DNA from: a virus
Lineage: Duplodnaviria; Caudoviricetes
IMG/VR virus record: IMGVR_UViG_3300010883_000022
Location: 1,251-65,250 of that record
Reading direction: 5' to 3' (one strand)
Length of the DNA: 64,000 nucleotides
Shown here: piece by piece, positions 1 through 64,000 of the stretch
How the letters are laid out: each line of letters opens with the position of its first letter
Position numbering within the stretch: the stretch's first letter is position 1
Translations under genes and position numbers: made by a program
Notes under the pieces: generated by a model
Database searches by the model: none
Told to the model about the DNA's origin: nothing
Seen by the model: only the letters and a program-made list of their open reading frames with translations

Positions 1-264
1 AGTCTTCTTCAACCACGATAACTCTAAATCCTTACTCTTATCATAAATAGTATTAGCTGAACCCCATACGTTTTTCAGTGAATCTCCGCTGAAACTGGAA
101 TTCCCTAATTGAGATACTATCTGTCTATGTAGCATATCATAGAGTCGTATCTCGTTTTGCTTTTGCATCTCTGTTAATAGTACTCGCACCTTAAAATCAT
201 CACGAGTACTTCTGGGATCTATCTGGCTAAAATCAATCAAGCCTTGCGCAGCAGCTTGTATCAT
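1..264 (-). CDS. Partial ORF (MIQAAAQGLIDFSQ..., open to window edge); possible GT-type extension of the tail assembly chaperone
   Basis: ATG at 264 overlaps the upstream stop (TAATG); 88 open codons to position 1; absent from the ORF track because truncated. Confidence 0.7.
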   Translation of the reverse strand, partial: MIQAAAQGLIDFSQIDPRSTRDDFKVRVLLTEMQKQNEIRLYDMLHRQIVSQLGNSSFSGDSLKNVWGSANTIYDKSKDLELSWLKKT

Positions 265-1325
265 TAAAGCTGCTGTGCGATCCCTTTCCAAAAATCCGAA
301 TCATCTACTCTCGCCTCCAGCATCTCCACAAGGCGTTGGAACCGTTGATGCTCCAACCCTACAACCCTGCGCATTGATTCGCTAACAAGCGCGTTGTCAT
401 GTAACCAATTTTCTAGTACGGGTAACGCTGTCTGCGCGGGATCTTCGAGGCCCGGTGCGTCCCATTCTATATCCTGGACGGCTGGGACGACATGCACAAT
501 AGCCGGCGTGGATATCTGCTCTATCGACATCGCTAACCGGTAGTTCGTGAATATGCGATAAAACTCTCCTTGATCCGGTATCAACCCGTCGCGGAAGTCA
601 TACGACGTTTGCTGTAGCGCAAGATCGGCTTCTTCCGTTAGTAGCGTCCTGTATCGGACAGTTACCGATTCCCCGAATAGGTTTACGTCTTTATAGAAAC
701 GTGTACCTCCCAAGATAGACGAGAGGAAGTCCCGTTTATCCTGTATCGCGGGTTCTGGTACTTCTTTGTTGTGTAAATCCCAGCCGCAGTGTTTACACTG
801 CTTTGCGTTTTGAAGATTAGTGCCTAGGCGGTTACTTGTTGCGGCTGCCGCTGGTTGCTCGGGTGCCTGTGATGGATCATCTACAAGCTCCACACCCTCA
901 TCGGTATCTGGCTGAGACGCTATTTGCAGGGCTTCTGCTACACCTGGTGCTGCTATTTCAGGCGGTGTAATCTGCGCGGGTTGTGCTTCAGTCGTAGTGC
1001 GCAGTTCCTCAAATGCCGCGGTTAGCTCATCTTGTCGTTCTTGGGGTAAATCATCAAAATTGACCATCTCAGGTGCTGTGGCTTTTGCGCCGCTTTCCGT
1101 TAGATCAACTACGGCTTTATCCTGCTCCGCAGCTACCGCGGCCAAGTAGGTTTTCAAGTCTGGTACCGCGTCACCTTCTTGCCAGCCTGCGTTCTTAAGG
1201 AATTCAAGCTCCTCCGGCATCAACCGCATCTTCTCACCCGGGGGAAGTGGTAATTTGTTTACTGGCGCTGCTACTTCCTGTGCAGACGGCGCTGCTTTCT
1301 TTCTAAGGTCTAATTTCTTATCCAT
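264..1325 (-). CDS. Probable tail/baseplate assembly chaperone
   Basis: Start moved to MDKKL (SD GAAGGAG); acidic N-half, CKHC motif, C-terminal VTVRYRTLLTEE segment; lies downstream of tube and spike genes. Confidence 0.5.
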   Translation of the reverse strand: MDKKLDLRKKAAPSAQEVAAPVNKLPLPPGEKMRLMPEELEFLKNAGWQEGDAVPDLKTYLAAVAAEQDKAVVDLTESGAKATAPEMVNFDDLPQERQDELTAAFEELRTTTEAQPAQITPPEIAAPGVAEALQIASQPDTDEGVELVDDPSQAPEQPAAAATSNRLGTNLQNAKQCKHCGWDLHNKEVPEPAIQDKRDFLSSILGGTRFYKDVNLFGESVTVRYRTLLTEEADLALQQTSYDFRDGLIPDQGEFYRIFTNYRLAMSIEQISTPAIVHVVPAVQDIEWDAPGLEDPAQTALPVLENWLHDNALVSESMRRVVGLEHQRFQRLVEMLEARVDDSDFWKGIAQQL

Positions 1326-1365
1326 TGCATCATCTCCTTCTCGTTCCACGTGGTTAACTAGTTTT

Positions 1366-4260
1366 TTACTGGACGATAACCCTATAGTTACCATCAAGCT
1401 TTAAATTGTTTTTAGATTTATTAGGCATAAACGACCACGGTTCTTTATCCGCATCGTCTCCTCGGTAAGGCATGCCTGTCTTCTTGCCGGACATAGGGTC
1501 GTCTCGCATAACCTCAACGGTGGTCAAGTCCCCTGATCCGCTTGCTTCTACAAACCCTAGATCCGGCTGTACTAGGTTTTTGTCTTCTTTCCACGACTTT
1601 TTACCTGGGTATGGGTAAGTCACTAAGCCGTCTTCTTCTTCTTCCGCGTTGGCCTTTACAGCATTTTCTTTCCATTTTCCTGTGGAACCTCCGCCAGATA
1701 TCCGTGACATTTGTTGCCACCTATCTTCAAAGAGTACAAACTCCTCTGTTAGGTATTGCTTGTCATCTCTCAGACTTACGCCTATTTTCTTAATCGTTTC
1801 GTTGTCTCCCGGTTTTTTAGTTTCATACAGTTTGGTGGTGAAGCGCTCACTGTACTCCGACATACCCTTTGTAGCTAGCTCCGCCTGCCTATCTTCTGTA
1901 ACGGCTTGCAAACCTTCTTTTTGTTTTGTCACATCTGCCGCTTTCATCTTACCTACCATGCCGCCAGACGGGGATCCGTACCCACCGTCCAGCACAAAGT
2001 CACCGCTTTTACTAATCTTGTACCCGTTAATCATCGCGTTACCGTTGATATTACAACTAGCGCCTATAGTACACGCCGTAGGGCGGAACTCGTACGCAGA
2101 GTAGATTTGGCCAACTGTTTTTCCCGTTCCTTCGCAGAACCACCAAAAGACGGCGTCGCGGACAAAATGTTCGTGGTACCCGGCGTTCGTCTTATAGGCG
2201 CCTTTTCCTTGGTTGCAGTCCATCGTGATGTCCCCTAGGGACGACTCATCGAGTCCTGCACGTACGTAGACACTCGGTCCTATAACAACTGCTGGTGCTT
2301 TTGATGACTTAATCATTACACCGCCAGAGACTACGTCCTCGCCTAACTTAGGTGCGAAATCATACTTCTCTACGCCCCGGGATTCCATGAGTAACCCGCC
2401 TTTGCCTGAATTACCCGCAAGCAATTGCATATTCTTTTCAGCCTTAATACGTACATCTTTATCGCTCGCCGTAACATCGATGGAGTTCTTAGCTTTAATG
2501 ATCGCGTCTTGTCCCGCCCATACGTTCGTGTTACGTCCGGACTTGAGCCATATGTCGCCAGGTGCAGATAAGAATATTTGCCCGCCTGTCATGCGAAGCT
2601 CTGCGCCAAACCCGTCGGCAATGACGATACCACCATCCTCCAGGAGGTCTATTGAGGACGTATTAGGGTAATACCCGCCAACACCCTCAGGGTTATCGTC
2701 GTAACGGTGGTCTATTGTCTCTGGTTCAATGGCTTTAGGGGGCTCTAAGTATTGCTTCTTAGCTAGCGAAGAGAAATCCATCTTTGATTGGAAGCTTGCC
2801 TTATCTCCTTCTTTGAGTGGGCTGCCTGCCTCGTCTGCAGTTCCCCAATCATGTTTATGGTAGAGATATGCTTGATTGGACTCCATATTAAATGTGAAAG
2901 CGTGGGAGTCCATAACACTAGCTGCGCGTATTAAGAATACAGGCGCGCCTGAATCCGATTGGTCGAACTGCACCTTTTGCGCCCACTCTGTGGATTCTTT
3001 TAGTTCGTCACGTATTTCATGGGCGGGGATCTGCTGAGATGAGGATACGTTATTGGCCCAATCTTCTACACCCGCGAACCTATAGTTCGTTTCTGAGTCT
3101 GCGCCCTTGTCTACATCGCTAACCGTCTCAGGGCGTGCCATCCGTTTGAAGTTAGCCATTGGTACGTGCTTGGCTATGGTGATAGCCTTAGCACTGCGCA
3201 AGTTGTACCGACCTGTTAGTAATATGTCTTCCGAGAATACGAGAGGACCCAACTTGTCCGGATCTGTGCTGTACCGGTATTCACCTGTTTTGCCGTAAGG
3301 GAGTTGTACACGCCGTTGTCCGCCTTGACCTAAGTACCCTTGTACATGGGTAACACGGTGGAACGGCATTTGGTCATCGTGTACAGGTTCTCGTTCAGCG
3401 TAATACGGCGTATCTATCTGGGATTGCTCCGCAGTATTATCCTTGCTGGGTGTCGTCGCATGCCCAAATACTCCTTTATGCTCCCACGGGTAGGGTGTGA
3501 AGCCGTGGATATGCGTAAACTCACCTTGGTCGTTTAATGCTTCTAATTCTGAGCCAGCTGTTCGTATCTGTAAGTTGTTCCCTGCAAGGCGCAGCATGTT
3601 GTCGTACATGAAGGCGAAGACGCCGCATGATTCATTCACAGCCATTTGAAGCATAAACGGATCCAGGAATATCCTTAACCCTGTTTCAGTTATGTAGCCC
3701 CACTCCCCTGCGGAAGTACCATCTACAGGGCGGTCTGCGGAGAAGTCGATAACGCCTGAACCGCCTGCCATTGTTGTGGGGAATTTGTGCGCGTCGTCTA
3801 CTTTAGGACCGCAGCGGCTAGACAAGGTGATCGCGTCGCCTCGCTTTTCCCGGGCGTCTATTGCGAACGGAGGGGCGCAGCCGATGATCGTCCCGTACTC
3901 TAGCTGCGGGTGGACCATGATCCAGACATGCGAGCCTGGCACGATACTAGAGAGAGAGCGTGCTCCCGTGAATGTGTTGGAAGCCTCGCTTAAAGCCGCA
4001 CACCCTATTATTCCAATGGGTGGCTCAGCTTGAACCTTATAGAAGTGCATGGACCCAAGCGTATCCACAACAACACCTGTGACAATCTTTGTTGTTTGGT
4101 CTAGGCTTTGCGTGGTCATAGCCGCGCGGCTGAGCATGCCCGAATCTATCTTGTCATCGCCTGCTTCTGGCTTTTCTATTTGTTTATCACGAAGTTGCCG
4201 TGTAACGCGTTGAGCGCGTAACGGGTCTACCGCTCCTGCAATGAGGATTTTATCTGCCAT
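1366..4260 (-). CDS. Baseplate central spike protein (gp5/VgrG-like)
   Basis: OB-fold-like N-terminus (GVVVDT...YKVQ...VPGSHVWIM) and short-period beta-strand repeats (GQIFLSAPGDIWLKSGRNTNVWAGQDAIIKAKNSIDVTA); tail context. Confidence 0.6.
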   Translation of the reverse strand: MADKILIAGAVDPLRAQRVTRQLRDKQIEKPEAGDDKIDSGMLSRAAMTTQSLDQTTKIVTGVVVDTLGSMHFYKVQAEPPIGIIGCAALSEASNTFTGARSLSSIVPGSHVWIMVHPQLEYGTIIGCAPPFAIDAREKRGDAITLSSRCGPKVDDAHKFPTTMAGGSGVIDFSADRPVDGTSAGEWGYITETGLRIFLDPFMLQMAVNESCGVFAFMYDNMLRLAGNNLQIRTAGSELEALNDQGEFTHIHGFTPYPWEHKGVFGHATTPSKDNTAEQSQIDTPYYAEREPVHDDQMPFHRVTHVQGYLGQGGQRRVQLPYGKTGEYRYSTDPDKLGPLVFSEDILLTGRYNLRSAKAITIAKHVPMANFKRMARPETVSDVDKGADSETNYRFAGVEDWANNVSSSQQIPAHEIRDELKESTEWAQKVQFDQSDSGAPVFLIRAASVMDSHAFTFNMESNQAYLYHKHDWGTADEAGSPLKEGDKASFQSKMDFSSLAKKQYLEPPKAIEPETIDHRYDDNPEGVGGYYPNTSSIDLLEDGGIVIADGFGAELRMTGGQIFLSAPGDIWLKSGRNTNVWAGQDAIIKAKNSIDVTASDKDVRIKAEKNMQLLAGNSGKGGLLMESRGVEKYDFAPKLGEDVVSGGVMIKSSKAPAVVIGPSVYVRAGLDESSLGDITMDCNQGKGAYKTNAGYHEHFVRDAVFWWFCEGTGKTVGQIYSAYEFRPTACTIGASCNINGNAMINGYKISKSGDFVLDGGYGSPSGGMVGKMKAADVTKQKEGLQAVTEDRQAELATKGMSEYSERFTTKLYETKKPGDNETIKKIGVSLRDDKQYLTEEFVLFEDRWQQMSRISGGGSTGKWKENAVKANAEEEEDGLVTYPYPGKKSWKEDKNLVQPDLGFVEASGSGDLTTVEVMRDDPMSGKKTGMPYRGDDADKEPWSFMPNKSKNNLKLDGNYRVIVQ

Positions 4261-4301
4261 ATTGTGGCACCTTCCGGCGAGGTTATGGGCATAAAGCCCC
4301 A

Positions 4302-4333
4302 GTACCGGAGGCGTACCATAACGCCTCCAGTAC
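4302..4333. other. Intergenic hairpin between tube and spike genes
   Basis: GTAC-C-GGAGGCGT...ACGCCTCC-A-GTAC inverted repeat; no clear U-tract. Confidence 0.5.
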
Positions 4334-4370
4334 CAGAATACCGTTTAACGAAGTATACGTTATGACTTAA

Positions 4371-4853
4371 TTAAGAGTAAGACAAGGCTACAAACATTAA
4401 CTGAACTTGTTCGTTAATGATCATATCTTGCGCTTGCACTGTAAAGCCCATAGACGTAATGACTGCGTTATGGATAGTAAAGCCAGCTTTCGCAAAATTA
4501 GAACTGGCACCGCTATCGCAACCAGCTTCTAACGAGAAGTTGATGGTGTTGTCTGCAGCTTTACAGACATCCCCGAACTTCTTGTAGAAACCAATCTGTA
4601 ATGCTCGTGGACCAAAGACACGGCCTAACGTGGCTTGACCCTGTGTTCTCCCACCTACGTAGTAAGTGTTCTGAGAACCAATTTCAAATAAACGGGTAAT
4701 TTGCTGCGAGTAGTTCACAGACAGGTTTTGTGTTAGTAAGCCAACACCCCCTGCTTGTAGATCTCCCCCACCAGCAAAAACAACTTTAGCGGAATCAGCT
4801 GAAAACGACCCTTTGAAGTCGTGTCCTCCGCGTGAAAATACATCAGTAGGCAT
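4371..4853 (-). CDS. Tail tube protein
   Basis: Start MPTDVF after GGAGG; directly follows sheath; QNLSVNYSQQITRLFEIGS and NAVITSMGFTVQAQDMIINEQV are tube-like. Confidence 0.75.
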   Translation of the reverse strand: MPTDVFSRGGHDFKGSFSADSAKVVFAGGGDLQAGGVGLLTQNLSVNYSQQITRLFEIGSQNTYYVGGRTQGQATLGRVFGPRALQIGFYKKFGDVCKAADNTINFSLEAGCDSGASSNFAKAGFTIHNAVITSMGFTVQAQDMIINEQVQLMFVALSYS

Positions 4854-4921
4854 AAGTAAAACCTCCATGTTTAAAGCACAAATTGCCAAGCCTGCGCCAG
4901 GTTGTCGGTATAAAAACCGGT

Positions 4922-4951
4922 AAAAGGTAGCCGCCTATTGAGACGGCTACC
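4922..4951 (-). terminator. Rho-independent terminator after sheath gene
   Basis: GGTAGCCGTCT-CAAT-AGGCGGCTACC followed by TTTT on minus strand. Confidence 0.65.
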
Positions 4952-4970
4952 CGGCACCAAATAATGATAA

Positions 4971-7694
4971 TTAAACTACCAAGTGAACTTCGATATTGTT
5001 CATCGGGTACGGGATCTCAAGTTCGAGTACAATCACGACACGATCTTTCAATAAGGCGTGCTGCCTTAATTGAGTGATCACGCCATCAATGAGCTGGCCT
5101 CCAAGCGTGTCCGTAAATCCGTTGGCTTTCAAGAAGTCAATTGACGCGGTTACCTCTACAGAGAGAATATCCAACGCAGACGGTGTAACATTGGAACGCC
5201 CAATGTACGGTGAAAGCCGGTTAAGGAACAAGTACGACATCGAGTCTACATTACGAACGACTTGCTCTTCTCTACGGTTCAAGTCAGTCGAATCCGTGGT
5301 CAGCGCATGTCGCGTAAGAATGTTGCCCTCGTCATCTTGGGTAACAATCCAAACGCCACTATTAGCCATAATGTTCAACTGATCCCCGTTAAAGAGGTCC
5401 CGTGAACGAGATGCATCGTCGAAGCCGGATATCTGGATGTTTGTCAGGCCCTGGTGCGGCACGACGCCACTCGAGAGACCCGCCAAAGCTGCGGCCAAGT
5501 AGAACCCGTCCGCCAACTCTCCGCCCTGGTTAATGTTATCCGGCCACACAGCGCGGACCCGACGATTACCCCAAGCGCCTGCATTCAATGCAATTGCTGC
5601 GGCTAGCTCGTCTTTGTCCCGCGTATGGCGGATCTCAACCCGCTCAGCGTCCGTAATCGTTCCGGCATGGGCTGTCGTAAGGATTAAAGAGTCATCGCCG
5701 AGAACGCTATCAACGACAAACTCAGTATAAGTCTCGTTGCCATGCCCGTCTTCGTCGAAGAGATACCGAACGATATCCCCCGGCTCCGTACGGTTCGCTG
5801 CGCTGTCGAGGTCGACATTTGCACTGGTGACTACGAGCTTGGAGTACTGAGTTCCAGCAGTGGCCGGATCATCAATCAGCGTCGCCAAAACTACCGCACT
5901 ATCAGACGAAGTAGCAGCTCCGGCAACTTCAATGGCGTCATCCGCGTCAGCAACGGTCCACATAACACGCCAGCGACCAGCTGTTGCACTGGACTGGCTA
6001 TTTACGTGACCTTCAACCAAGTCCAAGACGGTCTTGTTGTGAGTCAGCGGAACCAGGCCGTACACATCATCGCGACCAACACCAAGAGCCAACGCCTCGG
6101 CCCATTCGTCGTTGTCGCTAGGGTCTGAAACTGCAGTGTACTTAACCCAAGTACCATTGGAGTTGGACAACGCCTTGTAGACGCCCCACTTCAATGGATT
6201 GTCCGGGTCTAATGGCCCGTCCATTCCATCAATGTCTGCAGTATCTTGCAGAGCCGCAATTGCGCCGACCTTGGTCGACAACCATTCACGATACTCCACA
6301 AAAACATCACCCTGCGTGACATCCAGTGCTACCAGATCACCGCCACTATCTACCCAGTCAGCATCATAAGCGTCGATTGCGCTGTTGATGGTGACCTGAG
6401 AAGCGGTTGTGGACCAGTTATCCACACCGGCGGCACTAAGGCGATTAAACGGAACCTCGATGTCCTTCTTGATGGAAAGCCAGAGGTCTACGTTAGTAGC
6501 GGCCGCCAGCGTGGCATTCATTGAATGCGCCATCTCCAGGATATTAAAGTCACCATCTGCCGCAGCAGTAGCTGCAAAGCGGAACTTATCGCCCTTAAAC
6601 AGGCCAGTCGCGTGGTCGAACTCGATAGTAAGCCCGAAGTTTCCAATTGAAACAGGTGTCGCTGTAGCGGACACCGCGCTCGGACCCGAGGCATCGACAC
6701 CGTTGGTGGTTGTCACCTGGATCTTAGCGTCAGTTCCGTATAAAGCACCTTCAACTACCTCAATAATGTAGGTAGTGTCTTTCGTGCCGGTATACGTCCC
6801 AGCAGCCGTGCCAAGGTTGGCCGTGGTAGTCTGGTCAATCGTCCAAGTGAAAACATCCCCAACTTCCAGGTTCTTGTCGCTACCGAACTCAGTAAACGCA
6901 AGCGTGAGCCCGCGCACTCCGACTGCTTTGGACACGCCAGTAAGGGCGGGCACAAAATTAAGGTGGTCGTCGTCACCGGAGCCAGAAACAATGTCCACAA
7001 TAGCTGTGGAAAAGACCGTGCCCGTTGACCCCTGGGTAACGGTAAGGGTGTACGTATCTGTTTGCACACCGGTCTCAAAGATCTTATAGCTACTCTCATC
7101 TACCCCTAAGGTTGACGAGGTGACATTACTACCGCCTGCAGCGCCCGCCGTTGTTGCCGCTCCAGCCGCTGTAGCGACATTAGCAGCATCTTCGGTGGCG
7201 TTTGTCACAATAGATGCGCCAACCTGGGTTGCGAGAACATTCTTAACGTAGGTGTTAAGCGTTTCTCCCGCACCTTTTACTTTGACACGGTCCCCGGCCT
7301 TCACGTCGCGCAAAATCGCAGCCGTTCTGGCGTAGGCACCGTTATCTTTAAAGTTAGTCGCGCTAGACGAAATGCGATTCGCATAACTAGCGACCGGCGC
7401 AACTGTCGCGGCACCTTCAAGCTCCGCATGGAACTGAAGATACGCATCGTCAATAAAGACTTTGACGTAGCTAATGTCTATGACAGACCCCGTATCTTTA
7501 TCCGGCCAATTGTAAGCCGTATTCGAGTCTTTGTCGTAAGCGCCGATATCAATATCTAGTTTCTCATCAGCGTCCGCGTATCGGTGGAGATCGGCGTGTC
7601 CTCCAATAATAAACGCACGTAATGGATTTGTCAGTTCGGCTGGGATCAGGTTGAATTCCTGGAAGACCAGCGCTTGTGGTAATACGTAAGCCAT
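4971..7694 (-). CDS. Contractile tail sheath protein
   Basis: 907 aa; sheath-type C-terminus (REEQVVRNVD...DRVVIVLELEIPYPMNNIEVHL); upstream of tube; long Thr/Ala-rich inserted domains. Confidence 0.85.
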   Translation of the reverse strand: MAYVLPQALVFQEFNLIPAELTNPLRAFIIGGHADLHRYADADEKLDIDIGAYDKDSNTAYNWPDKDTGSVIDISYVKVFIDDAYLQFHAELEGAATVAPVASYANRISSSATNFKDNGAYARTAAILRDVKAGDRVKVKGAGETLNTYVKNVLATQVGASIVTNATEDAANVATAAGAATTAGAAGGSNVTSSTLGVDESSYKIFETGVQTDTYTLTVTQGSTGTVFSTAIVDIVSGSGDDDHLNFVPALTGVSKAVGVRGLTLAFTEFGSDKNLEVGDVFTWTIDQTTTANLGTAAGTYTGTKDTTYIIEVVEGALYGTDAKIQVTTTNGVDASGPSAVSATATPVSIGNFGLTIEFDHATGLFKGDKFRFAATAAADGDFNILEMAHSMNATLAAATNVDLWLSIKKDIEVPFNRLSAAGVDNWSTTASQVTINSAIDAYDADWVDSGGDLVALDVTQGDVFVEYREWLSTKVGAIAALQDTADIDGMDGPLDPDNPLKWGVYKALSNSNGTWVKYTAVSDPSDNDEWAEALALGVGRDDVYGLVPLTHNKTVLDLVEGHVNSQSSATAGRWRVMWTVADADDAIEVAGAATSSDSAVVLATLIDDPATAGTQYSKLVVTSANVDLDSAANRTEPGDIVRYLFDEDGHGNETYTEFVVDSVLGDDSLILTTAHAGTITDAERVEIRHTRDKDELAAAIALNAGAWGNRRVRAVWPDNINQGGELADGFYLAAALAGLSSGVVPHQGLTNIQISGFDDASRSRDLFNGDQLNIMANSGVWIVTQDDEGNILTRHALTTDSTDLNRREEQVVRNVDSMSYLFLNRLSPYIGRSNVTPSALDILSVEVTASIDFLKANGFTDTLGGQLIDGVITQLRQHALLKDRVVIVLELEIPYPMNNIEVHLVV

Positions 7695-7728
7695 TTTTTA
7701 TGCCTCCGTGCTAGCTTAAATTATGTGA

Positions 7729-8355
7729 TCATGGTTCGAACGTTTGTAATACTACACGCTTGAGCTTAGGAGCATGGGGTTTAATCGTCCATGTCTCCTC
7801 GTGGGCGTAACTAATTGTTACTGGAACAACATAATGTGTCACTGATTCCTCTAACCCACTAAGCGGCCCAATTTCGGCTACGGCGAACCGATGTAAGTCG
7901 AGCTCCCGGCGGATGTATGAGGAAAAAGACACCAGGTGCCTGTAAACCTCAGCCGCCAACTTCTCACATTCTGCTCCTGCCCGCGCTAGGCAGAATATCG
8001 TGTGAGAACCAGACATAAACGTGGCATAGTGATCGTATCCATCAGGAGAAGGAATCCCCATGATTTGATCGTTAATTCCACGTCGTTCTACTCGCCACCC
8101 GTTTCGCTTAATAATAAGCGCTGGGCGGGAACCCGCTTGGTCTGGGTTCCACCGAGTAATGCTTTCAATCAGGATAGTACTACTAGCGCCTGACGTCCAA
8201 AGGTAATCTTCAAGACTGCGATCCTCAATTTGATCCTTTTCGGCAAAATGTTCCATGAACAATTGCCTTAAAAACCCCGTCATAAGAAGTGGGCGCATTC
8301 CCAATGAACAAAGAGAGCTTGCGCGCTCAACTCTAACTTCCGGAGATGTCGGCAT
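7729..8355 (-). CDS. Putative tail terminator/neck protein
   Basis: Start MPTSPE after GGAGG; position just upstream of sheath; RPALIIKR...YVVPVTISY pattern. Confidence 0.55.
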   Translation of the reverse strand: MPTSPEVRVERASSLCSLGMRPLLMTGFLRQLFMEHFAEKDQIEDRSLEDYLWTSGASSTILIESITRWNPDQAGSRPALIIKRNGWRVERRGINDQIMGIPSPDGYDHYATFMSGSHTIFCLARAGAECEKLAAEVYRHLVSFSSYIRRELDLHRFAVAEIGPLSGLEESVTHYVVPVTISYAHEETWTIKPHAPKLKRVVLQTFEP

Positions 8356-8644
8356 CCGTGCCTCCGTGAGGAATCTCAGTACTCTTAACGTTACCTGGTT
8401 GCTTAGTAAACCTGACAACATCATCATCAGGTTCATCGTGCAAGGAAACTGTGCTCCTCATACGTATTTTAGGTAACAGGCTCGGCAAGGTGCTTTCTTG
8501 CCCTGGTTTTTTCTGTTTCGGGACCACGGGTTTATTCCGCCGGGGTTCCTGGTGCGGTAATTCCGCTTCTAAATCATCGGGTATCCATGGCATCTTTACA
8601 CCTAGCCTCATCTCTAAGGATACTACGGCATACCGGTTGTTCAC
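8333..8644 (-). CDS. Hypothetical protein
   Basis: Fills the gap in the neck cluster; start uncertain. Confidence 0.45.
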   Translation of the reverse strand: MNNRYAVVSLEMRLGVKMPWIPDDLEAELPHQEPRRNKPVVPKQKKPGQESTLPSLLPKIRMRSTVSLHDEPDDDVVRFTKQPGNVKSTEIPHGGTDADISGS

Positions 8645-8653
8645 AACCTATTT

Positions 8654-9466
8654 TTATGTAATTGTTACTTCATAAATGGGATCGTTAAACGCGGCTGGGC
8701 GTAATTCCACATTTACAATGATAGGAACACCCCGAATCTCTGCTGCATGCTGCACAGAATGTATGAAATAACGTTTATCAGATGTAGCGTCCACCCACAC
8801 ATCCTTCGTGTTTAATTGTGGAAATGCAACTGTGCGCCCAGATATTCTAACATCGTTAATGGTACCACGGTTTTGTAAGTCTGTCTTAATATGGTGTGTT
8901 TCAGGAGCAAGATCCATAAACATAGCGAGCGGACTGTAATAACCACCAACTTTAGATGTGCCCTTACCATCTGTATCAATTGTTTTAACAACCTCGCCAG
9001 TCAACGGATCAATAACTTGATGATCATCAATTGTTGTGCCCTCTTGCCATTTACGCTTTAGAAAAAACCCGTTAGGCGCCGCCTTCTTCTCGAGCCGCAA
9101 AAGTTCTTTTCGAATAATCGACTTAGCAAGCAACCAATCTCGCTGTGATAGCAATCCGTATGTTGCTACAGGCTGAGACAAATATGTACCACCGGACGTG
9201 GTCAGCTTGACCCGATAATGTGTCGTTAATCGCTTACCGTACACACGTTTCGTGCTGTCTACCGCAAAAAATGTGTCCACAATTGCCGCACCCACGTCTG
9301 CCCAATCACCCGCCGTGCCAACACCTGTGGCCCCTACTTGAAGCTGAAATGTATGCGGGGTCGCATCGGTAAAGGTTTTCTGCAGCTCCCAAGATACCCG
9401 GGAACCACCGCCTACGAGATGGTCGACGCTAACACGATTAAAAACTGCATCTCTAGTAGTTGGCAT
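8654..9466 (-). CDS. Putative head closure/neck protein
   Basis: SD GGAGG; C-terminal FPQLNTKDVWVDATSDKRYFIHSV beta-barrel-like segment; synteny. Confidence 0.55.
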   Translation of the reverse strand: MPTTRDAVFNRVSVDHLVGGGSRVSWELQKTFTDATPHTFQLQVGATGVGTAGDWADVGAAIVDTFFAVDSTKRVYGKRLTTHYRVKLTTSGGTYLSQPVATYGLLSQRDWLLAKSIIRKELLRLEKKAAPNGFFLKRKWQEGTTIDDHQVIDPLTGEVVKTIDTDGKGTSKVGGYYSPLAMFMDLAPETHHIKTDLQNRGTINDVRISGRTVAFPQLNTKDVWVDATSDKRYFIHSVQHAAEIRGVPIIVNVELRPAAFNDPIYEVTIT

Positions 9467-9469
9467 ATA

Positions 9470-10327
9470 CTACCCTCCGTAGTTATATGGGGAATCAAGT
9501 CCGCCGTACCCTGCACTTAGATTAAGCGACACCTTCTTTGTGCGTGCAAACTGTTCCCACTCTTGTTTCATCTGCGCAGCTTTTTGTTCATAGTCGTTGG
9601 CTTTGTTCTTATCGTCGATCTGCATCCCGCCTGCGCTGTATTGAAGACGATTACGCCTGTAGTGCTCAGCAGCTATGGAGAATAGGTTTGCGCAAATTGC
9701 GATTAACCAGTGATACCGCCAGGGAAATGTCTGCGATGAATACGTGTTATTCAAAGGCGGCAAGATCTCATTCCAGAAACGCACCGGTAAAGTAATTGCC
9801 GCTGCAATCTCACTCATATCAAAGTCAACCGTGTCTAGTAATTCGTTCTCTTGCGAGTAATCACGTAAGAATAAACGAATCTCAGCTAGTGATGGCGGCC
9901 CTATAGAGTCGCTTAAAGACCCGAATAGACCCTCATCAACAACAACCCACAGCGTATTAGAAAATAGCATGCGGGCGCTGGCATCCAGGACGGCAAACTC
10001 GCCTATGTAAATACCAGGGGTATCCTTAACGGCGGCCGGTATTTCACAGCGAATCTCGCCGTCTGCTGCTGTTGTAACCGTACAGTCTGCCGTAGGCACA
10101 CTTGCCGCGCTGGTGATTGTCACCGCATCTTTGAACTTAGCTTTAACAGTGGTCGATGAGTAATCAGCGTGGCTGAGATCAACCGGGTTTCCGGCATTAT
10201 CGTGCAGCGTAACGTCAGCAAAAGCATACTGACCTGATTTAGTAGCAAGCACACGGCGCTTCAGCGGAACTGCAGCACCGCCAAAGTGATTAACGCCTCC
10301 TTGATCTGCGATATCGTTAAGGGCCAT
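9470..10327 (-). CDS. Putative head-tail adaptor with N-terminal Ig/BppU-like domain
   Basis: DNAGNPVDLS...TPGIYIGEF domain, then helical EIRLFLRD...YSAGGMQIDDKNK adaptor-like domain. Confidence 0.55.
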   Translation of the reverse strand: MALNDIADQGGVNHFGGAAVPLKRRVLATKSGQYAFADVTLHDNAGNPVDLSHADYSSTTVKAKFKDAVTITSAASVPTADCTVTTAADGEIRCEIPAAVKDTPGIYIGEFAVLDASARMLFSNTLWVVVDEGLFGSLSDSIGPPSLAEIRLFLRDYSQENELLDTVDFDMSEIAAAITLPVRFWNEILPPLNNTYSSQTFPWRYHWLIAICANLFSIAAEHYRRNRLQYSAGGMQIDDKNKANDYEQKAAQMKQEWEQFARTKKVSLNLSAGYGGLDSPYNYGG

Positions 10328-10346
10328 CCGTGGTCCTCCTTAGGTA

Positions 10347-11687
10347 TTAGCGAAGAAGCGGCGATCCCGCAATTCTTCGTTTGTCCTTAATAGCTATTAA
10401 ATCTGTGTTTGAATACAACATATTTGAATTGGCGTGCTGGGCATCGGGGTGCTCATCCCAACGGCGAGCTGTGTGAAAACAGGCAGTGTAGCCCTTTTCT
10501 CCAACAGGGGCCGCTGTGTCTGCGTTCTCAAAAAGCAAAAAGGAATTGCTGTTCCAAAAACTTTTGTACGTAGGTACCTGAAAAGCCGCGCGCCCGTCTG
10601 TACTAGGCACAGACAAAGATAACCAACCCCCCGGCGCTAACTTTTCCCACACTGTATTAATCCAAGAAAGCACATCTTCTCCCGCCATATATTGAAGCAC
10701 ATCTTTTGCGCGTACCCAACCTATTGAATTATCGACCAGGTCCTTCACATCTAAATAATGTGACACCCCCTCCGATGCCCTATTAGCAACAACTAGTACT
10801 GGCAACCCGCGCCTTCGACAATCTTCATTAACGATAGCATGTGTTCTTTGATGTGCTATATCTCCTTCAACTTTTTGTATCTCCTTATTCATCAGCGAAA
10901 TGCTTCTACTACCACTCCACTGACGATAGAGATACAGGCATTTATCAATATGATGAAAATCAACCCCGGCTAAGTATGTTCTGCTTACTAAATCAAAGTC
11001 GTCACATACGCAGTACTTGGGATCGTGCCCACCAACTTTATTGTACGCTTCTTTACTCCATACACGCACGTGATTTGGCGTTGTAAATATTCTGTGTAAG
11101 GAATCTGCAGTCGGCGGGAACGCCCGGCTCGCTAAAAAATCCGCCCCGTTAAGAACTACGGGGTAGCTCTCCCACCCATTGTCTTCTGGGTAAGTAATAG
11201 ACGACCCATCTTCTCTGAAGGACGCAAAGTTTGAATACAAGAACCCGGCGCCAGTCTTTTTGTACGCCTTAACAACTTCAAAAAGCGCATCAGTTGATAG
11301 TATATCATCGTGGTCGAGCTCAACATATAACTGACCACTGCATTGATAAGCGGCAAACTTTTTCAAACTACCGATACTGACATCCGCGCCGGCATCGATA
11401 GGAAAATATGTCACCTTTACACGGGAATCTTTACGAATTACCGCCGGTATATCCGTAATCTTTTCTAGCGCCCCGTTGGGAACAAGCACCCACTCCCAAT
11501 TAGAATACACCTGGGCACGCAGTGACTCGTAGCATTCTTTCAGGTGTACGATGTTATCCGTAGGTGTAAAGACGCTCACAAGCAAATCTTTCTTCTTGCT
11601 TGTAGGAGTTCTTTTCTCTGTCGCCTTCCTGGCTGGTTTCTTTGGCGCCCTCCTGGCTACCTTCTTCTTCTTTGGGGTAGCTGCCAC
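10347..11687 (-). CDS. GT2 glycosyltransferase fused to a degenerate SAM-methyltransferase-like domain
   Basis: VSVFTPT, ELDHDD, VGGHD...CDDFDL; C-terminal LAPGGWLSLSVP; GTG start at 11687 follows AGGAG; K/A/P-rich N-tail. Confidence 0.8.
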   Translation of the reverse strand: MAATPKKKKVARRAPKKPARKATEKRTPTSKKKDLLVSVFTPTDNIVHLKECYESLRAQVYSNWEWVLVPNGALEKITDIPAVIRKDSRVKVTYFPIDAGADVSIGSLKKFAAYQCSGQLYVELDHDDILSTDALFEVVKAYKKTGAGFLYSNFASFREDGSSITYPEDNGWESYPVVLNGADFLASRAFPPTADSLHRIFTTPNHVRVWSKEAYNKVGGHDPKYCVCDDFDLVSRTYLAGVDFHHIDKCLYLYRQWSGSRSISLMNKEIQKVEGDIAHQRTHAIVNEDCRRRGLPVLVVANRASEGVSHYLDVKDLVDNSIGWVRAKDVLQYMAGEDVLSWINTVWEKLAPGGWLSLSVPSTDGRAAFQVPTYKSFWNSNSFLLFENADTAAPVGEKGYTACFHTARRWDEHPDAQHANSNMLYSNTDLIAIKDKRRIAGSPLLR

Positions 11688-11704
11688 TCTCTTTGCTCCT
11701 ATAT

Positions 11705-11744
11705 AAAAAACAGGCTGGTACACACGTAGTATACCAGCCTGTTT
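11705..11744 (-). terminator. Rho-independent terminator after head genes
   Basis: 13-bp perfect inverted repeat AAACAGGCTGGTA/TACCAGCCTGTTT with a T-run on minus strand. Confidence 0.7.
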
Positions 11745-11771
11745 AGAAATTCAAGTATCTCAACACCGCGA

Positions 11772-12152
11772 CTAGGCATGCCCAGTAACTGTGTCGTACG
11801 CACCCCAATCAAGATCTGCGACAGCATACGACCCGGCGGCGGGAGCAACTGTCTTAACGTCATCATTAGATGCGTCGAGGGTAACCTGCAACGGATCAGT
11901 AATGATCACGAGATACGGATCCCCACCTGTCCCGACTCCGGTAATTGGGTCGATGGGCTCCTGAAGAGCGGCGTTCAGCGCCTTCTCTTTACGAGGATTG
12001 CCCGCAACGAGTGACTTCAAATCACCAACGAACGTATAGTATTCGTCCTTTGCCAGAGACACGCCGTGCGGCCCCAAGAAACCAAAAAAGATATCTTCAT
12101 CAAGACCCGAAGAGTTTCGGACTTTGGTACGAAGTGATAAAAGATCTGCCAT
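11772..12152 (-). CDS. Hypothetical virion protein
   Basis: SD GGAGGT; in head module. Confidence 0.7.
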   Translation of the reverse strand: MADLLSLRTKVRNSSGLDEDIFFGFLGPHGVSLAKDEYYTFVGDLKSLVAGNPRKEKALNAALQEPIDPITGVGTGGDPYLVIITDPLQVTLDASNDDVKTVAPAAGSYAVADLDWGAYDTVTGHA

Positions 12153-12168
12153 AGTATATTACCTCCGA

Positions 12169-12570
12169 TTACTGTTGCTGGATCTGGTCAACCAATATGT
12201 TGGCCGCGACAGCATCCTGATATGTTAACGACGCTTCCTTCAAAAGAGGATCGCTTGCCATTTCATGAATGGCATTCTGCAGAGAAGAATCTGGCTGTGC
12301 ATTTTCTCCATAAACAGCACGATCCAACTCTTGGCCGGCCGCGTCTAAAAATTCATTCCGTTGCCCAGCAGACTTGGTTTGTTCCTGCCTCTGTGCAACT
12401 CTCAGCTTATCGCTCAAGTCCAACAGTTGCTGAGCTTCTTGCTCATTTTGCGGAACAACACCATAGTCTTCGGCCAGCTTATTAAAAAAGACCGGCGCAT
12501 GAACATTATCGAACAGGACGCTTTGGGCCTGGTCGGGTGTCAATTCCGGCACTTGCTGACTTTGCGACAT
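12169..12570 (-). CDS. Hypothetical head-associated protein with K-x-A motifs
   Basis: SD GGGAG; NKLA, TKSA, LKEA. Confidence 0.7.
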   Translation of the reverse strand: MSQSQQVPELTPDQAQSVLFDNVHAPVFFNKLAEDYGVVPQNEQEAQQLLDLSDKLRVAQRQEQTKSAGQRNEFLDAAGQELDRAVYGENAQPDSSLQNAIHEMASDPLLKEASLTYQDAVAANILVDQIQQQ

Positions 12571-12610
12571 AGTGAGTATCTCCCAAATTTGTAACGCATA
12601 ACAGGATTAA

Positions 12611-12634
12611 GCGGAGCCCTTGATTGGGCTCCGC
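12611..12634 (-). terminator. GC-rich hairpin after the major capsid gene (terminator or stabiliser)
   Basis: GCGGAGCCC-6nt-GGGCTCCGC; weak U-tract. Confidence 0.55.
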
Positions 12635-12646
12635 CATCCCTGTTTC

Positions 12647-13579
12647 TTACGTGAAGTTAGCGCGGGCAAGACCACTGGTGTGACCAATGGTTCCGCCTGC
12701 AGTTTCATAGGCGAAGAACTCAAGCATGTAAGCTTCCCGCTTGATGTACATAGTCGTATCCTCAAGCAAGTAGTTCTTACCAATGAACTTGGGATCCGCG
12801 AACTGGTAAATGGTGTCGTCAGCAACAAAACCGGTTCCGCGCTTGATCGTGATGATCCAGCGACAGTTCAGCAGTTCAGCTTCCGACCAACCATTCTTCA
12901 GGGTGTCCTGGCTGAAATCACCACCAGCCTCGTCACGACCCCACTTCATGATCTCTTTGATCGTCACGTTGTTGACCAAGATCGTGTTAACTTCCAGGTG
13001 ACTGGGAGTTGACGGCATGATCTTCAACGATTCGACAACCGTGTCACGAGTGATACCGCCAACAATATTCTTATGCTGGACGACACCTGACGTGGGAGTT
13101 GCGACACCCACAGTACCGATCGCTGTATTAACAGCGGCGAGGAACTTAGAGTCCTCTTCGGCCAACATGTCCTTGATAGCGTTGTCGCTAAGGACCTGCC
13201 GAATGTCCATGACGTAGGTACGCAGTTCATCAACATCTTTGGTGAAGCGCGGGGTCACGATACGATCGAACATAACCCGGTAGCGCGGTCCGCGGATGTA
13301 CAAGTTAATCGGCAAGGTTGCAAACGGGATCGAGATGGCCGCGGGGCTATCAGGTTCCTTGTCCACAATCTTGACCGGCTTGTCGGTATCGACCTGACGA
13401 TCCAGTTCGTCGTTGCTAATCTGCAACGGCGGAAGGATGCGGCGGTAAAACCCGTCTTCCCGCATCTTCGTACGAGTAAAATCATTCACCGCATCAATAG
13501 CGGTTTTCTCCATTCCTGGAGTCGAAAGCTGCTCAAACAGAGTCTCGTTGAGCAGTTGAGCTTCTGACTTATTAGTCAT
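12647..13579 (-). CDS. Major capsid protein (HK97 fold, inferred)
   Basis: 310 aa; follows protease, scaffold and decoration genes; strong RBS and downstream hairpin; short leader ending EKTA. Confidence 0.8.
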   Translation of the reverse strand: MTNKSEAQLLNETLFEQLSTPGMEKTAIDAVNDFTRTKMREDGFYRRILPPLQISNDELDRQVDTDKPVKIVDKEPDSPAAISIPFATLPINLYIRGPRYRVMFDRIVTPRFTKDVDELRTYVMDIRQVLSDNAIKDMLAEEDSKFLAAVNTAIGTVGVATPTSGVVQHKNIVGGITRDTVVESLKIMPSTPSHLEVNTILVNNVTIKEIMKWGRDEAGGDFSQDTLKNGWSEAELLNCRWIITIKRGTGFVADDTIYQFADPKFIGKNYLLEDTTMYIKREAYMLEFFAYETAGGTIGHTSGLARANFT

Positions 13580-14233
13580 GGTTTATTAACCTCCGTGTTC
13601 AATTTCATTTTAAAAGTAACATGCTCAACAGGGAGCTTAGCTTTGTCCCGGAAGATACACAGGCCAGAATCGCAGTACGCTAATGCCATGTGAGTTCGTG
13701 TTCGTACCAGTAGAAACAACACCGCAAACCGCCTGGTCAGTCCCAGTTGCGCTTGTTGAATCAAGTTCCCACGGCACCGACAACGCAGTTCCAGCATCAT
13801 CCTCGTTATTGAGGAACCCACCAATAGTCGCACTAGCGTTAGATACCGCAGCGCCAAGCAAATTGCCAGGAACATACGTCTGGGCAATGAACTCAGACGA
13901 TTCCAGTTCGTACGCGCCAGTAGCAACCAAACCGGACATTGCGCCCGTAGGAGCAACCGCGGTCCAGTAGTCACCGCCAGGATTAGCGACATCAGAATCG
14001 TCACTGCTATTCAGCAGGAAGATTGCCATACCAGTATTGCTGACGCCCGACTCATATTCGCCGACACTATTAAGATGAACAACACGACCCTGTTCGTACG
14101 GGTCAACGGTCACGTTAGCAGAAAGTTTAGCTGAATGATCAAGCGCGGCTTCGTGAAACCAGCCCTTGCACGCATCCAACGTGTGATCAAACATTTGACT
14201 AGGATTAACCATGGTTTATTAACCTCCGTGTTC
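13577..14233 (-). repeat. Identical 24-nt translation initiation region at 13577-13600 and 14210-14233
   Basis: GAACACGGAGGTTAATAAACCATG precedes both the decoration and capsid genes. Confidence 0.95.
13637..14212 (-). CDS. Capsid decoration/cement protein
   Basis: Immediately upstream of MCP with identical RBS; beta-rich small protein. Confidence 0.6.
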   Translation of the reverse strand: MVNPSQMFDHTLDACKGWFHEAALDHSAKLSANVTVDPYEQGRVVHLNSVGEYESGVSNTGMAIFLLNSSDDSDVANPGGDYWTAVAPTGAMSGLVATGAYELESSEFIAQTYVPGNLLGAAVSNASATIGGFLNNEDDAGTALSVPWELDSTSATGTDQAVCGVVSTGTNTNSHGISVLRFWPVYLPGQS

Positions 14234-14267
14234 GGATTTTTAATTTCGGAATAAAGTGGCCACCGCA

Positions 14268-14669
14268 TTAGTAGCCTAAAAGGGCCTCGCGATATCGACG
14301 GTCGGACTCTTTTTCGTTAGAAGTCGGAACGCCTGCAAACGGGCTGGTAAGGCTGTCATATGCGGCAGACTTAACAGTACCCGTCGGAGTACCCAACTGG
14401 CCGGCTTCCGCACCTATGCGGTGGTCGGCGACTTTCTCAAGGATTTCTAGCGCCTTGATCGGATCCCGGAGCATATCAGCCGCTGCTGACTTTTCATGCT
14501 CGTCAATTCGTTCATTACGCGCCAGCGCGTCAACTACAGCAGGGATTAACTCAGCGTACTTCTGCTGCACGGCCTGCTTCTCAGCTAGGACCGTTTCTGC
14601 TTTATCAAGCGCAGCAGAAGACCAAGCAATCTGCTCGATGACCTTCTGTTGAAGGGTTTTATTGGACAT
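14268..14669 (-). CDS. Helical scaffold-like protein
   Basis: Start MSNKTL after GGAGG; EKQA, EKSA, EKVA, VKSA. Confidence 0.65.
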   Translation of the reverse strand: MSNKTLQQKVIEQIAWSSAALDKAETVLAEKQAVQQKYAELIPAVVDALARNERIDEHEKSAAADMLRDPIKALEILEKVADHRIGAEAGQLGTPTGTVKSAAYDSLTSPFAGVPTSNEKESDRRYREALLGY

Positions 14670-14706
14670 AATTGTCATCCTCCGTGTGATCAATGTTAAT
14701 GCTTAC

Positions 14707-16053
14707 TCACCCAACAAGCTCGAGTACATGAGCTTTCATTAGGTCTCGAATTTTTCTTTCACGGTCATTTGTAGCTTCCTTAAACTGAAACTTTCCAGAC
14801 CGTTTAAACGACGTCAATGCTGAAGCCAACTTAGCGCCCTCTGCACCGGCTGCCCCCAATTCCTCACCCGGAACACCGGATTCCTGCAAAGCCATTGCTA
14901 GCTGCGCTAACAACTCTTCATCAGAAACAGGCTCTGGACCAGATTCAACGAGTTGCTGAATAGCTTCTGCAATCTCAGCGTCACCGACTTGGTCGCCTCC
15001 GCCAAGTCCCCCGCCGAGTTCTCCGCCAAGTCCCCCGCCAAGTTCTCCGCCGAGCTCTTCGCCGAGTCCTCCGCCAAGTTCTCCGCCAAGTCCCCCGCCA
15101 AGTTCTTCGCCGAGTCCTCCGCCGCCTTCGCCGGCCATCTGAGCAAGCAGTGCAGCTTCGTCACCACCTTCTTCCATGCCGGACGATTCGTCGCCGAACC
15201 CATCGTGATCTTCACCTTCAGCTTCACCGCCAAAAGCAGGATCTTCAAGGGGATGCTCGCCAATCTTTTCAGCTTCATGCGCCAACGTATGCAGATAACT
15301 TCCCACCAAATCCGCATCGTATGATGCATCTTTGATCGTCTGTTCAATGGTAGCTGCCGATCGCTCTTCTTCGGACATCTTTTCCATTCCAAGAACAGAA
15401 GCCAACTGGTACCCCGCGTCAGCAGCTTGCTGCGCTGCGGGAGCTACTGCAGCCTGCTTTACGGCAGGGGGCGCCACTTGCTGCTGATACTGGGGAGCTT
15501 CAACTAGCGGCGCCTGGGCTTTTTTTTGAATGTGTACCTCGCCAAAACCATAACCATTTGCGAAGTCAGCCAAAATATCGTTGCCTAGATTCAAGGCAGC
15601 TGTTTTAGCTTGCCAGAAATTCGCGCCTGTGCACGCGCTTTCCAATGATCCAAACTTTTCACCATCTTTAGTGTCAGCAGGATGCGCTGTACCCGGATCA
15701 TCTTTGTCACCCTTAAAGTCGTTCTCGACCGAGGGGTCTTCTCCGGTGGCGCTTTGCTGCGTGCCCATATTGAGCTGCCGGTCATCTTGAGCCGGTCCCG
15801 CATCGCCTTCGCTAAGGTCGTCTGGTGATTTACCGGGAATGTCATTTTTGACATCAGCTGAATTCTCAGCAGACCGGGCCCCTTCCGAGGCATCAGCAGT
15901 ACTGTCGTCTACTTTAGCTGACGGGTGCGAAGACTCTCCTGCGTACCCACCAGCTTCCGTATTAGCTGCTGCTGTTTTTTCAGCGGCAACTTCTTTCATG
16001 AAATCGTTCAACTGCTCAAAATATTGAGCGGTTTGGACTGAAGAACTGGTCAT
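14707..16053 (-). CDS. Acidic scaffold/core protein
   Basis: Between protease and capsid; D/E/G rich; EKTA, VKQA, EKMS, AKLA. Confidence 0.6.
   Translation of the reverse strand: MTSSSVQTAQYFEQLNDFMKEVAAEKTAAANTEAGGYAGESSHPSAKVDDSTADASEGARSAENSADVKNDIPGKSPDDLSEGDAGPAQDDRQLNMGTQQSATGEDPSVENDFKGDKDDPGTAHPADTKDGEKFGSLESACTGANFWQAKTAALNLGNDILADFANGYGFGEVHIQKKAQAPLVEAPQYQQQVAPPAVKQAAVAPAAQQAADAGYQLASVLGMEKMSEEERSAATIEQTIKDASYDADLVGSYLHTLAHEAEKIGEHPLEDPAFGGEAEGEDHDGFGDESSGMEEGGDEAALLAQMAGEGGGGLGEELGGGLGGELGGGLGEELGGELGGGLGGELGGGLGGGDQVGDAEIAEAIQQLVESGPEPVSDEELLAQLAMALQESGVPGEELGAAGAEGAKLASALTSFKRSGKFQFKEATNDRERKIRDLMKAHVLELVG
14995..15125 (-). repeat. Coding 12-nt tandem repeat (GGGL/GEEL/GGEL)
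   Basis: GGGLGEELGGGLGGELGGGLGEELGGELGGGLGGELGGGLGG in the translation. Confidence 0.9.
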
Positions 16054-16100
16054 ATTTAGTCACTCCTTTGACGGCAAATTGCTCGTGTCCTGTGCTATAC

Positions 16101-17543
16101 CTAATTTTGCAGGATACTAAGCGTTAATGTCAACGATAATTCCGCGCTTTGCGGTTCCATTTGAGTAAATGCGGCAACTTTATATAACGCATACTGCCGC
16201 GCAAGTTCTTCGCCGGGACCAGTAAAGGCTGCTGCCTTTTCCACACCCGGCAAAGGATTAACTCCTCTAAGTGTTGCCTTACGTATTCTACTCTCTATAT
16301 GATTTGATTTCAAAGAGTAGTCTGCTGCCAACGTGTTAGCAAGCTTACGATACTCTCCCATGTGTGTAGTTTCAGTGCTGATGAACGGATTGTTGCGAGC
16401 TGCTGTTTCAAAACTGCCATCCGTCAACATGCGATCATAAACACCAAAAAGATGTTGCTTAACTTGTGGTGCAACCGATGCAGCCTTTTCTGTATCTCCT
16501 TGTACCATAACAAGAAATTCTTCCACAGGTAATACAATTCCTTGTTCTGCCAGTGCACGAGTCATTTGAGCAACTTTAGTCGTCGTTACAAATTGCGCTC
16601 CAGGAATATTCACGGAAGTCCGTACTTCTGGTGAAAATGCCACAGATTTGTGCGCCCATTCTGAAACGCGCCCTTCTGCATCACTTAATTGCTGCGCCAG
16701 TTTAAGTTGCGCAATTACAGCAGAAGAAAGCTTCCCATCAAGAGAAAAATCTAACGGCATGGACAACTGCATATTCTCAGCAATTTCCGCTCCAGAAATA
16801 GTTGTCCCGTCCGAAGCCGCCTTCTCTAGTTGCCCCATTGTATAGGCAATACGATCAGCTGGCCTAAATACTTTGGAAATATCAAAAAATGTTGGGTCAG
16901 GATTATCTGCGTGAAGAATATGCCCACTCTCTAACACCGTACCAATTTTAGATGCAAGTCCGCCGTGCTTGCAAAGAGCGCCCGTACAATACTCACTACG
17001 ATTGCGCGCTTTGTTACCACAGCCACTACAAACATCGAACGGTACGCGACAAGCCATACTAACAGCAATATCATCACCATTAGCAAGTTTTTCCATCTCT
17101 TCGTCTGCAAGCAACCCGCCATTTCGTTTCGCCGCTTCCTTAGTGCTGTTAAGCGCAACAAGGAGCTCAATCCGCTTCATATCCGGATTGTAATTCGAAG
17201 CTTTAATAAGTCCGAAGCTTTTGTCCGGGTTCTTATTCTTATGGTTACGATACCAACGCGCATGCTTTACGAACGTATTATGATCTCGCTTACACGTTGC
17301 TTCTTTAAATCCATCGCCATTACGATTCGGCCCGTAGAACTCCGTTGAACCAACCGCAATGAGGTGTACAGGAATATCCCCCTCATCTAATTTGACGTTC
17401 TGGATCTCATCGGCAAACCGGTGACCTGCTCGTTTAATAAACGAACTTAAGTCGCTGCCTTTAAGGCCTTGGCTAGAAACTTTAATCAGTTGCGCAATAG
17501 GCTCGTCAAACGGCCATGCGCCTGGTGTGATGATTTTTAACAT
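16101..17543 (-). CDS. Prohead maturation protease with Cys-rich insert
   Basis: GPNRNGDGF, YRNH, VSMACRVPFDVCSGCGN, FFDISKVFRPAD; heads the capsid operon. Confidence 0.7.
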   Translation of the reverse strand: MLKIITPGAWPFDEPIAQLIKVSSQGLKGSDLSSFIKRAGHRFADEIQNVKLDEGDIPVHLIAVGSTEFYGPNRNGDGFKEATCKRDHNTFVKHARWYRNHKNKNPDKSFGLIKASNYNPDMKRIELLVALNSTKEAAKRNGGLLADEEMEKLANGDDIAVSMACRVPFDVCSGCGNKARNRSEYCTGALCKHGGLASKIGTVLESGHILHADNPDPTFFDISKVFRPADRIAYTMGQLEKAASDGTTISGAEIAENMQLSMPLDFSLDGKLSSAVIAQLKLAQQLSDAEGRVSEWAHKSVAFSPEVRTSVNIPGAQFVTTTKVAQMTRALAEQGIVLPVEEFLVMVQGDTEKAASVAPQVKQHLFGVYDRMLTDGSFETAARNNPFISTETTHMGEYRKLANTLAADYSLKSNHIESRIRKATLRGVNPLPGVEKAAAFTGPGEELARQYALYKVAAFTQMEPQSAELSLTLTLSILQN

Positions 17544-17545
17544 GG

Positions 17546-19030
17546 TTAGTGTTTGCCCTCCGTACGATCTGATTCTGCAAGCTCCGCGAGAAGACCAGCG
17601 AACAACGGCAGATGAGCAAGCCGGCGCAGCGCCGGGTTACGCCCAAACTTCCCGCGCAATGAGTTTTTCGGTACCTCGATGTCGCCGGCGCCGCCGCGGC
17701 CTTTTATACTGGTAGCCACGTCGGATATAACACCAGGGGGCGTTCGTTGGGCGCCGGGCAGCTTACGTCGTAGATTCTGCAACCACCTCGGGCCGCTCAT
17801 TGGTACGCCGCTGCTTAAGTTCGCAAGCGTATTCGGGGCGAACTGCATGCCGCCAGGAACAGGTTTAACTGTGGTATCGCCTAGAAGTTCAACGAGGTCG
17901 CGCTGTCTATATGCCGTCCCGTCGATCTGCACAGTCCCGCCATTTATCAAGTGCTGCAAATCACCCTGACTCGCATCCCGCACCCAATTCTTTACTCCCT
18001 GCGTTCTTGCTGCGGTCGCGTCAACCGGGATACGACCTGGCGCCACTGCCTCTACAGCATCAACCCCCGGTCGGCCGGGTCGGCTGGCCGAACCAGGATC
18101 ATCTATAACTTGGTTATATGTTCCATCAGGCTGAAGGATGGTGCCGTCTTTATATGTAGGTGGCCTGGCTGGCACCGCATGGACCTCAGGGACCGCGGCC
18201 GCCGCTGCCGTGCCGGTGCCCGGGGCATCCATCATCGGCACGTCCATGCCGGCAACTTGATGGCGAACCGCTTCAGGCAGCGCGGTTCTTACAGCCTGAG
18301 TCCTAGCCTTGATAGCCGGTTTGGTCGCATTTTTGAGATCAACCCGATTGCCACGTCCTTCAATCAGGGATAACCCACCGTGACCTAACCCTGATGTCAC
18401 GATGCCCGCTGCCGCCGGGCCACGGAGGATACCGTTTTCGTCGTAAGATGCTGGCAGGAGCGTATCCAGTACTTTCCCGCCGGGATATATCAAACCACTT
18501 GCAACGTTTGTGGCAGCATTGACGGCGTTATGAATCAAGCCCTTGTCGGCTCCTTCGGCATTCGCGAGCGCCTCCGCCTGGGCGACTGCGTTGGCGGCTT
18601 CCACTTGCGCCGCCGTACCCTCACCTGTAGTGCCTCCGTGTGGCAGTTGGCCGCCACCTGCAATGCTCAAAGCATTACTAACTCCACCCACCTGATCGTT
18701 CAGGTACGCGCCGCCAGCACCCAGTCCACCACCGGTTAATGCGCCCCACAGGACATTCGAGTAATCCCGATTCTTCTTCTTTTTCCGCTCTTCATTAAGC
18801 GCTGCAAGAAGACCGCCAGTACCCGCACCAGCAAGACCATAGGCCAATGGCTTCGATGTTGTGAGACCTGTTTTAAAGTCTTCCCAACTGTAAGCTTGCT
18901 TAGCGAAAGCAGTGTTCAATGTGTTTACCAACGTTGGCGACGCCTTACGCATTGCACGAATCTGATAAATGTATGCAGTAGCTTCTTTCGGCGTACCGAG
19001 AAGCACATGCGCAGGAATATTACTCATCAC
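17546..19030 (-). CDS. Glycine-zipper internal virion (ejection) protein
   Basis: AKQA then YGLAGAGTGGLLAAL-basic linker-LWGALTGGGLGAGGAYL; no Cys. Confidence 0.6.
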   Translation of the reverse strand: MMSNIPAHVLLGTPKEATAYIYQIRAMRKASPTLVNTLNTAFAKQAYSWEDFKTGLTTSKPLAYGLAGAGTGGLLAALNEERKKKKNRDYSNVLWGALTGGGLGAGGAYLNDQVGGVSNALSIAGGGQLPHGGTTGEGTAAQVEAANAVAQAEALANAEGADKGLIHNAVNAATNVASGLIYPGGKVLDTLLPASYDENGILRGPAAAGIVTSGLGHGGLSLIEGRGNRVDLKNATKPAIKARTQAVRTALPEAVRHQVAGMDVPMMDAPGTGTAAAAAVPEVHAVPARPPTYKDGTILQPDGTYNQVIDDPGSASRPGRPGVDAVEAVAPGRIPVDATAARTQGVKNWVRDASQGDLQHLINGGTVQIDGTAYRQRDLVELLGDTTVKPVPGGMQFAPNTLANLSSGVPMSGPRWLQNLRRKLPGAQRTPPGVISDVATSIKGRGGAGDIEVPKNSLRGKFGRNPALRRLAHLPLFAGLLAELAESDRTEGKH

Positions 19031-19039
19031 CCCAGCTCC

Positions 19040-21619
19040 TTATGAATTCCGAAGTTCTCTAGACTGGTTCTCCCAGCGCGCGTCCTGCCGTGCCTTATCC
19101 GCAGCTGCCTGGCCATCGCTAGGATGAAATTCAGGTAAGCGGCTCCGAATTTTGCCTGGCGGGCTCTCATCTTTAATGGCACCTACAAGACTGCCGCCCG
19201 CGGCCCTCCCAAGGCCCACACCCTTGCCAATCACAGAACCCGCGGCCTGCCCACCACCAGTAATACGTTTACCAGCGTCACTCAAAACAGATCCAATGCG
19301 CGCTCCTTCTTCGTCGTGTAGTCGGTCTTGCCCTGCAGTTAAGCTGCGTCCACCGCCACCGAGGCTGCCAGGTGCGTGGACCGGCTTGGAGTAGTCGGCA
19401 GCTGTAGCTGCAAGATCTTTTTCATTTCCTATGATATTTGCACCGATATCACGTGGATCCATAATCCCACCACCACCTTCCACTCCTGCCAGATGCTGTC
19501 TAATCAAATTGCGCATCAATAGGGGGGAGTCTGCAGCGCGCGGGGCTAACTGAACAATCTCATTGTAAGCTTCCGTGACCATGTTCGGATCTTCTTGGCT
19601 AATGATCGGATCATTTGCCATCATACTCTCAAGCTGCGCCCGTACGACAATCCGCTTCAGTTCTTCTTGATGCGAAGGATCGTCTAGTTCTTCTACGTAA
19701 TCTTCAACTGCTTCCTCCTGAGCCGACTGGGTAGCATCGCCGCCTCGCTGAACGCCCTTAAGCAGATGACTCAGCGCAAAAATGCTACCTACGCTCGATT
19801 GCTTCGAGTGCGCGGTTTTACCTACCTGCTCTAAAAGAGATGGATCAGCATCAAAACCTTCGACTCCACCCATCCGCAGCGGCCGTGCGGGCGGGTCCCT
19901 GTCTCCGGGAACCTCGTCGAAGTCGCGTCCTCTTCGCAGCCCCAAGTCACCGGCTTCCAGGTCCCTGTCTCCGGGAACCTCATCGAAGTCGCGTCCTCTT
20001 CGCAGCCCCAAGTCACCGGCTGCCGGGGTAGTCAAGTTGGGCATGTACTCTGCCCCACCTGGATTAATGTCTGCGCCGGGTCGCTGGTCGGGATCAAATG
20101 GTAGTACTGCGCCCTCGTCGAGGATGCCGTCAGCGTTGCTGTCAAACGGACTACGAGCGTGCATACCAGGAATAGGCGGACGAATATCCCCGACCACGGT
20201 CTGCTCACTGTCCAGGATACCGTCGCCATTTAAGTCAGTGTCGCTCGGGCGGAACTGCGGGCCGCCGGGGACAGGTTTAAATTCGGCATCGGCGGGTGGT
20301 GTGGTTGCGCCTTGCCGGGACGGATCCTGCGCAGGGTCATATGCCTGCTCTGCTGGCGTTTCCGCGGCTGGTGGCGTGGGCTTGAGCTTGTTTAAGTCAG
20401 CCAGGCCCTGGTCATACCCGCCTGGATCCTGGAGCGCGGGCTTCTTAACCTCCGGCGTCCCAGCAAATGCGTCATATGCGACCCCACCACCTAGGCCTAC
20501 GGCGCCGCCCATCGCAAGGTCGCCCAGTAAGCTGGAGCGCTCCTCATCTTCTTCCTTATCCTTGTTCTTAAAATAATTGAGTGCGCCTCCGGCCGCTAAA
20601 CCTGCGCCTGCGCCATACAACGGCGCCATTGATGCCTGCTTATCGTCAGTCGCCGGCAAGGGTAGATCCAATACAGATCGTCCTTGCCTGGGGGAAAAAG
20701 GGCGGATTTGGTCCTCTGCCTTCTTGGTGACATGCTGAGCAAGCTCATGAAGAGTGCGCTGCTTATCGTGTACGTCGGCGGCGAGTTTGATGCTCTCGCG
20801 AATCCATTTCCAAGGCGCCTGGTTCGGCTGCACCTCCACAAGACCGGCACTCTTCTCCTGCCGCTTCTTTTTCTTCTCCTCCATCCACTGCTCATGTGTG
20901 GAGCTAGGGTGGATGGCAGAACAATTGTGCTTAGCCTCTTTACTGAATTGCGGCACGGTTCGAGAAAGCTGGTTAAGAATAGCGCGCCCCATGCCCCCGT
21001 GCTGGATCTCTACAGCATCGCAAGCGTCGTCAAAAGACACGCCGCCCGGAGTACGGAAGTAATTGCTAAGCTTCTCAAAGTTGCTTGTAAGTAGATCCTT
21101 GGCGCGAGCAACCTCTCGCCGGCACTCTTCGAACCGACGCTTATCGAAATCAACGGAGTGGATCGCTTTCTTGATCGCCGTGTGTGACTCTCCCGCGTAT
21201 GGCTCCGGAGGCGTATCGACCAGTTTCCAGTCGACCTTGCGCGCGGATATGTGAGCTGCTTCTTTACGCTGCGCAAATATCGGCGCTCGCGTGTACTCAT
21301 CATCAACGATAGTCTCGTCGCGCTTTTGCGCAGCAGACTTAACATTCGTCGGATACAACCGCCCCATAATATCCTGCTGATCTGCCAGCTCAAACGTTGC
21401 AGCCTTATCAAACGGACTTTCCGCTGCCATACGCTGCTTACCCGTACGCCCGGTGTTATATGCAGACACCATCAAGTTGATATGCCCCGCAGGGATATCA
21501 TGCTCCGAGGCGGCCTTCACGATGGCGTCATTAGGGCTTGTGCCCTCGTTGACGGCATCCGCAACCGATTCCAGGGCAGTCAGAACTCTACTTTCAGCTT
21601 CCTTGCTCAGTTTTTTCAT
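19040..21619 (-). CDS. Large multi-segment internal virion protein
   Basis: More than 10 K-x-A/S motifs, glycine-zipper pair after DKQA, DxNxDG motifs. Confidence 0.65.
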   Translation of the reverse strand: MKKLSKEAESRVLTALESVADAVNEGTSPNDAIVKAASEHDIPAGHINLMVSAYNTGRTGKQRMAAESPFDKAATFELADQQDIMGRLYPTNVKSAAQKRDETIVDDEYTRAPIFAQRKEAAHISARKVDWKLVDTPPEPYAGESHTAIKKAIHSVDFDKRRFEECRREVARAKDLLTSNFEKLSNYFRTPGGVSFDDACDAVEIQHGGMGRAILNQLSRTVPQFSKEAKHNCSAIHPSSTHEQWMEEKKKKRQEKSAGLVEVQPNQAPWKWIRESIKLAADVHDKQRTLHELAQHVTKKAEDQIRPFSPRQGRSVLDLPLPATDDKQASMAPLYGAGAGLAAGGALNYFKNKDKEEDEERSSLLGDLAMGGAVGLGGGVAYDAFAGTPEVKKPALQDPGGYDQGLADLNKLKPTPPAAETPAEQAYDPAQDPSRQGATTPPADAEFKPVPGGPQFRPSDTDLNGDGILDSEQTVVGDIRPPIPGMHARSPFDSNADGILDEGAVLPFDPDQRPGADINPGGAEYMPNLTTPAAGDLGLRRGRDFDEVPGDRDLEAGDLGLRRGRDFDEVPGDRDPPARPLRMGGVEGFDADPSLLEQVGKTAHSKQSSVGSIFALSHLLKGVQRGGDATQSAQEEAVEDYVEELDDPSHQEELKRIVVRAQLESMMANDPIISQEDPNMVTEAYNEIVQLAPRAADSPLLMRNLIRQHLAGVEGGGGIMDPRDIGANIIGNEKDLAATAADYSKPVHAPGSLGGGGRSLTAGQDRLHDEEGARIGSVLSDAGKRITGGGQAAGSVIGKGVGLGRAAGGSLVGAIKDESPPGKIRSRLPEFHPSDGQAAADKARQDARWENQSRELRNS
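19894..20021 (-). repeat. 62-nt in-frame duplication, period 66 nt (AGDLGLRRGRDFDEVPGDRD x2)
   Basis: Copies at 19894-19955 and 19960-20021, one mismatch. Confidence 0.95.
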
Positions 21620-22562
21620 GGGACGTCATTTCTGGAAATGATAGGGAATTAAGGGTCTCTTCTAAACCAGGTGGCACTTCACCAGTAGCGATCATCAGTA
21701 ACTCATGTGTTCGTAATTCGTGTCCCTGCTTATCGAACATGGACAGGGCCGGGAAATCCTCATCGTTTGCGCGCCTACCAACAAGCATCTTCGGCGCTAG
21801 TTCAAGTAACGCCTCCACATTAGCAAGAAGTTGGCTACTACCAGCGCCACCCGCCTCTGCAGTCTTTTCTATCTCAACAAACTTGGTCCAAATATGTAGT
21901 AGGTCGGCCTGTGTAAAACTGTTAACTGGCATTGTTCGGGCTGCGATCGCTTGCTTCCTTATAATCGAGCCCATCCCGTCATCTTTCCACGCCGCCTTTA
22001 CCTGCGTTTGATTCTCCGGCGCGGTCACATCAATAGCTTGACCAATTAATGAATCCAACATTAAGGAACCATATGCATAAGCATACCATTTCCATAGTTT
22101 ATCGTATTCCCGCTCCGTAAATCCACGGTGCATTTCACGACCAATCGCCGTGTGATACACATAACCAGGTGTATCTAACTTGTCCTCTACATTATAGAAC
22201 AATTTTTCGTACATTTGCACGGTTCCAGGTTCAACACCTAAACGCAGTGAAATGCCCGGGGAATCGTCTCGCGACAACAAACGCGCCTCTAGTTCACTCT
22301 TATACGGGTTGCCTTCGTCCTGATATATGTCGTGCGCCCAGTACAGGTCCGAGGAATTATTCATTAACGATCTACGGTCTGCATCATCATCACAAGTATC
22401 TAATTGCCGTTTAAACGAAGCCGCCTGCCGTACCCACTCATCATCAATTCGCCGATTAAACGAAAGCTGCTCTGTTGTAGGCGTATTTTCCGCTAAGAGA
22501 CAGGCGCGTTGCCAGCGCCAATCCGTTGGACGCCTCGGGTTGTTGGGGGAAATTTCTAACAT
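21594..22562 (-). CDS. Hypothetical protein
   Basis: Likely start MLEISP via TAATG overlap; about 322 aa. Confidence 0.75.
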   Translation of the reverse strand: MLEISPNNPRRPTDWRWQRACLLAENTPTTEQLSFNRRIDDEWVRQAASFKRQLDTCDDDADRRSLMNNSSDLYWAHDIYQDEGNPYKSELEARLLSRDDSPGISLRLGVEPGTVQMYEKLFYNVEDKLDTPGYVYHTAIGREMHRGFTEREYDKLWKWYAYAYGSLMLDSLIGQAIDVTAPENQTQVKAAWKDDGMGSIIRKQAIAARTMPVNSFTQADLLHIWTKFVEIEKTAEAGGAGSSQLLANVEALLELAPKMLVGRRANDEDFPALSMFDKQGHELRTHELLMIATGEVPPGLEETLNSLSFPEMTSHEKTEQGS

Positions 22563-22858
22563 TAGATGATCATCCACCAAACCTTGTTATCAGACCCGGA
22601 CTCCGCAATAGCGTAGAGAAGATCTGGGTTCCGGGTAGGAATAACAACTGTTTCACCGGCAATAACCGGATACCCGTCGGTTCCGTCCGCATCATCCGCG
22701 GTAACCGACGAAGAGTTGCCAATATAAACCGTAGAGCCGTTATCCGCAGGCGCTGTAATTTGGACACCGCGACGAGCCTTCACACCAGTAGCCATAACAG
22801 CTACGGCGCTTGTACCAATACTACTTTTACGACCTGTCCAAATTTGCCTGGTTGCCAT
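22562..22858 (-). CDS. Small beta-rich virion protein
   Basis: Start MATRQIW; GVQITAPADNGSTVYIG...GYPVIAGETVVI. Confidence 0.65.
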   Translation of the reverse strand: MATRQIWTGRKSSIGTSAVAVMATGVKARRGVQITAPADNGSTVYIGNSSSVTADDADGTDGYPVIAGETVVIPTRNPDLLYAIAESGSDNKVWWMII

Positions 22859-22859
22859 T

Positions 22860-23141
22860 TTATAACCCCAAAAAATCCAACACGGTCTCAACGATATTAG
22901 ACTCAGTGTCTAACGTAAATCGGCGGTATGTTGCTCCGTGTGCGGACAGTGAAAAGTGCACCCCTAATTTATCCTTAGTAGTGCCCGAGGGACTCGTCGG
23001 CGGGACTACCCGCGACCGTGCTGATAGCGTTGGTGCAGAAAACGTAGAAGATATTGCCGTAGCGGGAGCCATCACAGACGAGGCTGTCGTCGTGGCTCCG
23101 CTCAAATCCAACGGCTCTGTAATATCAATTACGATAGACAT
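22860..23141 (-). CDS. Hypothetical Ser/Thr-rich protein
   Basis: Start MSIVIDI via TAATG overlap. Confidence 0.6.
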   Translation of the reverse strand: MSIVIDITEPLDLSGATTTASSVMAPATAISSTFSAPTLSARSRVVPPTSPSGTTKDKLGVHFSLSAHGATYRRFTLDTESNIVETVLDFLGL

Positions 23142-23557
23142 TAGGTGATATTCACAATCCCTTCTGCAGCCCACTGAATAGTAAATGTACCGGACGTAAC
23201 TGTCTGCGCACCATCGAAATCAATAGAGCAGATCAACGGCTTGCCAGTGGCGGTATCGGAATAAATGACGGCGTGATAAGCCGTGAAGGATGCGCTAGTC
23301 CACTCAGCATTAGCTGCATCAAAAACACCCTCATTATCGCTGTCGTCCTGGGTTACCGTTTTGCTTCCAAGCGCAGCGCCGCCTGCGGTATAACCTGTTC
23401 CGCTAATTTCATTGGCATCCGGGGTGGCCCAGCCCAACGCACTAGCTGCAAACGAATGAGTAGTAGTCAGCAACGCGCAATTAACTGTATCGTTAACAAG
23501 GTCGATAGTTTTTTTCATAATTTCAGTTTTAAACTGATTATATACACCAGAAACCAT
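23141..23557 (-). CDS. Tail-fibre-associated structural protein
   Basis: NEISGTGYTAGG...DFDGAQTVTSGTFTIQW, a pattern typical of small phage tail proteins; SD AGGAG. Confidence 0.7.
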   Translation of the reverse strand: MVSGVYNQFKTEIMKKTIDLVNDTVNCALLTTTHSFAASALGWATPDANEISGTGYTAGGAALGSKTVTQDDSDNEGVFDAANAEWTSASFTAYHAVIYSDTATGKPLICSIDFDGAQTVTSGTFTIQWAAEGIVNIT

Positions 23558-23559
23558 AA

Positions 23560-23739
23560 TTATTTCTCCTCATTTTGTGTCTTAGACTTCGTAGAAATGC
23601 GAGGCACTTGAATTGTACAGTCTTTTCTACCATTTTCATGATAAGTTTCTATGACTGTTAACGGCACAATAACTTCGCGCTCTTCTCCGCCTTCATTAAT
23701 TGTAATCTTGCCTTCGCATACTTTAGTTTCTTGCCTCAT
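23560..23739 (-). CDS. Hypothetical 59-aa protein (MRQETKVCEG...)
   Basis: Below ORF-track cutoff; ATGA overlap, SD AAGGAGGT, fills the gap exactly. Confidence 0.7.
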   Translation of the reverse strand: MRQETKVCEGKITINEGGEEREVIVPLTVIETYHENGRKDCTIQVPRISTKSKTQNEEK

Positions 23740-25568
23740 AGCGTAACCTCCTTCTTACGATTAACATTTGGAGGCGCGCCTTGAACAGATGAAACTGCCG
23801 ATAACACACCAGGTACTACTTTAGCCACGGAAAGCGGAGCTTGATGTGTAGCCGCAGCTACCACCTCCGCCGCGGCGCTGTACTTAACTTGAACAACTGG
23901 CGCCACAACCGTAGCAGATGCCGCAACCACAGAAATACTCAGCGGAGTATCAACCTCCGGCGCATTAACGGATGCCGTTACCGAAAGTACTGCAGCTGAA
24001 ACAACCCCATCTATAATAACAGATGGGGTGGGTATTGAAGAAACGGCATTCAAAGCAGCTGAAACCGTTTTTGTACAATCTATTTGAATTGCGGGGGCTT
24101 GTGCGGTCGCTGCCGCTGATATTTCGCTAGGGGCTACCAAGATCTTATATAGCGCGGGGTCGACTACGGTTGCTGTAGAAGATAAGGCAGTAGCACCCGC
24201 AGAAATGCCCAGGGCTGGTACTGGCGCCTGTGCAGAAGAAGTTACAGACAGCACACCATCTTTCTCTGAAATATCTACTGTTACGTTGGGAGACGGTATA
24301 GTTTGGTCAGCACCGATATCCCACGTATCTCCCTCGTCGTCTCTATCCCTACCGTCTATGTCAAAATTTACATTCGCAGGGGTAGTCCCTAAATCAGTGC
24401 CCGCGCCAATAGCATCTGATCCATCTTTTAAGTGTAAATCCTCAGATCCACCTGTTATTGACACAAACTGATCTGCAGTAGTTTTACTTGCTAAAGATCC
24501 AGTGCCACCGGCTGTCGCGTCGGATGACATGTTGTACTGCATCACTGCCGAAGCTGGCTCGTTAAAGCAGTCGGCCGTTCCGGATGAAGAACCAGACACG
24601 CCCATACTAATACAGTTTTTGACAGTCTTATTAGCGTGGTTCTTTATCTGAAAAGCGTTGGTGTTTCCTGAAGCACTATTGTTGTTCGCGTTATATCCCG
24701 TGCAGTTATAAAAATTTTGAGTATAAGTGCTCGAACCATTCATTTTAAAAAAGTCACAATAGCCGCTCGTACCGCCTGAGGTTAAGTCATACGCAATACA
24801 GTTCAAAATATCTGTATTGCCGTCGGCCCAGAAAGCGCGACTGTGGGTTCCCGTATCGCCGCCGGTAACCGTGGTAGCAATACTATGCGCAATACAACCA
24901 AGAAAAGTGCTCGTCGTAGTGCTACTTGTATCCGTTTTAAAAGCTCCACGAATACATTCGTTGTCTGACATGTCTATCTCAAGCCATTCAACTGTAGTGG
25001 GGGCTATTGCTACCTCAATACATTCCCCAACATCTACGGTTCTAACTATTCTTGCACCTGTACCAGCCGTACCATCGTGCCGCTGGGAGCTCGGCACTGT
25101 CAAAACCCGGGAAGCCAGGCTTACAGTATCTCCCCCGTCTATTGTTACGTCCTCGTTAAAAGCGGAGTCGTTATACATCGAACCCTGCGCAATGTCGCTT
25201 GAAGCGTACAGATCACTGTCGTCTAGGTCGGCTTCCCACGCGCTGATCGTGGAGTAATACCGAGAAAACGTGCCGTCCGCCTGGGAGAACATCATGTTGT
25301 AAAGCAAGCACGGCGACGTGTCACCCGACATCATATCGTCGGTTACGTACACCATTGTGATATCTGCGCCAGACACAGCCGTCACACGGTATGTAAACTC
25401 AGCACCCATGCCACCTTCGTCTGTAAAGACACACTTATCTCCAACACTCACGCCAGAAGGAGTTGATACAAAAGTCACAACGTAGGGAGAGCTCGAGCCG
25501 CTGCAAGAGTCCGGAACTCCCGTAGCGATACTGCTGTTAGAACCTATGCTTGTAATAATAGTGGCCAT
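23736..25568 (-). CDS. Tail fibre/spike with beta-helix region
   Basis: Start MATIITS; NCIAY/NCTGY/NCISM repeats, DLHLKDGSDAIGAG...DIDG...WDIGADQ, Ala/Val/Pro-rich C-terminal repeats. Confidence 0.7.
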   Translation of the reverse strand: MATIITSIGSNSSIATGVPDSCSGSSSPYVVTFVSTPSGVSVGDKCVFTDEGGMGAEFTYRVTAVSGADITMVYVTDDMMSGDTSPCLLYNMMFSQADGTFSRYYSTISAWEADLDDSDLYASSDIAQGSMYNDSAFNEDVTIDGGDTVSLASRVLTVPSSQRHDGTAGTGARIVRTVDVGECIEVAIAPTTVEWLEIDMSDNECIRGAFKTDTSSTTTSTFLGCIAHSIATTVTGGDTGTHSRAFWADGNTDILNCIAYDLTSGGTSGYCDFFKMNGSSTYTQNFYNCTGYNANNNSASGNTNAFQIKNHANKTVKNCISMGVSGSSSGTADCFNEPASAVMQYNMSSDATAGGTGSLASKTTADQFVSITGGSEDLHLKDGSDAIGAGTDLGTTPANVNFDIDGRDRDDEGDTWDIGADQTIPSPNVTVDISEKDGVLSVTSSAQAPVPALGISAGATALSSTATVVDPALYKILVAPSEISAAATAQAPAIQIDCTKTVSAALNAVSSIPTPSVIIDGVVSAAVLSVTASVNAPEVDTPLSISVVAASATVVAPVVQVKYSAAAEVVAAATHQAPLSVAKVVPGVLSAVSSVQGAPPNVNRKKEVTL

Positions 25569-25575
25569 GCAACAC

Positions 25576-26406
25576 CTATACCGCCACGACGCCAGTTGCA
25601 ACCTTATCTACATGGATGTCATCCATGTGACTTATCTGATTAGATTGCTGTCCGACACGTCCGTCTAAAATTTTATTTTTATTACGAATGTCATCCACAT
25701 TAATGCTCAAACTATTGGCAATATCCCAGTAAGGAACCTGCCATTGTTTCTTAGCAATTAATACGGGAGATTCGTCCGGATCGGCGGGGGACGTAGAAAC
25801 ACTGCGCGCACGCTCCCCGCAAGTACCGTCTGAAACTTCCACGTTAGATCCATTGCGGTGTCCGCAACAATCTAACGGAAGAAAACCGCGCTTCTCTCTA
25901 TCACTAAACGGCCATTGAGAGAAATGCTTTTTCAAATTATCACTATGTGTTTCAATCTGCTTCCAAACGATATCTACTGCAGGCCTATCTCGGGAGACGT
26001 TGCCGCCATACCACACTTCGTCCCCGTGCGCCGTACCAAATATTTTATGGTTTGAATTCTTCAAACGGCGACGAATAAACTTATTGACATACATAGCCTC
26101 CCCCGCCTCATTAGGCGTGTCGCTAATGATGTCAACTTCTTCGGTTAAAAGGTTAAACCTCTCAACTTCGCGCTCGCTGTCGTGGACGTGGGTAAACCGG
26201 TACTTGCTAGTAAGCTCCATGTACTTTTCTAACAACGTACCGCGATCACGAAGACCCACCGTATTAAAGCCAAAATTTTTAGTATGGCAGATCATTTCTG
26301 CGTGGCAGAAATGTATTTGGACGGAAGATATAGCACAAACTATATCTCCGTCCTGGTAAGTCTTCTGGTCGTCAGTTACGGAACCAACTTTTACTAACAG
26401 CTCCAC
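25576..26406 (-). CDS. Hypothetical protein (possible fibre partner)
   Basis: GTG start with AGGAGG. Confidence 0.75.
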   Translation of the reverse strand: MELLVKVGSVTDDQKTYQDGDIVCAISSVQIHFCHAEMICHTKNFGFNTVGLRDRGTLLEKYMELTSKYRFTHVHDSEREVERFNLLTEEVDIISDTPNEAGEAMYVNKFIRRRLKNSNHKIFGTAHGDEVWYGGNVSRDRPAVDIVWKQIETHSDNLKKHFSQWPFSDREKRGFLPLDCCGHRNGSNVEVSDGTCGERARSVSTSPADPDESPVLIAKKQWQVPYWDIANSLSINVDDIRNKNKILDGRVGQQSNQISHMDDIHVDKVATGVVAV

Positions 26407-26436
26407 GTCCGCCCTCCTGTAACATCCATGCCAGCA

Positions 26437-26826
26437 TCATGTAGGCTGCGTAATAAGTTCTCCCGCGACGGCAACGTCCCACGTTTCAGCGCCTGCCGCA
26501 GTAGCAGTCATCTTCAGGTAAATTTTTCTTGTGGGAACCGATAGCGTTCCCTCCATATTCTTATGAAGGTAATTTATCTGGAACAAAGTTACAGAGTCTC
26601 CAGCGAGGGCAGATTGGTCTGGAATAACCGTATGCTTAACACTCTCATCCGCAGTAGATGACGAGATATCTTTGTTGTATAGCGCAACAGTATACGCAAT
26701 ATCCGTACCTGATAATTGCTGCACAGTCAGCTTCTTAATCACGGCCTCCTGCGGAAAATCCAAAGAGAACACTTCAGACGAGCCTGCAGCACTGGTGAGG
26801 GCGTAATGAGTTTCATAAACTTTCAC
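26437..26826 (-). CDS. Hypothetical beta-rich virion protein
   Basis: GTG start with AAGGAG. Confidence 0.7.
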   Translation of the reverse strand: MKVYETHYALTSAAGSSEVFSLDFPQEAVIKKLTVQQLSGTDIAYTVALYNKDISSSTADESVKHTVIPDQSALAGDSVTLFQINYLHKNMEGTLSVPTRKIYLKMTATAAGAETWDVAVAGELITQPT

Positions 26827-26839
26827 GAGTTATTTCTCC

Positions 26840-29218
26840 TTATGTTCCCGCAATCGGGCCGAGGTCGACTCCGAGCGATCCTTCTTCTGGATAAGGGTCG
26901 ACGCTCTTCTGCTTAAGGAAGAGCACCAAGTCGCCCATAGATTCAAATGTATTGCGCAAACTATCCTCTAGCTCAGGCATATCAGCTTTGCCATAACGAT
27001 CGCCAAAGTCATCCTGGTGGAAGTAGAACATGAAGAGAATGCGACCAACGCGATCCATCCCCTTCATCAAGTCACCAAGATATTTGTCTACCATGGAATC
27101 CTGTCGAACAGCTTTCAACATAGAGCCAATCATGGCCGTATCAAAAACGTCCTTCTGGCCAAGCTGCGCTGCTTGCTGTGCGCCCTGCATTGCCATCGGA
27201 TCGGGTACTGCCGTCGGATCGTACTGAGAGGGATCTCCGCGATACATATCCGCAACAGGTTGTTCTGCGCTCATGGGGAACTGCGCAGGCACCTGCCCAC
27301 CAATCACATCCGTTGTACCCATCTGTGGCCCCGGGAAGCCTGGCGCCGTCGGGCCTGGCTGCAAGAAGGGATCCTGCGCCTGCTTCACATATTCTGCGTA
27401 CTTCACACGATAACGAGCTTTACGTTGCTGCTCGGCCTCACGCAACATTGCACGCGCCTGCTTCTCGCGGAACCCGTGATCTTTGATCAATGCGATGAAC
27501 GCCTGCTTCGGCTCCATGCGCAGATTGTTAAGCTCTACTTCATAACCACTGTGATAGATAGTCAGCTCGGCCGTCTTGGCCATGATCATCATCTCAGCAT
27601 CAGCAATGTTGCCCGGAGCTAGCGGCTCTTTACTGTCGGAATCAAAATCATCCGCGGGCTTAGCTACCGGAATGGCATAAAAATCTTCCGGAACAAACAC
27701 ATCACCCTGGGAAGCAACTAACTTGGAACCACCTTTACCCTTAAGATGAATTCGCTGTCCGTCTCTATAAGGACTGTATTCGTCATCCCATTCTGCTCGA
27801 CTAAAATCTCGGTGGCCGGCCTCGTAAACAGCGCGCCCACGTTCAGCATGAGTGTGAAAATTAACGTTGTAAACAATTTTGCCGTCTGCATCCCCGATAG
27901 TACTCTCAACACGGAAAGGAACCGTGCACTCACCTGTGCGCCCGCACAGCATATAAGTGCTTCCTTTACTAAGGCTATCAGGAACCGACAACCCCTCGAG
28001 CCAGTCGGTGTACTCATCGCCCTCTACCTTAGAGACCGCCCACACTCGCGTGGGGTGTACGTTGATCCAGTCCTTCTTCCCGCCGCCTTCCGAGCGAACA
28101 AGCGTAGCAAACTTAAACCGCCCATTCGGCCCCATCGGGGCGAGTGCAATAAAACAGCGCTCAATATCACCAGTATTTGTCAGAACCTCGTACAAGCCAG
28201 ACTCAGCTGGGTTGAACAACTTCTTCTCTACCTGCGTATTATAAGCAACGCTGACCTCGTCCCCCGCGCGCTCATCCTTGATTAGAACACCGTCACGCAG
28301 AAGCTTTTCCTGGTCTTCCTCATCAGGGCCCTCGGGGAGCGTTTCCGACCTCGTGTAGTCGATCGTGATGATTTCCAGTGCGCCAGTTTTAATCGGGTGT
28401 GGGATAGTTGTATCGATCACGGAACCGGTACGAGATGTACGCTTACCTGTCGGTTGCGCGGGCGTTAACACATTAGAAGCGTTCTTGTGTAGTTCGCAGG
28501 CTTCCTTGAGTGCGCCAGAAAGTTTATCGCCATATAGCTCAGTCGCCGCCTTAAACACCGACGGGTAGCGATTAGCGACCTCGTACATAAACTTCACAGA
28601 ATTCCCGCCCTCAGCAGCAACCACCGCCGGGAAGGTGCGCATATTTGCAAACTTTTCTTGCTCCGCGGGCGGCGTCGTCGCCATATATGCCCAAACGGGG
28701 AGGAAGTCCTCTACCCATGCAGGGTATGCAGAACTACTCTTCACCCTATTACTTGATAGTTGCTGCAAACTCGGACTCCTCACGCCGAGTTGGTGCGTAT
28801 CCTTATCTGTCCCGTCGCCAAGAATGTTAGGTTTGCGACTAAGGAGATAATTTAACCAGTTCTCCTTGAGGGGCACGAATACATCCTGATCTTTGATGTA
28901 CAAGAGCTCGTGGCCTTTGAGCTCTCCGCGCAGGAAAAAGATGGGCACGTACAGCCACATCGAACCGACCTTGAAGCCTACAACTCCAGCGGCCTTAGTA
29001 TTTTCCTGGTTGCGCTCCAGGAGCTGAAACCCAACCTCAAAATCAAGCAGACTGGGCGCCTTATCTCTTAAGTATGCATGAGCAAGATTACTCAGCGCCT
29101 GTTCAAACGGGATATCCTGCCCATCTCCACCGAGTTCGGCTTGCTTAGCCCACCCGCGCTGTTGATTATTCAGGGACAGTAGACTTTTTTGTGTACTGTG
29201 AGATAGTTGCAAGACCAT
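26840..29218 (-). CDS. Large putative virion protein with K-x-A motifs
   Basis: 792 aa; AKQA, VKSS, EKFA, AKTA, VKYA, VKQA delimit segments. Confidence 0.7.
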   Translation of the reverse strand: MVLQLSHSTQKSLLSLNNQQRGWAKQAELGGDGQDIPFEQALSNLAHAYLRDKAPSLLDFEVGFQLLERNQENTKAAGVVGFKVGSMWLYVPIFFLRGELKGHELLYIKDQDVFVPLKENWLNYLLSRKPNILGDGTDKDTHQLGVRSPSLQQLSSNRVKSSSAYPAWVEDFLPVWAYMATTPPAEQEKFANMRTFPAVVAAEGGNSVKFMYEVANRYPSVFKAATELYGDKLSGALKEACELHKNASNVLTPAQPTGKRTSRTGSVIDTTIPHPIKTGALEIITIDYTRSETLPEGPDEEDQEKLLRDGVLIKDERAGDEVSVAYNTQVEKKLFNPAESGLYEVLTNTGDIERCFIALAPMGPNGRFKFATLVRSEGGGKKDWINVHPTRVWAVSKVEGDEYTDWLEGLSVPDSLSKGSTYMLCGRTGECTVPFRVESTIGDADGKIVYNVNFHTHAERGRAVYEAGHRDFSRAEWDDEYSPYRDGQRIHLKGKGGSKLVASQGDVFVPEDFYAIPVAKPADDFDSDSKEPLAPGNIADAEMMIMAKTAELTIYHSGYEVELNNLRMEPKQAFIALIKDHGFREKQARAMLREAEQQRKARYRVKYAEYVKQAQDPFLQPGPTAPGFPGPQMGTTDVIGGQVPAQFPMSAEQPVADMYRGDPSQYDPTAVPDPMAMQGAQQAAQLGQKDVFDTAMIGSMLKAVRQDSMVDKYLGDLMKGMDRVGRILFMFYFHQDDFGDRYGKADMPELEDSLRNTFESMGDLVLFLKQKSVDPYPEEGSLGVDLGPIAGT

Positions 29219-29315
29219 GCTTTTGACTCCGTCCGTGGAAGTTACCGCCCTACATAAAGGGCCGCATTCTTATACTAACAATTCTAATAAACTGAATATA
29301 CCTCTTACCCGATAT

Positions 29316-31190
29316 CTATTTCCAACCTTTACTCAAACCAGAGCGCCCAAAGGTCTCGCCAGACATCAAGGAAGGAACATAACTAGTTCCGCTTGTATCG
29401 CTCACATCTCCACGGTGAAGACCTGAAAGTAAGCTACCCTGCCCACGTTTCTGCCTGGCGCCCATCATCCTAGCCGCCCAATCAGGATCGTACTCCAGTG
29501 ATTTTTCTGCTGGACGCATTTCCGGCTGAAATCGCGGAGGCTCGTCATGAACTTCCAGCCTATCAACCCCGAACTGTTTGAAATCTTTCAACATGCTCGG
29601 GCGAATCTTTGTACCAATAGTATAATGCAAGACGGGTCTCTCCAGATACTTTCCTTTTGCCTGGCGGTAATCAATTACCTGACTTCCTGGCCGCGCTTGG
29701 TACTGATTAACAAAGGAACTATACGGAATTATATCACCCGGCACATAGTCACCGACCTCTTCATCTATCCGAACGTGGTCGATCAACCCCCGGGATACCA
29801 GCTCAATATTACGCCTATGCACACTAATTCCCGCGTCAGCGTAGGCATCGCTTAGGCTCCCCACAAGGTACCTGCGCCCTTCTCCGATGCCCTTATGTTG
29901 CACAATTTCTGCCGGATTGGGGACGCCTGCAGAAAGCACATCGCCGGCCTCTACCGTGTCGCCCGGCTTTACATTTACTTGGAGGCCTGGTTTCACGTAA
30001 TGTTGCTCGCCCTGAATCGTTACGTAACTGCCCCCTTGAGGAGCCGCTTCAACCTTTTGTACTTTTCCATCAACTTGGGCATGCGCTGCGCCGTGCTTAA
30101 ATGTCTTGGGAACATTGACCAACTGGTTAATCAACGCAAAACCGCTGACACCTGCGGCAGCTCCCGCTACACCACCAGAGTGCTTAGATGAAATCTGCGC
30201 TTGGGTGAGCGGCTCAGAAACAGCTTGTGCAGCAGCCATTCCTACATAATCACCAATAGGGGATAGCCCACCGCGCTCTCTCGAGCCCACATCCCGCGCA
30301 TAAACACCGCCATCTGCCGGGCCACCTACCAACGGACTCCGGATAAGGATTTGCTTAGTCCCACCCTTCCGCAGCTCCTTCAGAATTTTCTGCGTTAATA
30401 CCGTGTTACGCTTATAACCACCCGCGGGTAATGCAAGAAGTGCGCCCTCGCTATCCATATCATCCGTATCAACGGGTAGTCCCAGTCGCGCAGCACCCGT
30501 TTCTTTATCGTCGTCTAAAGCGCTAACTAACAATCGGTGCGTTGCGCGGTTCATTTGCTTGGCCATGTACCCAGCATCAGCCGTAGCCAACTTAACATCA
30601 GTGATGCCTTTGCGCGCACCGTATGTACTAGCCCAATACTCCACAGGATTTAAACCCTCAGAGTAACTGCTAAGTACTGGGATGGGCAGCGGGCGGTCCT
30701 GGCCGTCCACATATATCCCATCGCCCGCAAGCAATCCGCGCAAGCTCCGCGCGTTGCCGCGGGACCCCGATGCGACCTGGCTCGCGAGGGGATTATTTTC
30801 TCGGGTACTTTCCTGATAAATCGCATCAATGAGCGGTTCGTTAGCGGCACCAACAGCTTTAAGGATCTCTTCGTCTTTGCGCTTATCACTAAGCTTAGGG
30901 TTGCTATGAATAGCGGCAATCTTACGACGAAGCGGTCCGTATGCTTTTTGCGCAGCTAATGATTTGCGCATATGCTTCAAACCAAATGAAGTCCCGCCAG
31001 TAGAGTAAGCAACATCACGACCAACATCGGACAACTCTTTAGCAATCTGACGGTACTGTTCAGGATACTTCTCTGCTACTTCCTGCAACAACGCATCGAT
31101 GCCCTTCTTGTCGAGCTTGCGATTGTAGTCTCGCAAGTTCGCGGGGAGGGTCTCGTTGACCATCAATTGTCCGATAGTTGTATTCAACAT
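29316..31190 (-). CDS. rpoC: RNA polymerase beta-prime C-terminal subunit
   Basis: TTIGQ..N..LP, SGSRG, EGLNPVEYW...GARKG..D...TADAGY (bridge helix), AAQAVSEPLTQ...KHSGG (trigger loop), VHRRNIELV. Confidence 0.92.
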   Translation of the reverse strand: MLNTTIGQLMVNETLPANLRDYNRKLDKKGIDALLQEVAEKYPEQYRQIAKELSDVGRDVAYSTGGTSFGLKHMRKSLAAQKAYGPLRRKIAAIHSNPKLSDKRKDEEILKAVGAANEPLIDAIYQESTRENNPLASQVASGSRGNARSLRGLLAGDGIYVDGQDRPLPIPVLSSYSEGLNPVEYWASTYGARKGITDVKLATADAGYMAKQMNRATHRLLVSALDDDKETGAARLGLPVDTDDMDSEGALLALPAGGYKRNTVLTQKILKELRKGGTKQILIRSPLVGGPADGGVYARDVGSRERGGLSPIGDYVGMAAAQAVSEPLTQAQISSKHSGGVAGAAAGVSGFALINQLVNVPKTFKHGAAHAQVDGKVQKVEAAPQGGSYVTIQGEQHYVKPGLQVNVKPGDTVEAGDVLSAGVPNPAEIVQHKGIGEGRRYLVGSLSDAYADAGISVHRRNIELVSRGLIDHVRIDEEVGDYVPGDIIPYSSFVNQYQARPGSQVIDYRQAKGKYLERPVLHYTIGTKIRPSMLKDFKQFGVDRLEVHDEPPRFQPEMRPAEKSLEYDPDWAARMMGARQKRGQGSLLSGLHRGDVSDTSGTSYVPSLMSGETFGRSGLSKGWK

Positions 31191-31214
31191 CCGTGTTTAC
31201 CTATCAACGACTAC

Positions 31215-31601
31215 CTACGCTTGGAACGAACTTCCGCAACCGCATGACTTAACAGCATTTGGATTTTCGAAAGTGAACCCCCGTTTGTCTAGTCCGTCGT
31301 GCCAATCAATAACCGTACCATCTAGGTACAGGGCGCTCTTCTTATCAACGACGACATCAACACCATGCTGGGTGTACCTATTGTCGGCTGATTTATCAAA
31401 TTCAGATTCGAATTTGAGCGAATAACTGAATCCGCTACATCCGCCGCCTTCTACACCGACTCGCAAGAAGGTTGCCGCATCGAGTACGATCTGCAGGAAG
31501 ATGGCGTCGGCTGGTGCCTGGGCCATCAGGGCAGCATTGACCTGGTCTGTCTTAACTTTTGTGACTTCTGCCGCTGCTTTTTCCGTTATAGAAACTGGCA
31601 T
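31215..31601 (-). CDS. iscA: A-type Fe-S carrier (IscA/HesB family)
   Basis: [40 protein letters not shown]. Confidence 0.93.
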
Positions 31602-31604
31602 AAT

Positions 31605-32177
31605 TTATGCACTTCCCCAGCTATTAAATACTGTTGTATATGGTTTCAAATGGTCAATAATATCTTCGAGCATCAGGACATCAGAAATACACTTCTTAGT
31701 AATCTGGTCCATCGCTTTTTTATCGCCGTCAAGAATGGCCCGTAACCAAACCTGACCATCCACATTCTTTTTCTGATTAACTCCCAGCACAGATGCGATG
31801 CGCTCTAGGCTGTTGTAGCCCAACCTCAAACTTTTGCGCGCGATCTTTACCGGATCTACAATCTTAAAATCAGGCAACGGCGGAAGATCGTTAACTAACA
31901 ACCTGGTACGCAAGAAAGGCAGATCGAAATCTACCCCGTTATGCGCTACCAAGATGTCGTACTTCTTCAACTCATTTGCTACTGCTTCAACAATCTTCGA
32001 ATCATCCGACCGGGCTTTCGCCCAGTTTGGATTCAACTTATCAGCTCGAAACACTGTAGGCTTCTTAAACGGTGTCTTGATAACAGCCGCCAGAATAATC
32101 CCAAAATCTGCCTGTAACGAACTACACTCTAGATCAAAGCACGCAGATCCAATCATATGCCGCTTTGTGCCACTCAT
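31605..32177 (-). CDS. DEDD/RNase H-like 3'-5' exonuclease (YprB-like)
   Basis: FDLECS, VAHNGVDFDLPFL, CISDV. Confidence 0.85.
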   Translation of the reverse strand: MSGTKRHMIGSACFDLECSSLQADFGIILAAVIKTPFKKPTVFRADKLNPNWAKARSDDSKIVEAVANELKKYDILVAHNGVDFDLPFLRTRLLVNDLPPLPDFKIVDPVKIARKSLRLGYNSLERIASVLGVNQKKNVDGQVWLRAILDGDKKAMDQITKKCISDVLMLEDIIDHLKPYTTVFNSWGSA

Positions 32178-32208
32178 ATAAGTTCCCTCGCTTCCTTGCT
32201 CAGTACAT

Positions 32209-32448
32209 TTATGGCCTAATACGCGGAGATATATCTACCTCGTCCACTAGGACAGTTTTATTAACCCCCAATGATTCAAGTAATGAATTGAAGTCCTTAT
32301 CTCCAACCTGCGACGTATAGTACGCACCTGGATGAAATTCAACTATCAACGAAAGTGGGTTACCAGTTTCTTCATCATATACGACAACCCGGGTAGTTTT
32401 TACCTTTAAAGGCTTGCCGTTCTCATCAAATAATTCTGCACGTAACAC
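32209..32448 (-). CDS. Hypothetical protein
   Basis: 79 aa, tightly packed in operon. Confidence 0.65.
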   Translation of the reverse strand: MLRAELFDENGKPLKVKTTRVVVYDEETGNPLSLIVEFHPGAYYTSQVGDKDFNSLLESLGVNKTVLVDEVDISPRIRP

Positions 32449-32450
32449 AC

Positions 32451-33227
32451 TTATTGACCCCGACTATTCGCATTACGCGCCATCTGTGCAAGTGCCGCAG
32501 TCCTATTAAAAATATCCGCTGCAGAAGGGGATATGCGCGCTTCACCAGTAGAACCAGTAAACGGCGAACCAACTGTTGGTACCCCTGACAACTCTTCAGA
32601 AACCTTAAGCATGTCACCACCGCCGCCGCCGTCGCCCATCGGAGGCCCGCCTCCGGCTTCAGGGCCCATTGGCATTGCTGGTTGAATTGCCTCGATCGGT
32701 TTGATCGCACTGCCTGGACCGGCAAGATCTACTGGCGGCGCCTCCAGGCCGTCAGCACCTTCGGGAGCCGTAGTGCCTTCCGGTGGCGGACCAAGCAAAG
32801 CTTCCGGAGGTAAACTAACGCCCATCGCGTTAGAAATGGCAACAATCAGCTTTTCCATGTTGTACAGCTTGGTGTTCAATTCTTCCGGATCAAATTTCTT
32901 TGCCTTGGCTCCGGCAGGACCCATAGCTCCGACGCCACCGCTGACGCCGGCATTAGAAAGCTCCTCCTGAATAATACTCCTAACATCCTCCGTAGGCGGA
33001 GGCGGCGGAGCATCCATTGGCGGCTCCATCGGAGGAGGTCCGCCCATTGCGGGATCACCGCCCATTGGAGGTCCACCCATTGGAGGTCCACCCATTGGAG
33101 GTGCGCCGCCCATTGCGGGATCACCGCCCATTGCGGGATCACCGCCCATGGGTCCGCCGGGAGGAACAATCCCCTGTTTCTCAAGCTGCCATGTTGCGAG
33201 CTTCAAAAGTTCTCTATTAATACCCAT
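32451..33227 (-). CDS. Pro/Gly/Met-rich low-complexity virion/scaffold-like protein
   Basis: GDPAMG/GPPMG repeats (about 33035-33155); LKLA, EKQG, LKVS. Confidence 0.7.
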   Translation of the reverse strand: MGINRELLKLATWQLEKQGIVPPGGPMGGDPAMGGDPAMGGAPPMGGPPMGGPPMGGDPAMGGPPPMEPPMDAPPPPPTEDVRSIIQEELSNAGVSGGVGAMGPAGAKAKKFDPEELNTKLYNMEKLIVAISNAMGVSLPPEALLGPPPEGTTAPEGADGLEAPPVDLAGPGSAIKPIEAIQPAMPMGPEAGGGPPMGDGGGGGDMLKVSEELSGVPTVGSPFTGSTGEARISPSAADIFNRTAALAQMARNANSRGQ

Positions 33228-33238
33228 TTCAAGGTCTC

Positions 33239-36200
33239 CTAACCGTTTAATATTGTTACTTGCTGACCTGCATCAATTTCACCACGGCGATAAGCACGAA
33301 TAGCCTCTGCCTTTGAAGAAAAAGTTCTAGGGCCTTTTCTATTCTTCTTTGTAGAGGCTGCGTACAAACCACCTGTATATTCCTGAGACGGCTTGTAATG
33401 CACATTAAAATCACGCGCTGAAAACAAATTACGAGATGGCATTAGTTTGTTAATCGCCTCGTCCACTGCACTTGATGATACAGGTACATGATACTGCATT
33501 GCATCCCCGTCAAAATCTGCGTTAAAACCCCCGACAATAAGCGGGCTTACCTGCATTGTGTCATTTTTTACCAGCTGAGGCCAGAAAGCCATAACACCAT
33601 ACCGATGAAGTACCGGCGCACGATTAATGACAACAGGACGCTTAGACATAATTTTGAGCAACTCTTTGCGCGCAACAGCAGAGCGATCCTTTACCGCACG
33701 TGCTGCATCTAACTTGGGAATACCGCGCCTACCCAGATCTCTAATAATAAGCGGCTGATAAACCTCCCACGCTTTTTCCTCAGGTATCCCAACTTGATCC
33801 ATATCCAAATCAGGATTAGGCGTGATAGCTGCCCTACCTACTAAGTCGGTCGTATTGCTCAGTAGCTTTCTTTGCACAACGCTGTATTTTGGATTTTTAC
33901 CGAAAACTTCCCGAAGGATCCCGCGAACTTGTTTTTCTTGAGCATCACTACTAATAGGATCTCCCAAACCCGTTACTGCTTTAAATGCATCATAAACAGA
34001 TAGCCGTTCTTCACCAATATCATCAGATTTCTTAGCGTTCTCGCGTAGAAACTTATTGGCTTCAAACAAATCTCGGTACAAGTAATTCGTGTCGGAAACC
34101 AGCTGGTTTCCTGAGCCTTGCATAACACTTATTGGACGAAATGCAGGGGGCAACACGGGTGCACGAGAAAGCATCCAATCCCGCGGATGTAGCTTCTGTT
34201 TCTCTGCGCCTTTAAAGTATCGCAAACGCTTCACAGCAGCATTACGCTTCTCACCTTTACTCGACTTGACATCTTCTCGCGCCTGCGCTGTTGCCTGCTT
34301 CAAGTTTATCTTATCCAACGCATGCGCAATTGCGCGAGAACCTGTCTGCCCCTGGAATTCTTGCTTACCGGATAAGATATCCCGGAAATTAGATTCCGTA
34401 AGCCCCAGCACGCGCATGATAGGTTCTTGCATTGCTGGGTTTGGCATAGGCTCAGCAAGACGAATAAACGACCACTTATTGCCACCGTGCCCGCCCGTCG
34501 CCGAAGGATCAAACAAACCACCCTTTAACGGCTTTAGACCCTGCTTCCAGTCGACAGTGTTGGAACCCGTAATCTCTCTATCGCCGGCTAACTTGGTTAC
34601 ATCTGCCTCCGTCATAGCCAACAGATGAGTGCGCGTTCCCTTCCGAACTGGGTTGATTCCCGCCGCCCGCAGCTGATTCACAAATTTCTCATAAACCATG
34701 GGAACCTTTGGTGTCGCGGGCTTGAACCCCGCCTGGAATGCCGACCAGTAATCAGGATTCATTTGTCCCCGAATCATCTTCGCGTCCCTGATAACCTCAG
34801 TAGCGCCATGCGAAAGCAACGCGTTAAGCTCAAGCATTCCAATCGTCTTAGCACCTTCCTCGCCACCTTTAGACGGACGCCCCTCTGACGTGTATCCCCC
34901 AAAGCTACGCCCTGTTCCCTTAGACTCGGCAACGTGGTGCAATTTCATGAAAAAGCGATTACCAACAAAGACATCATTAATCTGGCGCCCGTTAGTGGGG
35001 TCCGTAATCGTTTCCAGATCCTGTATATCATTTGCTTCAAGTTCGCGCATTGCGAACTCGGTGAGGTCTTCAATATTTTCAAAATCCTGGATCTTATATG
35101 GCTTCCCCGTCCGCTCTGCAATTTTACCAAGCGCCGCTTCTATCATTTGCGCAGGATTAGTTCGGCTAATAATACCGAGCGGATTTAACAATAGTTCAGA
35201 AGAACGACCATCAGCCGCTACGGGCATTTCTTCATCTGGAATGATCTCAGAGATAACGCCCTTATCACCGTACCTACCTGAAAGCTTATCGCCCACTTTT
35301 GCCGTAGCCGTAGACTTAACCGTAACTAGGATTCCGTGCTTGGTTTTGGCAACATCTGTGACAATGCCGGGCGCATGGTGGGACCACATTTGGGTTTTAT
35401 CAATGTACTTGGGGGCCCGCCCACGGGAGACCTGGTTAGCTGTCCGTTCTCGTTCTCGGACAACAAGTGCCAACGGATCTCCGCTGTTGACGGTCGTTCC
35501 TGGTTTAATGACTCCGTCATTGTCCATTTTCTCCAAAGTAGTGCGATCAAATTTGCCAGGAAACATAGCGGTGAAACCAGCCTTGCTAGTCCGCACCTTT
35601 TCCTCAGAAAAATCGACCGTGGTCTTGTACATATGTTGCGAAGACAACCGGTTAGCAAACGATTCACTAATAACAACGGCATCCTCGAAATTAAGGCCGC
35701 GAAATGGAACGTATGCTACACGTGCATTTAACCCAAGAGCCGTCGTTCCCTTGTCGTCTACGAAATTAGACTTAGCTAACAATGCGCCCTTCGGAAACCG
35801 CTGCCCCTTCTGAACAACAACATCCTGATGAATATACGTTTTACGGTTATATGGATAGTTGTCGTACAGCTCTATCGTCTCAACAGCACCGTTACCATAT
35901 TTAACAGTGATCTCATCTTTATCGACCTTCGTAACAACCCCGCCATGCTTTGCGCGAACGGCGCCCATTTTAGTTCCATACCGATTTTCAAAACTATCAT
36001 CCTCACCCGGAATACCCGCTTGAACCAACGGAGCTTCCGCATTATCCAGCGGGAGTGCTTGCGTTAACATCCTGGCCGCCATCACAGATCTCTGCGCCTT
36101 AGTTGCCGATTTCATCGGGATCATATTGGCAAGAAAAGAAAAAGCGCCCTCCATATGCGGAACCTCGTAATCAACCGCGTGAGGAGACACGTGCCGAACA

Positions 36201-37693
36201 GTGCCGCCAGACATGGCAGCTACCCGTGATTTACCCGATCGCAGCTCTCCTGGAAAAGCCACAACAGAAGACGTAATAGTCTCCGGGTCTCGCCACACCG
36301 TTTCACCGCTGCGAACATCTCGCATCTTTGTGTAAATCTTACCGTCCCGTCCTTTACGCGCATTACCCGCCATACGAAGATCGACGCCCGCACGCTCTGA
36401 CTCAGGGGTTATGATCGGATCAATGAAACCAAAGTGGCTGGACTGAACATTCCGCGCTTCCGCGGGCACACCACGTGCGCTCTGAATGCCGCCATCGCCC
36501 ATCTTTGAAACACGGCTTTGCTGCTCAAAGATTTGCGCAGGATTGATCCCTTCCAACGGCTGCGCCAGAGAACCAAACAACACCGAATCCAGGCTCTTAT
36601 TCATCAAGCCCGTACCAATACTCTGCACGTTTTTCTTAGATGTGGCTTTCCAAAGTGCGCGGTTAAGCAAACCTTTATTCTTGCCAATACGCTCTGCAAG
36701 CAAATCCTCAGGACCCAAAAAACGCATGAACGCCAAGGAGTCCCGATCATCAACCTCGGCCGGGTCTAATCCCAATTTAGCTAGTACAGCTGGATCCGCT
36801 CTATTCTGAATAGCCAATAGCTTCCGAGTACTAGCAAGTAAACTTTCAACAGTTACTCGCTTAGTTGGTTTACCCAGCGTCCGCTCTGTTGTTGCGGGAT
36901 CCAACTCCATCTTTGCAAATGCCTTAGCAATTGCTTCCTGGCGAGATCGCGCGTCCGTATCAACACCGCCGAGAACAAACTTCTTATAGATCTTCGCCAA
37001 GTCCGCTGGAGACGCCTTTTGCATATTCGCCGAGGCGAGCTCGCCCCAAGCTGTCTGTAGTTCCTTATCCGTCGCGCCCATTGCGCGGAGAATAGAAATC
37101 AAGGGGATATTCGCGTTACCTACGTTCGCCTTAAAAAGGCCCGTTGCGGGGTCCAAATGGATACGATGCGATAAACCCGTACCAGGCTTTACGTTTATGC
37201 TGGATTCAAGCTCGCCGTTTTCTTTTTCCCGATGATAAACTCCGGGTCGCAGTCGCATTTGATTAGACAACGTATACTCATTGCCGTTGCGGATAAACGT
37301 GCCGCGGCTAGAAAAGTAAGGCACCTGCGCAACCGTTGCGCGCTTATTATCAAGCACCGTCCCGGAAGCATTATCAACTAGCTGCCAAGTACCGCGTAAA
37401 CTACGGCGCAGGTTACGTTGCTCCAAAAGCGCGCGTTTTTGATCAGCGAGAGAAATTTCCTTCTCATCGTCGTCGTAATCTACGTCAACAAGTTGTAACG
37501 TATGCGTCTGGTTAGAAACTGGTTCAATCGCGCGCGCAGCTGCTCGCACATTTTCATAAATGCCGCGCCGCACCGCCGCAGAATCCCCAAATTCTCGAAG
37601 GCCTGCGGGCGCACGAGAGGAAGGCGCCAACGGCTTCGCGGGTGGTGTCACCAACGACGGGGGCGGATTGCGGGGATCAAGTACACTTGGCAT
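33239..37693 (-). CDS. rpoBC: RNA polymerase beta fused to beta-prime N-terminal half
   Basis: Beta: GTFIRNG, HFGFIDPIITPES, NFEDAVVIS, GDKLSGRYGDKG, NPLGIISRTN, MKLHH. Beta-prime: VLPPAFRP, NRAPVLHR, NADFDGDAM. One uninterrupted frame. Confidence 0.95.
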   Translation of the reverse strand: MPSVLDPRNPPPSLVTPPAKPLAPSSRAPAGLREFGDSAAVRRGIYENVRAAARAIEPVSNQTHTLQLVDVDYDDDEKEISLADQKRALLEQRNLRRSLRGTWQLVDNASGTVLDNKRATVAQVPYFSSRGTFIRNGNEYTLSNQMRLRPGVYHREKENGELESSINVKPGTGLSHRIHLDPATGLFKANVGNANIPLISILRAMGATDKELQTAWGELASANMQKASPADLAKIYKKFVLGGVDTDARSRQEAIAKAFAKMELDPATTERTLGKPTKRVTVESLLASTRKLLAIQNRADPAVLAKLGLDPAEVDDRDSLAFMRFLGPEDLLAERIGKNKGLLNRALWKATSKKNVQSIGTGLMNKSLDSVLFGSLAQPLEGINPAQIFEQQSRVSKMGDGGIQSARGVPAEARNVQSSHFGFIDPIITPESERAGVDLRMAGNARKGRDGKIYTKMRDVRSGETVWRDPETITSSVVAFPGELRSGKSRVAAMSGGTVRHVSPHAVDYEVPHMEGAFSFLANMIPMKSATKAQRSVMAARMLTQALPLDNAEAPLVQAGIPGEDDSFENRYGTKMGAVRAKHGGVVTKVDKDEITVKYGNGAVETIELYDNYPYNRKTYIHQDVVVQKGQRFPKGALLAKSNFVDDKGTTALGLNARVAYVPFRGLNFEDAVVISESFANRLSSQHMYKTTVDFSEEKVRTSKAGFTAMFPGKFDRTTLEKMDNDGVIKPGTTVNSGDPLALVVRERERTANQVSRGRAPKYIDKTQMWSHHAPGIVTDVAKTKHGILVTVKSTATAKVGDKLSGRYGDKGVISEIIPDEEMPVAADGRSSELLLNPLGIISRTNPAQMIEAALGKIAERTGKPYKIQDFENIEDLTEFAMRELEANDIQDLETITDPTNGRQINDVFVGNRFFMKLHHVAESKGTGRSFGGYTSEGRPSKGGEEGAKTIGMLELNALLSHGATEVIRDAKMIRGQMNPDYWSAFQAGFKPATPKVPMVYEKFVNQLRAAGINPVRKGTRTHLLAMTEADVTKLAGDREITGSNTVDWKQGLKPLKGGLFDPSATGGHGGNKWSFIRLAEPMPNPAMQEPIMRVLGLTESNFRDILSGKQEFQGQTGSRAIAHALDKINLKQATAQAREDVKSSKGEKRNAAVKRLRYFKGAEKQKLHPRDWMLSRAPVLPPAFRPISVMQGSGNQLVSDTNYLYRDLFEANKFLRENAKKSDDIGEERLSVYDAFKAVTGLGDPISSDAQEKQVRGILREVFGKNPKYSVVQRKLLSNTTDLVGRAAITPNPDLDMDQVGIPEEKAWEVYQPLIIRDLGRRGIPKLDAARAVKDRSAVARKELLKIMSKRPVVINRAPVLHRYGVMAFWPQLVKNDTMQVSPLIVGGFNADFDGDAMQYHVPVSSSAVDEAINKLMPSRNLFSARDFNVHYKPSQEYTGGLYAASTKKNRKGPRTFSSKAEAIRAYRRGEIDAGQQVTILNG

Positions 37694-37708
37694 TTAATGG
37701 CCTCAAAT

Positions 37709-38806
37709 TCAGACGGACGCCGAAATGGGCTCGTCTTCTTTTTCTTCATGCAAAACCTCCGCACCCGGAGTGAGGTAAATCGGCTGAGGGCGTCGGCGAG
37801 CTAAATCAGCTTTGCGTCGACGCATTGCTTCACTTAGCGGGCTCTTGCTGCGCGATTTGTTACGCGTCCAGTTATACGCCATCATTCCTGTAGGTATTCC
37901 AGAAATTGCAGCCATCATAGTGAGCAATCCCCCATACTGCTTAAGGCCCTTAGTGATGTCTCCGGTGGTAACATTTTCTAGACCACCAAGATTAGGCTGC
38001 GGAAACTCGATTCTTGGTACCTCCGCCAGCTTAACAAAACCAGCGTACAGTTCGTCCAACGACGAGCCTAATACGGAAGCTTCCTTACTCGCCTCAAATT
38101 GCTCTGCAATAGCCGTTTCATATTCGTCTTTGGCATCTCGTACAGCTTCTTCCCGCAACCGCTTTCTACGGCGCGAAGCAAGGTAATCACCCAGAGCATT
38201 TCCGCCCCAAAAACCACCCAAGCCTAAGCCAACCATCGCGGGCCATTTGGCTATGGGAGCCGAATCACTGCCCAACCACGAGGTCTCGGCCTCTAGCTTG
38301 TTCGCTTCATTATATGGGCTCGCTGATTGCTGTGCGGCTTTATCCAGCCGATCTTCTTCATCCTCTTCCGGTTTCCGCCGACTAACAAATTTACGTTGCG
38401 GTACCGAAAGCTCCATGGGCAGGGAAGATGTGCCAGCTCCCGCCATTTGCGCCACACTCGGACGCCTTAAGGCTTTGACTAACGAAGCTCCGCCGCCAAG
38501 CAACGCCGCCCCGCCGCCCACCGCAAGAAGCTGCATCAGGTTTTTGTTGTACAGCAACTCTGGGTCGCTCAGGATAGTCGACGGAGTCGTCTCGTAAAGC
38601 AGACTAGATTCTTTGCGCATATCCTGCGCGTGCTTAATCAAGTCCGGAGCAATGTCGATGTAAAGGCGCTCGTTTGCAAAAGAGCCCCCCGTCGCCTCGG
38701 ACTGCTTGCGCATATCCTGCGCATGCTTGATCAAATCCGGAGCAATATCAATGTAAAGGCGCTCATCATCGATTGAGGCGGACTGTTTGTGTATTTGTTT
38801 CTGCAT
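37709..38806 (-). CDS. Glycine-zipper internal virion protein with duplicated N-terminal tag
   Basis: ERLYIDIAPDLIKHAQDMRK x2; three Gly-rich hydrophobic helices; no Cys. Confidence 0.65.
   Translation of the reverse strand: MQKQIHKQSASIDDERLYIDIAPDLIKHAQDMRKQSEATGGSFANERLYIDIAPDLIKHAQDMRKESSLLYETTPSTILSDPELLYNKNLMQLLAVGGGAALLGGGASLVKALRRPSVAQMAGAGTSSLPMELSVPQRKFVSRRKPEEDEEDRLDKAAQQSASPYNEANKLEAETSWLGSDSAPIAKWPAMVGLGLGGFWGGNALGDYLASRRRKRLREEAVRDAKDEYETAIAEQFEASKEASVLGSSLDELYAGFVKLAEVPRIEFPQPNLGGLENVTTGDITKGLKQYGGLLTMMAAISGIPTGMMAYNWTRNKSRSKSPLSEAMRRRKADLARRRPQPIYLTPGAEVLHEEKEDEPISASV
38613..38764 (-). repeat. 59-nt coding duplication, period 93 nt
   Basis: Copies 38613-38671 and 38706-38764; 5 differences, all synonymous. 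Confidence 0.95.
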
Positions 38807-39179
38807 CGGTTACCCCGCGATAATTAGGCGATTTACCCTTGGGAAGTTCCCCGTAAATCTGATTCCATTCTAAGTATACTCGCCAACTTCCGTGCTCCTC
38901 ATCAAAGAGGCGCTCAATATGTATCAACTGATACCACCCGTTTGATGCGCGATCACGTATCTGACGATATTCTTTTAATTCATCCGCGTTCCACAGCTCA
39001 AACATCCTGCAGTGGAAATCAAACGCTAGTGGTATCTCTTCTGTTTCGTCTGACGTCAGCGTTGGAGGAACACTTGTACCCCTGAAAGGAAATCCAGAAG
39101 TAGTTCCTGGCCAATGTAACTGTCCGCCATGTGCGCTATCAGTGCCACCACGTTCACCAAAATATTTCAATATGCCCAT
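38766..39179 (-). CDS. Hypothetical protein
   Basis: 137 aa, SD GAGGA. Confidence 0.75.
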   Translation of the reverse strand: MGILKYFGERGGTDSAHGGQLHWPGTTSGFPFRGTSVPPTLTSDETEEIPLAFDFHCRMFELWNADELKEYRQIRDRASNGWYQLIHIERLFDEEHGSWRVYLEWNQIYGELPKGKSPNYRGVTDAETNTQTVRLNR

Positions 39180-39189
39180 TTATTCCTCA

Positions 39190-39672
39190 CTAGATCCTAG
39201 ACCAACGATTCGCATCTTCTTCTTCCCTCTTACGTTTAAGCTTAAGCATCCCTGCGCGGCGTCGCGTGGAAGCCGCCTCCCTACTAAGCGACTGAACAAG
39301 CTCTGCTGCTTGAATATCTTGAATTTCTTCTGGAGTAGACTCACCCTGTGCACCCATAACCGGATCAAACTCATTACGAAGCTTACCTGCGAGCATGCCA
39401 CCGCCCGCGCCCGCAATAGCGCCGCCGCCCAATGCCAACCACGGAGCCTTCACCAAAAGATTAAGAACACTGCCAGCCAGATTTGCCCCGGCCTGGAGAG
39501 GACCAAAGGCCTGCTTCACAAGCTGTTCTTCCTCGGGAGTCGCGTTTGCACACCTGTGATGCAGAACGTGCGCAGCCTTGGTCCGCGCAGTGATCTCGTC
39601 TGCGCCCAAACCCTCTTCTTCGCACCGGATTAAAAAACCCGTTTTAAACGCTTCTCTTGGTGTAAGTGGCAT
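39190..39672 (-). CDS. Glycine-zipper internal virion protein
   Basis: FKTGFLIRC leader, TKAA/VKQA, ALGGGAIAGAGGGMLAG. Confidence 0.65.
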   Translation of the reverse strand: MPLTPREAFKTGFLIRCEEEGLGADEITARTKAAHVLHHRCANATPEEEQLVKQAFGPLQAGANLAGSVLNLLVKAPWLALGGGAIAGAGGGMLAGKLRNEFDPVMGAQGESTPEEIQDIQAAELVQSLSREAASTRRRAGMLKLKRKREEEDANRWSRI

Positions 39673-39687
39673 CCGTGCGGACTCCCC

Positions 39688-40113
39688 TCAAGGAATAATT
39701 ATGTTGGTATCTTCTTCTAAACCCGGCATCATAAAGGTACGAGGACGCTTCATCTCATGCTTTTGGATGTACGCACAAACTTTAGGATCCAGGGGGTCGC
39801 CTTGAGCTTTTGCCTGTTTTGCGCACGCAAGCATGCACTCAACTAACGATATCATAGCGTCCCGTTCTTGGACCGCCGTCATTTTTTTCCACTCATTTCC
39901 AGCTCTTGTTGCAATATCCCCAAGCCTTTGCGCATCGGCGTTGAACGACGATGTGCGCTCCAACCAGTCCCGCCGACTACATGTAGTAAACGATCCATCG
40001 TCTTTGTCTTCGATATAAATGAAACCGTTTTCCGGCCAAAATATCAAACTCAGGTATTCGTAACGATTCCCACGCTTTCGCGGCTTCGTGGGAAATAATG
40101 ACTTATCAACCAT
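39688..40113 (-). CDS. Hypothetical protein
   Basis: 141 aa in operon orientation. Confidence 0.7.
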   Translation of the reverse strand: MVDKSLFPTKPRKRGNRYEYLSLIFWPENGFIYIEDKDDGSFTTCSRRDWLERTSSFNADAQRLGDIATRAGNEWKKMTAVQERDAMISLVECMLACAKQAKAQGDPLDPKVCAYIQKHEMKRPRTFMMPGLEEDTNIIIP

Positions 40114-40196
40114 AAACCCAGTTCCTATATAAATATGCGCCTATAACTAGCATAACTGAATTGAAATCCCCAAGCCACAGTATACTGTGTTACGGG

Positions 40197-40463
40197 CTAC
40201 CCGGGGAAATCTCGCGGATCCGTTTTCCACTCACCCCAATCGTCTGGTCGCTCACCGTCGTCGCAAGGCTTCCACCAATCTGCAGAATCCGCATGTGCGC
40301 GCTGGCGCCTGCTATTGCGCCGTTGCGTGGCCCCCCGCATTTCTCGGCGCCGGGCCTTGGTTTCCGCAAGTCCGTATGAAAGGCATGTAACGTACATACC
40401 CAGCAAAACCCCCACAACAAACACAAGCGAAAACAAAAGAGCGACAAGTACGTTCACAGTCAT
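40197..40463 (-). CDS. Small membrane protein
   Basis: N-terminal hydrophobic helix. Confidence 0.6.
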   Translation of the reverse strand: MTVNVLVALLFSLVFVVGVLLGMYVTCLSYGLAETKARRREMRGATQRRNSRRQRAHADSADWWKPCDDGERPDDWGEWKTDPRDFPG

Positions 40464-40465
40464 AA

Positions 40466-40918
40466 TTAACCCTGGCCATCGCGTGGGGAAAGCGGCTTTA
40501 CAAAATAAATGCCGCGGTTCTCGTAAACGGTCTTCTGATCTGCTTCGTTCCCAAACAACCAGTTGATAATCATCTTGGTCACGATAGATATCACAATATT
40601 AATGAACAACATGAAAACGATGCTCCCAACCACACCATATTTCTTCTTCGTGTGCCCATATAGGTGCGCCTTTAATTCTTTTCTTGCCTGTTTGCGATCC
40701 TTAAAACCGCCGTCTCCATATGGGCGGGTAGCCCACCACTGCATAGCCTCCTGAGTAAGCTCGTCAGATAGCTTCGCTTTGCGCCCTGACAAGTTGTTCT
40801 CTCGCTTAATCCAAAATTGAACTGCAGGTAATGTATAGCCAGTAGGTTTCTGCATCATAATATCCACCTCGACATGACACGCCGCATGGGCACCGTCAAC
40901 GTATCTGTTACTTCCCAT
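40466..40918 (-). CDS. Membrane protein
   Basis: C-terminal TM helix GVVGSIVFMLFINIVISIV. Confidence 0.65.
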   Translation of the reverse strand: MGSNRYVDGAHAACHVEVDIMMQKPTGYTLPAVQFWIKRENNLSGRKAKLSDELTQEAMQWWATRPYGDGGFKDRKQARKELKAHLYGHTKKKYGVVGSIVFMLFINIVISIVTKMIINWLFGNEADQKTVYENRGIYFVKPLSPRDGQG

Positions 40919-41651
40919 GGGATTTGTTCGGAATACTTAAAACCGCTCCGGCCGCTTTATAATCCTTTTCAATTTTTAACAACGTTTCGTACTGAATCTT
41001 GGAGATGGGTTGCACAGCAGTTGTTTGCTTAGCGTACAACTCAATACACTCCGGGCAGTCCCCAAACCCCTGCAGCCCAGGTGTGGGGTGCGCATGTTTC
41101 TTTGCGTAGTGATTCGTATACATCTCAGTTTGCAACAGCGTATACGAAAAAGAAGCATGCGACTCAAGCAACAACGTAATAGAAGCTAGCTCTTCTTCAA
41201 CATTAATCGGGGGCTCCGCCTCTTCAATTGGAAACGGGCTTGCTGGAAGCCCGCGCGTAACCCGCGCCATGTCACGCAACGTTTTCAAACGAGCCACCGG
41301 AATCCAAACAATACCCCCTTTCTTAGTCCCCCACAGATCGCCGCATTCAGGACAAAGGTCCTGGAAAGACGTATGCGGCTTGGTGTAGTGCTGGGTACGT
41401 AAGTGAGTATCTGAAATAACGCGATACCGAGAAGCTATGAGTTCCAAGGTGTTATAAATCTTGGAAAATGCGTCGTCTAGCTCATCGTTATCGGCCGTAT
41501 GCGCAGCAAGCTCGTTCTTTAACGCAACATTTTGTGAGTAGAGCCCGACGCAGAAACTCATACAAAGACAAATCACAAAAGTTATTGCTAACCTAAATGC
41601 AATTTGCCTCAAATCTGTAGTAACGTTAATCCAACGATCCATGCTATGCAT
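40908..41651 (-). CDS. Membrane-anchored protein with two His/Cys repeats
   Basis: TM helix, coiled coil, HYTKPH...CPEC and HYAKKH...CPEC. Confidence 0.7.
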   Translation of the reverse strand: MHSMDRWINVTTDLRQIAFRLAITFVICLCMSFCVGLYSQNVALKNELAAHTADNDELDDAFSKIYNTLELIASRYRVISDTHLRTQHYTKPHTSFQDLCPECGDLWGTKKGGIVWIPVARLKTLRDMARVTRGLPASPFPIEEAEPPINVEEELASITLLLESHASFSYTLLQTEMYTNHYAKKHAHPTPGLQGFGDCPECIELYAKQTTAVQPISKIQYETLLKIEKDYKAAGAVLSIPNKSHGK

Positions 41652-41668
41652 CCTTGCAGCAGGAGTAG

Positions 41669-42013
41669 TTAGGACACAACTTTGAGTGTTGCGTCCGGTA
41701 AACCGTCAATTTCAATGACGATCTTTTCTTCGGAGATCAGTGCGCCAACAATATCCCCCTTCAACCAACCTGATAAGTTCACCCGGGGAAGCGTTCCGTT
41801 CAGTGTAATCTTTAACTTAGTAGGAGTATCTTCCAAAATAGAAAGATCAAGATTCAAAACTTCAGGACCTTCGATAGTCACACGCTTTCCAATCCTAACC
41901 CCGTTGCCGCTCATAATAGATTGCAACTTCCCAATAACCTCTCTGATCGTATCTTTGCCTCCTTCAATATCTGGTAATTTAGGTCCAAATCCATGCCGCT
42001 CGTCACTAAACAT
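41669..42013 (-). CDS. Hypothetical protein
   Basis: 114 aa, SD GAGGA. Confidence 0.7.
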   Translation of the reverse strand: MFSDERHGFGPKLPDIEGGKDTIREVIGKLQSIMSGNGVRIGKRVTIEGPEVLNLDLSILEDTPTKLKITLNGTLPRVNLSGWLKGDIVGALISEEKIVIEIDGLPDATLKVVS

Positions 42014-42016
42014 TAC

Positions 42017-42484
42017 TCATCCTCTTAGGCCTAGGAATAGTCGACTCAACCAACTACTGTTTTTCATAGCTTGCATATACGCTTTCTTTTGCTGCGCACG
42101 AGTTAACAGCACTGGGCAGGAACACTTGCCGTGCTTTTCCTCGCATGCACAGTAATACCCAGGGGAATCACACTTACACTTGTGCGCAGCAGGGGCGTCT
42201 GCTCCGTGGTACGGACACTCAGTTGTGTGCCCATCACCATGGGTAATAACGCCCGTACCCTTACATGGGCACTTATCCTTGTCAGGATGTGGAACAAGAT
42301 CCGGAACATCTACGGGATCTTTCGTGGCCAGGGAGGAAACCCCAAGCTGTACCGAGATCGTCGGCACCCAGTTTATACAAGAAGACCTCGGAACAGCTAT
42401 AGGAACTGCTGCAGATGGTGCTATCGCAGAAAATACGCCAAAGGCCACTGCAACACCAGTAAAAACTATTGCTGAATTACGCAT
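42017..42484 (-). CDS. Secreted/membrane Cys-rich protein
   Basis: Signal-like N-terminus; CPCKGTG...CPYH; CKC...CAC...CSC. Confidence 0.7.
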   Translation of the reverse strand: MRNSAIVFTGVAVAFGVFSAIAPSAAVPIAVPRSSCINWVPTISVQLGVSSLATKDPVDVPDLVPHPDKDKCPCKGTGVITHGDGHTTECPYHGADAPAAHKCKCDSPGYYCACEEKHGKCSCPVLLTRAQQKKAYMQAMKNSSWLSRLFLGLRG

Positions 42485-42500
42485 GTTAACGTCTCCATGT

Positions 42501-42671
42501 CTACGTATGCATCAAACGAAGCATCGCCAAGCTATGCCGCAATGATTCATTATCACTGTGCGCACCTACTTCTTCATCAAGCCGCTTAAACAGTTCACGT
42601 GCTACGTCTACACTAATATACTCACGAACTATCTTAGCAATCTGCTGCGCTTCCACATTTGTGGTTGGCAT
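42501..42671 (-). CDS. Hypothetical 56-aa protein (MPTTNVEAQQ...)
   Basis: Read manually; fills the gap on the coding strand. Confidence 0.6.
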   Translation of the reverse strand: MPTTNVEAQQIAKIVREYISVDVARELFKRLDEEVGAHSDNESLRHSLAMLRLMHT

Positions 42672-42696
42672 TTAATTGATCCAATCATCGCACGAG

Positions 42697-43638
42697 TTAA
42701 CCCCACAACGAACCGCCATAATCAGGCAGTTTACGCGGTGGGAAACCATCTACACTAGAAAAGACCCACGTACCCCGAGCCTTAATCATTTGTTCAACAG
42801 TACGCTTCTTCACCCAAAAACTACCTTCAGGCTGGTCAAAAGAGCGGGGGCCGCCGTTCCAATGCCCCCAACTATTCTGCACCAATATCCCAGGACCGCC
42901 ACTTTGTTTCGTGTCGTTGCAAGCAATGAAGGTCATTGCGTGGTTCCACCCGCCCTTCAATTTAGCGTACCCGTCGGCATCCCGCCGAGACGAGAACCCG
43001 ATACCACTACAGACTGTCATCGCGTAGCCATTAGCAAGCGCGTCCCTGGCCTCTTCCCAGGATGTCACCAGAGAAACAGTGCGCACCTGATGCTTCTGCC
43101 CCTCCGTACTAACTTCCGAAGGAACACCCCTGCGCCCCCACTTATCCCCAGTAGCGCTGTCGTATACCGAGAAATCAACAAACCCATAGTCTTTGCGCAG
43201 AAGGATGCCGCCCTCATCATGCACAAATCGCGCCGCCGCTGAACAGGACATGCCCTGCCCGCCGTGGCCTCGCGCACCATAAATAGCCTCAGTGGCGCCC
43301 CTGCAGATAAACTCCTCGGGCTCGTTATCAACATCGATCTCTACAGCACGAGTAACATCAACCGCATTACGCGTTGCGTGGCTTACACAATCACCGGTTG
43401 TCTGGCTTTCTGCGGGGCCAAACCCCGCATCAAACTTTACTAAGGATTTGAACGGTAAAGAGATCTTTCCTTTGCCACTTTCTTCAAGTGCGTGCGCTGC
43501 AGCGCCAAAAACAGGATGCGGAAGCTCACCAAGCAATCGAGCCACATCCTCAGGATTGCACTTAGAACCAACAAAACCTTCGGAATAAGCCTTCCAAAGA
43601 TTGCGCGGCGTCGGATTTACAGGAAATTCTAAAGACAT
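42697..43638 (-). CDS. Papain-like (C1) cysteine peptidase
   Basis: QTTGDCVSHA (Gln/Cys), WNHAM (His), QNSWG (Asn). Confidence 0.88.
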   Translation of the reverse strand: MSLEFPVNPTPRNLWKAYSEGFVGSKCNPEDVARLLGELPHPVFGAAAHALEESGKGKISLPFKSLVKFDAGFGPAESQTTGDCVSHATRNAVDVTRAVEIDVDNEPEEFICRGATEAIYGARGHGGQGMSCSAAARFVHDEGGILLRKDYGFVDFSVYDSATGDKWGRRGVPSEVSTEGQKHQVRTVSLVTSWEEARDALANGYAMTVCSGIGFSSRRDADGYAKLKGGWNHAMTFIACNDTKQSGGPGILVQNSWGHWNGGPRSFDQPEGSFWVKKRTVEQMIKARGTWVFSSVDGFPPRKLPDYGGSLWG

Positions 43639-43657
43639 ACGGTTACCTCCAGTAGTC

Positions 43658-44128
43658 TTACTTTACCACGTCTATAGTCATATTCTGAACATTACTAGTA
43701 ACCCGCGTAACCCGGGTTACTCCCATACGAAAAAGAGTTGCTTCAAGCCAGGGAAAACTCAGGGAAATATGATGAAAATTGCCGGGATAATCCTGCCCCC
43801 CGTTAATGATCTTTGACAATCTTTCCCAACTTATCTCACCTGACTTTGCTTGATGAAAATACGTCGTACATATCTTCTCTATATCCGGAGTCTTGATAAG
43901 CAAACGGCCGCCCGGTCGTAAAACTCGCAGCCACTCGGCTAATGCTTTCTCATACTCATAAATACTGAAATGCTCAATAATGTCGAGCGCTACAACTTCA
44001 TCCACACTCTCGTCAGCATAATCCAGATTCCGCACATCTCCGCGCACAACACCGGGAATGTCCCGCTCATCTATGTTGATATACCCTTCCTTGATGTCAG
44101 GGCCGCAGCCCACGTTAAGCTTAAGCAT
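43658..44128 (-). CDS. Class I SAM-dependent methyltransferase
   Basis: LNVGCG, DIIEHF, RVLRPGG. Confidence 0.88.
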   Translation of the reverse strand: MLKLNVGCGPDIKEGYINIDERDIPGVVRGDVRNLDYADESVDEVVALDIIEHFSIYEYEKALAEWLRVLRPGGRLLIKTPDIEKICTTYFHQAKSGEISWERLSKIINGGQDYPGNFHHISLSFPWLEATLFRMGVTRVTRVTSNVQNMTIDVVK

Positions 44129-44130
44129 GC

Positions 44131-44790
44131 TTACAATCCCCCCAAGTACTGATCTCCGGGGATCTCCTTATGCGGTTGCCAGGTGCTATCGCCCCGTCTC
44201 CAACCTATATGTAACGTAGTTCCCGGCAAAACGTAAAAAGAAAAAGCGCTATCAAGACGAGCCATAGCCCCGATAATGTGCCAATCATATTGCTGATTTC
44301 GCGGTAGTGGGCGTAATTTCTGCCAATCTTCAGTGCGCATCACAGCTGTACCAGCAGTGCATTTCTTCTTAATGATCCACTCACGACCATGCACTGTAGT
44401 GCGCCCGACCTCTGCATGGTCTGTACTGTTATGACCTTTAGCTAGAAAACACGATGGGTTCTCTTTGAGCATTCTGATGTAAGTGCTAAGCGGCTCTAAA
44501 TACATGAAATCATGGTCGGTAGTAAGGATGTACTTATACAACTCATCGACGTTATCAGGGATGGCGTCTTGATACCCGCCGCCAATATTTCTATTGGTGT
44601 CGAAAAGGGTTTTCTCCACACCTTCTATGTTATTGATAACAGAAACTGTCTCAGCATTTGATCCGTTATCAATAATATGAATGTCTGCCGTAATAACATC
44701 CTCAGCAATGCGCGCCTTTAATGACTCCACCGTCTGCACTAGAAAGTCCGGGCGATTCCAGGAGATGACGTAGATACCTAAATCCTTCAC
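44131..44790 (-). CDS. GT2-like glycosyltransferase
   Basis: VISWNRP, IIDNGS, TDHD. Confidence 0.78.
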   Translation of the reverse strand: MKDLGIYVISWNRPDFLVQTVESLKARIAEDVITADIHIIDNGSNAETVSVINNIEGVEKTLFDTNRNIGGGYQDAIPDNVDELYKYILTTDHDFMYLEPLSTYIRMLKENPSCFLAKGHNSTDHAEVGRTTVHGREWIIKKKCTAGTAVMRTEDWQKLRPLPRNQQYDWHIIGAMARLDSAFSFYVLPGTTLHIGWRRGDSTWQPHKEIPGDQYLGGL

Positions 44791-45386
44791 GGTAAAGTCC
44801 TATCCACCAAGTGAGCTTGAAACGCTTCAAACCGCTCACAAAGTTCAAAAGGACCCCTATGATACATGCGCGGTGGATACGCATAACAATTACTAATCTG
44901 ATCATCTGCCAACAATCGCACTAGCTCTATACTACTGTGAACAAACCCCGGAAGGATGCAACTAAGCCGCCCATACAGATCAAACGAGGTATCAGCTGCG
45001 AAGACAGGGTAGGTCGTCTTACTAATGATGGGGCCTGCGTCAAAATTCTCCACCATCTTGTGAAAAGTGATGCCCTGCTCCCTATCCCCGTTAACAAGCG
45101 TGTGCGCCAAGATATCCAGGCCCCCATAATCAGGAAGAAGGCCGGTGTGCACGTTGTACGCGTTCTCGATGTCAACCAGTTTGCGATCCCACTGAATTGA
45201 CAACTTGATGTCGTGCTCAACATCAAAACTATCTAATACAGGTAACGAGATGTTCCCCGGGAATGCCGGACTTCTAGACGGGACATAGCCCACCAAGTTA
45301 TAGAAGCCCGCGAGGTGCTCAACCACAAGTTCGGTGAGATAAGATGATCCCAGGATGATTATTTTGTAATCCATTACTAACTCCAC
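44787..45386 (-). CDS. Sugar N-formyltransferase (Fmt-like)
   Basis: NVHTGLLPDYGG, GITFHKM..FDAGPII. Confidence 0.85.
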   Translation of the reverse strand: MELVMDYKIIILGSSYLTELVVEHLAGFYNLVGYVPSRSPAFPGNISLPVLDSFDVEHDIKLSIQWDRKLVDIENAYNVHTGLLPDYGGLDILAHTLVNGDREQGITFHKMVENFDAGPIISKTTYPVFAADTSFDLYGRLSCILPGFVHSSIELVRLLADDQISNCYAYPPRMYHRGPFELCERFEAFQAHLVDRTLP

Positions 45387-45390
45387 GCAA

Positions 45391-46515
45391 CTACCAACCC
45401 TCTTTTATACAGTCAACGATATGCTGACGATCCTCGTCGCTTACCCACCAACCACAAGGAATACAAATCATGTCCTGACTAAGTATATCCATACTTGGCA
45501 GCGCCGCACGAAACTCTTTAAGACAATGATGCTTATCGTTTCGATCGTGCACCTGACTAACACCAATGCCGCACCCCTTCATCTTTTTAACGAAGCCCGG
45601 ACGGCCGCTCACGCGCAGTGTATACACCCAGTACGATGATGACCTATCTGAACTAGTTTCCAGCAGCTGAACACCAGGAGTACCAGCCAACTGCTCATCG
45701 AAAAACTGCCCGTTACTGCGATGATGTGCCACCAACTCAGAAACATGCGGAAAGTTACACAAACCAATAGAGGCGTTCACATCATTCATATGATACTTGA
45801 ACCCCCACTCCTCGATATTCTGCTCGCAGCGGAAATCAAGGCTTCGAGTCCTATCCAACCCGTACCACCGCAACCTTTTTGCGCGCTGATGCTCTTCATA
45901 GCTCGGTGACACAAGTAAGCCACCGTCTACCGTCGTGAAGTGCTTGATAGCCTGGAAGCTGAAGCAGCACGCATTCCCATGATTGCCCAGCAGCTTATCC
46001 TTGTACGTTGCGCCCCACGCATGTGCACAGTCTTCTATGACTGTAGGATAAAACCCGTAAAGATCCTGACAACGAATCTGCAGTTCCTTAAGTGCATCCA
46101 AATCACAGGGGTACCCACCCCAGTGCACAACCATGATAGCCTTGGTCTTAGGACTCAGCTTCCTAGCCAAATCATTTAAACACATATTACAAGTGCCCGG
46201 ATCAACGTCGACCCAGCGAAGGCGCGCCCCTGTTGCAAGGATCGCAAAGTTGGTGGCTGTGCAGGTCAACGGAGTAGTTAGCACCTCGTCGTCCGGCCCC
46301 AGGTCACACATGTGCGCAGCAAGCGTTAACGCCGATGTGCCGCTGTTAAGCGTATTCAAATACGGCGTACCCAGGTAATCAGACAACGTAACTTCAAACT
46401 CTTCTACCCGAGGCCCCTGCCCAATATATCCGGACAAAAGCGTATCAGAGACTGCGCTCGAAACGTCCTCCGACATAAAAACTTTGAACAAGGGAATATT
46501 CTTTTCCGACGCCAC
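45391..46515 (-). CDS. DegT/DnrJ/EryC1/StrS PLP sugar aminotransferase
   Basis: NSGTSAL, IEDCAHA, FSFQAIKHFTTVDGG. Confidence 0.93.
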   Translation of the reverse strand: MASEKNIPLFKVFMSEDVSSAVSDTLLSGYIGQGPRVEEFEVTLSDYLGTPYLNTLNSGTSALTLAAHMCDLGPDDEVLTTPLTCTATNFAILATGARLRWVDVDPGTCNMCLNDLARKLSPKTKAIMVVHWGGYPCDLDALKELQIRCQDLYGFYPTVIEDCAHAWGATYKDKLLGNHGNACCFSFQAIKHFTTVDGGLLVSPSYEEHQRAKRLRWYGLDRTRSLDFRCEQNIEEWGFKYHMNDVNASIGLCNFPHVSELVAHHRSNGQFFDEQLAGTPGVQLLETSSDRSSSYWVYTLRVSGRPGFVKKMKGCGIGVSQVHDRNDKHHCLKEFRAALPSMDILSQDMICIPCGWWVSDEDRQHIVDCIKEGW

Positions 46516-46517
46516 AA

Positions 46518-47405
46518 CTACGCCCCTCCCAAGATATGAAAACCACCGGAATCCCGCTCACAAGTAGATGCCGGCGCAAGTCCCAACAACTGCCCGCGTT
46601 CAAGTTGAACCTGATGACCCATGATTGCGCCTATGGGTAATTCAGCCGGAGCAAACACAAGTGGGCGCGGTATAAGAGAGTTATCCAAGTAGATAATGTT
46701 CTTCTCAGCCGTTGTCGGATTCCTCGTACAATGCATAAAAGAAATACAATAATCAGCAGACATGCTGCGGATACTCAGTCCTTTATTAGCAAAAGATCTT
46801 AAGTATCCCACCTGTGTCGCCGGGCCCTCCCGCATAACATCTGGCGGTAGATGGAAAGAACCACCGTACTTGTTAAATAGGTCAACGTTAATAAGCCCAA
46901 TAGAGCAAGCAGCATGCGGTCCCCACTTAGAAGGATCCAACCAATGTCCAACACAGATTAAAACTGATTCCTTATCTACATCAGTTGAATAGCTGTAGGA
47001 CAACCATTCCTTGTCAAAGCCACGCATGACTGGAAGATAGTCATCTTCAAAAAGAAATGCGAAGTTAATACCTTCACAATGTTGCTGAAGCGCGAGATTC
47101 CACCCACCGTAAGACCAGTGCGCGGGATTTTGCTTACTAAAAACAACGGTCGGGATGCCCGTTTCCTGCTCAAAAGCAGCAGCCTTATCCTCCAAGAGAA
47201 GGAAGTGCTCTTCGTGGCCCGGGTCTAGACTGCAAACAAGGACTACCTTGTCCAGACAAGTGGCATATCTACGAAGAGCCTCGAGATACGTATCCGCGTG
47301 GCAACGTGCATGACTGTGATTAACACGATTGTGCGCGCCATCATATGACTCTGGCCTACCAAAATAGACCGCACAAATATACGCCACACGGTTTCCTTGC
47401 CACAT
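46518..47405 (-). CDS. Putative glycosyltransferase-like protein
   Basis: SYGGW, FLFEDDY; glycan cassette context. Confidence 0.55.
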   Translation of the reverse strand: MWQGNRVAYICAVYFGRPESYDGAHNRVNHSHARCHADTYLEALRRYATCLDKVVLVCSLDPGHEEHFLLLEDKAAAFEQETGIPTVVFSKQNPAHWSYGGWNLALQQHCEGINFAFLFEDDYLPVMRGFDKEWLSYSYSTDVDKESVLICVGHWLDPSKWGPHAACSIGLINVDLFNKYGGSFHLPPDVMREGPATQVGYLRSFANKGLSIRSMSADYCISFMHCTRNPTTAEKNIIYLDNSLIPRPLVFAPAELPIGAIMGHQVQLERGQLLGLAPASTCERDSGGFHILGGA

Positions 47406-47407
47406 AC

Positions 47408-47893
47408 TTAAGGGGCTCCATTTTTAATACTCCACGCAATTGCGCGAAATATGTTAACAGCTGCCGCCCGCTTCTCCGCAGACAGCTGAACATCTTCGAG
47501 CCCCAAATGCTCCTCGAGAACCGCGTCCTTTACTGCACCGAACCCAGGGTACTTACCAACAAGTTCCGTACGCTGCAACATCAGCTTCTCTGCCCGCATA
47601 AAGCCTTCTCGGATCGTGCCGGTTGTCTTTATGATATCAGTGTCACGATCGATGACGTCCGCAAAGTCGGCATAAAACTGCGCAGTGTCAGCGGCATCTA
47701 CGGGATCAGAAATAAGACCCCGTAAAGCTTTCGTGGCCTCTTTAAGCTCTGCAGTCGGCTCAGCTATTTCCGTACGATAGTGCCCATCATGCAAAGCCGG
47801 GGGCGGATCAGGCTCCGAGTTCCTGGGAAACAAACAACCCGGGCACGTCAAAACAACCAACAACAATAACGACATAGTATTGCGTAGCATCAT
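47408..47893 (-). CDS. Predicted lipoprotein
   Basis: LLLLVVLTCPGC lipobox-like N-terminus followed by a Pro linker. Confidence 0.65.
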   Translation of the reverse strand: MMLRNTMSLLLLVVLTCPGCLFPRNSEPDPPPALHDGHYRTEIAEPTAELKEATKALRGLISDPVDAADTAQFYADFADVIDRDTDIIKTTGTIREGFMRAEKLMLQRTELVGKYPGFGAVKDAVLEEHLGLEDVQLSAEKRAAAVNIFRAIAWSIKNGAP

Positions 47894-48303
47894 AAGAAAA
47901 AGACTCCCTGCTCTTTACCTGCGGGCGGGTCGACGGAACCTTCCGCCACAGGTTCTCGCTTGGTTATAGTAGCGCCGCCCTGCATCACCAACCGCAGCGT
48001 TGCCATCACCTCATGATTAGCTTGCATACGTTCCGCAAGACGATGCAGCGCACTCAGATCCTTCCGCGCCTCAGCATCAATAAACTGAGAATCAAAAGAA
48101 ACTACTTGCGAATCTAGGACAGGACGCAGTGTAAGCCCCCAACACACAGCGGCCACGCCAGCAGCTATACACGCGCCGGCCTGCGCCAACCAAGTAGCTG
48201 TGGGGACGTCACCACCAGCCCTAACAGCAATGGCGATTACCGCGTAGTTTACAAGAACAACTCCAACAACCATCAGCAGTGGAGACAGTCTCTTTTTAGA
48301 CAT
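47890..48303 (-). CDS. Two-TM membrane protein
   Basis: Two N-terminal hydrophobic helices. Confidence 0.65.
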   Translation of the reverse strand: MSKKRLSPLLMVVGVVLVNYAVIAIAVRAGGDVPTATWLAQAGACIAAGVAAVCWGLTLRPVLDSQVVSFDSQFIDAEARKDLSALHRLAERMQANHEVMATLRLVMQGGATITKREPVAEGSVDPPAGKEQGVFFL

Positions 48304-48324
48304 TAACGCACTTTCCTTTGATTC

Positions 48325-48561
48325 CTAAACCGTCGGTGTGACGGGCTTGTTACTTGCAATAAACTTGCGAACAAAGTTAGCGGCCACAGCCCATCCAGCT
48401 GCAACAATAGGAGTCCACAGACCAAAATCGGTGCCAGAAACCCATTCGCTACCATACGTAAGCGCCGCACCTGCAAGTGCGATCAACATACCCTTACCAA
48501 GCTTCGTCAAATCGACTGAATTAATTGAGAAGCTACCGCTTCCATCACTAGGAACTGCCAT
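48325..48561 (-). CDS. Putative holin
   Basis: Start MAVPSD after AAGGAG; 78 aa, 2 TM helices, basic C-terminus. Confidence 0.55.
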   Translation of the reverse strand: MAVPSDGSGSFSINSVDLTKLGKGMLIALAGAALTYGSEWVSGTDFGLWTPIVAAGWAVAANFVRKFIASNKPVTPTV

Positions 48562-48580
48562 TTGAAGATCTCCTTGACTA

Positions 48581-49774
48581 TTAAAAAATTGCGCGAGCTG
48601 CTGCACTAAGCAACCCACCCCATAAACCTACTTGCTGTAGTTTCTTTTGTCCTTTTGAGTTAAGGCCCGCCAGGCCTCCCGCAACCTTACCGGCAATAAT
48701 ACCAGAAAGCGCGCCAGATCCAGCGCCCCAGGCTATTCTTGCAATATCCATGGGGGATACCCAACTTGACTTTCTAGCCGCTGCTGCGCCACTTACCATC
48801 CCCGCCATAGCACCAACTGCCGGAGGAGGCGTATACATAGGAGCATAGCGAGAACCGTAGGGATCTCGCGTTCCAAACGAATTAGGTCGCTGTATCGCGT
48901 GGCTAATCACAGGATTGCCCACTGCATCCAACGGAGAATGCACCTCAAACATGCTTTTATTCAATTGCCCAATAAACTGCGGTGCGTTGATCGTAGGGCG
49001 GAACATGGAACCAACGCCCCCAATCATTGCCATCTTATCAAAGAACTTTTCAACATCACCGTCAGCCGAGTCTGCAGATGCAGTACGAACAGACCTTCCC
49101 GGATCCCGCGGTCTGTTGTACTTACCCCAATAGTTACCTCCGTGCGCATCCTGTTTGCCCTTGGCAATCCATAAAGGCAAAGCCGCTCCCGCAGCCCCGC
49201 CAGCCATCGCCAACCCAGGCGCCCACCAGTCCGACTCTTCATCATCGAAATACTCAGGAGCAAGTGCTTTAAGCGGCTTCCGAACAAGCCAGCTAAGTCC
49301 TGTACCAAGCCCGTAGCCCGCCAACCCACCAAGCGCAGCTCCCGTGAGTGCGCCAGTGGCCGTATTATGGCCCCCGATAAGCTTCCCGGGCGCATCCCAA
49401 ATCTTTTTTGGAATACCAGCTACATCACTGATCATCATCGGCTTCTTAACTTCTGCGCCCGTCTTCAAATAAACCCAGCCCTCGGGGTCTTCCGGCGCTT
49501 CCGAAGAAACATGAACAGACGCAATCGTGTCCATACATGCGAGCTTCTCCCATCTCCGATGATCAAAGTCTTTGTTATCCTTAACAACCCAAAGCTCATT
49601 ACGTAGCGGGGCCAATAGGGCATGGCCCGCTCCCTCTGGGAAGCGAGCCGTTGCCACTTTGATTAAAACAGCCGCAGGGGTACCAGCCTTAACATACTCT
49701 GCCACCCGCGCCGGCACCTGCTGCCAGTGATGCCTGTCAGCTGCTGCCTCCAATGAACCACGGATATCTTCCAT
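48581..49774 (-). CDS. Glycine-zipper internal virion protein
   Basis: Start MEDIRG; IKVA, EKLA, LKTG, DKMA; GALTGAALGGLAGYGLG and further zippers. Confidence 0.65.
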   Translation of the reverse strand: MEDIRGSLEAAADRHHWQQVPARVAEYVKAGTPAAVLIKVATARFPEGAGHALLAPLRNELWVVKDNKDFDHRRWEKLACMDTIASVHVSSEAPEDPEGWVYLKTGAEVKKPMMISDVAGIPKKIWDAPGKLIGGHNTATGALTGAALGGLAGYGLGTGLSWLVRKPLKALAPEYFDDEESDWWAPGLAMAGGAAGAALPLWIAKGKQDAHGGNYWGKYNRPRDPGRSVRTASADSADGDVEKFFDKMAMIGGVGSMFRPTINAPQFIGQLNKSMFEVHSPLDAVGNPVISHAIQRPNSFGTRDPYGSRYAPMYTPPPAVGAMAGMVSGAAAARKSSWVSPMDIARIAWGAGSGALSGIIAGKVAGGLAGLNSKGQKKLQQVGLWGGLLSAAARAIF

Positions 49775-49781
49775 ATCTGAA

Positions 49782-50765
49782 TTACTTCCTATCCACGGGA
49801 AGTGGAACAAGCTCTAGTTTCGGAGAGCTAGGCTTCATGTTGATAGTCCTAATCCTATACGGAAACTTCATGGGAGTAAGTGTAATTCCCTTACTTCCAT
49901 CTTTACCGCCCACAAAGTTAGTACCCACGTCCTCGATCGGCATGGCCTTCAACTTTTCTTCTGACGGCATCTTAACCGCGGGATCCAGCGCCCAAGAAAC
50001 ACCGGCACGCGCTGCCCAGTCACGCATACGACGCGCAGGAACAATAAGATTGAACCCCTCGCCAGCGCCTCGGACCAACATCCCGACGTAACGACCATCT
50101 TCCAGGTAGACACCCCCACCACTTGAGCCAGGAAATGCCGTTACCGTAGTCTGGTCGTAAACCGTCTTGCCGATAAGTCTGCCATGTTGACTCATTATGC
50201 CTGTCGTCATGGAATTGCTTCCCTGCTGACCGAGTAACGAGCCTACGTGAAGGAGGCGAGTGCCCAGCGTAGGAATAGACTTATCCAGGTAAAAACGCGC
50301 GGTCGTCTTGATGAAGCCCTTCTTACGAACACGCAAGAGAGCCAGGTCCTCGCCGTGGTCAGCATTTGAATAACGGATCACTTCCGCATCCATTTCAAGC
50401 CGCCCAACAGTGCGCCCCTCGTCAATCAACGTCTTGACGACTTTAGCGTCCTTAAACTCCACAACAGTGCGCGGAGTACCTGTCTTAGGGTCAACAACTG
50501 AACGAGTAGTGCGCAAGCCATCGACTACGTGCGCTGCTGTCCAGATATAGGTGATATTATCACGATTAAACGCAACACCCGAGCCCTCAGAGCGGTCAGC
50601 GCGAATCGTGACTGAGATATCCTGTAGATAATCAGGAATACCGTCCGTAGCCTCGACTTCTGCCGCGCTGGCAATACAACAACTACCAGGAATAGACGGA
50701 AGAAGTGTGGCCGATAAGCCAATAGCTAAAAAAAATGCCAATACAGTTGATTTGAGAAAGTTCAT
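49782..50765 (-). CDS. Trypsin-like (S1) serine protease with signal peptide
   Basis: WTAAHV, DLALLRV, PGSSGGG. Confidence 0.92.
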   Translation of the reverse strand: MNFLKSTVLAFFLAIGLSATLLPSIPGSCCIASAAEVEATDGIPDYLQDISVTIRADRSEGSGVAFNRDNITYIWTAAHVVDGLRTTRSVVDPKTGTPRTVVEFKDAKVVKTLIDEGRTVGRLEMDAEVIRYSNADHGEDLALLRVRKKGFIKTTARFYLDKSIPTLGTRLLHVGSLLGQQGSNSMTTGIMSQHGRLIGKTVYDQTTVTAFPGSSGGGVYLEDGRYVGMLVRGAGEGFNLIVPARRMRDWAARAGVSWALDPAVKMPSEEKLKAMPIEDVGTNFVGGKDGSKGITLTPMKFPYRIRTINMKPSSPKLELVPLPVDRK

Positions 50766-50796
50766 CCTTGAATTCTCCTTTAACTTCCATGTTATG

Positions 50797-51885
50797 TTAC
50801 GTAGTTCGAGCAGGCTTTCCTTGCCGCCATCTCATCGCATTAGCCCACTCATCCATATTAGGTTGTTCTGCATGAACAGCAAACCTATTAGACGACGACG
50901 GAGCATCCGGTACCGAATACTGCATCCCAGATGGTTTATGCAACCAAGTAGACTCATTGCCTGTACTAGAGTGTAACTCAAATTCATGCGGATTACGACG
51001 CATGACATCATAGAACACACCCCCCATACCCTGATCCCACGATGCACCAGGGCCTCCTTGTGGATTATACCCCGCATTAAAGTTCGGCTGACCGACTGGG
51101 CCAGATGTCTGCTCGCCCCACGGGGAATCTACTGCTGCTGTAGGCTGGTTTTGCGCTGCAGCGCCCCAAGCACGGTTGCGCGAGTCTACGCCCTCTCGGT
51201 GCGCGATCGCAGCCTGTATGTTCCTAAACTGTGTAGCGTGATCTCTTTCCTCTCCCTTGCGCTTCATCCCACGCCCTGCCCAACTCTTAAGCGTAGAACC
51301 AACATCACCCTTCCAGAAAGAACCCTCGCTTGGGCGTGTAAGCGCTGTGTTAGGTAACTCATTAGCCCACTCGCCTACACTCTCATATTCCCCGAAGAAG
51401 CCCTCGGCGGGCGTGTTGGCTGTGAACGAGCGCATAGTGGGATTACCGCGCGGAGTAAAAACCCCGCCCTGGAGGGCCGCCGCCCTCTTAAGCAACCCAG
51501 GAAGATCAAGGATGATGTCGCGATCCAGAGCCTGCTTCACTGCTTCAATATCTTCTGGTAAAGCAGTTACAGCTTGAACCTCTTCTTCCCCCTCGTCTTG
51601 TAACTTAGCAACACGATGGCGCCCATCCCACAGAGTACCCGCTTCATCAACGATGACCGGAAACTTTGTGTCAGCATCTGCATAACGCTTCTTTTGAAAC
51701 CCAGTGTTACGAGAGCGATTAATCTTGGGGAGCGAGATCTTGCGTGCCTCTCTGTCCTTGAGCCGCTCTATAAGCGCAAGTATGTCATACGACGTATCTC
51801 CACGTGTGGTTGTATGCGTGCGTGTATGCCCAGCCTGCTTAAGCAACCCAGGAAGATCGAGGATGATATCGCGTTCTATACTCAT
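50797..51885 (-). CDS. Two-module protein: tag + ParB/Srx-like domain + tag + unknown domain
   Basis: RDIILDLPGLLKxA x2; PVIVD...LWDGRHRV. Confidence 0.65.
   Translation of the reverse strand: MSIERDIILDLPGLLKQAGHTRTHTTTRGDTSYDILALIERLKDREARKISLPKINRSRNTGFQKKRYADADTKFPVIVDEAGTLWDGRHRVAKLQDEGEEEVQAVTALPEDIEAVKQALDRDIILDLPGLLKRAAALQGGVFTPRGNPTMRSFTANTPAEGFFGEYESVGEWANELPNTALTRPSEGSFWKGDVGSTLKSWAGRGMKRKGEERDHATQFRNIQAAIAHREGVDSRNRAWGAAAQNQPTAAVDSPWGEQTSGPVGQPNFNAGYNPQGGPGASWDQGMGGVFYDVMRRNPHEFELHSSTGNESTWLHKPSGMQYSVPDAPSSSNRFAVHAEQPNMDEWANAMRWRQGKPARTT
51487..51873 (-). repeat. 36-nt coding repeat at 51487-51522 and 51838-51873
   Basis: Encodes RDIILDLPGLLK; 2 differences, both synonymous. Confidence 0.93.
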
Positions 51886-52007
51886 GCCAGCATCCCAGCC
51901 AGGAATTCAATAAACGAAAATATGCCGCCCACAAGGAGCAGCAGCACAACCACCGCCGATATTAGTGCAAACAGGTAAAAGAGCGCCTTGTAGTATAACC
52001 GTTCCAT
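51882..52007 (-). CDS. 41-aa single-TM protein (MERLYYKALF...)
   Basis: SD GGAGGT; ATGA overlap with next gene. Confidence 0.7.
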   Translation of the reverse strand: MERLYYKALFYLFALISAVVVLLLLVGGIFSFIEFLAGMLA

Positions 52008-52031
52008 GAGCACCTCCCTGTGCATATAGAC

Positions 52032-52061
52032 ATTCTACCGCACAGACCAAACCGGGCTCAA
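52032..52061 (-). promoter_or_regulatory. Possible sigma70-type promoter
   Basis: TTGAGC-18nt-TAGAAT in an intergenic gap. Confidence 0.35.
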
Positions 52062-52075
52062 CTGGATAATTTCAA

Positions 52076-52792
52076 CTACCACTCGATCCACCTAATATCT
52101 TCCTTTATAGAAAGTGCGCCCGGCTTGCTATACATGGGCCGGTAGTACGTGCAATCCGGGGCATAATAGTGCGTTACCTGACTATACCTTGTTGCGCCTT
52201 CACGAGTTATCTTAGTTCCGCCGTGTAGAAAATTAGAAGCCCAGATAAACGCCTGACCTTTGGAGCATGTAAATACCTTTGCTTCAAGATTCTCCCGCGC
52301 AATCACGCTTGCCATATAAGCCTCGTACTCTTTACAGGGCTTGCGCGCTTCTATTGGGGGTGGCACTACACCTACATCACTCATCACATACTCTGGCAAC
52401 CGGTGGCTGCCTGGATAATAGAACAACGGACCCTGATCTTCTTTAACATCCTCCAGAGCAACCCAAACGCCACACATGCGGCCAGCAGGAATAGTATTGA
52501 AATGAATTGTGTCACTGTGGGCAGGCTGCTCTGTCCCATACTTGAAGTTCATTGCCTGCCAAGGCTTCATCGGAAAGTCGTACAGCGCCTCAAGCGTTTT
52601 AAGAATCCGCGGAGCCAATACAATTTGCTTCACACAGTTGTAAATATGCACCAAATCATACATTCGCTTTGATTTAGAAGAAAAAGCAGAAGAAGTTACC
52701 TCGCGCGCCTCATCTAGCCAGTGCTCATCAATTTGCGGATCAAATACAAGATACCCATCACGGTCAAACCGTTGTTTTTCCGTCAACTCCAT
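52076..52792 (-). CDS. PhyH-family 2OG-Fe(II) dioxygenase
   Basis: FDRDGYLV, QPAHSD, WVALED...GPLFYYPGSH, LHGG...RYS. Confidence 0.9.
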   Translation of the reverse strand: MELTEKQRFDRDGYLVFDPQIDEHWLDEAREVTSSAFSSKSKRMYDLVHIYNCVKQIVLAPRILKTLEALYDFPMKPWQAMNFKYGTEQPAHSDTIHFNTIPAGRMCGVWVALEDVKEDQGPLFYYPGSHRLPEYVMSDVGVVPPPIEARKPCKEYEAYMASVIARENLEAKVFTCSKGQAFIWASNFLHGGTKITREGATRYSQVTHYYAPDCTYYRPMYSKPGALSIKEDIRWIEW

Positions 52793-53264
52793 TACTTGCC
52801 ACTCCTTGTGCGCCTGAAAGCTTCACAAACGCGTCTTCTATGTCCGAACAACTGGAATACCACTCATTTCGAATATGGTACTGCTTAAATTTGCTATGTA
52901 ACGCACGTTCCAGCGAGCGGCTGCCCACCACAAAGTACAATAAGCGCAAAGGATGCGCATTTGCCGTCGATAAAGTGCGCAAACGGCGTTTTGGATTTGA
53001 TGATAAGCCAATTTTAACCTCATCGGCCTGGTTGGCCATGAGATACACATATGTCTTAACTGTGCGCCGAGGAAGCGGCCGCCTTCGCAACAAACCAGCC
53101 ACCGCCTCATACATTTCACGGTGATGCCGCGACTCTTGCACCTGAAAAAGAGCCACAAGCGCATCGTACTCCGCTAAAAGCGCCACATCTTCCTTCTTTA
53201 TAAGCTCCGCGAACCTTCCACGAAGCTTATCCGCACGTACAGCGTAATTCCGTTCACGTTCCAT
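52764..53264 (-). CDS. GIY-YIG superfamily (T5orf172-like) protein
   Basis: YVYLM...VKIGLSSNPKRRL...LERALH...NEWY. Confidence 0.85.
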   Translation of the reverse strand: MERERNYAVRADKLRGRFAELIKKEDVALLAEYDALVALFQVQESRHHREMYEAVAGLLRRRPLPRRTVKTYVYLMANQADEVKIGLSSNPKRRLRTLSTANAHPLRLLYFVVGSRSLERALHSKFKQYHIRNEWYSSCSDIEDAFVKLSGAQGVASNGVDGKTTV

Positions 53265-53290
53265 AGTCTTCCCTGACTAGTACAACTGCG

Positions 53291-54235
53291 TTACCGCTTA
53301 AGCTTATACAATTCTACATCCATTAATCGTGAATAGGGCTGATTTTTACTCTTTAAACGACACTTCAACTCCGGAACGAACGCAAGCATATGGGTATCTT
53401 CTTCATCGTTGAGATTATTATCCCTAAAATGCCGCTCAAACCAATCATCGTCGTCATGCACACCGGAAGAAAGCCTGCCTCGTGCTCTGATCTTATGCCG
53501 AAACTCCTCTTCGGACCGCGTTGCGTAGTGATTAACGCGAAAAACGTCCCAAGAGGCCCGGGGAGTACCTGCATACGTGAGAAACGGCGCCGTCTGCGTC
53601 TCCGGAGTAAGGCAAATACCATGCGCATCCACAAAAGGATACTCCGCGCCAACGTCATCACACCCAGCCCGCCACATATGCGGATCTAATGACTTCACAA
53701 CACAAAGTGGATTAATAATGGGCTTCACATGCCTATTTTTCGTGTTATCAATTTTGCCTCGCCTCGTATAGTTCTCAATGACAAGCCCCGCGGGAGGGGT
53801 CACATGCCCATTCGTACCAAACATAGCCCAGTTGAGCACAACACCGGCAATCTCTCCCTGCTGCGCCAGAAAGTCGCTCAGTGTCACATCTGACATTTGC
53901 GCCAAGAACTCATCTGAATCAATAACAACAATCCAGTTTGCCACACCACGTAATCGTTTTAGTGCGTGGTCATATGCTGTTACCTGTGGATACGGCCCGC
54001 CCCCGCCTGGAGCGTATCTTCTACGTGGAAAATTCCACTCCACCAGCGTAACCTGTTTGTTCTTAATATACGGGGCCAGCACCTCCTTGTAATTATCTTG
54101 GCTCATGTGGCTATACAAGAAGAAATGCTCAATGCCGAGCATTAGATGGTACTCAAGCCACTCGTCAAGGATGTGCGCTTCATCCCTAAATATCATGCAA
54201 GCAGCGATATCAAAAGTCGTCGTATTTTTCGTCAT
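53291..54235 (-). CDS. GT92/GT2-like glycosyltransferase
   Basis: IFRDEA..LDEWLEYH...GIEHFFLY, IDSDEF, VNHYATRS. Confidence 0.85.
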   Translation of the reverse strand: MTKNTTTFDIAACMIFRDEAHILDEWLEYHLMLGIEHFFLYSHMSQDNYKEVLAPYIKNKQVTLVEWNFPRRRYAPGGGGPYPQVTAYDHALKRLRGVANWIVVIDSDEFLAQMSDVTLSDFLAQQGEIAGVVLNWAMFGTNGHVTPPAGLVIENYTRRGKIDNTKNRHVKPIINPLCVVKSLDPHMWRAGCDDVGAEYPFVDAHGICLTPETQTAPFLTYAGTPRASWDVFRVNHYATRSEEEFRHKIRARGRLSSGVHDDDDWFERHFRDNNLNDEEDTHMLAFVPELKCRLKSKNQPYSRLMDVELYKLKR

Positions 54236-54503
54236 CCGGCCCTTCCATCTCGTCCATTCCCTTTGGCAACTTCACGTCATACTCTACACCACACTTGGGA
54301 CATTGTACGTTACCAGGCACCACCATGAAGAACGTATTGTCGCTATCATGTGCGCCCATCTCCGGCGGAACTTCGCCCTCGTTCTCCTCTAGAAAATCAT
54401 CGAACGGCAACGGAGGCTGCGGAAATGCACCAAAGAACGATCGACGGCACCTGGGACAGTGCCAAGAGAACGCCCATTCGAGTTGTACAGTGGGACCAGC
54501 CAT
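54210..54503 (-). CDS. Small zinc-ribbon protein
   Basis: CPRC and CPKC. Confidence 0.7.
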   Translation of the reverse strand: MAGPTVQLEWAFSWHCPRCRRSFFGAFPQPPLPFDDFLEENEGEVPPEMGAHDSDNTFFMVVPGNVQCPKCGVEYDVKLPKGMDEMEGPDDEKYDDF

Positions 54504-56458
54504 TAAGCGTCCTTTTTCTCTACCGGTAGTTCATCAACAACTTCTAATGATAAGGACTCAAGTACCATTTCACACGGGCCTACGTGAGGATCAAAACGTA
54601 ATGCAGTTAGGGGATCGTCGGTGAAGAAGTGCGCCACATGCCGAGAAGACACCGAGTTTCCCTCTATCTCTAAACGGCAAGATTCGGGGGGCTTCTTTCC
54701 ACCTAGACCTGCCGTCGTCTCCCAATAAAAATACGCCATAACGTCTGCAGCAGACTTACAAACAATTACTACCCGTTTCCACCCTGCCGGGGCGGACACA
54801 GAAACACTCATTTGCGGATCCGCTCCCGCGCCAACGATTTTTACACCGTTAGGAAGATTGCTAAGACGTATGCCAAGCAAGCTCTTCCAAGAATCCCAGT
54901 CTTCTTCAGTTTTCCAATCCTTTACAACGGAATAAAATGGCGCACCTATATGCCAACACTCCATATCCCAATCCACCTTAACTATCTGCCTAAAAACATA
55001 CGGGCCCCGTTCTTTCGCTAATTCTATGAGGTGATCGAAAAACGCTCTCTCGTAATCCTGGTTGCCAGCGGCTAGATCCAACTCCCAGCCGGGCCGAATT
55101 ACGCGCAGTGTCGCCTCGTCAGGTACGTCAACAAATACAGATTGCTTCAAGCACTCCCGCCGCACGACAACACAACCAAAACCACCAGTTGCTGGGACCT
55201 CTACCACGCCGATCCCGGCACGATCCCGCCCCTTTCCTCGATTGCTACGATCGTGGACCACGTTAAAAAAATTGGCCGCGCGTTGATATCTAGATCTATG
55301 CGGCGCACTGACTAGTGCGACATGCGGACCCATGGATCGCAATAATTGTTCACAGACCTCTGGTACCGGCGGACGAATGTCATCCTCAAGGATCCAACAG
55401 TATGGCGTTACTAATATGCTAGATAAATAACAGTACATTTGCCGCATAGCTGCACGAACTTGCGCCTGCGTCTGTACACGGTCGTGGTCCGCTAAATTCG
55501 GCGGGCCCACCACATAACGAAGTAGTCGAACATCAGCGTAATCACAATCGGACACCCACGTGCGCACCGTTTCATGAAACGCGTCCGATTGACTTGTATC
55601 CATTAATACCAATTGGATTTGATCATGCGGCCAGGTTTGCTTCTCCAAAAACTCCGCTAAAGACGGCCACTGTTCACTGCGCCCAGAAAGCGGAATAAAC
55701 AATGTAATAGTTTCTGCAACCAAGTTGGCCAAATCAAAATAATGTTGCTCGTGATACGTTTGCGCTGCCAAGTTACCAGCACCCTCCCTCCAACACTTAT
55801 TCGACGGGGGAACGTGCTTTTGTAGGCGGAGGCGCTTGGCAGATCCTTCATGCTCTCGGTACTGATAAAGAGCGGGTTGTTTTACAGCCTGCCAGTAATA
55901 ACGCAAAACCCGCCGCCACATATACCAATCATCGTGAGAGTTAAGCTCAATCCGCACATTCCAAGCATCTGCATCCATTAACGCCGCACGCAATACGAGA
56001 GAGGCCGCGTGGATGTAGTTTACCCTCTGCAATAATTCACGATCGAACTGCTCGGGATACTTCTTATAAGCATCCGAAGCTCCAAAAGATTGCATGTCTG
56101 AGTAAACAACAGCAACATGCGGATCATTAAAGCAGGGCAACCCTGCAGATAAGTAATCTACAGGGAGGCGGTCGTCTGCGTCTAAAAAACACAACACCGC
56201 CTGTTCAGTAATCTCTGCGCCAATGCGCCGGTTTTCTTGCACGTTGCCCGTCGCAACTCGGTGGTACCTAACCCCACGATCGGCGAATACCTTTGCTACT
56301 TCCGGCGTATCGTCTGTGCTCGCGTCATCGATTACGACTATCTCCTTCGCCGGCCGTGTTTGCATCAAAACACTAGTGATAGCTTCCGCCAGATACCTAC
56401 CGTAATTGTGGCAGATAATCACAACCGATACGTCAAGCACGTCACTACGAACACTCAT
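54503..56458 (-). CDS. Double-domain GT2 glycosyltransferase
   Basis: CHNYGRYL, IDDASTD, FLDADD; second domain ILEDD, GFGCVVVRR. Confidence 0.85.
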   Translation of the reverse strand: MSVRSDVLDVSVVIICHNYGRYLAEAITSVLMQTRPAKEIVVIDDASTDDTPEVAKVFADRGVRYHRVATGNVQENRRIGAEITEQAVLCFLDADDRLPVDYLSAGLPCFNDPHVAVVYSDMQSFGASDAYKKYPEQFDRELLQRVNYIHAASLVLRAALMDADAWNVRIELNSHDDWYMWRRVLRYYWQAVKQPALYQYREHEGSAKRLRLQKHVPPSNKCWREGAGNLAAQTYHEQHYFDLANLVAETITLFIPLSGRSEQWPSLAEFLEKQTWPHDQIQLVLMDTSQSDAFHETVRTWVSDCDYADVRLLRYVVGPPNLADHDRVQTQAQVRAAMRQMYCYLSSILVTPYCWILEDDIRPPVPEVCEQLLRSMGPHVALVSAPHRSRYQRAANFFNVVHDRSNRGKGRDRAGIGVVEVPATGGFGCVVVRRECLKQSVFVDVPDEATLRVIRPGWELDLAAGNQDYERAFFDHLIELAKERGPYVFRQIVKVDWDMECWHIGAPFYSVVKDWKTEEDWDSWKSLLGIRLSNLPNGVKIVGAGADPQMSVSVSAPAGWKRVVIVCKSAADVMAYFYWETTAGLGGKKPPESCRLEIEGNSVSSRHVAHFFTDDPLTALRFDPHVGPCEMVLESLSLEVVDELPVEKKDA

Positions 56459-58983
56459 TATGCGTCTCGCCGGGTTAAAATTGTCAGGGCAGGAGCACGC
56501 ACAGTTTTGTGAATACTAAACTGAGGATACTTAGCAGCGATTGCAGTATGCACAGTACGATTATCCTCTATGACGTATACAAAGTTATCAGCTAAATGCT
56601 CGTAAAAACTATGTAATGTCATAAGAGCTGTTTCATCGGAATGGTACCCGTCGTCAGCCACGTACTTAACCTTGCGCCCCCTAAGAATCTTTTTCAAGTA
56701 CGAAGAGTTATCAACAAACTGATCGTACTCAGTTAGTTCAAGGTTATTATTCTGAAAAGCACCCTGCGCCTTTAGTGCGGGCAAGTTCTCTTCCGCGTAA
56801 GAAATATCAATATCAAGACCATAAACCGGATTAGCAGGAAACAGGTCCGCTAATGCTGCAAGCCCTGTCCCCTTCAGAATACCGACCTCAACAACAACAT
56901 CGGTATCATCTTTTTCCAATATGCTGGGTAAGTGCGCTGCATACTCATATGCGTACTTACCCAGGAGCATACGCTCTCCACCCCAGTTCTCCACTGACAC
57001 AGGCGGAGACGGCTCACTCGGGCTGAATTTGCGCCTTTTCACCTGGCGACCGTATAAAGGATGTGCGCCGCTTTCGGGGGCAGTCTCGGCACTAAACTCG
57101 TACATATAACACTGCTCTAACGTTATCAGCTTACAGGCAAGCTCCCACCGTGAAGACCCCTCCGTCGCACCGCAGTACTCAAAGTATTCTTCAAAAGCGA
57201 TCTTCGGGCGCTGTGCTACAACAATATCTTGACCAGTAAACGGGGGTACACACGCCGATTTACCGTCCACTTGTTCCATCAGAGATGCATGGCGACTCAC
57301 ACGATCCGGATCTACGCCGCTCCAACTACCAAAAAATAAATGAATTACATCTAGTTCTGTGTCCTTGTATAGCTTGCAATGCGCCGCAGCTGCATAGCCC
57401 AGGCAAGCTTCCGGGTCGGGGCGGCCGGCGTTATCCGGTCGCGATCGATGGTACCCGGCCCAAGTGTGTGGATACTCTGGCATACGAACAAACTGAAATG
57501 CTGATACATCTTCTTCCATCCGTTTCTGCACCCCATCATCTAACAGAAAACAAGAAGCTAACACACACCCGCCGGGACGAAGCACGCGCCTGATTTCTTG
57601 TAAATAATTCGCTACATCTGCCGGAAACATGTGCGTAAAAACAGAAGCAAGAAAAATAACATCAAAAGACTTATCATCAAATGGAAACGCGTACTTCGAT
57701 GGGCTATCTCCACACCCGTCCCGCCTATACGCAGCATTCGTGACGTCTGCATGAAAGAACCGCAGGTTAGGCCGCCGTGAAGTTATATTATGCGAGTGCC
57801 AATCAACCATATCTTCATTTACTTCTACTCCACAATATGACCCTGCAGGGCTTATATAATCCCACAAGACACGAGCTGTACGGCCAGCACCAAACCCAAG
57901 TTCTAATACATCAGAAGAAGGCGTTAATCCCGCATATTTTTTTAGGTACCCGCACCACTCTTCCGAAACACCGTATCGCTGCTGGATATCCTTATGAAAC
58001 AACAAGCCTCGATCGCTCGTAGGCCACAAGTCCATTGGGATATCGCGAGCGCCTGGGCTGTACTCTTCGTACAAATTCACATAATGCCGTGCGATATCCC
58101 GCGTCATATCCACAGCAGGAGATTCCGCTGCATGCTGCCCGTAACCACTACCGCCTGCCTGCCACAAACGCTGCACAAATCCCGGCAAATCAGGGCTCTC
58201 AATACCCCACTCTAAATACTCAATCAAATGCGCGGGCCTGGCTCCGTGATAATGCACTATGGGAGCTGCCTCAAACACGCCCATCCACGGACGCCAGTTA
58301 AATGTTCGGCGTAAAAACTTGATCCGCTTATCAAAGTGCTGGTTAATAACCCCCTCGTTCCACCCGCTCCCAATACTCCCCCACTCAAACCGCTTTGACG
58401 TAGCTACAAGTGCATCAAACTCCCGTATCCACGCTTGTACATTAATCAGCAAAACTCCAGCATTAATGTAGCGCCGTGACTGCGGCTTGGGACCGACTGG
58501 CCAACAAGATGCCTTCCCATAGCTAACACCTGCAATAAACTCGGGCCGCTCGACTTGAAGCAAAGGCACTGGATCCCGCTGAAAGATGACGTCCGTATCG
58601 GTGTAGAGGATGTAGTCCTCTTCCGGAAACAGCCCGGGTACGTCAAAGCGCATAAAGGTCCCGCAAAGCGATTGCGCAACGAACTGCAGTGGCAATCCCC
58701 GGGGGTTCTTCGGGGTAGGTGCACCAGGATCCGGCCAGAACGTCGGATCATCTGCGAGAGAGAACCTTTGCTGGATGCAGCGAACATCATGCGCTGCTAA
58801 GAAATCCAGGAATTCCGGTGCGTCCCCGTCATACATCACTGCGATGTCCAAGGACGTATTTGCGCGTGCCGACTGAATAGCCGCCATCGCCATCTCTACG
58901 GTCGGTGTGATGATCTTTTGCGGATTGTAGCACACGCCCCTAAATGGACGAGTGCCGTCTGCACAGCACATTACCCATAACAT
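56458..58983 (-). CDS. GT8-like glycosyltransferase fused to two SAM methyltransferase domains
   Basis: LYTDTDVIF, INAGVLLIN, IVHYHG; VLELGFGAGR...SVFTH...RVLRPGG; VEVGILKG...DDGYH. Confidence 0.85.
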   Translation of the reverse strand: MLWVMCCADGTRPFRGVCYNPQKIITPTVEMAMAAIQSARANTSLDIAVMYDGDAPEFLDFLAAHDVRCIQQRFSLADDPTFWPDPGAPTPKNPRGLPLQFVAQSLCGTFMRFDVPGLFPEEDYILYTDTDVIFQRDPVPLLQVERPEFIAGVSYGKASCWPVGPKPQSRRYINAGVLLINVQAWIREFDALVATSKRFEWGSIGSGWNEGVINQHFDKRIKFLRRTFNWRPWMGVFEAAPIVHYHGARPAHLIEYLEWGIESPDLPGFVQRLWQAGGSGYGQHAAESPAVDMTRDIARHYVNLYEEYSPGARDIPMDLWPTSDRGLLFHKDIQQRYGVSEEWCGYLKKYAGLTPSSDVLELGFGAGRTARVLWDYISPAGSYCGVEVNEDMVDWHSHNITSRRPNLRFFHADVTNAAYRRDGCGDSPSKYAFPFDDKSFDVIFLASVFTHMFPADVANYLQEIRRVLRPGGCVLASCFLLDDGVQKRMEEDVSAFQFVRMPEYPHTWAGYHRSRPDNAGRPDPEACLGYAAAAHCKLYKDTELDVIHLFFGSWSGVDPDRVSRHASLMEQVDGKSACVPPFTGQDIVVAQRPKIAFEEYFEYCGATEGSSRWELACKLITLEQCYMYEFSAETAPESGAHPLYGRQVKRRKFSPSEPSPPVSVENWGGERMLLGKYAYEYAAHLPSILEKDDTDVVVEVGILKGTGLAALADLFPANPVYGLDIDISYAEENLPALKAQGAFQNNNLELTEYDQFVDNSSYLKKILRGRKVKYVADDGYHSDETALMTLHSFYEHLADNFVYVIEDNRTVHTAIAAKYPQFSIHKTVRAPALTILTRRDA

Positions 58984-58987
58984 AATC

Positions 58988-59401
58988 CTAGGGCCACTCC
59001 ACGATTCCTAACGTTGACAACCACGGCAACATGGCCGTCCAGTACAAGAGTGTACTAGTAATCAGAAAGTAGTGCCAATAACGCCTCTTCCAGTTCAAGA
59101 AATACAGAAACAAAAGCGGGTAAATACACAGCCTACTTATCCAAAGAGACATGTAGATACCAAAGTACTTAATACAAAGGCTCATAGGCAGGAACGTTTC
59201 GCGCTGCCAATCATTTCCAATGTATTGCCTCGTAAGCTGCATATCGAGAGCGTGTATCACTACAAGTAGAAACACAAATAATAGCGAAATAGTTTTTGAT
59301 GGTCGGAAATTGTCATCCATGACAGAACCCGCGGTTGGAATAGGTCTAGCACACTCCCGATCTGGCGCGTCGTAATAACGCACCATCTCTTTCGTAACCA
59401 T
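58988..59401 (-). CDS. Multi-TM membrane protein (DUF5658-like)
   Basis: Three hydrophobic helices, LD..LT...E..P pattern. Confidence 0.55.
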   Translation of the reverse strand: MVTKEMVRYYDAPDRECARPIPTAGSVMDDNFRPSKTISLLFVFLLVVIHALDMQLTRQYIGNDWQRETFLPMSLCIKYFGIYMSLWISRLCIYPLLFLYFLNWKRRYWHYFLITSTLLYWTAMLPWLSTLGIVEWP

Positions 59402-59424
59402 TCACAGCGTCCTCCTTGACCCTG

Positions 59425-59766
59425 CTAGTGAACAAAAAGAAAAGGAATATAACTACAAAGAACGACTATCTGCACAATGATCAATGCCCATATTACGATG
59501 CCCAAGTTCTTGTAACGGCGCGCTCGAATCGCCGCGCAAATAAGCAGCGTGAGCGCGGTTCCAAATGTCTTGAAACCTACAAGAAGAGCAACACCGCCCC
59601 CATCCAGGTTAATGAGGTACTTGGCCATTGGATTCAACTCTACAGGACCTAGAGCGAATCCGGCACGCGCAGACATGTAGCTATCAAACGAGGAAATACC
59701 TGCAACGAGCACCATTGCAAGCCAAAAGGGGAACGCTTTCTGGAATAACTTAGACATTACTGGCAT
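59425..59766 (-). CDS. Multi-TM membrane protein (DUF5658-like)
   Basis: FDSYMS...ELNPMAKYLI, three TM helices. Confidence 0.6.
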   Translation of the reverse strand: MPVMSKLFQKAFPFWLAMVLVAGISSFDSYMSARAGFALGPVELNPMAKYLINLDGGGVALLVGFKTFGTALTLLICAAIRARRYKNLGIVIWALIIVQIVVLCSYIPFLFVH

Positions 59767-59800
59767 CCTTGCCCCGAGGCAGCGTCCTTGCCGCCTACGA

Positions 59801-60157
59801 TTAAGTGTCTGTATCTACATCATCAGTTATCTCTTCCTCAAGTATTGCTTTTTCATACCACCGGTAGACACGCCCGTAAGCGGTCTGCCACGCTGTTCCA
59901 TGGTGTGCTGTTTCGCAGAACCAGGACAGTACATGCGCGTACTCATGAAGTAGCACATGTACGTCCCGCTCTGCTCCATTGCTTTTACGGACAATAATAA
60001 CGAAGCGAGGATTAGGTCCGTCCTCTATGTACTGGCAGGAACCATGGGAGCTGTATCCCCTTTTTAATCGTACGTGTACCGTATGACCTGTGGGTAAATC
60101 TTCCCGTAGTCTCTTAGATACTTCGTAGAAAAACGCATATTTGGGATCTCGTGGCAT
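59801..60157 (-). CDS. Small HExxH zinc metallopeptidase-like protein
   Basis: LLHEYAH...HHGTAW. Confidence 0.75.
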   Translation of the reverse strand: MPRDPKYAFFYEVSKRLREDLPTGHTVHVRLKRGYSSHGSCQYIEDGPNPRFVIIVRKSNGAERDVHVLLHEYAHVLSWFCETAHHGTAWQTAYGRVYRWYEKAILEEEITDDVDTDT

Positions 60158-60192
60158 CCTTGCCTCCTGTGATAACCCACTACACTACTCCG

Positions 60193-60327
60193 TTAAAATA
60201 AAAACCGCTCCCACCAACCTTGCTTAGCTCCTATGAGATATAAACCAACTAACGCGCCGCCAATAAGGGCAGCCCGCCGAATAATCCGATGCTTCTTCAA
60301 AAACGCTAGTACAGGTCCATCAGCCAT
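60193..60327 (-). CDS. 44-aa single-TM protein (MADGPVLAFL...)
   Basis: SD AAGGAG; read manually. Confidence 0.65.
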   Translation of the reverse strand: MADGPVLAFLKKHRIIRRAALIGGALVGLYLIGAKQGWWERFLF

Positions 60328-60353
60328 TACCTAGCACTCCTTTGTGCAATAAG

Positions 60354-60602
60354 TTACTCCTTAGGACTACGAGACGATTTATCGAGCTGCTTCTCCAAAC
60401 GCTGCATAATCGCAGTGTTCGCAGAGATCACCTCCGTACAATTAGCAACTAACTCCTTTAACGTAGATGTGTAATCTTCTTCCAGCAAAGAAATGCGCTC
60501 GCTCATACGCGTTTCACGCTTCCACCCCTGCCAAGTAAAAAACACGACAAGAGCAACCATGATCCCGAACTCACGCAGAACCTCCATAAATGCTATATCC
60601 AT
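60354..60602 (-). CDS. TM plus coiled-coil protein (BhlA/holin-like architecture)
   Basis: EFGIMVALVVFFTW followed by heptad-rich tail. Confidence 0.55.
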   Translation of the reverse strand: MDIAFMEVLREFGIMVALVVFFTWQGWKRETRMSERISLLEEDYTSTLKELVANCTEVISANTAIMQRLEKQLDKSSRSPKE

Positions 60603-60906
60603 ATGTCGCTCTCCTACGCTTCCTTGCGATGATAAATACCCAAACCCCTCGGATACCCCTCCCCAAGGTCCATTATGAATGAAGGGCTACTCCATTCAAC
60701 CTGCGAAGGCATTCTAATGCCACAACCCCCGCTCTCCTCCCGCCGAACAGTCTTAGCTAACGACGGTTTCCCGAGCACGTAAGCCGCATCCTGCGAAGTC
60801 CGTGCTCCCTAACCTGGTGGTGACTCACCAAACCTGGGTATCTAAATTCTACCTTTTCGATCCACGAGACGGAATTATAAGGCCAAAGAGTGCGCCATTA
60901 CACAGG

Positions 60907-61122
60907 CTACGGCCACAATTCAGGCGAAAATTGAACACTTATATACGGCGCACACCGTGCACATATCTCAATCTTATCATGCGCATAGTCATCTAGTGGT
61001 TTCTTATAATCACAATGAAACTCACAAACAAAGCAACGGGCAGCAATGTGCGCAATGCCCCGGCGTACCGATACAACTGCATTGCGCCCGGGTTCTAGTA
61101 GCTTGTCGTCGCTTGGCATCAT
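60907..61122 (-). CDS. Small Cys-rich protein
   Basis: SD AAGGAGGT; CFVC and CARC. Confidence 0.65.
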   Translation of the reverse strand: MMPSDDKLLEPGRNAVVSVRRGIAHIAARCFVCEFHCDYKKPLDDYAHDKIEICARCAPYISVQFSPELWP

Positions 61123-61134
61123 ACCTCCTTTAAC

Positions 61135-61962
61135 TCAACGATACTCTGGGTGCCCGTCTGAGGAAAACTCAGAACGTATGTCACATCCGGAACTTGTAAA
61201 TTGTAATGCAGCGCCCGTCTTTAACGTGTGTGCCATCGCAGAAAAGCTGCTGAACTCACTTCCAATAATATGATCTGTGCGCGCAAGCAAGTACAAATCT
61301 GCAAGTGCCTTTTGCATAGACTCCTTCGAATGCCATTCGTAAGGATTTTGTTGGTGGTGAAATGCGCGTCCCGGAAAATGCTCTGCAAGCAACGACACAA
61401 CCCGCTCCTCCTCAGCAGATACAAACACCTCTGCCTGCGGAAATCGCTGGAAATACGCTGAGAGATTATCGATAAAGCTGTCAACTGATGAACGCTTACT
61501 CGTTACCGGGTGGGCCCGTATGGTGCGTATAGACACGCCGACAATCTGCTCTGCTTCGTCAATGGTTGGTAACAAGTTATCTATTAAAGCCTGCACAGGT
61601 TCGCTTGGGGTAAACTGCTTGGCGTACTGCCCAATACCCTCTATCAATGCTGTGCAGAAAAAGAAATACGAAGATACCTTTACGCGGTGCGCTTCTCCCG
61701 GAGACTCCTCCCACGGCACAGTCAAAGGCCCCAATGCGTGCCAATCTTCTGCAGAAACTTGCGCCCAATTATTGGACCACAAATCACTAAACGATGCTTG
61801 CGGGCTTAAGAACCCCCCTGAAAACTTAGCAGTACCCTTCTCAGGCGGCCAACAAACTACAAGGCGCCGATCGTCCCGCTGACATATAGCCAACGCAGAG
61901 CAAAGTGCGCGCCACCTGTTACATAGCCCGGCATGCGCATAAACCCACAGCTCTCGTTGCAT
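61135..61962 (-). CDS. Fucosyltransferase-like (NodZ/GT-B) glycosyltransferase
   Basis: AGLCNR, VGVSIR, ALADLYLLARTDHIIGSEFSSFS. Confidence 0.8.
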   Translation of the reverse strand: MQRELWVYAHAGLCNRWRALCSALAICQRDDRRLVVCWPPEKGTAKFSGGFLSPQASFSDLWSNNWAQVSAEDWHALGPLTVPWEESPGEAHRVKVSSYFFFCTALIEGIGQYAKQFTPSEPVQALIDNLLPTIDEAEQIVGVSIRTIRAHPVTSKRSSVDSFIDNLSAYFQRFPQAEVFVSAEEERVVSLLAEHFPGRAFHHQQNPYEWHSKESMQKALADLYLLARTDHIIGSEFSSFSAMAHTLKTGAALQFTSSGCDIRSEFSSDGHPEYR

Positions 61963-62549
61963 TAGATATCCTTGGGATCCTTCCTACTCTCTTCAACAGA
62001 TTTGCGCGACACCCTGTTCATAAGGTACAGCTCGTTAGAAAGCGTCATCATACGAGCAAAAGCATCAGCATCTGCCGCCTCCATGAAACACATATTATGC
62101 GGTAACACATCCACGTTAGACTGGCCGCGTAGAACTGACCCCGGCGCATCCTCCATATGGTGCACCACCATACCCGTATTTACAGCACGCCGCTCAGTTT
62201 TTCCATCCACCCCCGCGTAAGGGCCTGGGCCATAGATGCTCCAGAATATGTCTATCTCGTCTGGAGGTGCGCCTGGAGGCCAATAACAAATAGGCGCTGC
62301 AACATATGCCGTAGGATCCCCGTCGAACCTGGTCTGGCGCTCTACGTGCACTGCCGACAGTATCTGCATATGTACCTGCTTGTAATTCTTCGGTGTGCAA
62401 ACCTGCCGAAGATCACAAATCAGATCCAATAATGTATCACCTTCGTGCTGCATCCGTTCAGCCCCCGGTGTAAGAGAGAATGGTGTTATATCCATATACC
62501 TATTATACAGCCCATATCGTTCCTGCTCGTAGGACAGACCCGGGCCCAC
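61962..62549 (-). CDS. Hypothetical protein
   Basis: 195 aa; TAATG overlap downstream; start uncertain. Confidence 0.65.
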   Translation of the reverse strand: MGPGLSYEQERYGLYNRYMDITPFSLTPGAERMQHEGDTLLDLICDLRQVCTPKNYKQVHMQILSAVHVERQTRFDGDPTAYVAAPICYWPPGAPPDEIDIFWSIYGPGPYAGVDGKTERRAVNTGMVVHHMEDAPGSVLRGQSNVDVLPHNMCFMEAADADAFARMMTLSNELYLMNRVSRKSVEESRKDPKDI

Positions 62550-62563
62550 AAACCCTGATAGCT

Positions 62564-62607
62564 AAAAAAAGGACCGGATCCCTGGCCCGAAGGCCAAGAA
62601 TACCGGG
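62564..62607 (-). terminator. Rho-independent terminator with C(UUCG)G loop
   Basis: TTCTTGGCC-TTCG-GGCCAGGGA stem followed by T7. Confidence 0.8.
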
Positions 62608-62614
62608 CATGAAC

Positions 62615-62842
62615 TCAACCCTCCAGCTTCACAAGCCGCTCAACGATTTCCGCTTCCAGCTTCAGGATCCGGGCTGTGGAAGTTGCTGCCAGCTTCAGCG
62701 CCCGGTCGTTGGCGCGGTTCAAATCGGACTTGGTGTAGTGCAATACATCGCGCAGTCCATCGATAGCGAAGTACAGGTAAACAATCCAGGACGCCACGCC
62801 ACCAACCACAGCCAAACAGATCAGAAATACAAAAAACGTCAT
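62615..62842 (-). CDS. TM plus coiled-coil small protein
   Basis: SD AAGGAG; hydrophobic N-terminus. Confidence 0.7.
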   Translation of the reverse strand: MTFFVFLICLAVVGGVASWIVYLYFAIDGLRDVLHYTKSDLNRANDRALKLAATSTARILKLEAEIVERLVKLEG

Positions 62843-62872
62843 TGTACTGCTCCTTTTCTTGGGACATAAAAA

Positions 62873-62949
62873 AACGACGGTGAGGGTTTGAACCCCACGA
62901 CCTTTGTGTTCTTGTGATTACAATGCTCTCTCTTAATGCTACTTTCGTT
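62873..62949 (-). pseudogene. Degenerate tRNA / tRNA-like element
   Basis: 77 nt; T-arm TGGGG-TTCAAAC-CCTCA, GTAGC...AGAGC D-arm remnant, AGGTC variable loop, partial acceptor stem; no canonical anticodon loop. Confidence 0.6.
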
Positions 62950-62991
62950 CTTAATATATAGTGACGCATTTATGCCGTTTGTTTAGTGCAT

Positions 62992-63022
62992 AAAAAAAGC
63001 GCCACCCTATGACAGGTGACGC
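62992..63022 (-). terminator. Rho-independent terminator downstream of the structured region
   Basis: GCGTCACC...GGTGGCGC followed by T7. Confidence 0.8.
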
Positions 63023-63049
63023 CTTGTTATGCATAACAAACTGTTAAAT

Positions 63050-63389
63050 GCGGACTAGATTAATGCAGTCTGCCCGTGTCACGATTCGTGGAAGAAGGAA
63101 GGAAAACCACAAACCATATTCGCGGCGTCGACTTGGCGCTCGATCGGTTGGGTAGGAGTGCTACCCCGGTAAAGCTAAAACCCGCGCGCATTAATCTGGG
63201 ACCACAGGCACTTCCGGGTGATTACTCTGAGAAAGGGTTAAGCAAAGTAATCGTGGTCCGCAGGAAGCTAAACGGAAAAAACCGGTCGTGGCGTACCGGG
63301 ACATCCGTGTCCCTCCCTGGATTCGGGAGTGTAACTTATAGCTCACGAACCCTTGTGCGCTCTAAGTGCCAAACTCCCCACTTGTCCGC
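63050..63389 (-). ncRNA. Candidate ~340-nt structured ncRNA, family unassigned
   Basis: End-closing helix, several nested 5-10 bp helices, two 7-bp cross-domain pairings, downstream terminator. Confidence 0.65.
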
Positions 63390-63401
63390 GTGACCTCCTT
63401 A

Positions 63402-64000
63402 TTAAATAAGTCCGTTGGGAAACTGTTGTTTCAAGATCTGGAACATCTTTTGCTGCGTAGCCGGATCATTGATCCCCTTCAGCCCCAGGATGGAAAAATT
63501 AGGCGGGTTGGAATTCATTGCATCGTTAAGCATCTGTTTTTCCAGATCTTCCATCCCTCCTACTAGCTGCTGCGCTACTTCACCTGCTCGCGGACTATTC
63601 ATAGCTGCGGCTAGTGCTTCAGGGTTCTCAACAAGCGCCGTTACTTCGTCCGGATCTACTGTCCCGTTGCCGTCAGCATCACCAGGTAAGCCGCCCTGCT
63701 GGCCGCCCTGCTGCTGACCCTGCTGTTGCTGGCCTGGCTGTTGCTGACCCTGCTGTTGCCCCTGGTTATAAGCATCTAGCCGCTGCTGAACTCCTTCTTC
63801 TCCGATTGGCTCCCCTTGGCCATCATCTGGCGTACCCATTACACCATCAGGACCGGGAACAACCTCAGGACCAAGAAGAGATGCCTGCTGCAACTTCTTC
63901 AGCTCTTCCGGATCCATCGACGGAAGAAGCGCGTTAGGCTCGCCACCGGTCGTACCTGGCTGTGTACCTGGCTGTGTACCTGGCTGTGTACCTGGCTGTG
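63402..64000 (-). CDS. 3' part of a Gln/Gly/Pro-rich protein that begins beyond the window
   Basis: Frame stays open from 63917 to 64000; TQPG repeats, poly-Q, DADGNGTVD motif. Confidence 0.75.
   Translation of the reverse strand, partial: QPGTQPGTQPGTQPGTTGGEPNALLPSMDPEELKKLQQASLLGPEVVPGPDGVMGTPDDGQGEPIGEEGVQQRLDAYNQGQQQGQQQPGQQQQGQQQGGQQGGLPGDADGNGTVDPDEVTALVENPEALAAAMNSPRAGEVAQQLVGGMEDLEKQMLNDAMNSNPPNFSILGLKGINDPATQQKMFQILKQQFPNGLI
63953..64000 (-). repeat. 12-nt coding tandem repeat (TQPG)n, at least 4 copies
   Basis: TACCTGGCTGTG x4 to window edge. Confidence 0.95.

Follow-up and report, generated by a model that had tools for sequence, protein, structure and literature searches.

The ribosome-binding sites of a 64,000-nucleotide stretch of DNA from a marine jumbo phage (hereafter, the window) repeatedly carry short hairpins with a GGA in the loop, which raises the question of whether these are binding sites for a regulator of the CsrA/RsmA family, or whether they serve, or simply reflect, something else. 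An earlier note on this DNA had taken about 21 such hairpins as a candidate phage-wide translational regulon, with capsid, tail, RNA polymerase and accessory genes gated together by a host- or phage-encoded CsrA. Below we argue that the hairpins are probably CsrA-family binding sites controlling the translation of virion and other phage mRNAs. If so, a virus would appear to own a translational control circuit so far known from bacteria only. The contig analysed (65 kb) represents ~31% of the genome, and gene starts were taken from a simple in-house caller that rewards a Shine-Dalgarno (SD) sequence and ignores the hairpin arms.

Hairpins with GGA loops at gene starts

Hairpins were scored under a uniform rule: a hexaloop NNGGAN and at least three Watson-Crick pairs, with the stem starting at pair i-3/i+4. 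All 21 strings listed earlier are present at their coordinates on the minus strand, where every feature described below is also located. Fifteen of the 21 have at least three pairs and stand as hairpins; the other six are weak, four having two pairs only (10324, 39669, 7702 and 32190), one being bulged (14671-14694) and one depending on G-U pairs (26422). Gene starts account for 14 of the 15, the exception being 63298-63313 in non-coding DNA. Six further sites were absent from that list (16059-16072, 33233-33244, 50781-50794, 59778-59795, 62487-62498 and 45366-45377). Stems range from 3 to 6 bp across sites, and the GGA occupies one of two registers, either as the SD core (about -13 from the start) or adjoining the start codon (GGAUG, -2), at fixed distances between site and start codon.

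Within and near the capsid module, an AAC-ACGGAG-GTT hairpin (13588-13599) covers the SD of ORF 12647-13579, which is assigned as the major capsid gene because its predicted product is 30% identical to the protein annotated as capsid in phage Arash. This hairpin belongs to a leader of 24 nt that recurs unchanged at the next gene upstream, ORF 13637-14212 (191 aa), where the same hairpin occupies the SD (14221-14232); the two proteins show no paralogy. An RNA-library contig (835 nt, 0 mismatches) spans the capsid leader, which is weak evidence for the CsrA reading, as such libraries are represented by contigs only, without strand or ends. The SD of ORF 14707-16053 (448 aa) sits in a GTCA-AAGGAG-TGAC hairpin (16059-16072) and that of ORF 14268-14669 in an imperfect, bulged hairpin around ACGGAG (14671-14694), while AAAC-ATGGAG-GTTT (4859-4872) covers the SD of ORF 4371-4853 and GC-ACGGAG-GC, with a 2-bp stem only, that of the 907-aa ORF 4971-7694 (7702-7711). 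At ORF 7729-8355, the start codon falls in the loop and 3' arm of a GGC-ACGGAT-GCC hairpin (8351-8362), directly upstream of which a second CACGGAGG (8361-8368) forms the SD. A weak CC-ACGGAT-GG (2 bp; 10324-10333) lies over the start of ORF 9470-10327.

Among the RNA polymerase, accessory and other genes, hairpins lie over the start codons of the RNA polymerase beta' C-terminal subunit gene, 29316-31190 (AAC-ACGGAT-GTT, 31186-31197), of ORF 49782-50765, whose product has a weak PHROG protease match (TTC-AAGGAT-GAA, 50761-50772), and of ORF 59801-60157 (GGC-AAGGAT-GCC, 60153-60164). The last 12-mer recurs identically in the initiation region of ORF 59425-59757/59766 (59762-59773), and the proteins encoded at the two places are unrelated. 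The initiation region of ORF 40908-41642/41651 contains TGC-AAGGAT-GCA (41647-41658), with the start being either the ATG of the motif or an in-frame ATG 9 nt downstream. SDs are covered at ORF 32451-33227 (GGT-TAGGAG-ACC, 33233-33244, with U as first loop base), at a 41-aa ORF, 51882-52007 (GCAC-AGGGAG-GTGC, 52010-52023), and at ORF 58988-59401 (GTC-AAGGAG-GAC, 59409-59420), while TCC-ACGGAC-GGA (29228-29239) lies just upstream of and overlaps the SD of ORF 26840-29218 (792 aa). A 5-bp TAGTC-AGGGAA-GACTA hairpin (53264-53279) is found directly 5' of the start of the HNH-endonuclease-like ORF 52764-53264, and ORF 60354-60602 has CGC-AAGGAA-GCG (60617-60628) ahead of its SD, 21 nt from the start. 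In TAT-ATGGAT-ATA (62487-62498) and GTA-ATGGAT-TAC (45366-45377), loop positions 1-3 are themselves the start codons of ORFs 61962-62495 and 44787-45374. The weak sites here are GC-ACGGAT-GC (2 bp; 39669-39678) over the start of ORF 39190-39672, GC-AAGGAA-GC (2 bp; 32190-32199) upstream of the DNA polymerase exonuclease-like ORF 31605-32177, and TGGC-ATGGAT-GTTA (one Watson-Crick pair plus G-U pairs; 26420-26433) upstream of ORF 25576-26406.

Two hairpins of at least three Watson-Crick pairs share a leader in one of 18 cases, that of ORF 49782-50765, where the GGA of TAAC-ATGGAA-GTTA (50781-50794) lies 21 nt upstream of the GGA at 50761-50772, with the SD between them. One more leader is added if a single G-U pair is allowed, namely that of ORF 59425-59757/59766, in which GGCGGC-AAGGAC-GCTGCC (six pairs, one G-U; 59778-59795) places its GGA 19 nt upstream of that at 59762-59773. 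The strongest hairpin of all, GGGAC-ACGGAT-GTCCC (63298-63313), lies in a non-coding stretch of 559 nt (62843-63401), with a terminator-like stem and a T run immediately downstream; an Rfam search of this region matched no family.

Enrichment at starts and loop geometry

The hairpins show specificity of geometry and strand, and they concentrate at starts. There are 49 copies of the motif CANGGANG on the coding strand versus 12 on the antisense strand, and 22 of those 49 are located at -30..0 relative to a called start. The 5' base of NANGGANG words is C in 22/31 cases near starts versus 27/86 elsewhere (Fisher p=2e-4), and CA.GGATG marks 6 of 74 starts versus one of 406 internal in-frame ATGs (p=7e-5). 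Stems of at least three pairs enclose 16 of the 86 initiation-zone GGAs versus 11 of the 1045 gene-interior GGAs (OR 21.5, p=2e-12), an earlier count with a stricter zone having given 12/78 versus 24/1156. When 3' arms were swapped among the sites of this stricter zone, a null that preserves loop and composition, the mean was 1.5, and 12 was reached in 0 of 10,000 permutations. C-G closes 14 of the 16 window hairpins. The 5' C, the C-G closing pair and the flanking stems are commoner than SD composition predicts, as the earlier reading required. When 25 loop layouts were compared, none rose above background except the NN-GGA-N hexaloop and two neighbours with the same centre. Since the element occurs in both the SD and the start-codon register, the GGA loop, rather than SD function, appears to be the selected feature.

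These figures bear on the idea that the hairpins have no function at the RNA level, and reflect composition or chance, or are operator palindromes in the DNA that a dimeric protein binds. Such an idea is compatible with the sense-strand RNA structure test, where the G-U versus A-C count (31 versus 26) does not favour the sense RNA strand, and with starts drawn from an SD-rewarding caller. It is nonetheless highly improbable in view of the arm-swap null, the strand bias of the motif and the fixed spacing to the start codon.

Conservation and covariation in related phages

About 80 related metagenomic jumbo phages were compared at orthologous capsid-module starts, where the loop is conserved and the arms co-vary. 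In the leaders of the capsid gene and of ORF 13637-14212, respectively, 78.0% and 76.6% of cells are paired versus 59.0% and 59.7% in shuffles, and 48 and 54 cells are changed on both sides versus 16.3 and 22.3, counts reached by 0 of 500 shuffles. Sliding the partner in these two leader sets lowers the values from 0.45-0.47 to 0.07-0.23. In the capsid-module orthologues, the hairpins are maintained through compensatory change, and arms that co-vary instead of conserving their sequence are the opposite of what an operator needs. Together with the arm-swap nulls and the loop-layout test, the covariation at orthologous starts largely refutes the view that the hairpins lack an RNA-level function. 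A covariance model built from the relatives finds 16 matches in the window at E<=10, 14 of them on the coding strand and the best nine on called starts; the top match is 4859-4872 (21.1 bits, E 0.003), and the capsid leader (13588-13599) scores E 0.004 and the bulged site at 14671-14694 10.5 bits (E 3.6).

In distant relatives, stems of at least 3 bp are present in 35/60 distinct leaders of the capsid gene, in 36/62 of its upstream neighbour ORF 13637-14212 and in 22/42 of the 907-aa ORF (mostly as GGC-A[CT]GGAG-GCC), falling to 12/54 for ORF 14707-16053 and 7/48 for ORF 14268-14669. Neighbours of the conserved-hairpin genes have them in 0/40, 0/46 and 3/63 distinct leaders, and the 10324 site in 0/15, the starts there being uncertain. 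The proposal of a phage-wide regulon thus fares unevenly: starts across the window are enriched, but distant relatives keep the element on a few capsid-module genes only.

This concentration on three genes favours the main rival of the CsrA reading, namely that the hairpin acts without any protein, by keeping the SD or AUG in a small apical loop free of longer-range structure or by protecting the leader from nucleases. Its purpose would be to secure very high translation of those virion proteins that are most abundant, and the likeness to CsrA sites a by-product of a looped GGAGG. The closing G also belongs to GGAGG, so the C-G closing pair could come from the SD alone, and leaders with two sites are few. 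On the other hand, the GGA hexaloop also occurs off the SD, both in the GGAUG register with a separate upstream SD and at the non-coding site, and a single layout of the 25 is enriched. Moreover, 15 of the 16 window hairpins have A as the first loop base versus 32 of the 70 non-hairpin SDs, a preference that a purely structural device would not need. Overall, we regard this explanation as unlikely, if the most serious of the alternatives. High-affinity CsrA targets typically have at least two sites, which counts against CsrA given the single such leader in 18. The restriction in distant relatives to three or four virion genes, probably very highly expressed, also counts against CsrA, and it fits a hairpin that boosts or protects translation as well.

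csrA genes in the relatives and in control phages

The earlier note had seen no csrA gene, and neither Pfam nor a profile of phage CsrAs finds one in the 65-kb contig; at ~31% completeness, the csrA of the source phage would be out of view. CsrA-domain ORFs above the Pfam cut-off are, however, present in 24 of the 26 near-complete relatives (at least 90% complete), which supplies a concrete candidate for the host- or phage-encoded CsrA proposed earlier. A full-length alignment links one of these proteins to solved CsrA/RsmE structures (E 2e-13), and R44 and E46 are invariant in 35/35 distinct sequences, so that the RNA-binding arginine is kept throughout. Judged by sequence, the relatives encode bona fide CsrA. 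Extrapolating from them, we infer that the source phage carries csrA in the unseen two thirds of its genome. The same hairpin is found in 6 of 34 distinct csrA leaders of the relatives (e.g., ATCGA-AAGGAG-TCGAT).

Two complete relatives with terminal repeats, G036 and G046, have no detectable CsrA and keep the capsid-module hairpins, with a weaker genome-wide enrichment (OR 2.6-2.7) that is matched by the csrA-carrying relative G027 (OR 2.9, no higher). The CsrA interpretation gains from the enrichment and from csrA in the relatives, while the hairpins of these two genomes speak against it and for a hairpin that works without protein. Against the latter, the family that uses the hairpin is the family that carries csrA, and it is not in use in three other phages: the signature is missing from Arash, which is distantly related and has no csrA (6/208 versus 35/2470, p=0.13), and hairpins are not enriched at the ribosome-binding sites of two unrelated phages that do carry csrA, phi297 and Vibrio phage 219E41.2 (0/36 and 2/55).

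The two csrA-less genomes are also compatible with another phage or host factor that recognises GGA(G) loops, be it an RNA-binding translational repressor or an SD-cutting endoribonuclease like RegB of T4, which cleaves GGAG in SDs. Room for such a factor exists, as 15 of 20 phage proteins scanned had no PHROG match. Yet the consensus is ANGGAN with a variable sixth base, and nine of the 16 window hairpins read GGAU, GGAA or GGAC rather than GGAG, which suits CsrA better than a GGAG-specific nuclease; with 24 of 26 relatives encoding a protein of exactly this specificity, we consider a different factor quite improbable.

A putative CsrA circuit and its closest known counterparts

In PMC7366521, CsrA targets are defined as short hairpins exposing an unpaired ANGGA, and the geometry of the window hairpins fits the CsrA reading because it matches that definition. 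Likewise, loops such as AAGGAU, and CACGGAUG ending in a start codon, are found among the RsmA ligands of PMC4066749 (RsmZ-2 and PA1300 oligonucleotides). On this model, a CsrA dimer would clamp the ANGGAN loop and occlude the SD or AUG, and loading of the 30S subunit would be blocked until CsrA is titrated away or outcompeted. The CsrA would normally be phage-encoded in the family of the source phage, and host CsrA may contribute. CsrA would thus bind the hairpins and repress, rather than stabilise or activate, the mRNAs; the target genes may be gated together, and their control may be timed.

Repression of hcnA by RsmE/RsmA and of glgC by CsrA in Gammaproteobacteria is closest, with a short stem whose ANGGAN loop overlaps the SD and, as regulator, a small CsrA dimer with an essential arginine. 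Here, in contrast, the targets are viral (virion, RNA polymerase and accessory genes), the regulator is virus-encoded in relatives, leaders mostly have one strong predicted site instead of several, and neither a GacS/GacA-type control is evident nor a sponge RNA recognised (none by Rfam). In the hag-CsrA-FliW partner switch of Bacillus subtilis, CsrA occupies the SD hairpin of hag, whose mRNA encodes the structural protein most abundant in a large assembly. It is tempting to see an analogy with the capsid gene leader, although no FliW domain was found in five of five complete relatives.

CsrA homologues were found in 83 isolated-phage records. Mobile elements with CsrA homologues are known, with a catalogue of phage and plasmid csrA genes (Sobrero and Valverde 2020, PMC7366521), gp28 of PTXU04 reported as a phage CsrA homologue (Adler et al. 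2025, PMC11879866), and RsmQ encoded on a plasmid (PMC9928087). In these reports, genes are listed or host-directed action is proposed, whereas the family of the source phage has conserved putative cis-targets on its own genes. In this respect, the arrangement may be likened to phage proteins that bind a small RNA element containing the ribosome-binding site or start codon. The MS2 coat protein at the replicase hairpin and RegA of T4 bind such elements on other genes of their phage and set the timing or dosage of these targets. Their protein families and RNA motifs are unrelated to those considered here, where a single bacterial-type regulator would serve many genes.

A hexaloop hairpin at translation starts

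An earlier note had listed 21 GGA hairpins on ribosome-binding sites of this DNA and had read them as a candidate CsrA/RsmA regulon. All 21 strings are present where it had placed them. Because CANGGANG amounts to the hexaloop ANGGAN closed by a C-G pair, we applied a single geometry throughout, in which the stem of each GGA is the number of contiguous Watson-Crick pairs counted outward from positions i-3 and i+4. Under this uniform rule 15 of the listed hairpins hold at least three pairs, four have two and two are imperfect, and six sites are gained that the list had not contained. We counted 49 copies of the word CANGGANG on the coding strand versus 12 on the opposite strand, and 22 of the 49 coding-strand copies fall in the 30 nt that precede a called start. 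Among NANGGANG words, the 5′ C, the sole consensus letter not already supplied by an ordinary AAGGAGG Shine-Dalgarno (SD) sequence, is found in 22/31 near starts versus 27/86 elsewhere (p=2e-4). In the zone from −22 to −2 relative to called starts, 16 of 86 GGAs sit in hairpins of at least three Watson-Crick pairs, compared with 11 of 1,045 sense-strand intragenic GGAs (OR 21.5, p=2e-12). Both the 5′ C and the flanking stems are thus commoner near starts than elsewhere, which is the outcome that the regulon proposal had called for. A first pass over 73 genes with a zone of −22 to −3 gave 12/78 versus 24/1,156; when the 3′ arms of that pass were re-dealt among the sites, the mean was 1.5, and 12 was reached in none of 10,000 permutations.

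The enrichment is tied to one arrangement of the loop. Out of 25 placements of GGA that we compared, only NN-GGA-N stands out: the window has 16 such sites, and G002, the genome of a metagenomic relative, has 22. Unrelated layouts yield 0-6 sites, and two layouts with the same centre as NN-GGA-N are also raised. The first base of the loop is A in 15 of the 16 window hairpins versus 32 of 70 SDs without a hairpin, and the closing pair is C-G in 14 of the 16. Judged by its predicted fold, the RNA element fits the structural definition of a CsrA/RsmA site, namely a short hairpin whose apical loop exposes a GGA, with ANGGA unpaired.

The GGAs of the 16 sites fall into two registers relative to the called starts, 12 at −21 to −8 and four at −2 (GGAUG), so that the sites overlap either the SD or the start codon. 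The four start-codon sites have a separate SD upstream, an ordinary one whose GGA lies 8-12 nt away, and CA.GGATG is found at 6/74 starts versus 1/406 internal in-frame ATGs (p=7e-5). Strong CsrA/RsmA targets usually offer two or more sites, which a single dimer bridges, and targets with one site also exist. Only one of 18 leaders here has a pair of hairpins with at least three Watson-Crick pairs each, their GGAs lying 21 nt apart; if one G-U pair is allowed, a second leader joins it (GGAs 19 nt apart). The 12-mer GGCAAGGATGCC is present twice, before unrelated proteins, and the strongest hairpin of all, GGGAC-ACGGAT-GTCCC (63298-63313), lies in non-coding DNA and adjoins a terminator-like stem. 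Given the two registers, the cassettes before unrelated proteins and the non-coding location of the strongest hairpin, the selected feature is the GGA hexaloop on its stem rather than the SD role itself.

The 24 nt before the start are identical in the capsid gene (12647-13579, hairpin 13588-13599) and in the unrelated ORF upstream of it (13637-14212, hairpin 14221-14232), reading GAACACGGAGGTTAATAAACC followed by ATG at 13576-13604 and 14209-14237 on the minus strand, which suggests a copied expression cassette. In a contig that is 98% identical (L003), one arm base is different in the second copy of this leader.

The phage and its relatives

The virus record comprises 65,250 bp, with the window at bases 1251-65250, and is ~31% complete according to CheckV. 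Every credible gene is on the minus strand, 74 in total with a simple in-house caller. The nearest named phages, Salmonella phage Arash and Vibrio phages D69, D181 and D148, reach only ~31% protein identity, and a comparison of 9 kb of the window with isolated phages gave no nucleotide match. The putative capsid protein has 114 relatives in IMG/VR with 67-98% identity, many of them on contigs of 190-235 kb, which indicates that the window is a fragment of one member of a large uncultured jumbo-phage family. A tRNA scan of the window returned none, and no Rfam family reached its gathering score anywhere in it. Since 15 of the 20 window proteins compared are without a PHROG match, the hairpin-bearing genes could not be sorted into early and late.

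The record encodes a multisubunit RNA polymerase (RNAP) of unusual architecture. A 1484-aa protein (33239-37693, minus strand) carries the beta domains Rpb2_3 and Rpb2_6 and then the N-terminal beta′ domains Rpb1_1 and Rpb1_2, and Rpb1_5, which represents the C-terminal end of beta′, is found on a separate 624-aa protein (29316-31190, minus strand). Beta′ is thus divided between two proteins, with its front portion fused to beta. The RNAP of Arash (gp206 and gp216, both annotated as beta subunit) has the same architecture. An HNH/homing-endonuclease-like ORF (52764-53264, minus strand; PHROG matches with E 2e-8 to 2e-12) lies among the replication and RNAP genes, and to it belongs the longest SD-proximal hairpin (5 bp).

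Conservation and covariation of the hairpin

Orthologous starts were mapped by tblastn in 80 loci of the relatives. The capsid orthologue starts are tblastn-anchored, the ATG within AACATGGAGGTT being the wrong start in many loci, and 10 of the 80 capsid orthologues, which have no GGA in the zone by start call, were excluded from the capsid alignment (A1). Of 60 distinct capsid-gene leaders, 35 have the hairpin, 31 of them with at least four pairs. It is also found in 36 of 62 leaders of the gene just upstream, in 22 of 42 of the gene for a 907-aa protein (4971-7694) and in 12 of 54 of ORF 14707-16053; the corresponding numbers for neighbouring genes are 0/40, 0/46, 3/63, 4/61 and 2/58. Across orthologues the loop is constant, A[C/U/A]GGAG, and the arms vary pairwise, as in AAC/GTT, GGAAC/GTTCC, GAC/GTC, CAC/GTG, TTTC/GAAA, GATC/GATC, GCAC/GTGC and TTGTC/GACAA. 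Counted over all distinct anchored 22-mers, including those without a hairpin (n=50 for the capsid gene, n=59 for the upstream gene), 78.0% and 76.6% of the cells are paired versus 59.0% and 59.7% in shuffles, and changes on both sides affect 48 and 54 cells versus 16.3 and 22.3, numbers reached in none of 500 shuffles. Related sequences may beat shuffles without any structure, a point that is addressed by slid-partner controls, where the covariation score of 0.45-0.47 drops to 0.07-0.23 once the 3′ partner is moved by 1-3 columns. A covariance model trained on the sites of the relatives has 16 matches in the window at E≤10, 14 of them on the coding strand, and its nine best matches are all on called starts.

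Taken together, the hexaloop hairpin of the initiation region is strand-specific, geometry-specific and co-varying. Set beside these properties, an origin that is non-functional or lies at the DNA level appears most improbable to us, even though the ratio of G-U to A-C among unpaired cells (31 vs 26) is uninformative on sense-strand RNA. For the start-codon register, hairpins are seen in 0/15 and 1/17 distinct leaders of distant relatives, in orthologues of 30-45% identity whose N-termini are not reliably placed, and each complete relative yields no more than single examples.

An internal negative for the hairpin is given by the orthologues of window gene 16101-17543 in loci of the L006-L013 type, with leaders that contain neither an SD nor a hairpin. 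They share a conserved ...ATGAGCATGATC start context (double ATG) close behind the preceding gene, an arrangement that looks like translational coupling.

CsrA proteins encoded by the relatives

The earlier note had seen no csrA in this DNA, and neither the domain search (PF02599) nor a profile of phage CsrAs detects one in the 65-kb contig, which holds ~31% of the genome. A hidden divergent CsrA was rejected as well: when six-frame translations of the window contig and of G036 and G046, two relatives' genomes, were searched with a profile of 35 phage CsrAs, the best E was 0.26. Since csrA and the capsid gene are separated by tens of kilobases in relatives, a 65-kb fragment that lacks csrA is unremarkable. 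Run on the relatives, the PF02599 search that had been proposed with the regulon finds a CsrA domain in 24 of 26 records at least 90% complete, that is, in 5/5 complete genomes and in 19/21 further records. Over all records searched, 35 of 55 (5/5 and 30/50) score above the Pfam cut-off, with 39.5-89.8 bits against a cut-off of 27; fragmentary records without csrA were not counted against the hypothesis. Among complete relatives, the one nearest in capsid identity (77%; locus L010, genome G001) has a CsrA at 50.9 bits.

The relatives' CsrA proteins are 55-110 aa long. For one of them, the alignment to solved CsrA/RsmE structures covers 54 residues and contains no gap (E 2e-13), and all 35 distinct phage sequences have an arginine at the position of R44 in E. 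coli CsrA, a residue described as essential in recognising the first G of GGA (PMC7366521). Judged by these matches, the proteins are members of the PF02599 family, and members of the phage family encode a predicted CsrA with its RNA-binding arginine intact. Six of 34 distinct csrA leaders in the relatives carry the hairpin themselves, for example ATCGA-AAGGAG-TCGAT, which hints at csrA autoregulation in part of the family. FliW, sought as a partner-switch protein, is found in none of the five complete relatives.

Two relatives encode a tandem CsrA, with two PF02599 matches in a single frame and a linker between them: locus L085 (G003:C1, ~11.3-11.8 kb, ~163 aa) and locus L107 (genome G039, ~142 aa). 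Such a protein might pair its two domains within one chain, as a pseudo-dimer whose RNA-binding faces differ. Several other relatives (G034, G038, G040-G043) have two separate csrA genes.

Control phages and relatives without a detectable CsrA

Arash, a distant relative whose host has its own CsrA, encodes no csrA, and the element is present at 0/17 annotated starts around its capsid gene. Over the whole Arash genome the count is 6/208 versus 35/2,470 (p=0.13), with five of the six stems consisting of A/T only. Two isolated phages of other kinds that do carry csrA give 0/36 and 2/55. The hairpin signature is therefore a property of this family and is general neither to phages nor to csrA-carrying phages.

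Within the family, G036 and G046 are complete genomes with terminal repeats in which CsrA is undetected even with a family-specific profile, and both keep the capsid-module hairpins. Genome-wide enrichment is OR 2.6 in G036 and OR 2.7 in G046, versus OR 7.4 in G002 and OR 2.9 in G027, which have csrA. A clean split in hairpin load between genomes with and without csrA was not found, G027 being close to G036 and G046, and four genomes are too few to decide. The hairpins in G036 and G046 could be explained by host CsrA or by a function independent of CsrA. One such function would be a hairpin that acts by presentation and needs no protein; the hairpins kept in these two genomes speak for it, as does the finding of two strong sites in only one leader. 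The element of distant relatives is also restricted to a few virion proteins that are presumably very abundant, where a translation-boosting or protective hairpin would look alike. Set against the family's own CsrA genes and the single loop geometry, we regard this explanation as unlikely. Recognition by an RNA-binding factor other than CsrA would be consistent with the two genomes where no CsrA is detected; with a CsrA domain in 24 of the 26 most complete records, we give it little credence.

A possible Csr circuit of the phage

CsrA dimers are described as binding short hairpins that expose ANGGA and, when these lie at the SD, as blocking the loading of ribosomes, a block relieved by decoy RNAs or competing targets (PMC7366521). 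On balance we lean towards reading the phage elements as CsrA-family sites, a reading that includes possible activation or stabilisation instead of repression. Phage CsrA, with or without host CsrA, would bind the hairpins and hold back translation of the capsid-module mRNA. Further targets in this phage would be the C-terminal part of RNAP beta′ (hairpin at its start, 31186-31197), the HNH-like protein, a protease-like protein and several small ORFs. Relief would follow from the build-up of target mRNA or the appearance of a decoy.

It is tempting to speculate, with confidence well short of even, that a large family of marine jumbo phages runs its own Csr circuit. Phage CsrA, in some cases tandem, would then time virion synthesis, or govern its dosage, at the post-transcriptional level: capsid-module mRNAs would be silenced through ANGGAN hairpins, csrA would repress its own mRNA, and titration by a flood of late transcripts or by a decoy (for example 63298-63313) would bring relief, with RNAP and accessory mRNAs also under control in this phage. 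If so, a bacterial global regulator and its cis-regulon would be permanently built into the developmental programme of a virus. Against the reading as CsrA sites we count the uninformative G-U comparison, the lack of a FliW-like partner in the complete relatives, the lack of an Rfam sponge and a non-coding fold that does not exceed shuffles.

The last two points concern a non-coding stretch of 559 nt (62843-63401, minus strand) with three terminator-like stems and T runs near 63275, 62995 and 62870. It contains the contig's only cluster of three GGA hairpins (~63215-63320), made up of one strong site and two weak or overlapping ones, with two of the three hairpins overlapping each other; by a rough estimate, such a cluster is not improbable by chance. 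The fold of this candidate is no better than that of shuffles (z −1.36), and the stretch has no Rfam family at gathering score. A sponge sRNA of the CsrB or RsmY/Z type, for which several GGA hairpins and a known family would be expected, was rejected. The stem near 62870 resembles a tRNA T-arm; ARAGORN calls no tRNA there, and Rfam gives no match.

CsrA is among the best-understood bacterial translational regulators, and csrA genes are scattered through phage genomes. One catalogue counts 30 phages with csrA (PMC7366521), and our search finds the gene in 83 isolated-phage records. In the one functional test that our search turned up, knockdown of a phage csrA led only to smaller plaques, in work whose authors state that its role had not been tested before (PMC11879866). 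A full-text literature search, with most subscription journals and supplements outside its reach, returned no paper that describes sites of the CsrA type at the ribosome-binding sites of a phage's own genes. Here phage csrA is paired with conserved, co-varying candidate targets on the phage's own capsid and other mRNAs, which turns the idea that csrA manipulates the host into a specific, testable hypothesis about ~16-nt hairpins and a ~60-70-aa protein. If true, it would place a borrowed bacterial regulator beside sigma factors and phage RNAPs in the late-gene scheduling of large phages and would provide a sequence signature for such regulons in metagenomic viruses.

Occurrence in seawater libraries

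At least half of the probe words from the capsid region are present in six seawater or marine runs. Three seawater metatranscriptome libraries contain zero-mismatch contigs on the capsid module, among them an 835-nt contig (13108-13942) that spans the capsid leader and its hairpin; such contigs carry no strand, ends or level and may include DNA carry-over, so that they establish no more than the occurrence of the leader in this kind of material. Over window positions 4001-24000, several bins were uncovered in the three RNA runs (for example 8670-11337 and 17341-19341), versus 30 of 30 covered in the DNA run; since the contigs lack strand, ends and level, we count the uncovered bins as no finding. 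Compared with the same stretch, contigs of the best DNA run (X1) have 67 nt replaced at 11912-11980 and a back-joint of 50 nt at 20028-20077, and from these local variants it follows that related strains co-occur in the same water.

Follow-up and report, generated by a model that had tools for sequence, protein, structure and literature searches.

Organization of the locus

The window (the whole stretch of 64,000 nucleotides that was analysed) encodes a bacterial-type multisubunit RNA polymerase (RNAP) cut down to two polypeptides, these being a fusion of β with the N-terminal part of β′ (β-β′N) and a separate β′-C (Table 1). The assignment follows from the Pfam matches, which are Rpb2_3, Rpb2_6, Rpb1_1 and Rpb1_2 in the larger protein and Rpb1_5 in the smaller, with scores above the curated cut-offs for Rpb2_6 (187.6 bits), Rpb1_2 (80.4 bits) and Rpb1_5 (90.2 bits). 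When the larger protein was compared with the PDB using phmmer, both β (E 1e-65) and β′ (E 1e-52) were recovered. It carries the catalytic FNADFDGD motif of the double-psi β-barrel (DPBB), and its C-terminus lies about 80 residues past NADFDGD, aligning with the cyanobacterial γ subunits. The site at which β′ is split is that of cyanobacterial and jumbo-phage β′; a split after the DPBB domain has been described for the phiKZ-type RNAPs (PMC7598289).

Table 1. Genes of the polymerase region and other genes of the window referred to in the text
Feature	Position	Strand	Length (aa)	Cys	Basis or remarks
Fused β + β′-N RNAP subunit	33239..37693	-	1484	0	translation, Pfam, phmmer
β′-C-terminal RNAP subunit	29316..31190	-	624	0	translation, Pfam Rpb1_5, alignments to solved β′ and Salmonella rpoC
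Conserved-position ORF upstream of the RNAP	37709..38806	-	365	0	no family match; fast-evolving
Conserved-position ORF just downstream of β-β′N	32451..33227	-	258	0	18 Met
Small ORF	32209..32448	-	79	0	weak orthologues in two relatives, with 1-2 Cys there
Two Cys-containing ORFs between the RNAP genes (next two rows)	31215..32177	-			not parts of the RNAP
DNA-polymerase-exonuclease-like	31605-32177	-	190	3	
phrog_17776	31215-31601	-	128	3	
Gene directly downstream of β′-C	26840..29218	-	792	4	weak homologue of Arash gp218
Head-maturation (prohead) protease-like, with C-terminal helical domain	16101..17543	-	480		Arash gp222 homologue
Aminotransferase-like	45391-46515		374	16	
Glycosyltransferase-like	54503-56458		651	14	
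Methyltransferase-like	56458-58983		841	17	

Within 29316-37693 the two RNAP genes are separated by four small ORFs. The 258-aa product encoded just downstream of β-β′N is of low complexity, rich in Pro, Ala and Gly, with a Met/Gln-rich helix. The ORFs found at this position in 58 IMG/VR loci have a median length of 240 aa and only 55 Cys in 15,445 aa (0.36%), 41 of the 58 being Cys-free, and we regard the product as a candidate for an internal virion protein or a co-packaged one. The ORF upstream of the RNAP behaves similarly, with a median of 334 aa and 35 Cys in 20,449 aa (0.17%) across 60 loci, 43 of which have a Cys-free ORF; its orthologues align with poor conservation, and its product is another candidate, for co-packaging or for association with the RNAP.

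The gene directly downstream of β′-C has a normal cysteine content, with 329 Cys in 31,389 aa (1.05%) over 39 orthologues, and a regional compositional effect is therefore ruled out. Its orthologue in G001, a complete relative, matches gp218 of Salmonella phage Arash (tblastn, E 7e-6); fold searches gave nothing informative. The protease-like gene, 12 kb downstream of the RNAP, is better defined: its product is 43% identical to Arash gp222 (tblastn), and the AF2 model (mean pLDDT 87), when searched against BFVD with Foldseek, matches prohead and head-maturation proteases (E 2.5e-15 to 1e-3), with no significant match in the PDB.

The initial annotation placed the RNAP among virion genes. This stands in so far as the RNAP lies in a co-oriented, Cys-poor block (0.73% Cys over 1-39.2 kb, against 1.83% in the remainder of the window) that includes the protease-like and gp218-like genes; few identified genes, however, support reading it as a virion module, and most genes near the RNAP match no recognisable family. 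G001 is organized in a comparable way: 53-126 kb has 0.81% Cys, three other blocks have 2.0-2.5%, and a second Cys-poor block (187.5-196.1 kb) has 0.46%.

Polymerase complement of complete relatives

The record from which the window comes is 65 kb long (31% complete), and the overall complement was read from G001 (100% complete), G002 (98%) and Arash. Each has one place matching PF00562 and one β′-C ORF, and β-β′N plus β′-C is the sole RNAP of a tailed phage of about 200 kb. A dual multisubunit system of the phiKZ type is thereby rejected for these three genomes. With a single set, the late cytoplasmic stage of infection must be served by the same enzyme as well. Neither α (PF01000) nor ω (PF01192) was found in any of the four records (the window record, G001, G002 and Arash), the controls being positive in 14 of 14 genomes. 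G001 encodes a 254-aa protein with a Sigma70_r3 match (30.7 bits), homologous to Arash gp10, and no factor of the sigma70 family was found in the window's own 65-kb, 31% complete record. Given the sigma70-like factor in relatives, the enzyme is probably sigma-dependent.

Absence of cysteine

Neither RNAP subunit contains a single cysteine in its 1484 or 624 residues, as the initial annotation had reported, both ORFs having exactly the boundaries first given. The window as a whole has 240 Cys in 20,500 aa (greedy ORF set). For 2108 aa to contain none has a probability of 9.4e-13 if the non-RNAP proteins of the window set the rate (1.30%), and of 4.4e-8 if Salmonella rpoB plus rpoC do (22 Cys in 2749 aa). 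The neighbouring enzymes have the normal content first ascribed to them, the aminotransferase-like, glycosyltransferase-like and methyltransferase-like proteins being examples (Table 1). Conserved cysteines outside the zinc sites are also replaced, namely rpoB C559 by D (in FIDPIITPE), rpoC C454 by V (in PLIVGGFNADFDGD) and rpoC C58 by D.

The absence is conserved. Among large-subunit homologues of normal length (51-87% identity) 100 of 106 have no Cys, four have one and two have two, which amounts to 8 Cys in 156,375 aa. All 114 β′-C homologues of normal length lack Cys (72,145 aa in total), the identity span of the two sets together being 51-96%. An independent set from IMG/VR (80 loci fetched, 71 non-redundant) gave the same picture for proteins of standard length: Cys was absent from 44 of 50 large subunits and from 40 of 46 β′-C, and the remaining ORFs of those loci had 1.40%. 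The clade extends to at least 527 IMG/VR stretches. Source names place several homologues in marine or freshwater metagenomes, and in some relatives β′-C is fused to a Cys-free low-complexity tail of 600-830 aa.

Inteins provide an internal control. Of the 150 Cys found in 14 large-subunit homologues with inteins, 149 belong to the inserts, as do 22 of 23 in seven long β′-C homologues (171 of 173 combined). Every insert with a cleanly aligned border, ending in N, is followed by Ser or Thr. Since cysteine is confined to the inteins, selection acts on the mature protein and not on the DNA.

That the RNAP lacks Cys by chance, or through a low-Cys composition general to the phage, has next to no probability and was rejected: proteins of the virion block are indeed Cys-poor overall, and several further ORFs of the window also have none, but taking the block's rate of 0.73% still gives a P of 1.9e-7, the Cys-free state is kept in more than 200 diverged homologues, and neither the intein pattern nor the ordinary content of the adjoining 792-aa gene would be expected on that basis.

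Loss of the zinc sites

The initial annotation also proposed that both zinc sites of β′ are lost, and the alignments bear this out. No residues align with the first site (C70, C72, C85 and C88 of Salmonella rpoC), where the alignment leaves a gap from GGLFDPSATG to WSFIRLAEP, and the same gap is present in three relatives and in Arash gp206. The columns of the second site, read from the phmmer alignment to 8k60_D and from MAFFT, show C814 replaced by D, C888 by G, C895 by Y and C898 by D in β′-C. All four of these ligands are retained in Arash and in Vibrio phage D69 (MAFFT), and two IMG/VR loci (L104 and L106) likewise retain a Cys4 second site. The enzyme of the window clade would thus need no zinc to fold. 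A literature search found no paper on a thiol-free, zinc-free multisubunit RNAP.

Comparison with known phage polymerases

The closest cultured relative is Arash (OQ632216), at 31% identity. Arash gp206 and gp216, and VPHD69_0261 and VPHD69_0264 of D69, have the same layout of β-β′N (about 1525 aa) and β′-C (about 606 aa). Both phages resemble the window in the deletion of the first zinc ribbon, both encode a sigma-like factor, and both RNAPs are nearly purged of Cys (5 and 6 in about 2130 aa). They differ in being only about 31% and 25% identical to the window proteins and in keeping the second zinc site, of which the window clade has nothing. In Arash the portal gene is just upstream of the RNAP, which is not so in the window.

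The phage N4 offers a functional parallel. Its virion RNAP gp50 has no Cys in 3500 aa, in agreement with the initial annotation, and the same is true of gp51 (644 aa) and gp52 (150 aa), against 1.1-1.4% in the N4 replication enzymes. Suppression of Cys is reported to be conserved in the Schitoviridae ejection operon, with an earlier suggestion cited there that it reflects passage through the periplasm (PMC11445570). The Schitoviridae virion RNAPs share with the window a conserved total absence of Cys from the polymerase, and Cys-free proteins encoded next to it, which in their case are ejected. However, gp50 is a T7-like polymerase of one subunit, about 3500 aa long, from a podovirus, and is not homologous to β/β′; the window proteins match Rpb1 and Rpb2 domains only in Pfam, with no sign of T7-like homology. 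The likeness is functional, not ancestral.

The virion RNAPs of phiKZ and AR9 are phage β/β′ enzymes without α or ω in which β′ is split after the DPBB. These phages have two RNAP sets, each of four to five polypeptides, and lack a sigma70-type factor; the window clade has one set, a β fused to β′-N, and a sigma70-like gene in relatives. The virion copy of phiKZ has no recognisable Cys pattern for the first zinc site and, with 17 Cys in 2856 aa, carries half as many as the non-virion copy (33 in 2850 aa). As this injected enzyme keeps Cys, and Arash and D69 keep the second zinc site, the description of cysteine and zinc loss as the signature of an injected polymerase was too strong. Nor is zinc loss specific to virion enzymes, since the non-virion AR9 RNAP is described as lacking the N-terminal zinc domain (PMC7618050). 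Phage multisubunit RNAPs encoded among replication genes have both zinc sites and ordinary Cys content (16 in 1127 aa for RHph_Y65 β′, 16 in 1998 for YerA41), a contrast that speaks for packaging in the window clade.

Two further groups should be mentioned. The mReC set (Weinheimer & Aylward 2020) is reported as 97 metagenomic tailed-phage contigs, some above 200 kb, with β/β′ recognised by cellular HMMs and capsids matching the T4-like PF07068 (PMC7481178); the words cysteine, zinc, virion and sigma are absent from its text. PF07068 was found in none of our four records, the positive control being likewise silent. The crAss-like gp66 is described as a virion-packaged RNAP whose catalytic core has two barrels and whose gene adjoins those of other packaged proteins (10.1101/2020.03.07.982082). 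It is a single, highly divergent chain, beyond the reach of β/β′ models, and the account says nothing of Cys.

Is the polymerase packaged?

The virion proteome published for Arash (PMC10585845) provides the sole experimental link to packaging, at 31% identity, the window clade being known from sequence alone. There, gp206 is detected more strongly than any other protein (128 unique peptides, 3516 spectra) and gp216 is well represented (40 and 1210), while 38 unique peptides come from the helicase gp217 and 24 from the sigma factor gp10; gp218, the weak homologue of the 792-aa protein, was also detected. The primase, the ligase and the helicases gp193 and gp197 have two unique peptides each, apparently as carry-over. 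The 116 'virion' proteins listed include ribonucleotide reductase and kinases, the authors allow for carry-over of abundant proteins, and the RNAP has a higher spectral count than the major capsid protein, an unexpected result for a cargo. The well-detected proteins are poor in Cys: gp206 has one in 1525 aa and gp216 four in 606, all of them zinc ligands, and gp217 (472 aa), gp10 (234) and gp4 (1097) have none. By contrast, the undetected sigma factor gp196 has 3 in 345, and TerL 13 in 532.

Cys suppression is conserved in the RNAP and in the neighbouring candidate cargo genes, as it is in the N4 class. We think it fairly likely that the RNAP is packaged in the capsid and ejected with the DNA, and that its thiols were purged by life outside the reducing cytoplasm. 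The polymerase would be packaged together with its Cys-depleted partner proteins, and on ejection would transcribe the early genes without host RNAP. Time spent in the virion, and perhaps in the periplasm at entry, would expose free Cys and Cys4-Zn sites to oxidation, mis-pairing or loss of zinc, and selection would for this reason have stripped every thiol. Arash, D69 and some IMG/VR relatives form the sister lineage, in which nothing but the four second-site ligands would have survived; in the window clade these too would have been replaced (by D, G, Y and D), allowing zinc-free folding.

The initial annotation had the enzyme unfolded for ejection and refolded without zinc. Such a course may be imagined, and a packaged RNAP whose Cys were lost mainly to full unfolding through the tail and refolding without zinc or chaperones, with oxidation secondary, is a rather doubtful variant. 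The loss of both zinc sites is confined to the window clade, and the long Cys-free β′-C tails and disordered-looking flanking ORFs would suit a threaded cargo. Against this, the Cys4 second site is kept by Arash, D69, L104 and L106, and the phiKZ virion RNAP keeps its Cys, so that ejection does not demand a zinc-free enzyme. By the same token, neither Cys absence nor zinc loss is required for packaging.

Less probable again is that the RNAP acts only inside the cell, unpackaged, and that an advantage within the cell explains its loss of Cys and zinc, for example resistance to oxidative or thiol-reactive stress, reduced dependence on zinc where this is scarce (oligotrophic waters), or evasion of a host factor directed at zinc domains. 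An enzyme that is the single set of its phage has to function in the cytoplasm at least late, the non-virion AR9 RNAP has also dispensed with the first zinc domain, the Arash list contains evident cytoplasmic enzymes, and marine and freshwater sources recur among the homologues. Zinc economy, however, explains the loss of ligands and not the purge of all other Cys, and Arash and D69 purged nearly all other Cys while retaining a zinc site. A general pressure inside the cell is not apparent either, since the other enzymes encoded by these phages contain 1.4-2.5% Cys. In Arash the proteins without Cys coincide with those best detected in the virion, and the Cys pattern matches that of the N4 ejection proteins.

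Significance

Taking packaging together with the other properties, we tentatively suggest, at somewhat less than even confidence, that a large and widespread clade of environmental phages of about 200 kb may carry in the capsid and inject a two-polypeptide, α- and ω-free, zinc-free, thiol-free and sigma-directed RNAP, serving as the sole polymerase both early and late in infection. If this is true, no earlier example would be known of a natural multisubunit RNAP that folds and functions without either of the conserved zinc sites, and the Arash-type relatives, with the second site only, would represent an intermediate step.

RNA polymerase genes of the window

The window comprises the whole 65,250-base IMG/VR virus record apart from its first 1250 bases, the record being 31% complete according to CheckV, and almost all of its ORFs lie on the minus strand. 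When compared with solved structures, the 1484-residue RNA polymerase (RNAP) protein matches bacterial β over residues ~100-1010 (E 1e-65) and β′ over residues ~1090-1480 (E 1e-52), and the 624-residue protein matches the C-terminal half of β′ (E 3e-40). Together with the Pfam domains listed in the table, these matches show a fusion of β with the N-terminal portion of β′. The split in β′ lies ~80 residues past the NADFDGD motif, the same point at which cyanobacterial γ/β′ and jumbo-phage β′ are split, according to the available part of PMC7598289. The extreme N-terminus of the large subunit is Pro-rich and is followed by a conserved R..FGD motif; judged from its sequence, a targeting or cleaved propeptide here is conceivable.

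Features of the window and its relatives discussed in the text
Feature	Location	Strand	Description
β+β′-N subunit	33239-37693	-	1484 aa; Pfam Rpb2_3, Rpb2_6, Rpb1_1, Rpb1_2
N-terminus of β+β′-N	37589-37693		first ~35 residues; poorly conserved (40 homologues)
β′-C subunit	29316-31190	-	624 aa; Pfam Rpb1_5
ORF upstream of β+β′-N	37709-38806		365 aa
ORF downstream of β+β′-N	32451-33227		258 aa
Two ORFs between the RNAP genes	31215-32177		Cys-containing; DNA-polymerase-exonuclease-like, phrog_17776
Neighbour of β′-C	26840-29218		792 aa
Prohead-protease-like protein	16101-17543		43% identity to Arash gp222; AF2 mean pLDDT 87
Run of modifying genes	43658-58983		Cys-rich, sugar-/nucleotide-modifying: aminotransferase-like, formyltransferase-like, GT2 and GT92 glycosyltransferases, PhyH-type dioxygenase, methyltransferases
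Trypsin-like peptidase	49782-50765		Trypsin_2, 56.9 bits
ORF of relative genome G001	contig 187551-192323 (L023:7551-12323)	-	1590 aa, 0 Cys
Portal homologue of G001	contig 196205-199120 (L023:16205-19120)	-	971 aa (579 aa in Arash)
Arash DNA helicase gp217	OQ632216; L001:26067-27485		directly after β′-C; 0 Cys in 472 aa
β′-C with C-terminal extension, three relatives	L057:12997-16623; L061:13062-16781; L107:13844-18205		extension of 600-830 aa
Intein-bearing relatives			homologues P0011-P0108, P0151-P0240; loci L066, L070, L072, L078-L081, L083, L086, L102

Cysteine content and zinc sites

Translation of the two RNAP genes gives no cysteine in either protein, while the window ORFs together have 240 Cys in 20,500 residues. 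The probability of finding none in 2108 residues is 9.4e-13 given the non-RNAP Cys rate of the window, 1.9e-7 given that of its Cys-poor left block and 4.4e-8 given that of Salmonella rpoB and rpoC. The window proteins were aligned with the Salmonella enzyme to trace each of its 22 Cys (7 in β, 15 in β′). At the N-terminal zinc ribbon the ligand positions (C70, C72, C85 and C88 of rpoC) are deleted, and at the second zinc site (C814/C888/C895/C898) the ligands are replaced by D/G/Y/D, in a motif that is conserved within the clade of the window. Elsewhere, rpoB C559 is replaced by D, rpoC C454 by V and rpoC C58 by D. The initial annotation had described an RNAP lacking Cys and both zinc sites, next to enzymes of normal Cys content, and had compared it with the Cys-free gp50 of phage N4. 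Translation, alignment to Salmonella and ORF counts bear this out, N4 gp50 having 0 Cys in 3500 residues, and all of its factual statements that were checked are correct.

Conservation in homologues

The absence of Cys from this RNAP is selected. A word-index search with the large subunit listed 120 proteins, 106 of them of normal length (51-87% identical, the window protein included). Among these matches 100 have no Cys, four have one and two have two, a total of 8 Cys in 156,375 residues. For β′-C, 114 of 121 proteins (the query and 120 listed matches) are of normal length, and not one of the 114 contains a Cys (0 in 72,145 residues). Homologues thus share the absence, as the initial annotation had proposed should be examined.

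At least 527 stretches in IMG/VR encode a relative of this RNAP. As an independent set, 80 of these loci were pulled, leaving 71 after nine duplicates were dropped. Here Cys is absent from 44 of the 50 large subunits and 40 of the 46 β′-C proteins that have the standard length, compared with 1.40% Cys in the remaining ORFs of the same loci. The ORFs of this set begin at the first possible start codon, so the few Cys may partly fall in false N-terminal extensions. Five relatives with only 39-45% identity (L064, L067, L084, L090 and L103) are likewise Cys-free. An informative internal control is the 792-residue gene directly downstream of β′-C, which has 1.05% Cys over 39 orthologues, 7-9 residues in the majority of them.

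A second such control comes from inserts, which are present in 14 long large-subunit homologues and in seven of β′-C. Most are intein-like, typically with Cys or Ser as the first residue and N as the last; that of P0239 is a C-terminal fusion, marked PF00293 in the search listing. In the large subunits 149 of 150 Cys lie within the inserts and the last is at an insert border; in β′-C the figure is 22 of 23. Because Cys is confined to the inserts, its avoidance acts on the mature protein and not on the DNA. Where the alignment places the border cleanly, the residue after the insert is Ser or Thr, never Cys, so that the spliced RNAP stays Cys-free. Many relatives have one or two inteins in the RNAP genes, at several insertion sites, with sizes of about 340-410 residues, or about 170-190 for mini-inteins.

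Relatives and the path of zinc-site loss

The nearest annotated phages are Arash, grown in culture on a laboratory strain of Salmonella Typhimurium, and the Vibrio phages D69, D181 and D148, at ~31% identity and with the same fused architecture. The large subunits of Arash and D69 also lack the first zinc ribbon, and have few Cys (1 in 1525 residues in Arash gp206, 2 in 1527 in D69_0261). However, the β′-C proteins Arash gp216 and D69_0264 have exactly four Cys each, aligned to the ligands of the second zinc site, where the window protein has none. The four-Cys pattern also occurs in two IMG/VR lineages (L104/L105 and L106). The family therefore has two states, with Cys either at the second site only or nowhere. 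Comparison of these sequences suggests that dispensable Cys were lost first, and the last zinc site later, in the clade of the window.

Genome context

Arash and the relative genomes G001 (224.5 kb, 100% complete) and G002 (219 kb, 98%) each have one place encoding β and one β′-C ORF, without the second RNAP found in phiKZ. No α or ω subunit was found, the controls being positive in 14 of 14 genomes. G001 encodes a sigma-like protein (254 residues, Sigma70_r3, 1 Cys), homologous to Arash gp10, among homologues of the Arash virion proteins gp13 and gp14. Sigma70_r2 had no match in the window record, G001 or G002.

The window and loci L008, L009 and L010 share a gene order of a ~334-residue ORF, β+β′-N, a ~240-residue ORF, small ORFs and β′-C. 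An ~800-residue gene follows in the window, L008 and L010 only; L009 has a long Cys-free extension of β′-C in its place. Similar extensions in L057, L061 and L107 are Cys-free and largely low-complexity (Pro/Ala/Thr/Gln-rich), then helical, and show no similarity to the 792-residue neighbour, Arash gp217 or gp218. The small ORFs between the RNAP genes differ in relatives.

The ORF upstream of β+β′-N is poorly conserved, with 0.17% Cys over 60 loci, and a word-index search found only three homologues of the window protein. The downstream ORF (0.36% Cys over 58 loci) is Pro/Ala/Gly-rich with a Met/Gln-rich helix. Neither matched a known family in PHROGs, Pfam or the ESM Atlas, where the best scores were ≤0.85 and the clusters unnamed. 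The idea that they are α-like subunits was dropped because the alignments were low-complexity or poorly conserved. Between 26 and 41 kb, matches to promoter and terminator consensus sequences were no more numerous than expected from shuffled sequence, and the window has no tRNAs.

The Cys-poor block and virion genes

Excluding the RNAP, positions 1-39.2 kb of the window have 0.73% Cys and the remainder 1.83%. G001 has two Cys-poor blocks, at 53-126 kb (0.81%) and 187.5-196.1 kb (0.46%), with 2.0-2.5% in three others. The AlphaFold2 model of the prohead-protease-like protein matched prohead and head-maturation proteases in BFVD (E down to 2.5e-15), which make up most of the named matches among those listed; a PDB Foldseek search gave none at E ≤ 0.001. 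Four Cys that are invariant in its family (C172, C175, C186 and C191 in the window protein) indicate that this protein keeps a probable metal site. Its family has 2727 representatives at E ≤ 0.001 (P0245-P0394 and the window protein among them), many of them ~850-900 residues long and aligning with the query as two separate segments, a pattern suggestive of inteins or other insertions.

In G001, the 792-residue gene has an orthologue that weakly matches the Arash virion protein gp218; the model of the window protein was poor (mean pLDDT 63.6) and BFVD gave only one uncharacterised match. The Cys-poor block, the protease-like gene and the gp218-like gene thus support the earlier placing of the RNAP among virion genes, on few identified genes. 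The idea that every virion protein in the clade lacks Cys was rejected, since the 792-residue neighbour and the protease-like protein have conserved Cys.

PHROGs and Pfam gave almost no matches for ~50 ORFs of the window and G001, these being limited to sugar-modifying enzymes, an exonuclease-like ORF, a trypsin-like peptidase and a sub-cut-off hint of DUF2345. PF07068 (T4-type capsid) had no match, but the control was silent too, making this uninformative. The run of modifying genes may be, from its gene content, a virion-glycosylation or DNA-modification cluster. The trypsin-like peptidase lies between a Cys-free ORF of 362 residues and one of 409 residues with a single Cys.

It is worth adding that the 1590-residue ORF of G001 lies in the 0.46% Cys block, adjoins the portal homologue and has no Pfam or PHROG match; its protein is a candidate for ejected cargo. 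The portal homologue itself has a weak intein-splicing match, and its 15 Cys all fall within residues 117-560; the mature portal may therefore also be Cys-poor.

Does cysteine loss mark an injected polymerase?

The initial annotation took loss of Cys and zinc together as the signature of an injected virion polymerase. The Cys part holds in N4, where gp50, gp51 and gp52 have no Cys and the replication enzymes have 1.1-1.4%. Cys suppression is described across 191 Schitoviridae, with a periplasmic explanation cited, in the part of PMC11445570 available. Support also comes from Arash, for which the accessible text of PMC10585845 gives virion mass spectrometry: gp206 is the top protein with 128 unique peptides, followed by gp216 (40), the helicase gp217 (38) and the sigma factor gp10 (24). 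Both gp217 and gp10 are Cys-free; the window has no counterpart of gp217 after β′-C. The same source gives two unique peptides each for primase, ligase and helicases gp193 and gp197, evidently carry-over, and its list does not include the second, Cys-containing sigma factor gp196. The preparation was not clean (116 proteins), and carry-over is allowed by its authors (PMC10585845).

The multisubunit RNAPs of RHph_Y65 and YerA41, encoded among replication genes, keep both zinc sites and ordinary Cys. On the other hand, the phiKZ virion RNAP, a known injected enzyme, contains 17 Cys (2856 residues) and the non-virion RNAP 33 (2850 residues) (subunits as listed in the part of PMC7618050 available). 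A level half that of the non-virion counterpart counts against Cys loss as a universal mark. The zinc part of the signature fails, because the non-virion RNAP of AR9 also lacks the first zinc domain (same portion of PMC7618050) and the Arash-type enzymes, unlike the window RNAP, keep a zinc site. Strong Cys suppression is therefore a good sign of virion cargo, though not one that holds in every case, and loss of zinc sites alone is no indicator.

Proposed role

We consider it probable that the RNAP is virion cargo, packaged along with a sigma-like factor and with partner proteins that are disordered and lack Cys, that it leaves the virion with the DNA, possibly in unfolded form, and that this extracytoplasmic life has cost it its Cys and zinc. 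The enzyme would be made late, together with the structural genes, and packaged with these proteins; after ejection it would start early transcription, and fresh copies of the same RNAP would carry out later transcription. Thiols and Cys4-Zn sites would be selected out by storage and delivery outside the reducing cytoplasm, the oxidising step being possibly virion storage or periplasmic passage. The main alternative is that the enzyme acts only inside the cell, its Cys and zinc having been lost in response to redox conditions or zinc supply. This seems to us unlikely: it leaves unexplained why Arash-type enzymes purged their non-ligand Cys yet kept a zinc site, and why the phage's other enzymes are rich in Cys.

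The β′ zinc sites are treated as universal in multisubunit RNAPs. A large natural family without both sites and without any Cys implies that they are dispensable, and so compact an enzyme, which may withstand oxidation and refold readily, would lend itself to structural and in-vitro studies. Precedents exist both for Cys suppression in phage proteins that are ejected and for multisubunit RNAPs carried in virions. No description of a Cys-free or zinc-free multisubunit RNAP was found in the limited literature collection searched: the words cysteine and zinc do not occur in the available text of the Arash paper (PMC10585845) or in the jumbo-phage RNAP review, nor do cysteine, zinc, virion and sigma in the mReC paper (PMC7481178).

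The Cys-suppression rule, so far one of N4-like ejection proteins, is thus extended to a cellular-type polymerase in large phages, those of the window clade being probably myoviruses like Arash. It offers a simple marker by which the injected cargo of uncultured phages could be predicted from sequence alone. This marker also flags the two ORFs flanking β+β′-N and, in relatives, the 1590-residue protein and the long tails fused to β′-C. The prediction is that these abundant environmental phages begin infection without need of the host RNAP, and this is directly testable in their cultured relative Arash.

Follow-up and report, generated by a model that had tools for sequence, protein, structure and literature searches.

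Gene organization and catalytic elements

What kind of RNA polymerase (RNAP) is made by a viral locus in which beta is joined to one half of beta-prime, while the other half is encoded separately? The window analysed here is a 64,000-nt stretch of a 65,250-bp viral record (IMGVR_UViG_3300010883_000022), which is a metagenome assembly. An earlier note, made from the sequence alone, had proposed a fusion of beta to the N-terminal half of beta-prime plus a separate beta-prime C-terminal subunit, and our analysis reproduced this architecture with exactly the same coordinates and lengths and with Pfam domains in both halves (Table 1). The first gene is a single frame in which beta continues, without any stop codon, into beta-prime through NADFDGD. 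Its product matches Rpb2_3 (residues 380-445) and Rpb2_6 (581-935, E 5e-55), then Rpb1_1 (1130-1222) and Rpb1_2 (1347-1415, E 2.4e-22). The second gene lies 2,048 nt downstream, beyond four ORFs; its product begins with MLNTTIGQ (TTIG at residues 4-7) and matches Rpb1_5 (179-475, E 1.9e-25). Chance similarity of the two proteins to RNAP was considered and is excluded by these E-values.

Both catalytic barrels were found in the fused chain, with the beta lysine motif GDK..GDKG at residues 801-813 and the beta-prime loop NADFDGD, and the bridge helix and trigger loop were found in the smaller chain with its TTxG start, all as the note had claimed. The two chains contain the catalytic parts of a two-barrel bacterial-type core: a beta barrel with two catalytic lysines, a beta-prime barrel with NADFDGD, a bridge helix and a trigger loop. 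By-eye comparison with RpoC indicated that the trigger-loop histidine is retained and that the arginine three residues upstream of it is replaced. An AlphaFold model of the C chain had a mean pLDDT of 75.5, and its best PDB fold matches were all bacterial beta-prime chains (E ~1e-26, TMq 0.38-0.44).

In the beta part we also recognised an N-terminal REFGD (33-37) and the fork/Rif-pocket region (373-402). At the junction, about 15 residues stand in place of the last 5 of RpoB and the first ~29 of RpoC, with no extra linker, and the alignment shows this junction to be kept across the family, including the cultured phages Arash and D69. The clamp-helix region, on which sigma region 2 usually docks, is kept. 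An 8-residue gap falls in the flap-tip region of the HMM alignment, so that the contact with sigma region 4 may differ.

Table 1. Features of the RNAP locus, in positions of the window
Feature	Position	Strand	Basis or remark
Fused gene (P0001), 1484 aa: whole beta, then beta-prime N-half to ~90 residues beyond NADFDGD	33239..37693	-	HMM alignment to Salmonella RpoB 113-1337, RpoC 30-63 and 160-550
Beta part, P0001 residues 1-1019	34637..37693	-	Last residues GINP = RpoB 1334-1337 of 1342
Beta/beta-prime junction, P0001 residues ~1012-1030	34604..34660	-	HMM alignment
Lost beta-prime zinc-binding domain, P0001 residues 1058-1086, GGLFD..TGGHGG..W	34436..34522	-	Alignment
Beta-prime clamp-helix region, P0001 residues 1200-1240	33974..34096	-	Aligned to RpoC ~260-300
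NADFDGD catalytic loop, P0001 residues 1391-1397	33503..33523	-	Sequence motif
258-aa cysteine-free ORF, adjoins fused gene downstream	32451..33227	-	Same place in L004, L005
RNase_H-like 3'-5' exonuclease, between RNAP genes	31605-32177	-	Pfam/PHROG
HesB/IscA-like Fe-S assembly protein, between RNAP genes	31215-31601	-	Pfam/PHROG
Beta-prime C-half gene (P0002), 624 aa	29316..31190	-	Pfam Rpb1_5; HMM alignment to RpoC 573-946 and 1138-1287
Bridge helix, P0002 residues 188-222	30525..30629	-	Alignment to RpoC
Second zinc site position (RpoC Cys888/895/898; Cys814 upstream)	30285..30344	-	Alignment, P0002
Trigger loop, P0002 residues 320-343	30162..30233	-	Alignment to RpoC
792-aa ORF, adjoins beta-prime C-half gene downstream	26840..29218	-	Counterpart of Arash gp218 'structural protein' family

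Integrity and conservation of the fusion

An assembly error at the fusion, which the note had named as a way in which its reading could fail, was ruled out by contigs spanning the junction and by related loci. Contigs from four marine metagenome runs (four studies, one of them possibly the source of the window) span the junction with no indels and no joints; it is crossed by one 2480-nt contig in run X1 and by overlapping contigs in run X2. None of 74 related IMG/VR loci had a stop codon at the junction, and in 70 of them the whole span from beta to the beta-prime N-half is a single open frame; three of the other four (L149, L158, L169) are cut by a contig end and one (L176) is broken within beta. 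A separate beta-prime C ORF was found in 65 of the 74 loci, 825-4981 nt downstream (median 968), and in none of them did it share the ORF of the fusion. Eight of the nine loci without this ORF have less than 4 kb of sequence downstream; in the ninth (L177) it was not found within 10 kb downstream. Among the homologues listed, all 120 clusters carry beta and beta-prime Pfam domains within one protein and the motif [AM]DFDGD, and 102 are 1430-1530 aa long. The fused-and-split layout is common to a very large group of phages.

Domains and zinc sites lost from the enzyme

The enzyme is compact, as the note had stated: the two chains amount to 2108 aa, whereas beta and beta-prime of Salmonella together have 2749 aa. 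In the HMM alignment RpoB 225-419 (the SI1 region) is matched by only ~65 residues, RpoB 933-1048 (SI2) has no counterpart in the fused chain, and SI3 (RpoC 947-1137) is missing from the trigger loop. RpoC 64-159, including Cys70/72/85/88, is reduced to ~30 cysteine-free residues, within which the motif G[GN]LFD..TGG recurs in 118 of the 120 listed homologues. All four ligands of the second zinc site are substituted in the C chain. The ligand positions, checked in Salmonella RpoC, fall opposite residues other than cysteine or within the deletion; neither of the two beta-prime zinc sites is present in the window enzyme.

Cysteine is in fact absent from the whole enzyme (0 of 1484 and 0 of 624 residues, 0 of 2108 in total); it makes up about 1-4% of most other window proteins. 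Of the listed homologues 105 of 120 are likewise cysteine-free; the 15 exceptions include 10 with a length above 1800 aa, which is the size class of intein-bearing members. The loss of the zinc sites and of all cysteines is compatible with a protein that has to endure packaging and ejection. However, the second zinc site persists in Arash and D69, together with a few cysteines, so that a cysteine-free state is no requirement for the packaging reported there.

The same layout in cultured phages and in single-chain relatives

The note had named a match to an already characterised phage RNAP family as a point against its reading. The layout is indeed present in databases, in Salmonella phage Arash (gp206, 1525 aa, and gp216, 606 aa, with the sigma factor gp10) and in Vibrio phages D69/D181/D148 (records OQ632216.1 and OZ195729.1 for Arash and these Vibrio phages), and the Arash proteins have been detected by mass spectrometry, yet we found no description of it in the literature. 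The Arash proteins are annotated as beta and beta-prime, and the available part of that report does not mention a fusion (PMC10585845).

These phages share with the window the fusion, the separate C chain and the junction, and they too have lost the first zinc domain; matches span 92-96% of the query lengths in Arash and 77-96% in the Vibrio phages. A gp10-like sigma factor in the complete relatives of the window and a gp218-like gene near the beta-prime C gene are further points of likeness to Arash. Identity is nevertheless only 31% for the fused chain and 25-28% for the C chain; Arash and D69 retain all four cysteine ligands of the second zinc site, which are absent here; both phages additionally carry a Sigma70_r2-positive sigma factor; and their portal gene precedes the RNAP gene, which is not the case in the window.

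The same family includes two single-chain members, L028 (2066 aa, family HMM score 1287) and L051 (2873 aa with two inteins, score 1137). Here the beta-prime C-half lies in the same open frame, so that the enzyme is one chain. L028 shares the deletion of the first zinc domain but retains the second zinc site, and in both members the RNAP gene stands behind a portal gene that is a homologue of Arash gp204.

Position of the beta-prime split and comparison with other RNA polymerases

The fused chain ends at about RpoC 553 and the first methionine of the C chain corresponds to about RpoC 569. Residue 1481 of the fused chain aligned to residue 558 of 626 of cyanobacterial gamma, residue 20 of the C chain to residue 8 of Synechocystis RpoC2 and residue 131 to residue 124 of plastid beta''; the C chain starts ~12 residues ahead of the start-aligned residue of RpoC2 and ~7 ahead of the plastid beta'' start. 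The cut is thus at the cyanobacterial/plastid rpoC1/rpoC2 site, in agreement with the note, which had placed the cyanobacterial split near this region. In cyanobacteria and plastids (rpoC1 encoding gamma or beta-prime, rpoC2 encoding beta-prime or beta''), on the other hand, beta is a separate subunit, and gamma extends ~65 residues beyond the end of our fused chain. Cyanobacterial and plastid RNAPs have zinc sites, alpha and omega, and their RpoC2 carries a large SI3, whereas the window enzyme misses the zinc sites and SI3 and no alpha or omega was found in the five records surveyed below.

Phages of the phiKZ/AR9 type also encode a two-barrel enzyme without alpha or omega and carry one set in the virion. 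The note had described phiKZ-type enzymes as more divergent and differently split. The divergence held: the window enzyme is nearer to bacterial RNAP than to the phiKZ-type subunits, PHROG matches to phiKZ-like families being much weaker than those to full-length beta-like and beta-prime-like families. So did the difference in beta, which is whole and fused to the beta-prime N-half here but lies in two or three pieces, with no beta/beta-prime fusion, in the phiKZ/AR9 type. The difference in beta-prime did not: in the available part of PMC7598289 the phiKZ-type subunits are cut at the same site behind the barrel as in cyanobacteria, so this cut is common to them and the window enzyme. These phages also have two paralogous sets per genome (virion and non-virion), versus one locus per record here, and no sigma70 homologue according to the portions of the reviews at hand.

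Full rpoB-rpoC fusions of the Helicobacter/Wolbachia type (PMC7483510 in the part available, citing Zakharova 1999 and Lane and Darst 2010) likewise join the C-terminus of beta to the N-terminus of beta-prime. Such chains include all of beta-prime and belong to ordinary cellular RNAPs, which have alpha, omega and zinc sites. In our tree, which includes no cyanobacterial RNAP row, a single long branch (SH-aLRT 100) sets the phage family apart from the 68 bacterial rows, and the family is nested within none of the sampled phyla; the 'bacterial-derived' label of the note was thus not confirmed. The divergence of the family from each bacterial RNAP sampled is ~70%. A further bacterial fusion, L099, which came up in our own search, was placed with the bacterial (Woesebacteria-like) rows, apart from the phage family.

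Accessory subunits and sigma factor

Searches for alpha, omega and sigma families gave no match among the 62 other ORFs of the window (E<=0.001), as the note had reported, or in the whole record. As this record covers only ~31% of the genome, such absence says little, and the same scope applies to the sigma-like gene, of which none was found in the window. We surveyed five records, namely two IMG/VR genomes of 98-100% completeness, Arash, D69 and the window record, whose own genome is incomplete. Neither alpha (PF01000) nor omega (PF01192) was found in any of the five, with controls positive in 14 of 14 genomes, and the beta-prime barrel (PF00623) was present at one locus in each.

The complete relatives G001 and G002 both encode a gp10-like sigma factor. 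The 254-aa protein of G001 matches Sigma70_r3 (30.7 bits), is 26% identical to Arash gp10 over the full length (E 3e-16) and 41% identical to its G002 counterpart, and has 48 homologues. A predicted complex of this protein with the beta-prime N-half of G001 scored 0.57, versus 0.22 for the best of three controls, a weak pass: of 157 solved complexes 116 reach the mark, as do 2 of 215 mismatched pairs, and passes at or below 0.60 comprise only 18 of the 157 solved complexes but both passing mismatches. Runs agreed in at least 64% of contacts, with a partner pLDDT of at least 68. As sigma/beta-prime complexes have already been solved, the pass may reflect likeness only.

Neighbouring genes

Searches of Pfam and PHROGs linked none of the genes neighbouring the window RNAP to a structural family already known. 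The 258-aa ORF had no match in either and no usable Atlas match, and the exonuclease and the HesB/IscA-like protein had no match in the relatives' loci searched. The 792-aa ORF is 38-47% identical to its counterparts in L004, L005 and L006, and a chain of similarities leads from L004 to D69_0266 (E 1e-10) and from there to Arash gp218 (E 4e-42).

Nature of the window enzyme

We consider it probable that the two genes encode the sole RNAP of a marine tailed phage of ~200 kb, a reduced two-chain enzyme of bacterial type which uses a sigma factor and is probably carried in the virion. One chain consists of all of beta, joined without linker to the part of beta-prime that extends to just beyond the catalytic barrel, and the other of the remaining beta-prime, with bridge helix, trigger loop and C-terminal module. 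The two parts of beta-prime are divided at a surface position, the one also used by cyanobacteria, plastids and, according to PMC7598289, phiKZ-type phages. Assembly of bacterial RNAP depends on alpha; because neither alpha nor omega occurs in the complete relatives, the covalent link most likely substitutes for the alpha-dimer platform. Promoters would most likely be recognised by a sigma70-family protein of ~250 aa (gp10-like) docking on the clamp helices. The enzyme, predicted to be active, to use this sigma-like factor and to work independently of alpha, would probably enter with its sigma factor from the virion and start transcription of the injected DNA. This packaging is proposed for the window clade by analogy with Arash, whose RNAP is only 31% identical.

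The same two-chain enzyme might instead transcribe middle and late genes without entering the virion, the host RNAP serving the early genes. We regard this as rather unlikely, although the family search labels no window neighbour as structural and each genome has a single RNAP set, whereas phiKZ-type phages use a separate set for the virion (reviews, including PMC7598289, in the parts available). The Arash signal would then be carry-over, and the available part of the Arash report does raise the concern that abundant, highly expressed infection-phase proteins might be mere contaminants of purified particles (PMC10585845). Yet gp206 was the most detected protein of those particles, with 3516 spectra versus 1333 for the major capsid protein, and was accompanied by gp216 (1210), gp10 (467) and gp218 (1149), as given in that same part. 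The RNAP genes moreover adjoin virion genes (portal in Arash, D69, L028 and L051; gp218-like in the window), and the cysteine- and zinc-free state is conserved.

That the phage chains are only a catalytic core borrowing host alpha, omega or sigma for assembly and promoters would explain the lack of alpha and omega genes in the five records and suits a bacterial-type enzyme with kept clamp helices. It seems very improbable for phages with a sigma-like factor of their own, an enzyme so divergent from every sampled bacterial RNAP, and a family that spans Salmonella and Vibrio phages and marine and freshwater metagenomes; the fusion would also remove the very step that requires alpha. An artefact, be it an assembly fault, the loss of a stop codon or a piece of bacterial rpoBC wrongly binned with viruses, is hardly conceivable given the independent contigs, the lack of a stop between beta and beta-prime in all 74 related loci, the isolate genomes of the same layout and the separation from bacteria in the tree. 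Nothing was found in its favour, although the record is a metagenome assembly.

Beyond the virion-carried, sigma-using enzyme that we favour, we tentatively suggest, as a possibility somewhat short of even, a third kind of virion-carried multisubunit RNAP, apart from the phiKZ and crAss types. It would be self-sufficient, free of alpha, omega, zinc and cysteine, sigma70-using and capsid-borne, entering the cell with the DNA; it would represent a deep lineage that falls within none of the sampled bacterial phyla and whose chain boundaries have shifted repeatedly, so that the enzyme occurs as one chain, two chains or three pieces.

Other phages that are not phiKZ-like also have bacterial-like homologues of beta and beta-prime. 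Yersinia phage YerA41 encodes the beta-prime N-half, the beta-prime C-half and beta in three genes with no fusion, and Rhizobium phages such as RHph_Y65 have a whole, unfused beta-prime; both differ from the window in gene order and are less similar to it, with 24-27% identity over parts of the query.

Architecture of the polymerase genes

The window covers bases 1251-65250 of a 65,250-bp IMG/VR virus record whose completeness is estimated at 31%, and nearly all genes of the window lie on the minus strand. The earlier note had described a 1484-aa frame that carries beta and continues into beta-prime through NADFDGD, with the bridge helix and trigger loop in a 624-aa gene 2 kb downstream starting at the TTxG motif. 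Coordinates, Pfam domains and motifs agree exactly with this description; the second chain begins MLNTTIGQ, and 2,048 nt with four ORFs separate the two genes (Table). The AlphaFold model of the beta-prime-C chain has a mean pLDDT of 75.5, falling below 50 over the final 63 residues, and its best PDB matches are bacterial beta-prime chains only (E about 1e-26, TMq 0.38-0.44, about 520-645 aligned columns). Between the polymerase genes sit an RNase_H-like 3'-5' exonuclease and a HesB/IscA-like Fe-S assembly protein, neither of which had a match in the relatives' loci searched.

Coordinates of the polymerase genes, their domains and other features
Feature	Position	Strand	Remarks
Fused beta/beta-prime-N gene (P0001)	33239-37693	-	single open frame, 1484 codons
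P0001 Rpb2 domain 3	residues 380-445		Pfam
P0001 Rpb2 domain 6	residues 581-935		Pfam, E 5e-55
P0001 beta barrel lysine motif	residues 801-813
P0001 Rpb1 domain 1	residues 1130-1222		Pfam
P0001 Rpb1 domain 2	residues 1347-1415		Pfam, E 2.4e-22
P0001 NADFDGD	residues 1391-1397
Beta-prime-C gene (P0002)	29316-31190	-	624 residues
P0002 Rpb1 domain 5	residues 179-475		Pfam
P0002 bridge helix	residues 188-222
P0002 trigger loop	residues 320-343
Exonuclease and HesB/IscA-like ORFs	31215-32177	-
Cysteine-free ORF just upstream of P0001	37709-38806	-	365 aa
Sugar-/methyl-modifying enzyme run	43658-58983	-
T5orf172/MUG113-domain ORF	52764-53264	-
L006 fused-gene/beta-prime-C entries	L006:9938-15184 and 16844-21205
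L028 single chain	L028:8926-15126		2066 aa, intein-free; contig 162.5 kb
L051 single chain	L051:8869-17487		2873 aa, two inteins; contig 204 kb
L176 interrupted beta	L176:9746-15383		two overlapping ORFs
L099 full rpoB-rpoC fusion	L099:1356-7403		at least 2016 aa; runs off contig end

The fused chain ends at about RpoC residue 553 and Met1 of the beta-prime-C chain corresponds to about residue 569, indicating that some 15 residues were lost at the cut. In an alignment with the gamma subunit of Synechocystis (626 residues), the last 184 residues of the fused chain extend as far as gamma residue 558. Residue 20 of the beta-prime-C chain pairs with position 8 of Synechocystis RpoC2, and its residue 131 with position 124 of plastid beta''. 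The start of beta-prime-C is therefore no more than about a dozen residues away from that of cyanobacterial and plastid rpoC2. According to a review (PMC7598289), the virion and non-virion beta-prime subunits of phiKZ-type polymerases are cut at the same place after the barrel, so that this division of beta-prime is recurrent. What is unusual is the covalent joining of the whole of beta to beta-prime-N. Trans-splicing of the two chains was considered and rejected, since their facing ends both align to RpoC and leave no space for intein halves.

Reality and conservation of the fusion

The fusion is not an assembly error. Between 65 and 95% of the sampled words of the gene were present in five marine or seawater metagenome runs, and contigs from four runs of four studies (one possibly the source sample) showed no insertions, deletions or joints when compared with the gene. 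A 2480-nt contig of one run covers positions 33735-36214, including the junction at about 34604-34660, and two overlapping contigs of another run cover the junction as well. Two of the runs (X1 and X4) contain records of up to 167,936 letters. Among 24 listed runs, no RNA run contained the gene. The relatives agree with this result. A word-indexed protein search with residues 900-1484 of the fused chain gave 120 listed clusters that share 56-100% identity with this region and come from contigs as long as 212 kb, and every one of them combined beta and beta-prime Pfam domains. Their lengths were 1430-1530 aa in 102 cases, longer in 11 and shorter in 7, nearly all of the shorter ones coming from short contigs.

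A profile scan of IMG/VR confirmed at least 585 related stretches and returned 74 distinct loci. The entire beta-to-beta-prime-N span occupies a single open frame in 70 of these; three others (L149, L158, L169) are truncated where their contig ends and one (L176) is broken within beta. No locus of the 74 has a stop at the beta/beta-prime junction, and none has beta-prime-C in the same frame. A separate beta-prime-C ORF was found downstream in 65 loci, at a distance of 825-4981 nt (median 968 nt). Eight of the nine loci without it have less than 4 kb of downstream sequence; in the ninth, L177, no beta-prime-C was found within 10 kb downstream. The fused-and-split layout is thus real, as described by the earlier note, and the window enzyme is a further member of a very large uncharacterised family of phage RNA polymerases. 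The break in L176 falls at position 784/788 of the family HMM and could be a frameshift or recoding site.

Cultured relatives and published layouts

By tblastn against deposited phage genomes, the same layout was detected in Salmonella phage Arash, whose gp206 (1525 aa) and gp216 (606 aa) are 31% and 25% identical to the two window chains at 96% and 92% query coverage, and in Vibrio phages D69, D181 and D148; in D181 and D148 a homing endonuclease interrupts the gene. In the accessible sections of the Arash paper (PMC10585845), gp206 is named beta and gp216 beta-prime, with no mention of a fusion. Virion mass spectrometry in these sections puts gp206 at the top of the detected proteins (3516 spectra), alongside gp216 (1210), the 'sigma' gp10 (467), helicase gp217 (1148) and gp218 (1149), although its authors caution that abundant proteins may be carried over. 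Other phages are arranged differently: YerA41 has beta-prime-N, beta-prime-C and beta as three genes, and beta-prime is whole in Rhizobium phages.

We considered whether the family might be the mReC clade of Weinheimer and Aylward (PMC7481178). As described in the accessible portions of that paper, mReC has separate, mostly adjacent beta and beta-prime proteins, often with two sets per contig, and the three IMG sample identifiers of our first loci are absent from its listings (supplement 4), the supplementary table holding a single best match per protein. The two groups are therefore probably different. No beta/beta-prime-N fusion with a separate beta-prime-C was found in the accessible text of a jumbo-phage comparison (PMC7824862), the RNA polymerase review (PMC7598289), a 2026 review (PMC13282480), the mReC paper or the Arash paper. 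A wider literature search, with bioRxiv supplements and subscription journals outside its scope, gave none either, and among nine papers that mention Arash only the original one, judging by titles and abstracts, treats its polymerase. The layout is a new variation on a known type of enzyme, absent from the literature searched and present in cultured phages.

One-, two- and three-piece forms

Several loci depart from the two-gene form. L004 carries a LAGLIDADG intein at position 1071/1072 of the fused chain. In L006, a 219-kb relative, the fused gene is divided into a 1067-aa and a 598-aa ORF, and the break point shows a weak intein-N signal; a group I intron as explanation of the gap is ruled against by the absence of any Rfam match there. 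The L006 beta-prime-C ORF has 1453 aa, with about 830 surplus C-terminal residues, and many close relatives of the window beta-prime-C chain among the 120 listed measure 1102-2107 aa, which reflects surplus sequence beyond the beta-prime-C part. Some of these contain PF18905 or kinase-like AAA_33/AAA_18 domains and others contain inteins; domains seem to accrete at the C-terminus of beta-prime-C. L028 and L051 join beta, beta-prime-N and beta-prime-C in one frame. Both contigs had been binned into bacterial MAGs (cyanobacterial and Bacteroidales), and in both a portal gene with 33-35% identity to Arash gp204 closely precedes the polymerase gene. One enzyme family thus occurs in one-, two- and three-piece forms, a natural series on how the subunit boundaries of an essential enzyme shift.

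A reduced enzyme without cysteine

The family HMM was aligned to Salmonella RpoB and RpoC, taken from a bacterial contig that is catalogued with the phage records. Beta is complete in the fused chain, from the N-terminal motif to four residues short of the RpoB end. The beta insertion SI1 is reduced (about 65 matching residues for RpoB 225-419) and SI2 is absent, RpoB 933-1048 having no counterpart. Roughly 15 residues at the junction take the place of the final 5 RpoB residues and the initial 29 or so of RpoC, corresponding to a small net deletion with no linker, and this segment is kept in every aligned family member, including Arash and D69. Some 30 residues stand in place of the first zinc site region (RpoC 64-159), while the clamp-helix region of beta-prime is retained. 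In the beta-prime-C chain, the insertion SI3 (RpoC 947-1137) is missing and other residues occupy all four cysteine positions of the second zinc site. The two chains contain no cysteine in 2108 residues, against about 1-4% in most other window proteins; 105 of the 120 listed homologues are likewise cysteine-free, and 10 of the 15 exceptions exceed 1800 aa, the size class of intein-bearing proteins.

In the same alignment, the aspartate of RpoB 516 is replaced by glutamate and the histidine of RpoB 526 by glutamine. Both are classic rifampicin-resistance sites, and the substitutions predict that the phage enzyme would be rifampicin resistant.

Accessory subunits and sigma

The earlier note had recognised no alpha, omega or sigma gene in the window, and we likewise found none in its record, including no copy of a gp10-like sigma, in what amounts to about 31% of the genome. 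Five records were searched, namely that of the window, two IMG/VR genomes (100% and 98% complete) whose polymerase is 47-52% identical to that of the window, Arash and D69. Each has one beta-prime barrel locus. Neither alpha nor omega was detected in any of the five, both being recovered in 14 of 14 cellular control genomes. Sigma70 region 2 was matched only in Arash and D69. However, the check for sigma gave a candidate in the two complete relatives, each of which encodes an approximately 250-aa protein matching Sigma70 region 3 (30.7 bits) and, weakly, region 4. Identity is 41% between the two copies; the copy of one relative (G001) is 26% identical to Arash gp10 end to end (E 3e-16). The protein has 48 homologues, several labelled 'specialized sigma subunit' by their source.

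Prediction of a complex between beta-prime-N and the sigma-like protein of G001 scored 0.57 against 0.22 for the best control, with at least 64% contact agreement between runs and a partner pLDDT of at least 68. Of 157 solved pairs 116 attained this mark, as did 2 of 215 mismatched pairs; at scores of 0.60 or below it was attained by just 18 of the solved pairs and both passing mismatches. Support is weak, and the pass may reflect likeness to the sigma/beta-prime complexes that have already been solved. We propose that the two chains would form a self-contained core working with a gp10-like sigma, and that core and sigma are probably carried in the virion. The structural parts of this mechanism are well supported; activity, sigma use and packaging are what we infer for the marine clade.

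A GTAKAMT-like intergenic box noticed by eye was not enriched in the window (21 matches, 23.1 expected). Sigma70-type promoter-like sites were fewer in the window than in shuffles (8 versus 16.7), and terminator-like sites were at chance level. We propose no promoter.

If active as inferred, this would be the smallest natural RNA polymerase of the bacterial, sigma-dependent type to date: two chains totalling 2108 residues, without alpha, omega, zinc or cysteine. It would open long-standing questions to test, among them what the alpha platform and the zinc sites contribute, what purpose the lineage-specific insertions serve, and how a large polymerase is packaged and ejected, and the cultured relative Arash makes such experiments feasible. 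Members of the family abound in aquatic metagenomes, as the IMG/VR count attests. The family would be a strong marker for genome annotation and phage taxonomy, because its members are currently labelled simply 'beta subunit'.

Phylogeny

The tree (LG+G4, quick search, SH-aLRT only) comprised 83 rows and 1069 HMM match columns of beta and beta-prime-N; YerA41 was omitted for low occupancy, L027 and L051 for an incomplete span. The 15 phage-family rows are set apart by a branch that is about 1.85 changes per site long and has a support of 100. Opposite them stand the 68 bacterial rows, which represent Patescibacteria, Bacteroidota and Chlorobiota, Planctomycetota, Staphylococcus, two Gammaproteobacteria and a few mislabelled MAG contigs. 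The window clusters with the family members P0007 and P0009 inside a 12-row clade, and no order emerges among this clade, L028 and the pair Arash and D69. The bacterial sample was picked by two peptide patterns and has no cyanobacterial polymerase, Actinomycetota or outgroup, and long branches meet in the tree. The tree shows that the phage family was not captured recently from any of the phyla sampled. As for the bacterial derivation suggested earlier, the tree shows neither a bacterial nor a pre-bacterial origin. L099, a bacterial-type full rpoB-rpoC fusion on a contig labelled Gammaproteobacteria, falls with the Woesebacteria rows.

Neighbouring genes

The gene order conserved within the clade is a 137-aa ORF, the fused gene, a cysteine-free ORF of about 230-260 aa (observed at this place in L004 and L005), beta-prime-C and a protein of about 800 aa, the last linked through L004 and D69 to the virion protein gp218 of Arash. 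Most window proteins have no Pfam or PHROGs match. We asked whether alpha-like subunits might be hidden among the neighbouring ORFs: the 258-aa ORF gave only Atlas leads below 0.9, all to unnamed viral clusters, and the 792-aa ORF gave no usable Atlas match. The 365-aa ORF, matched only in L004 among the relatives' loci, contains an N-terminal duplication of some 20 residues as well as hydrophobic stretches rich in glycine, and is therefore probably a membrane protein. The idea of hidden alpha-like subunits was abandoned.

The run of sugar- and methyl-modifying enzymes at 43658-58983 comprises a methyltransferase, a GT2, a formyltransferase, a DegT-type aminotransferase, a GT92-like protein, a 651-aa GT2 and an 841-aa GT8 and methyltransferase fusion, which points to production of a modified amino sugar with which the virion, the host surface or DNA would be decorated. 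The T5orf172/MUG113-domain ORF within this glycosyltransferase region is possibly a homing-type nuclease.
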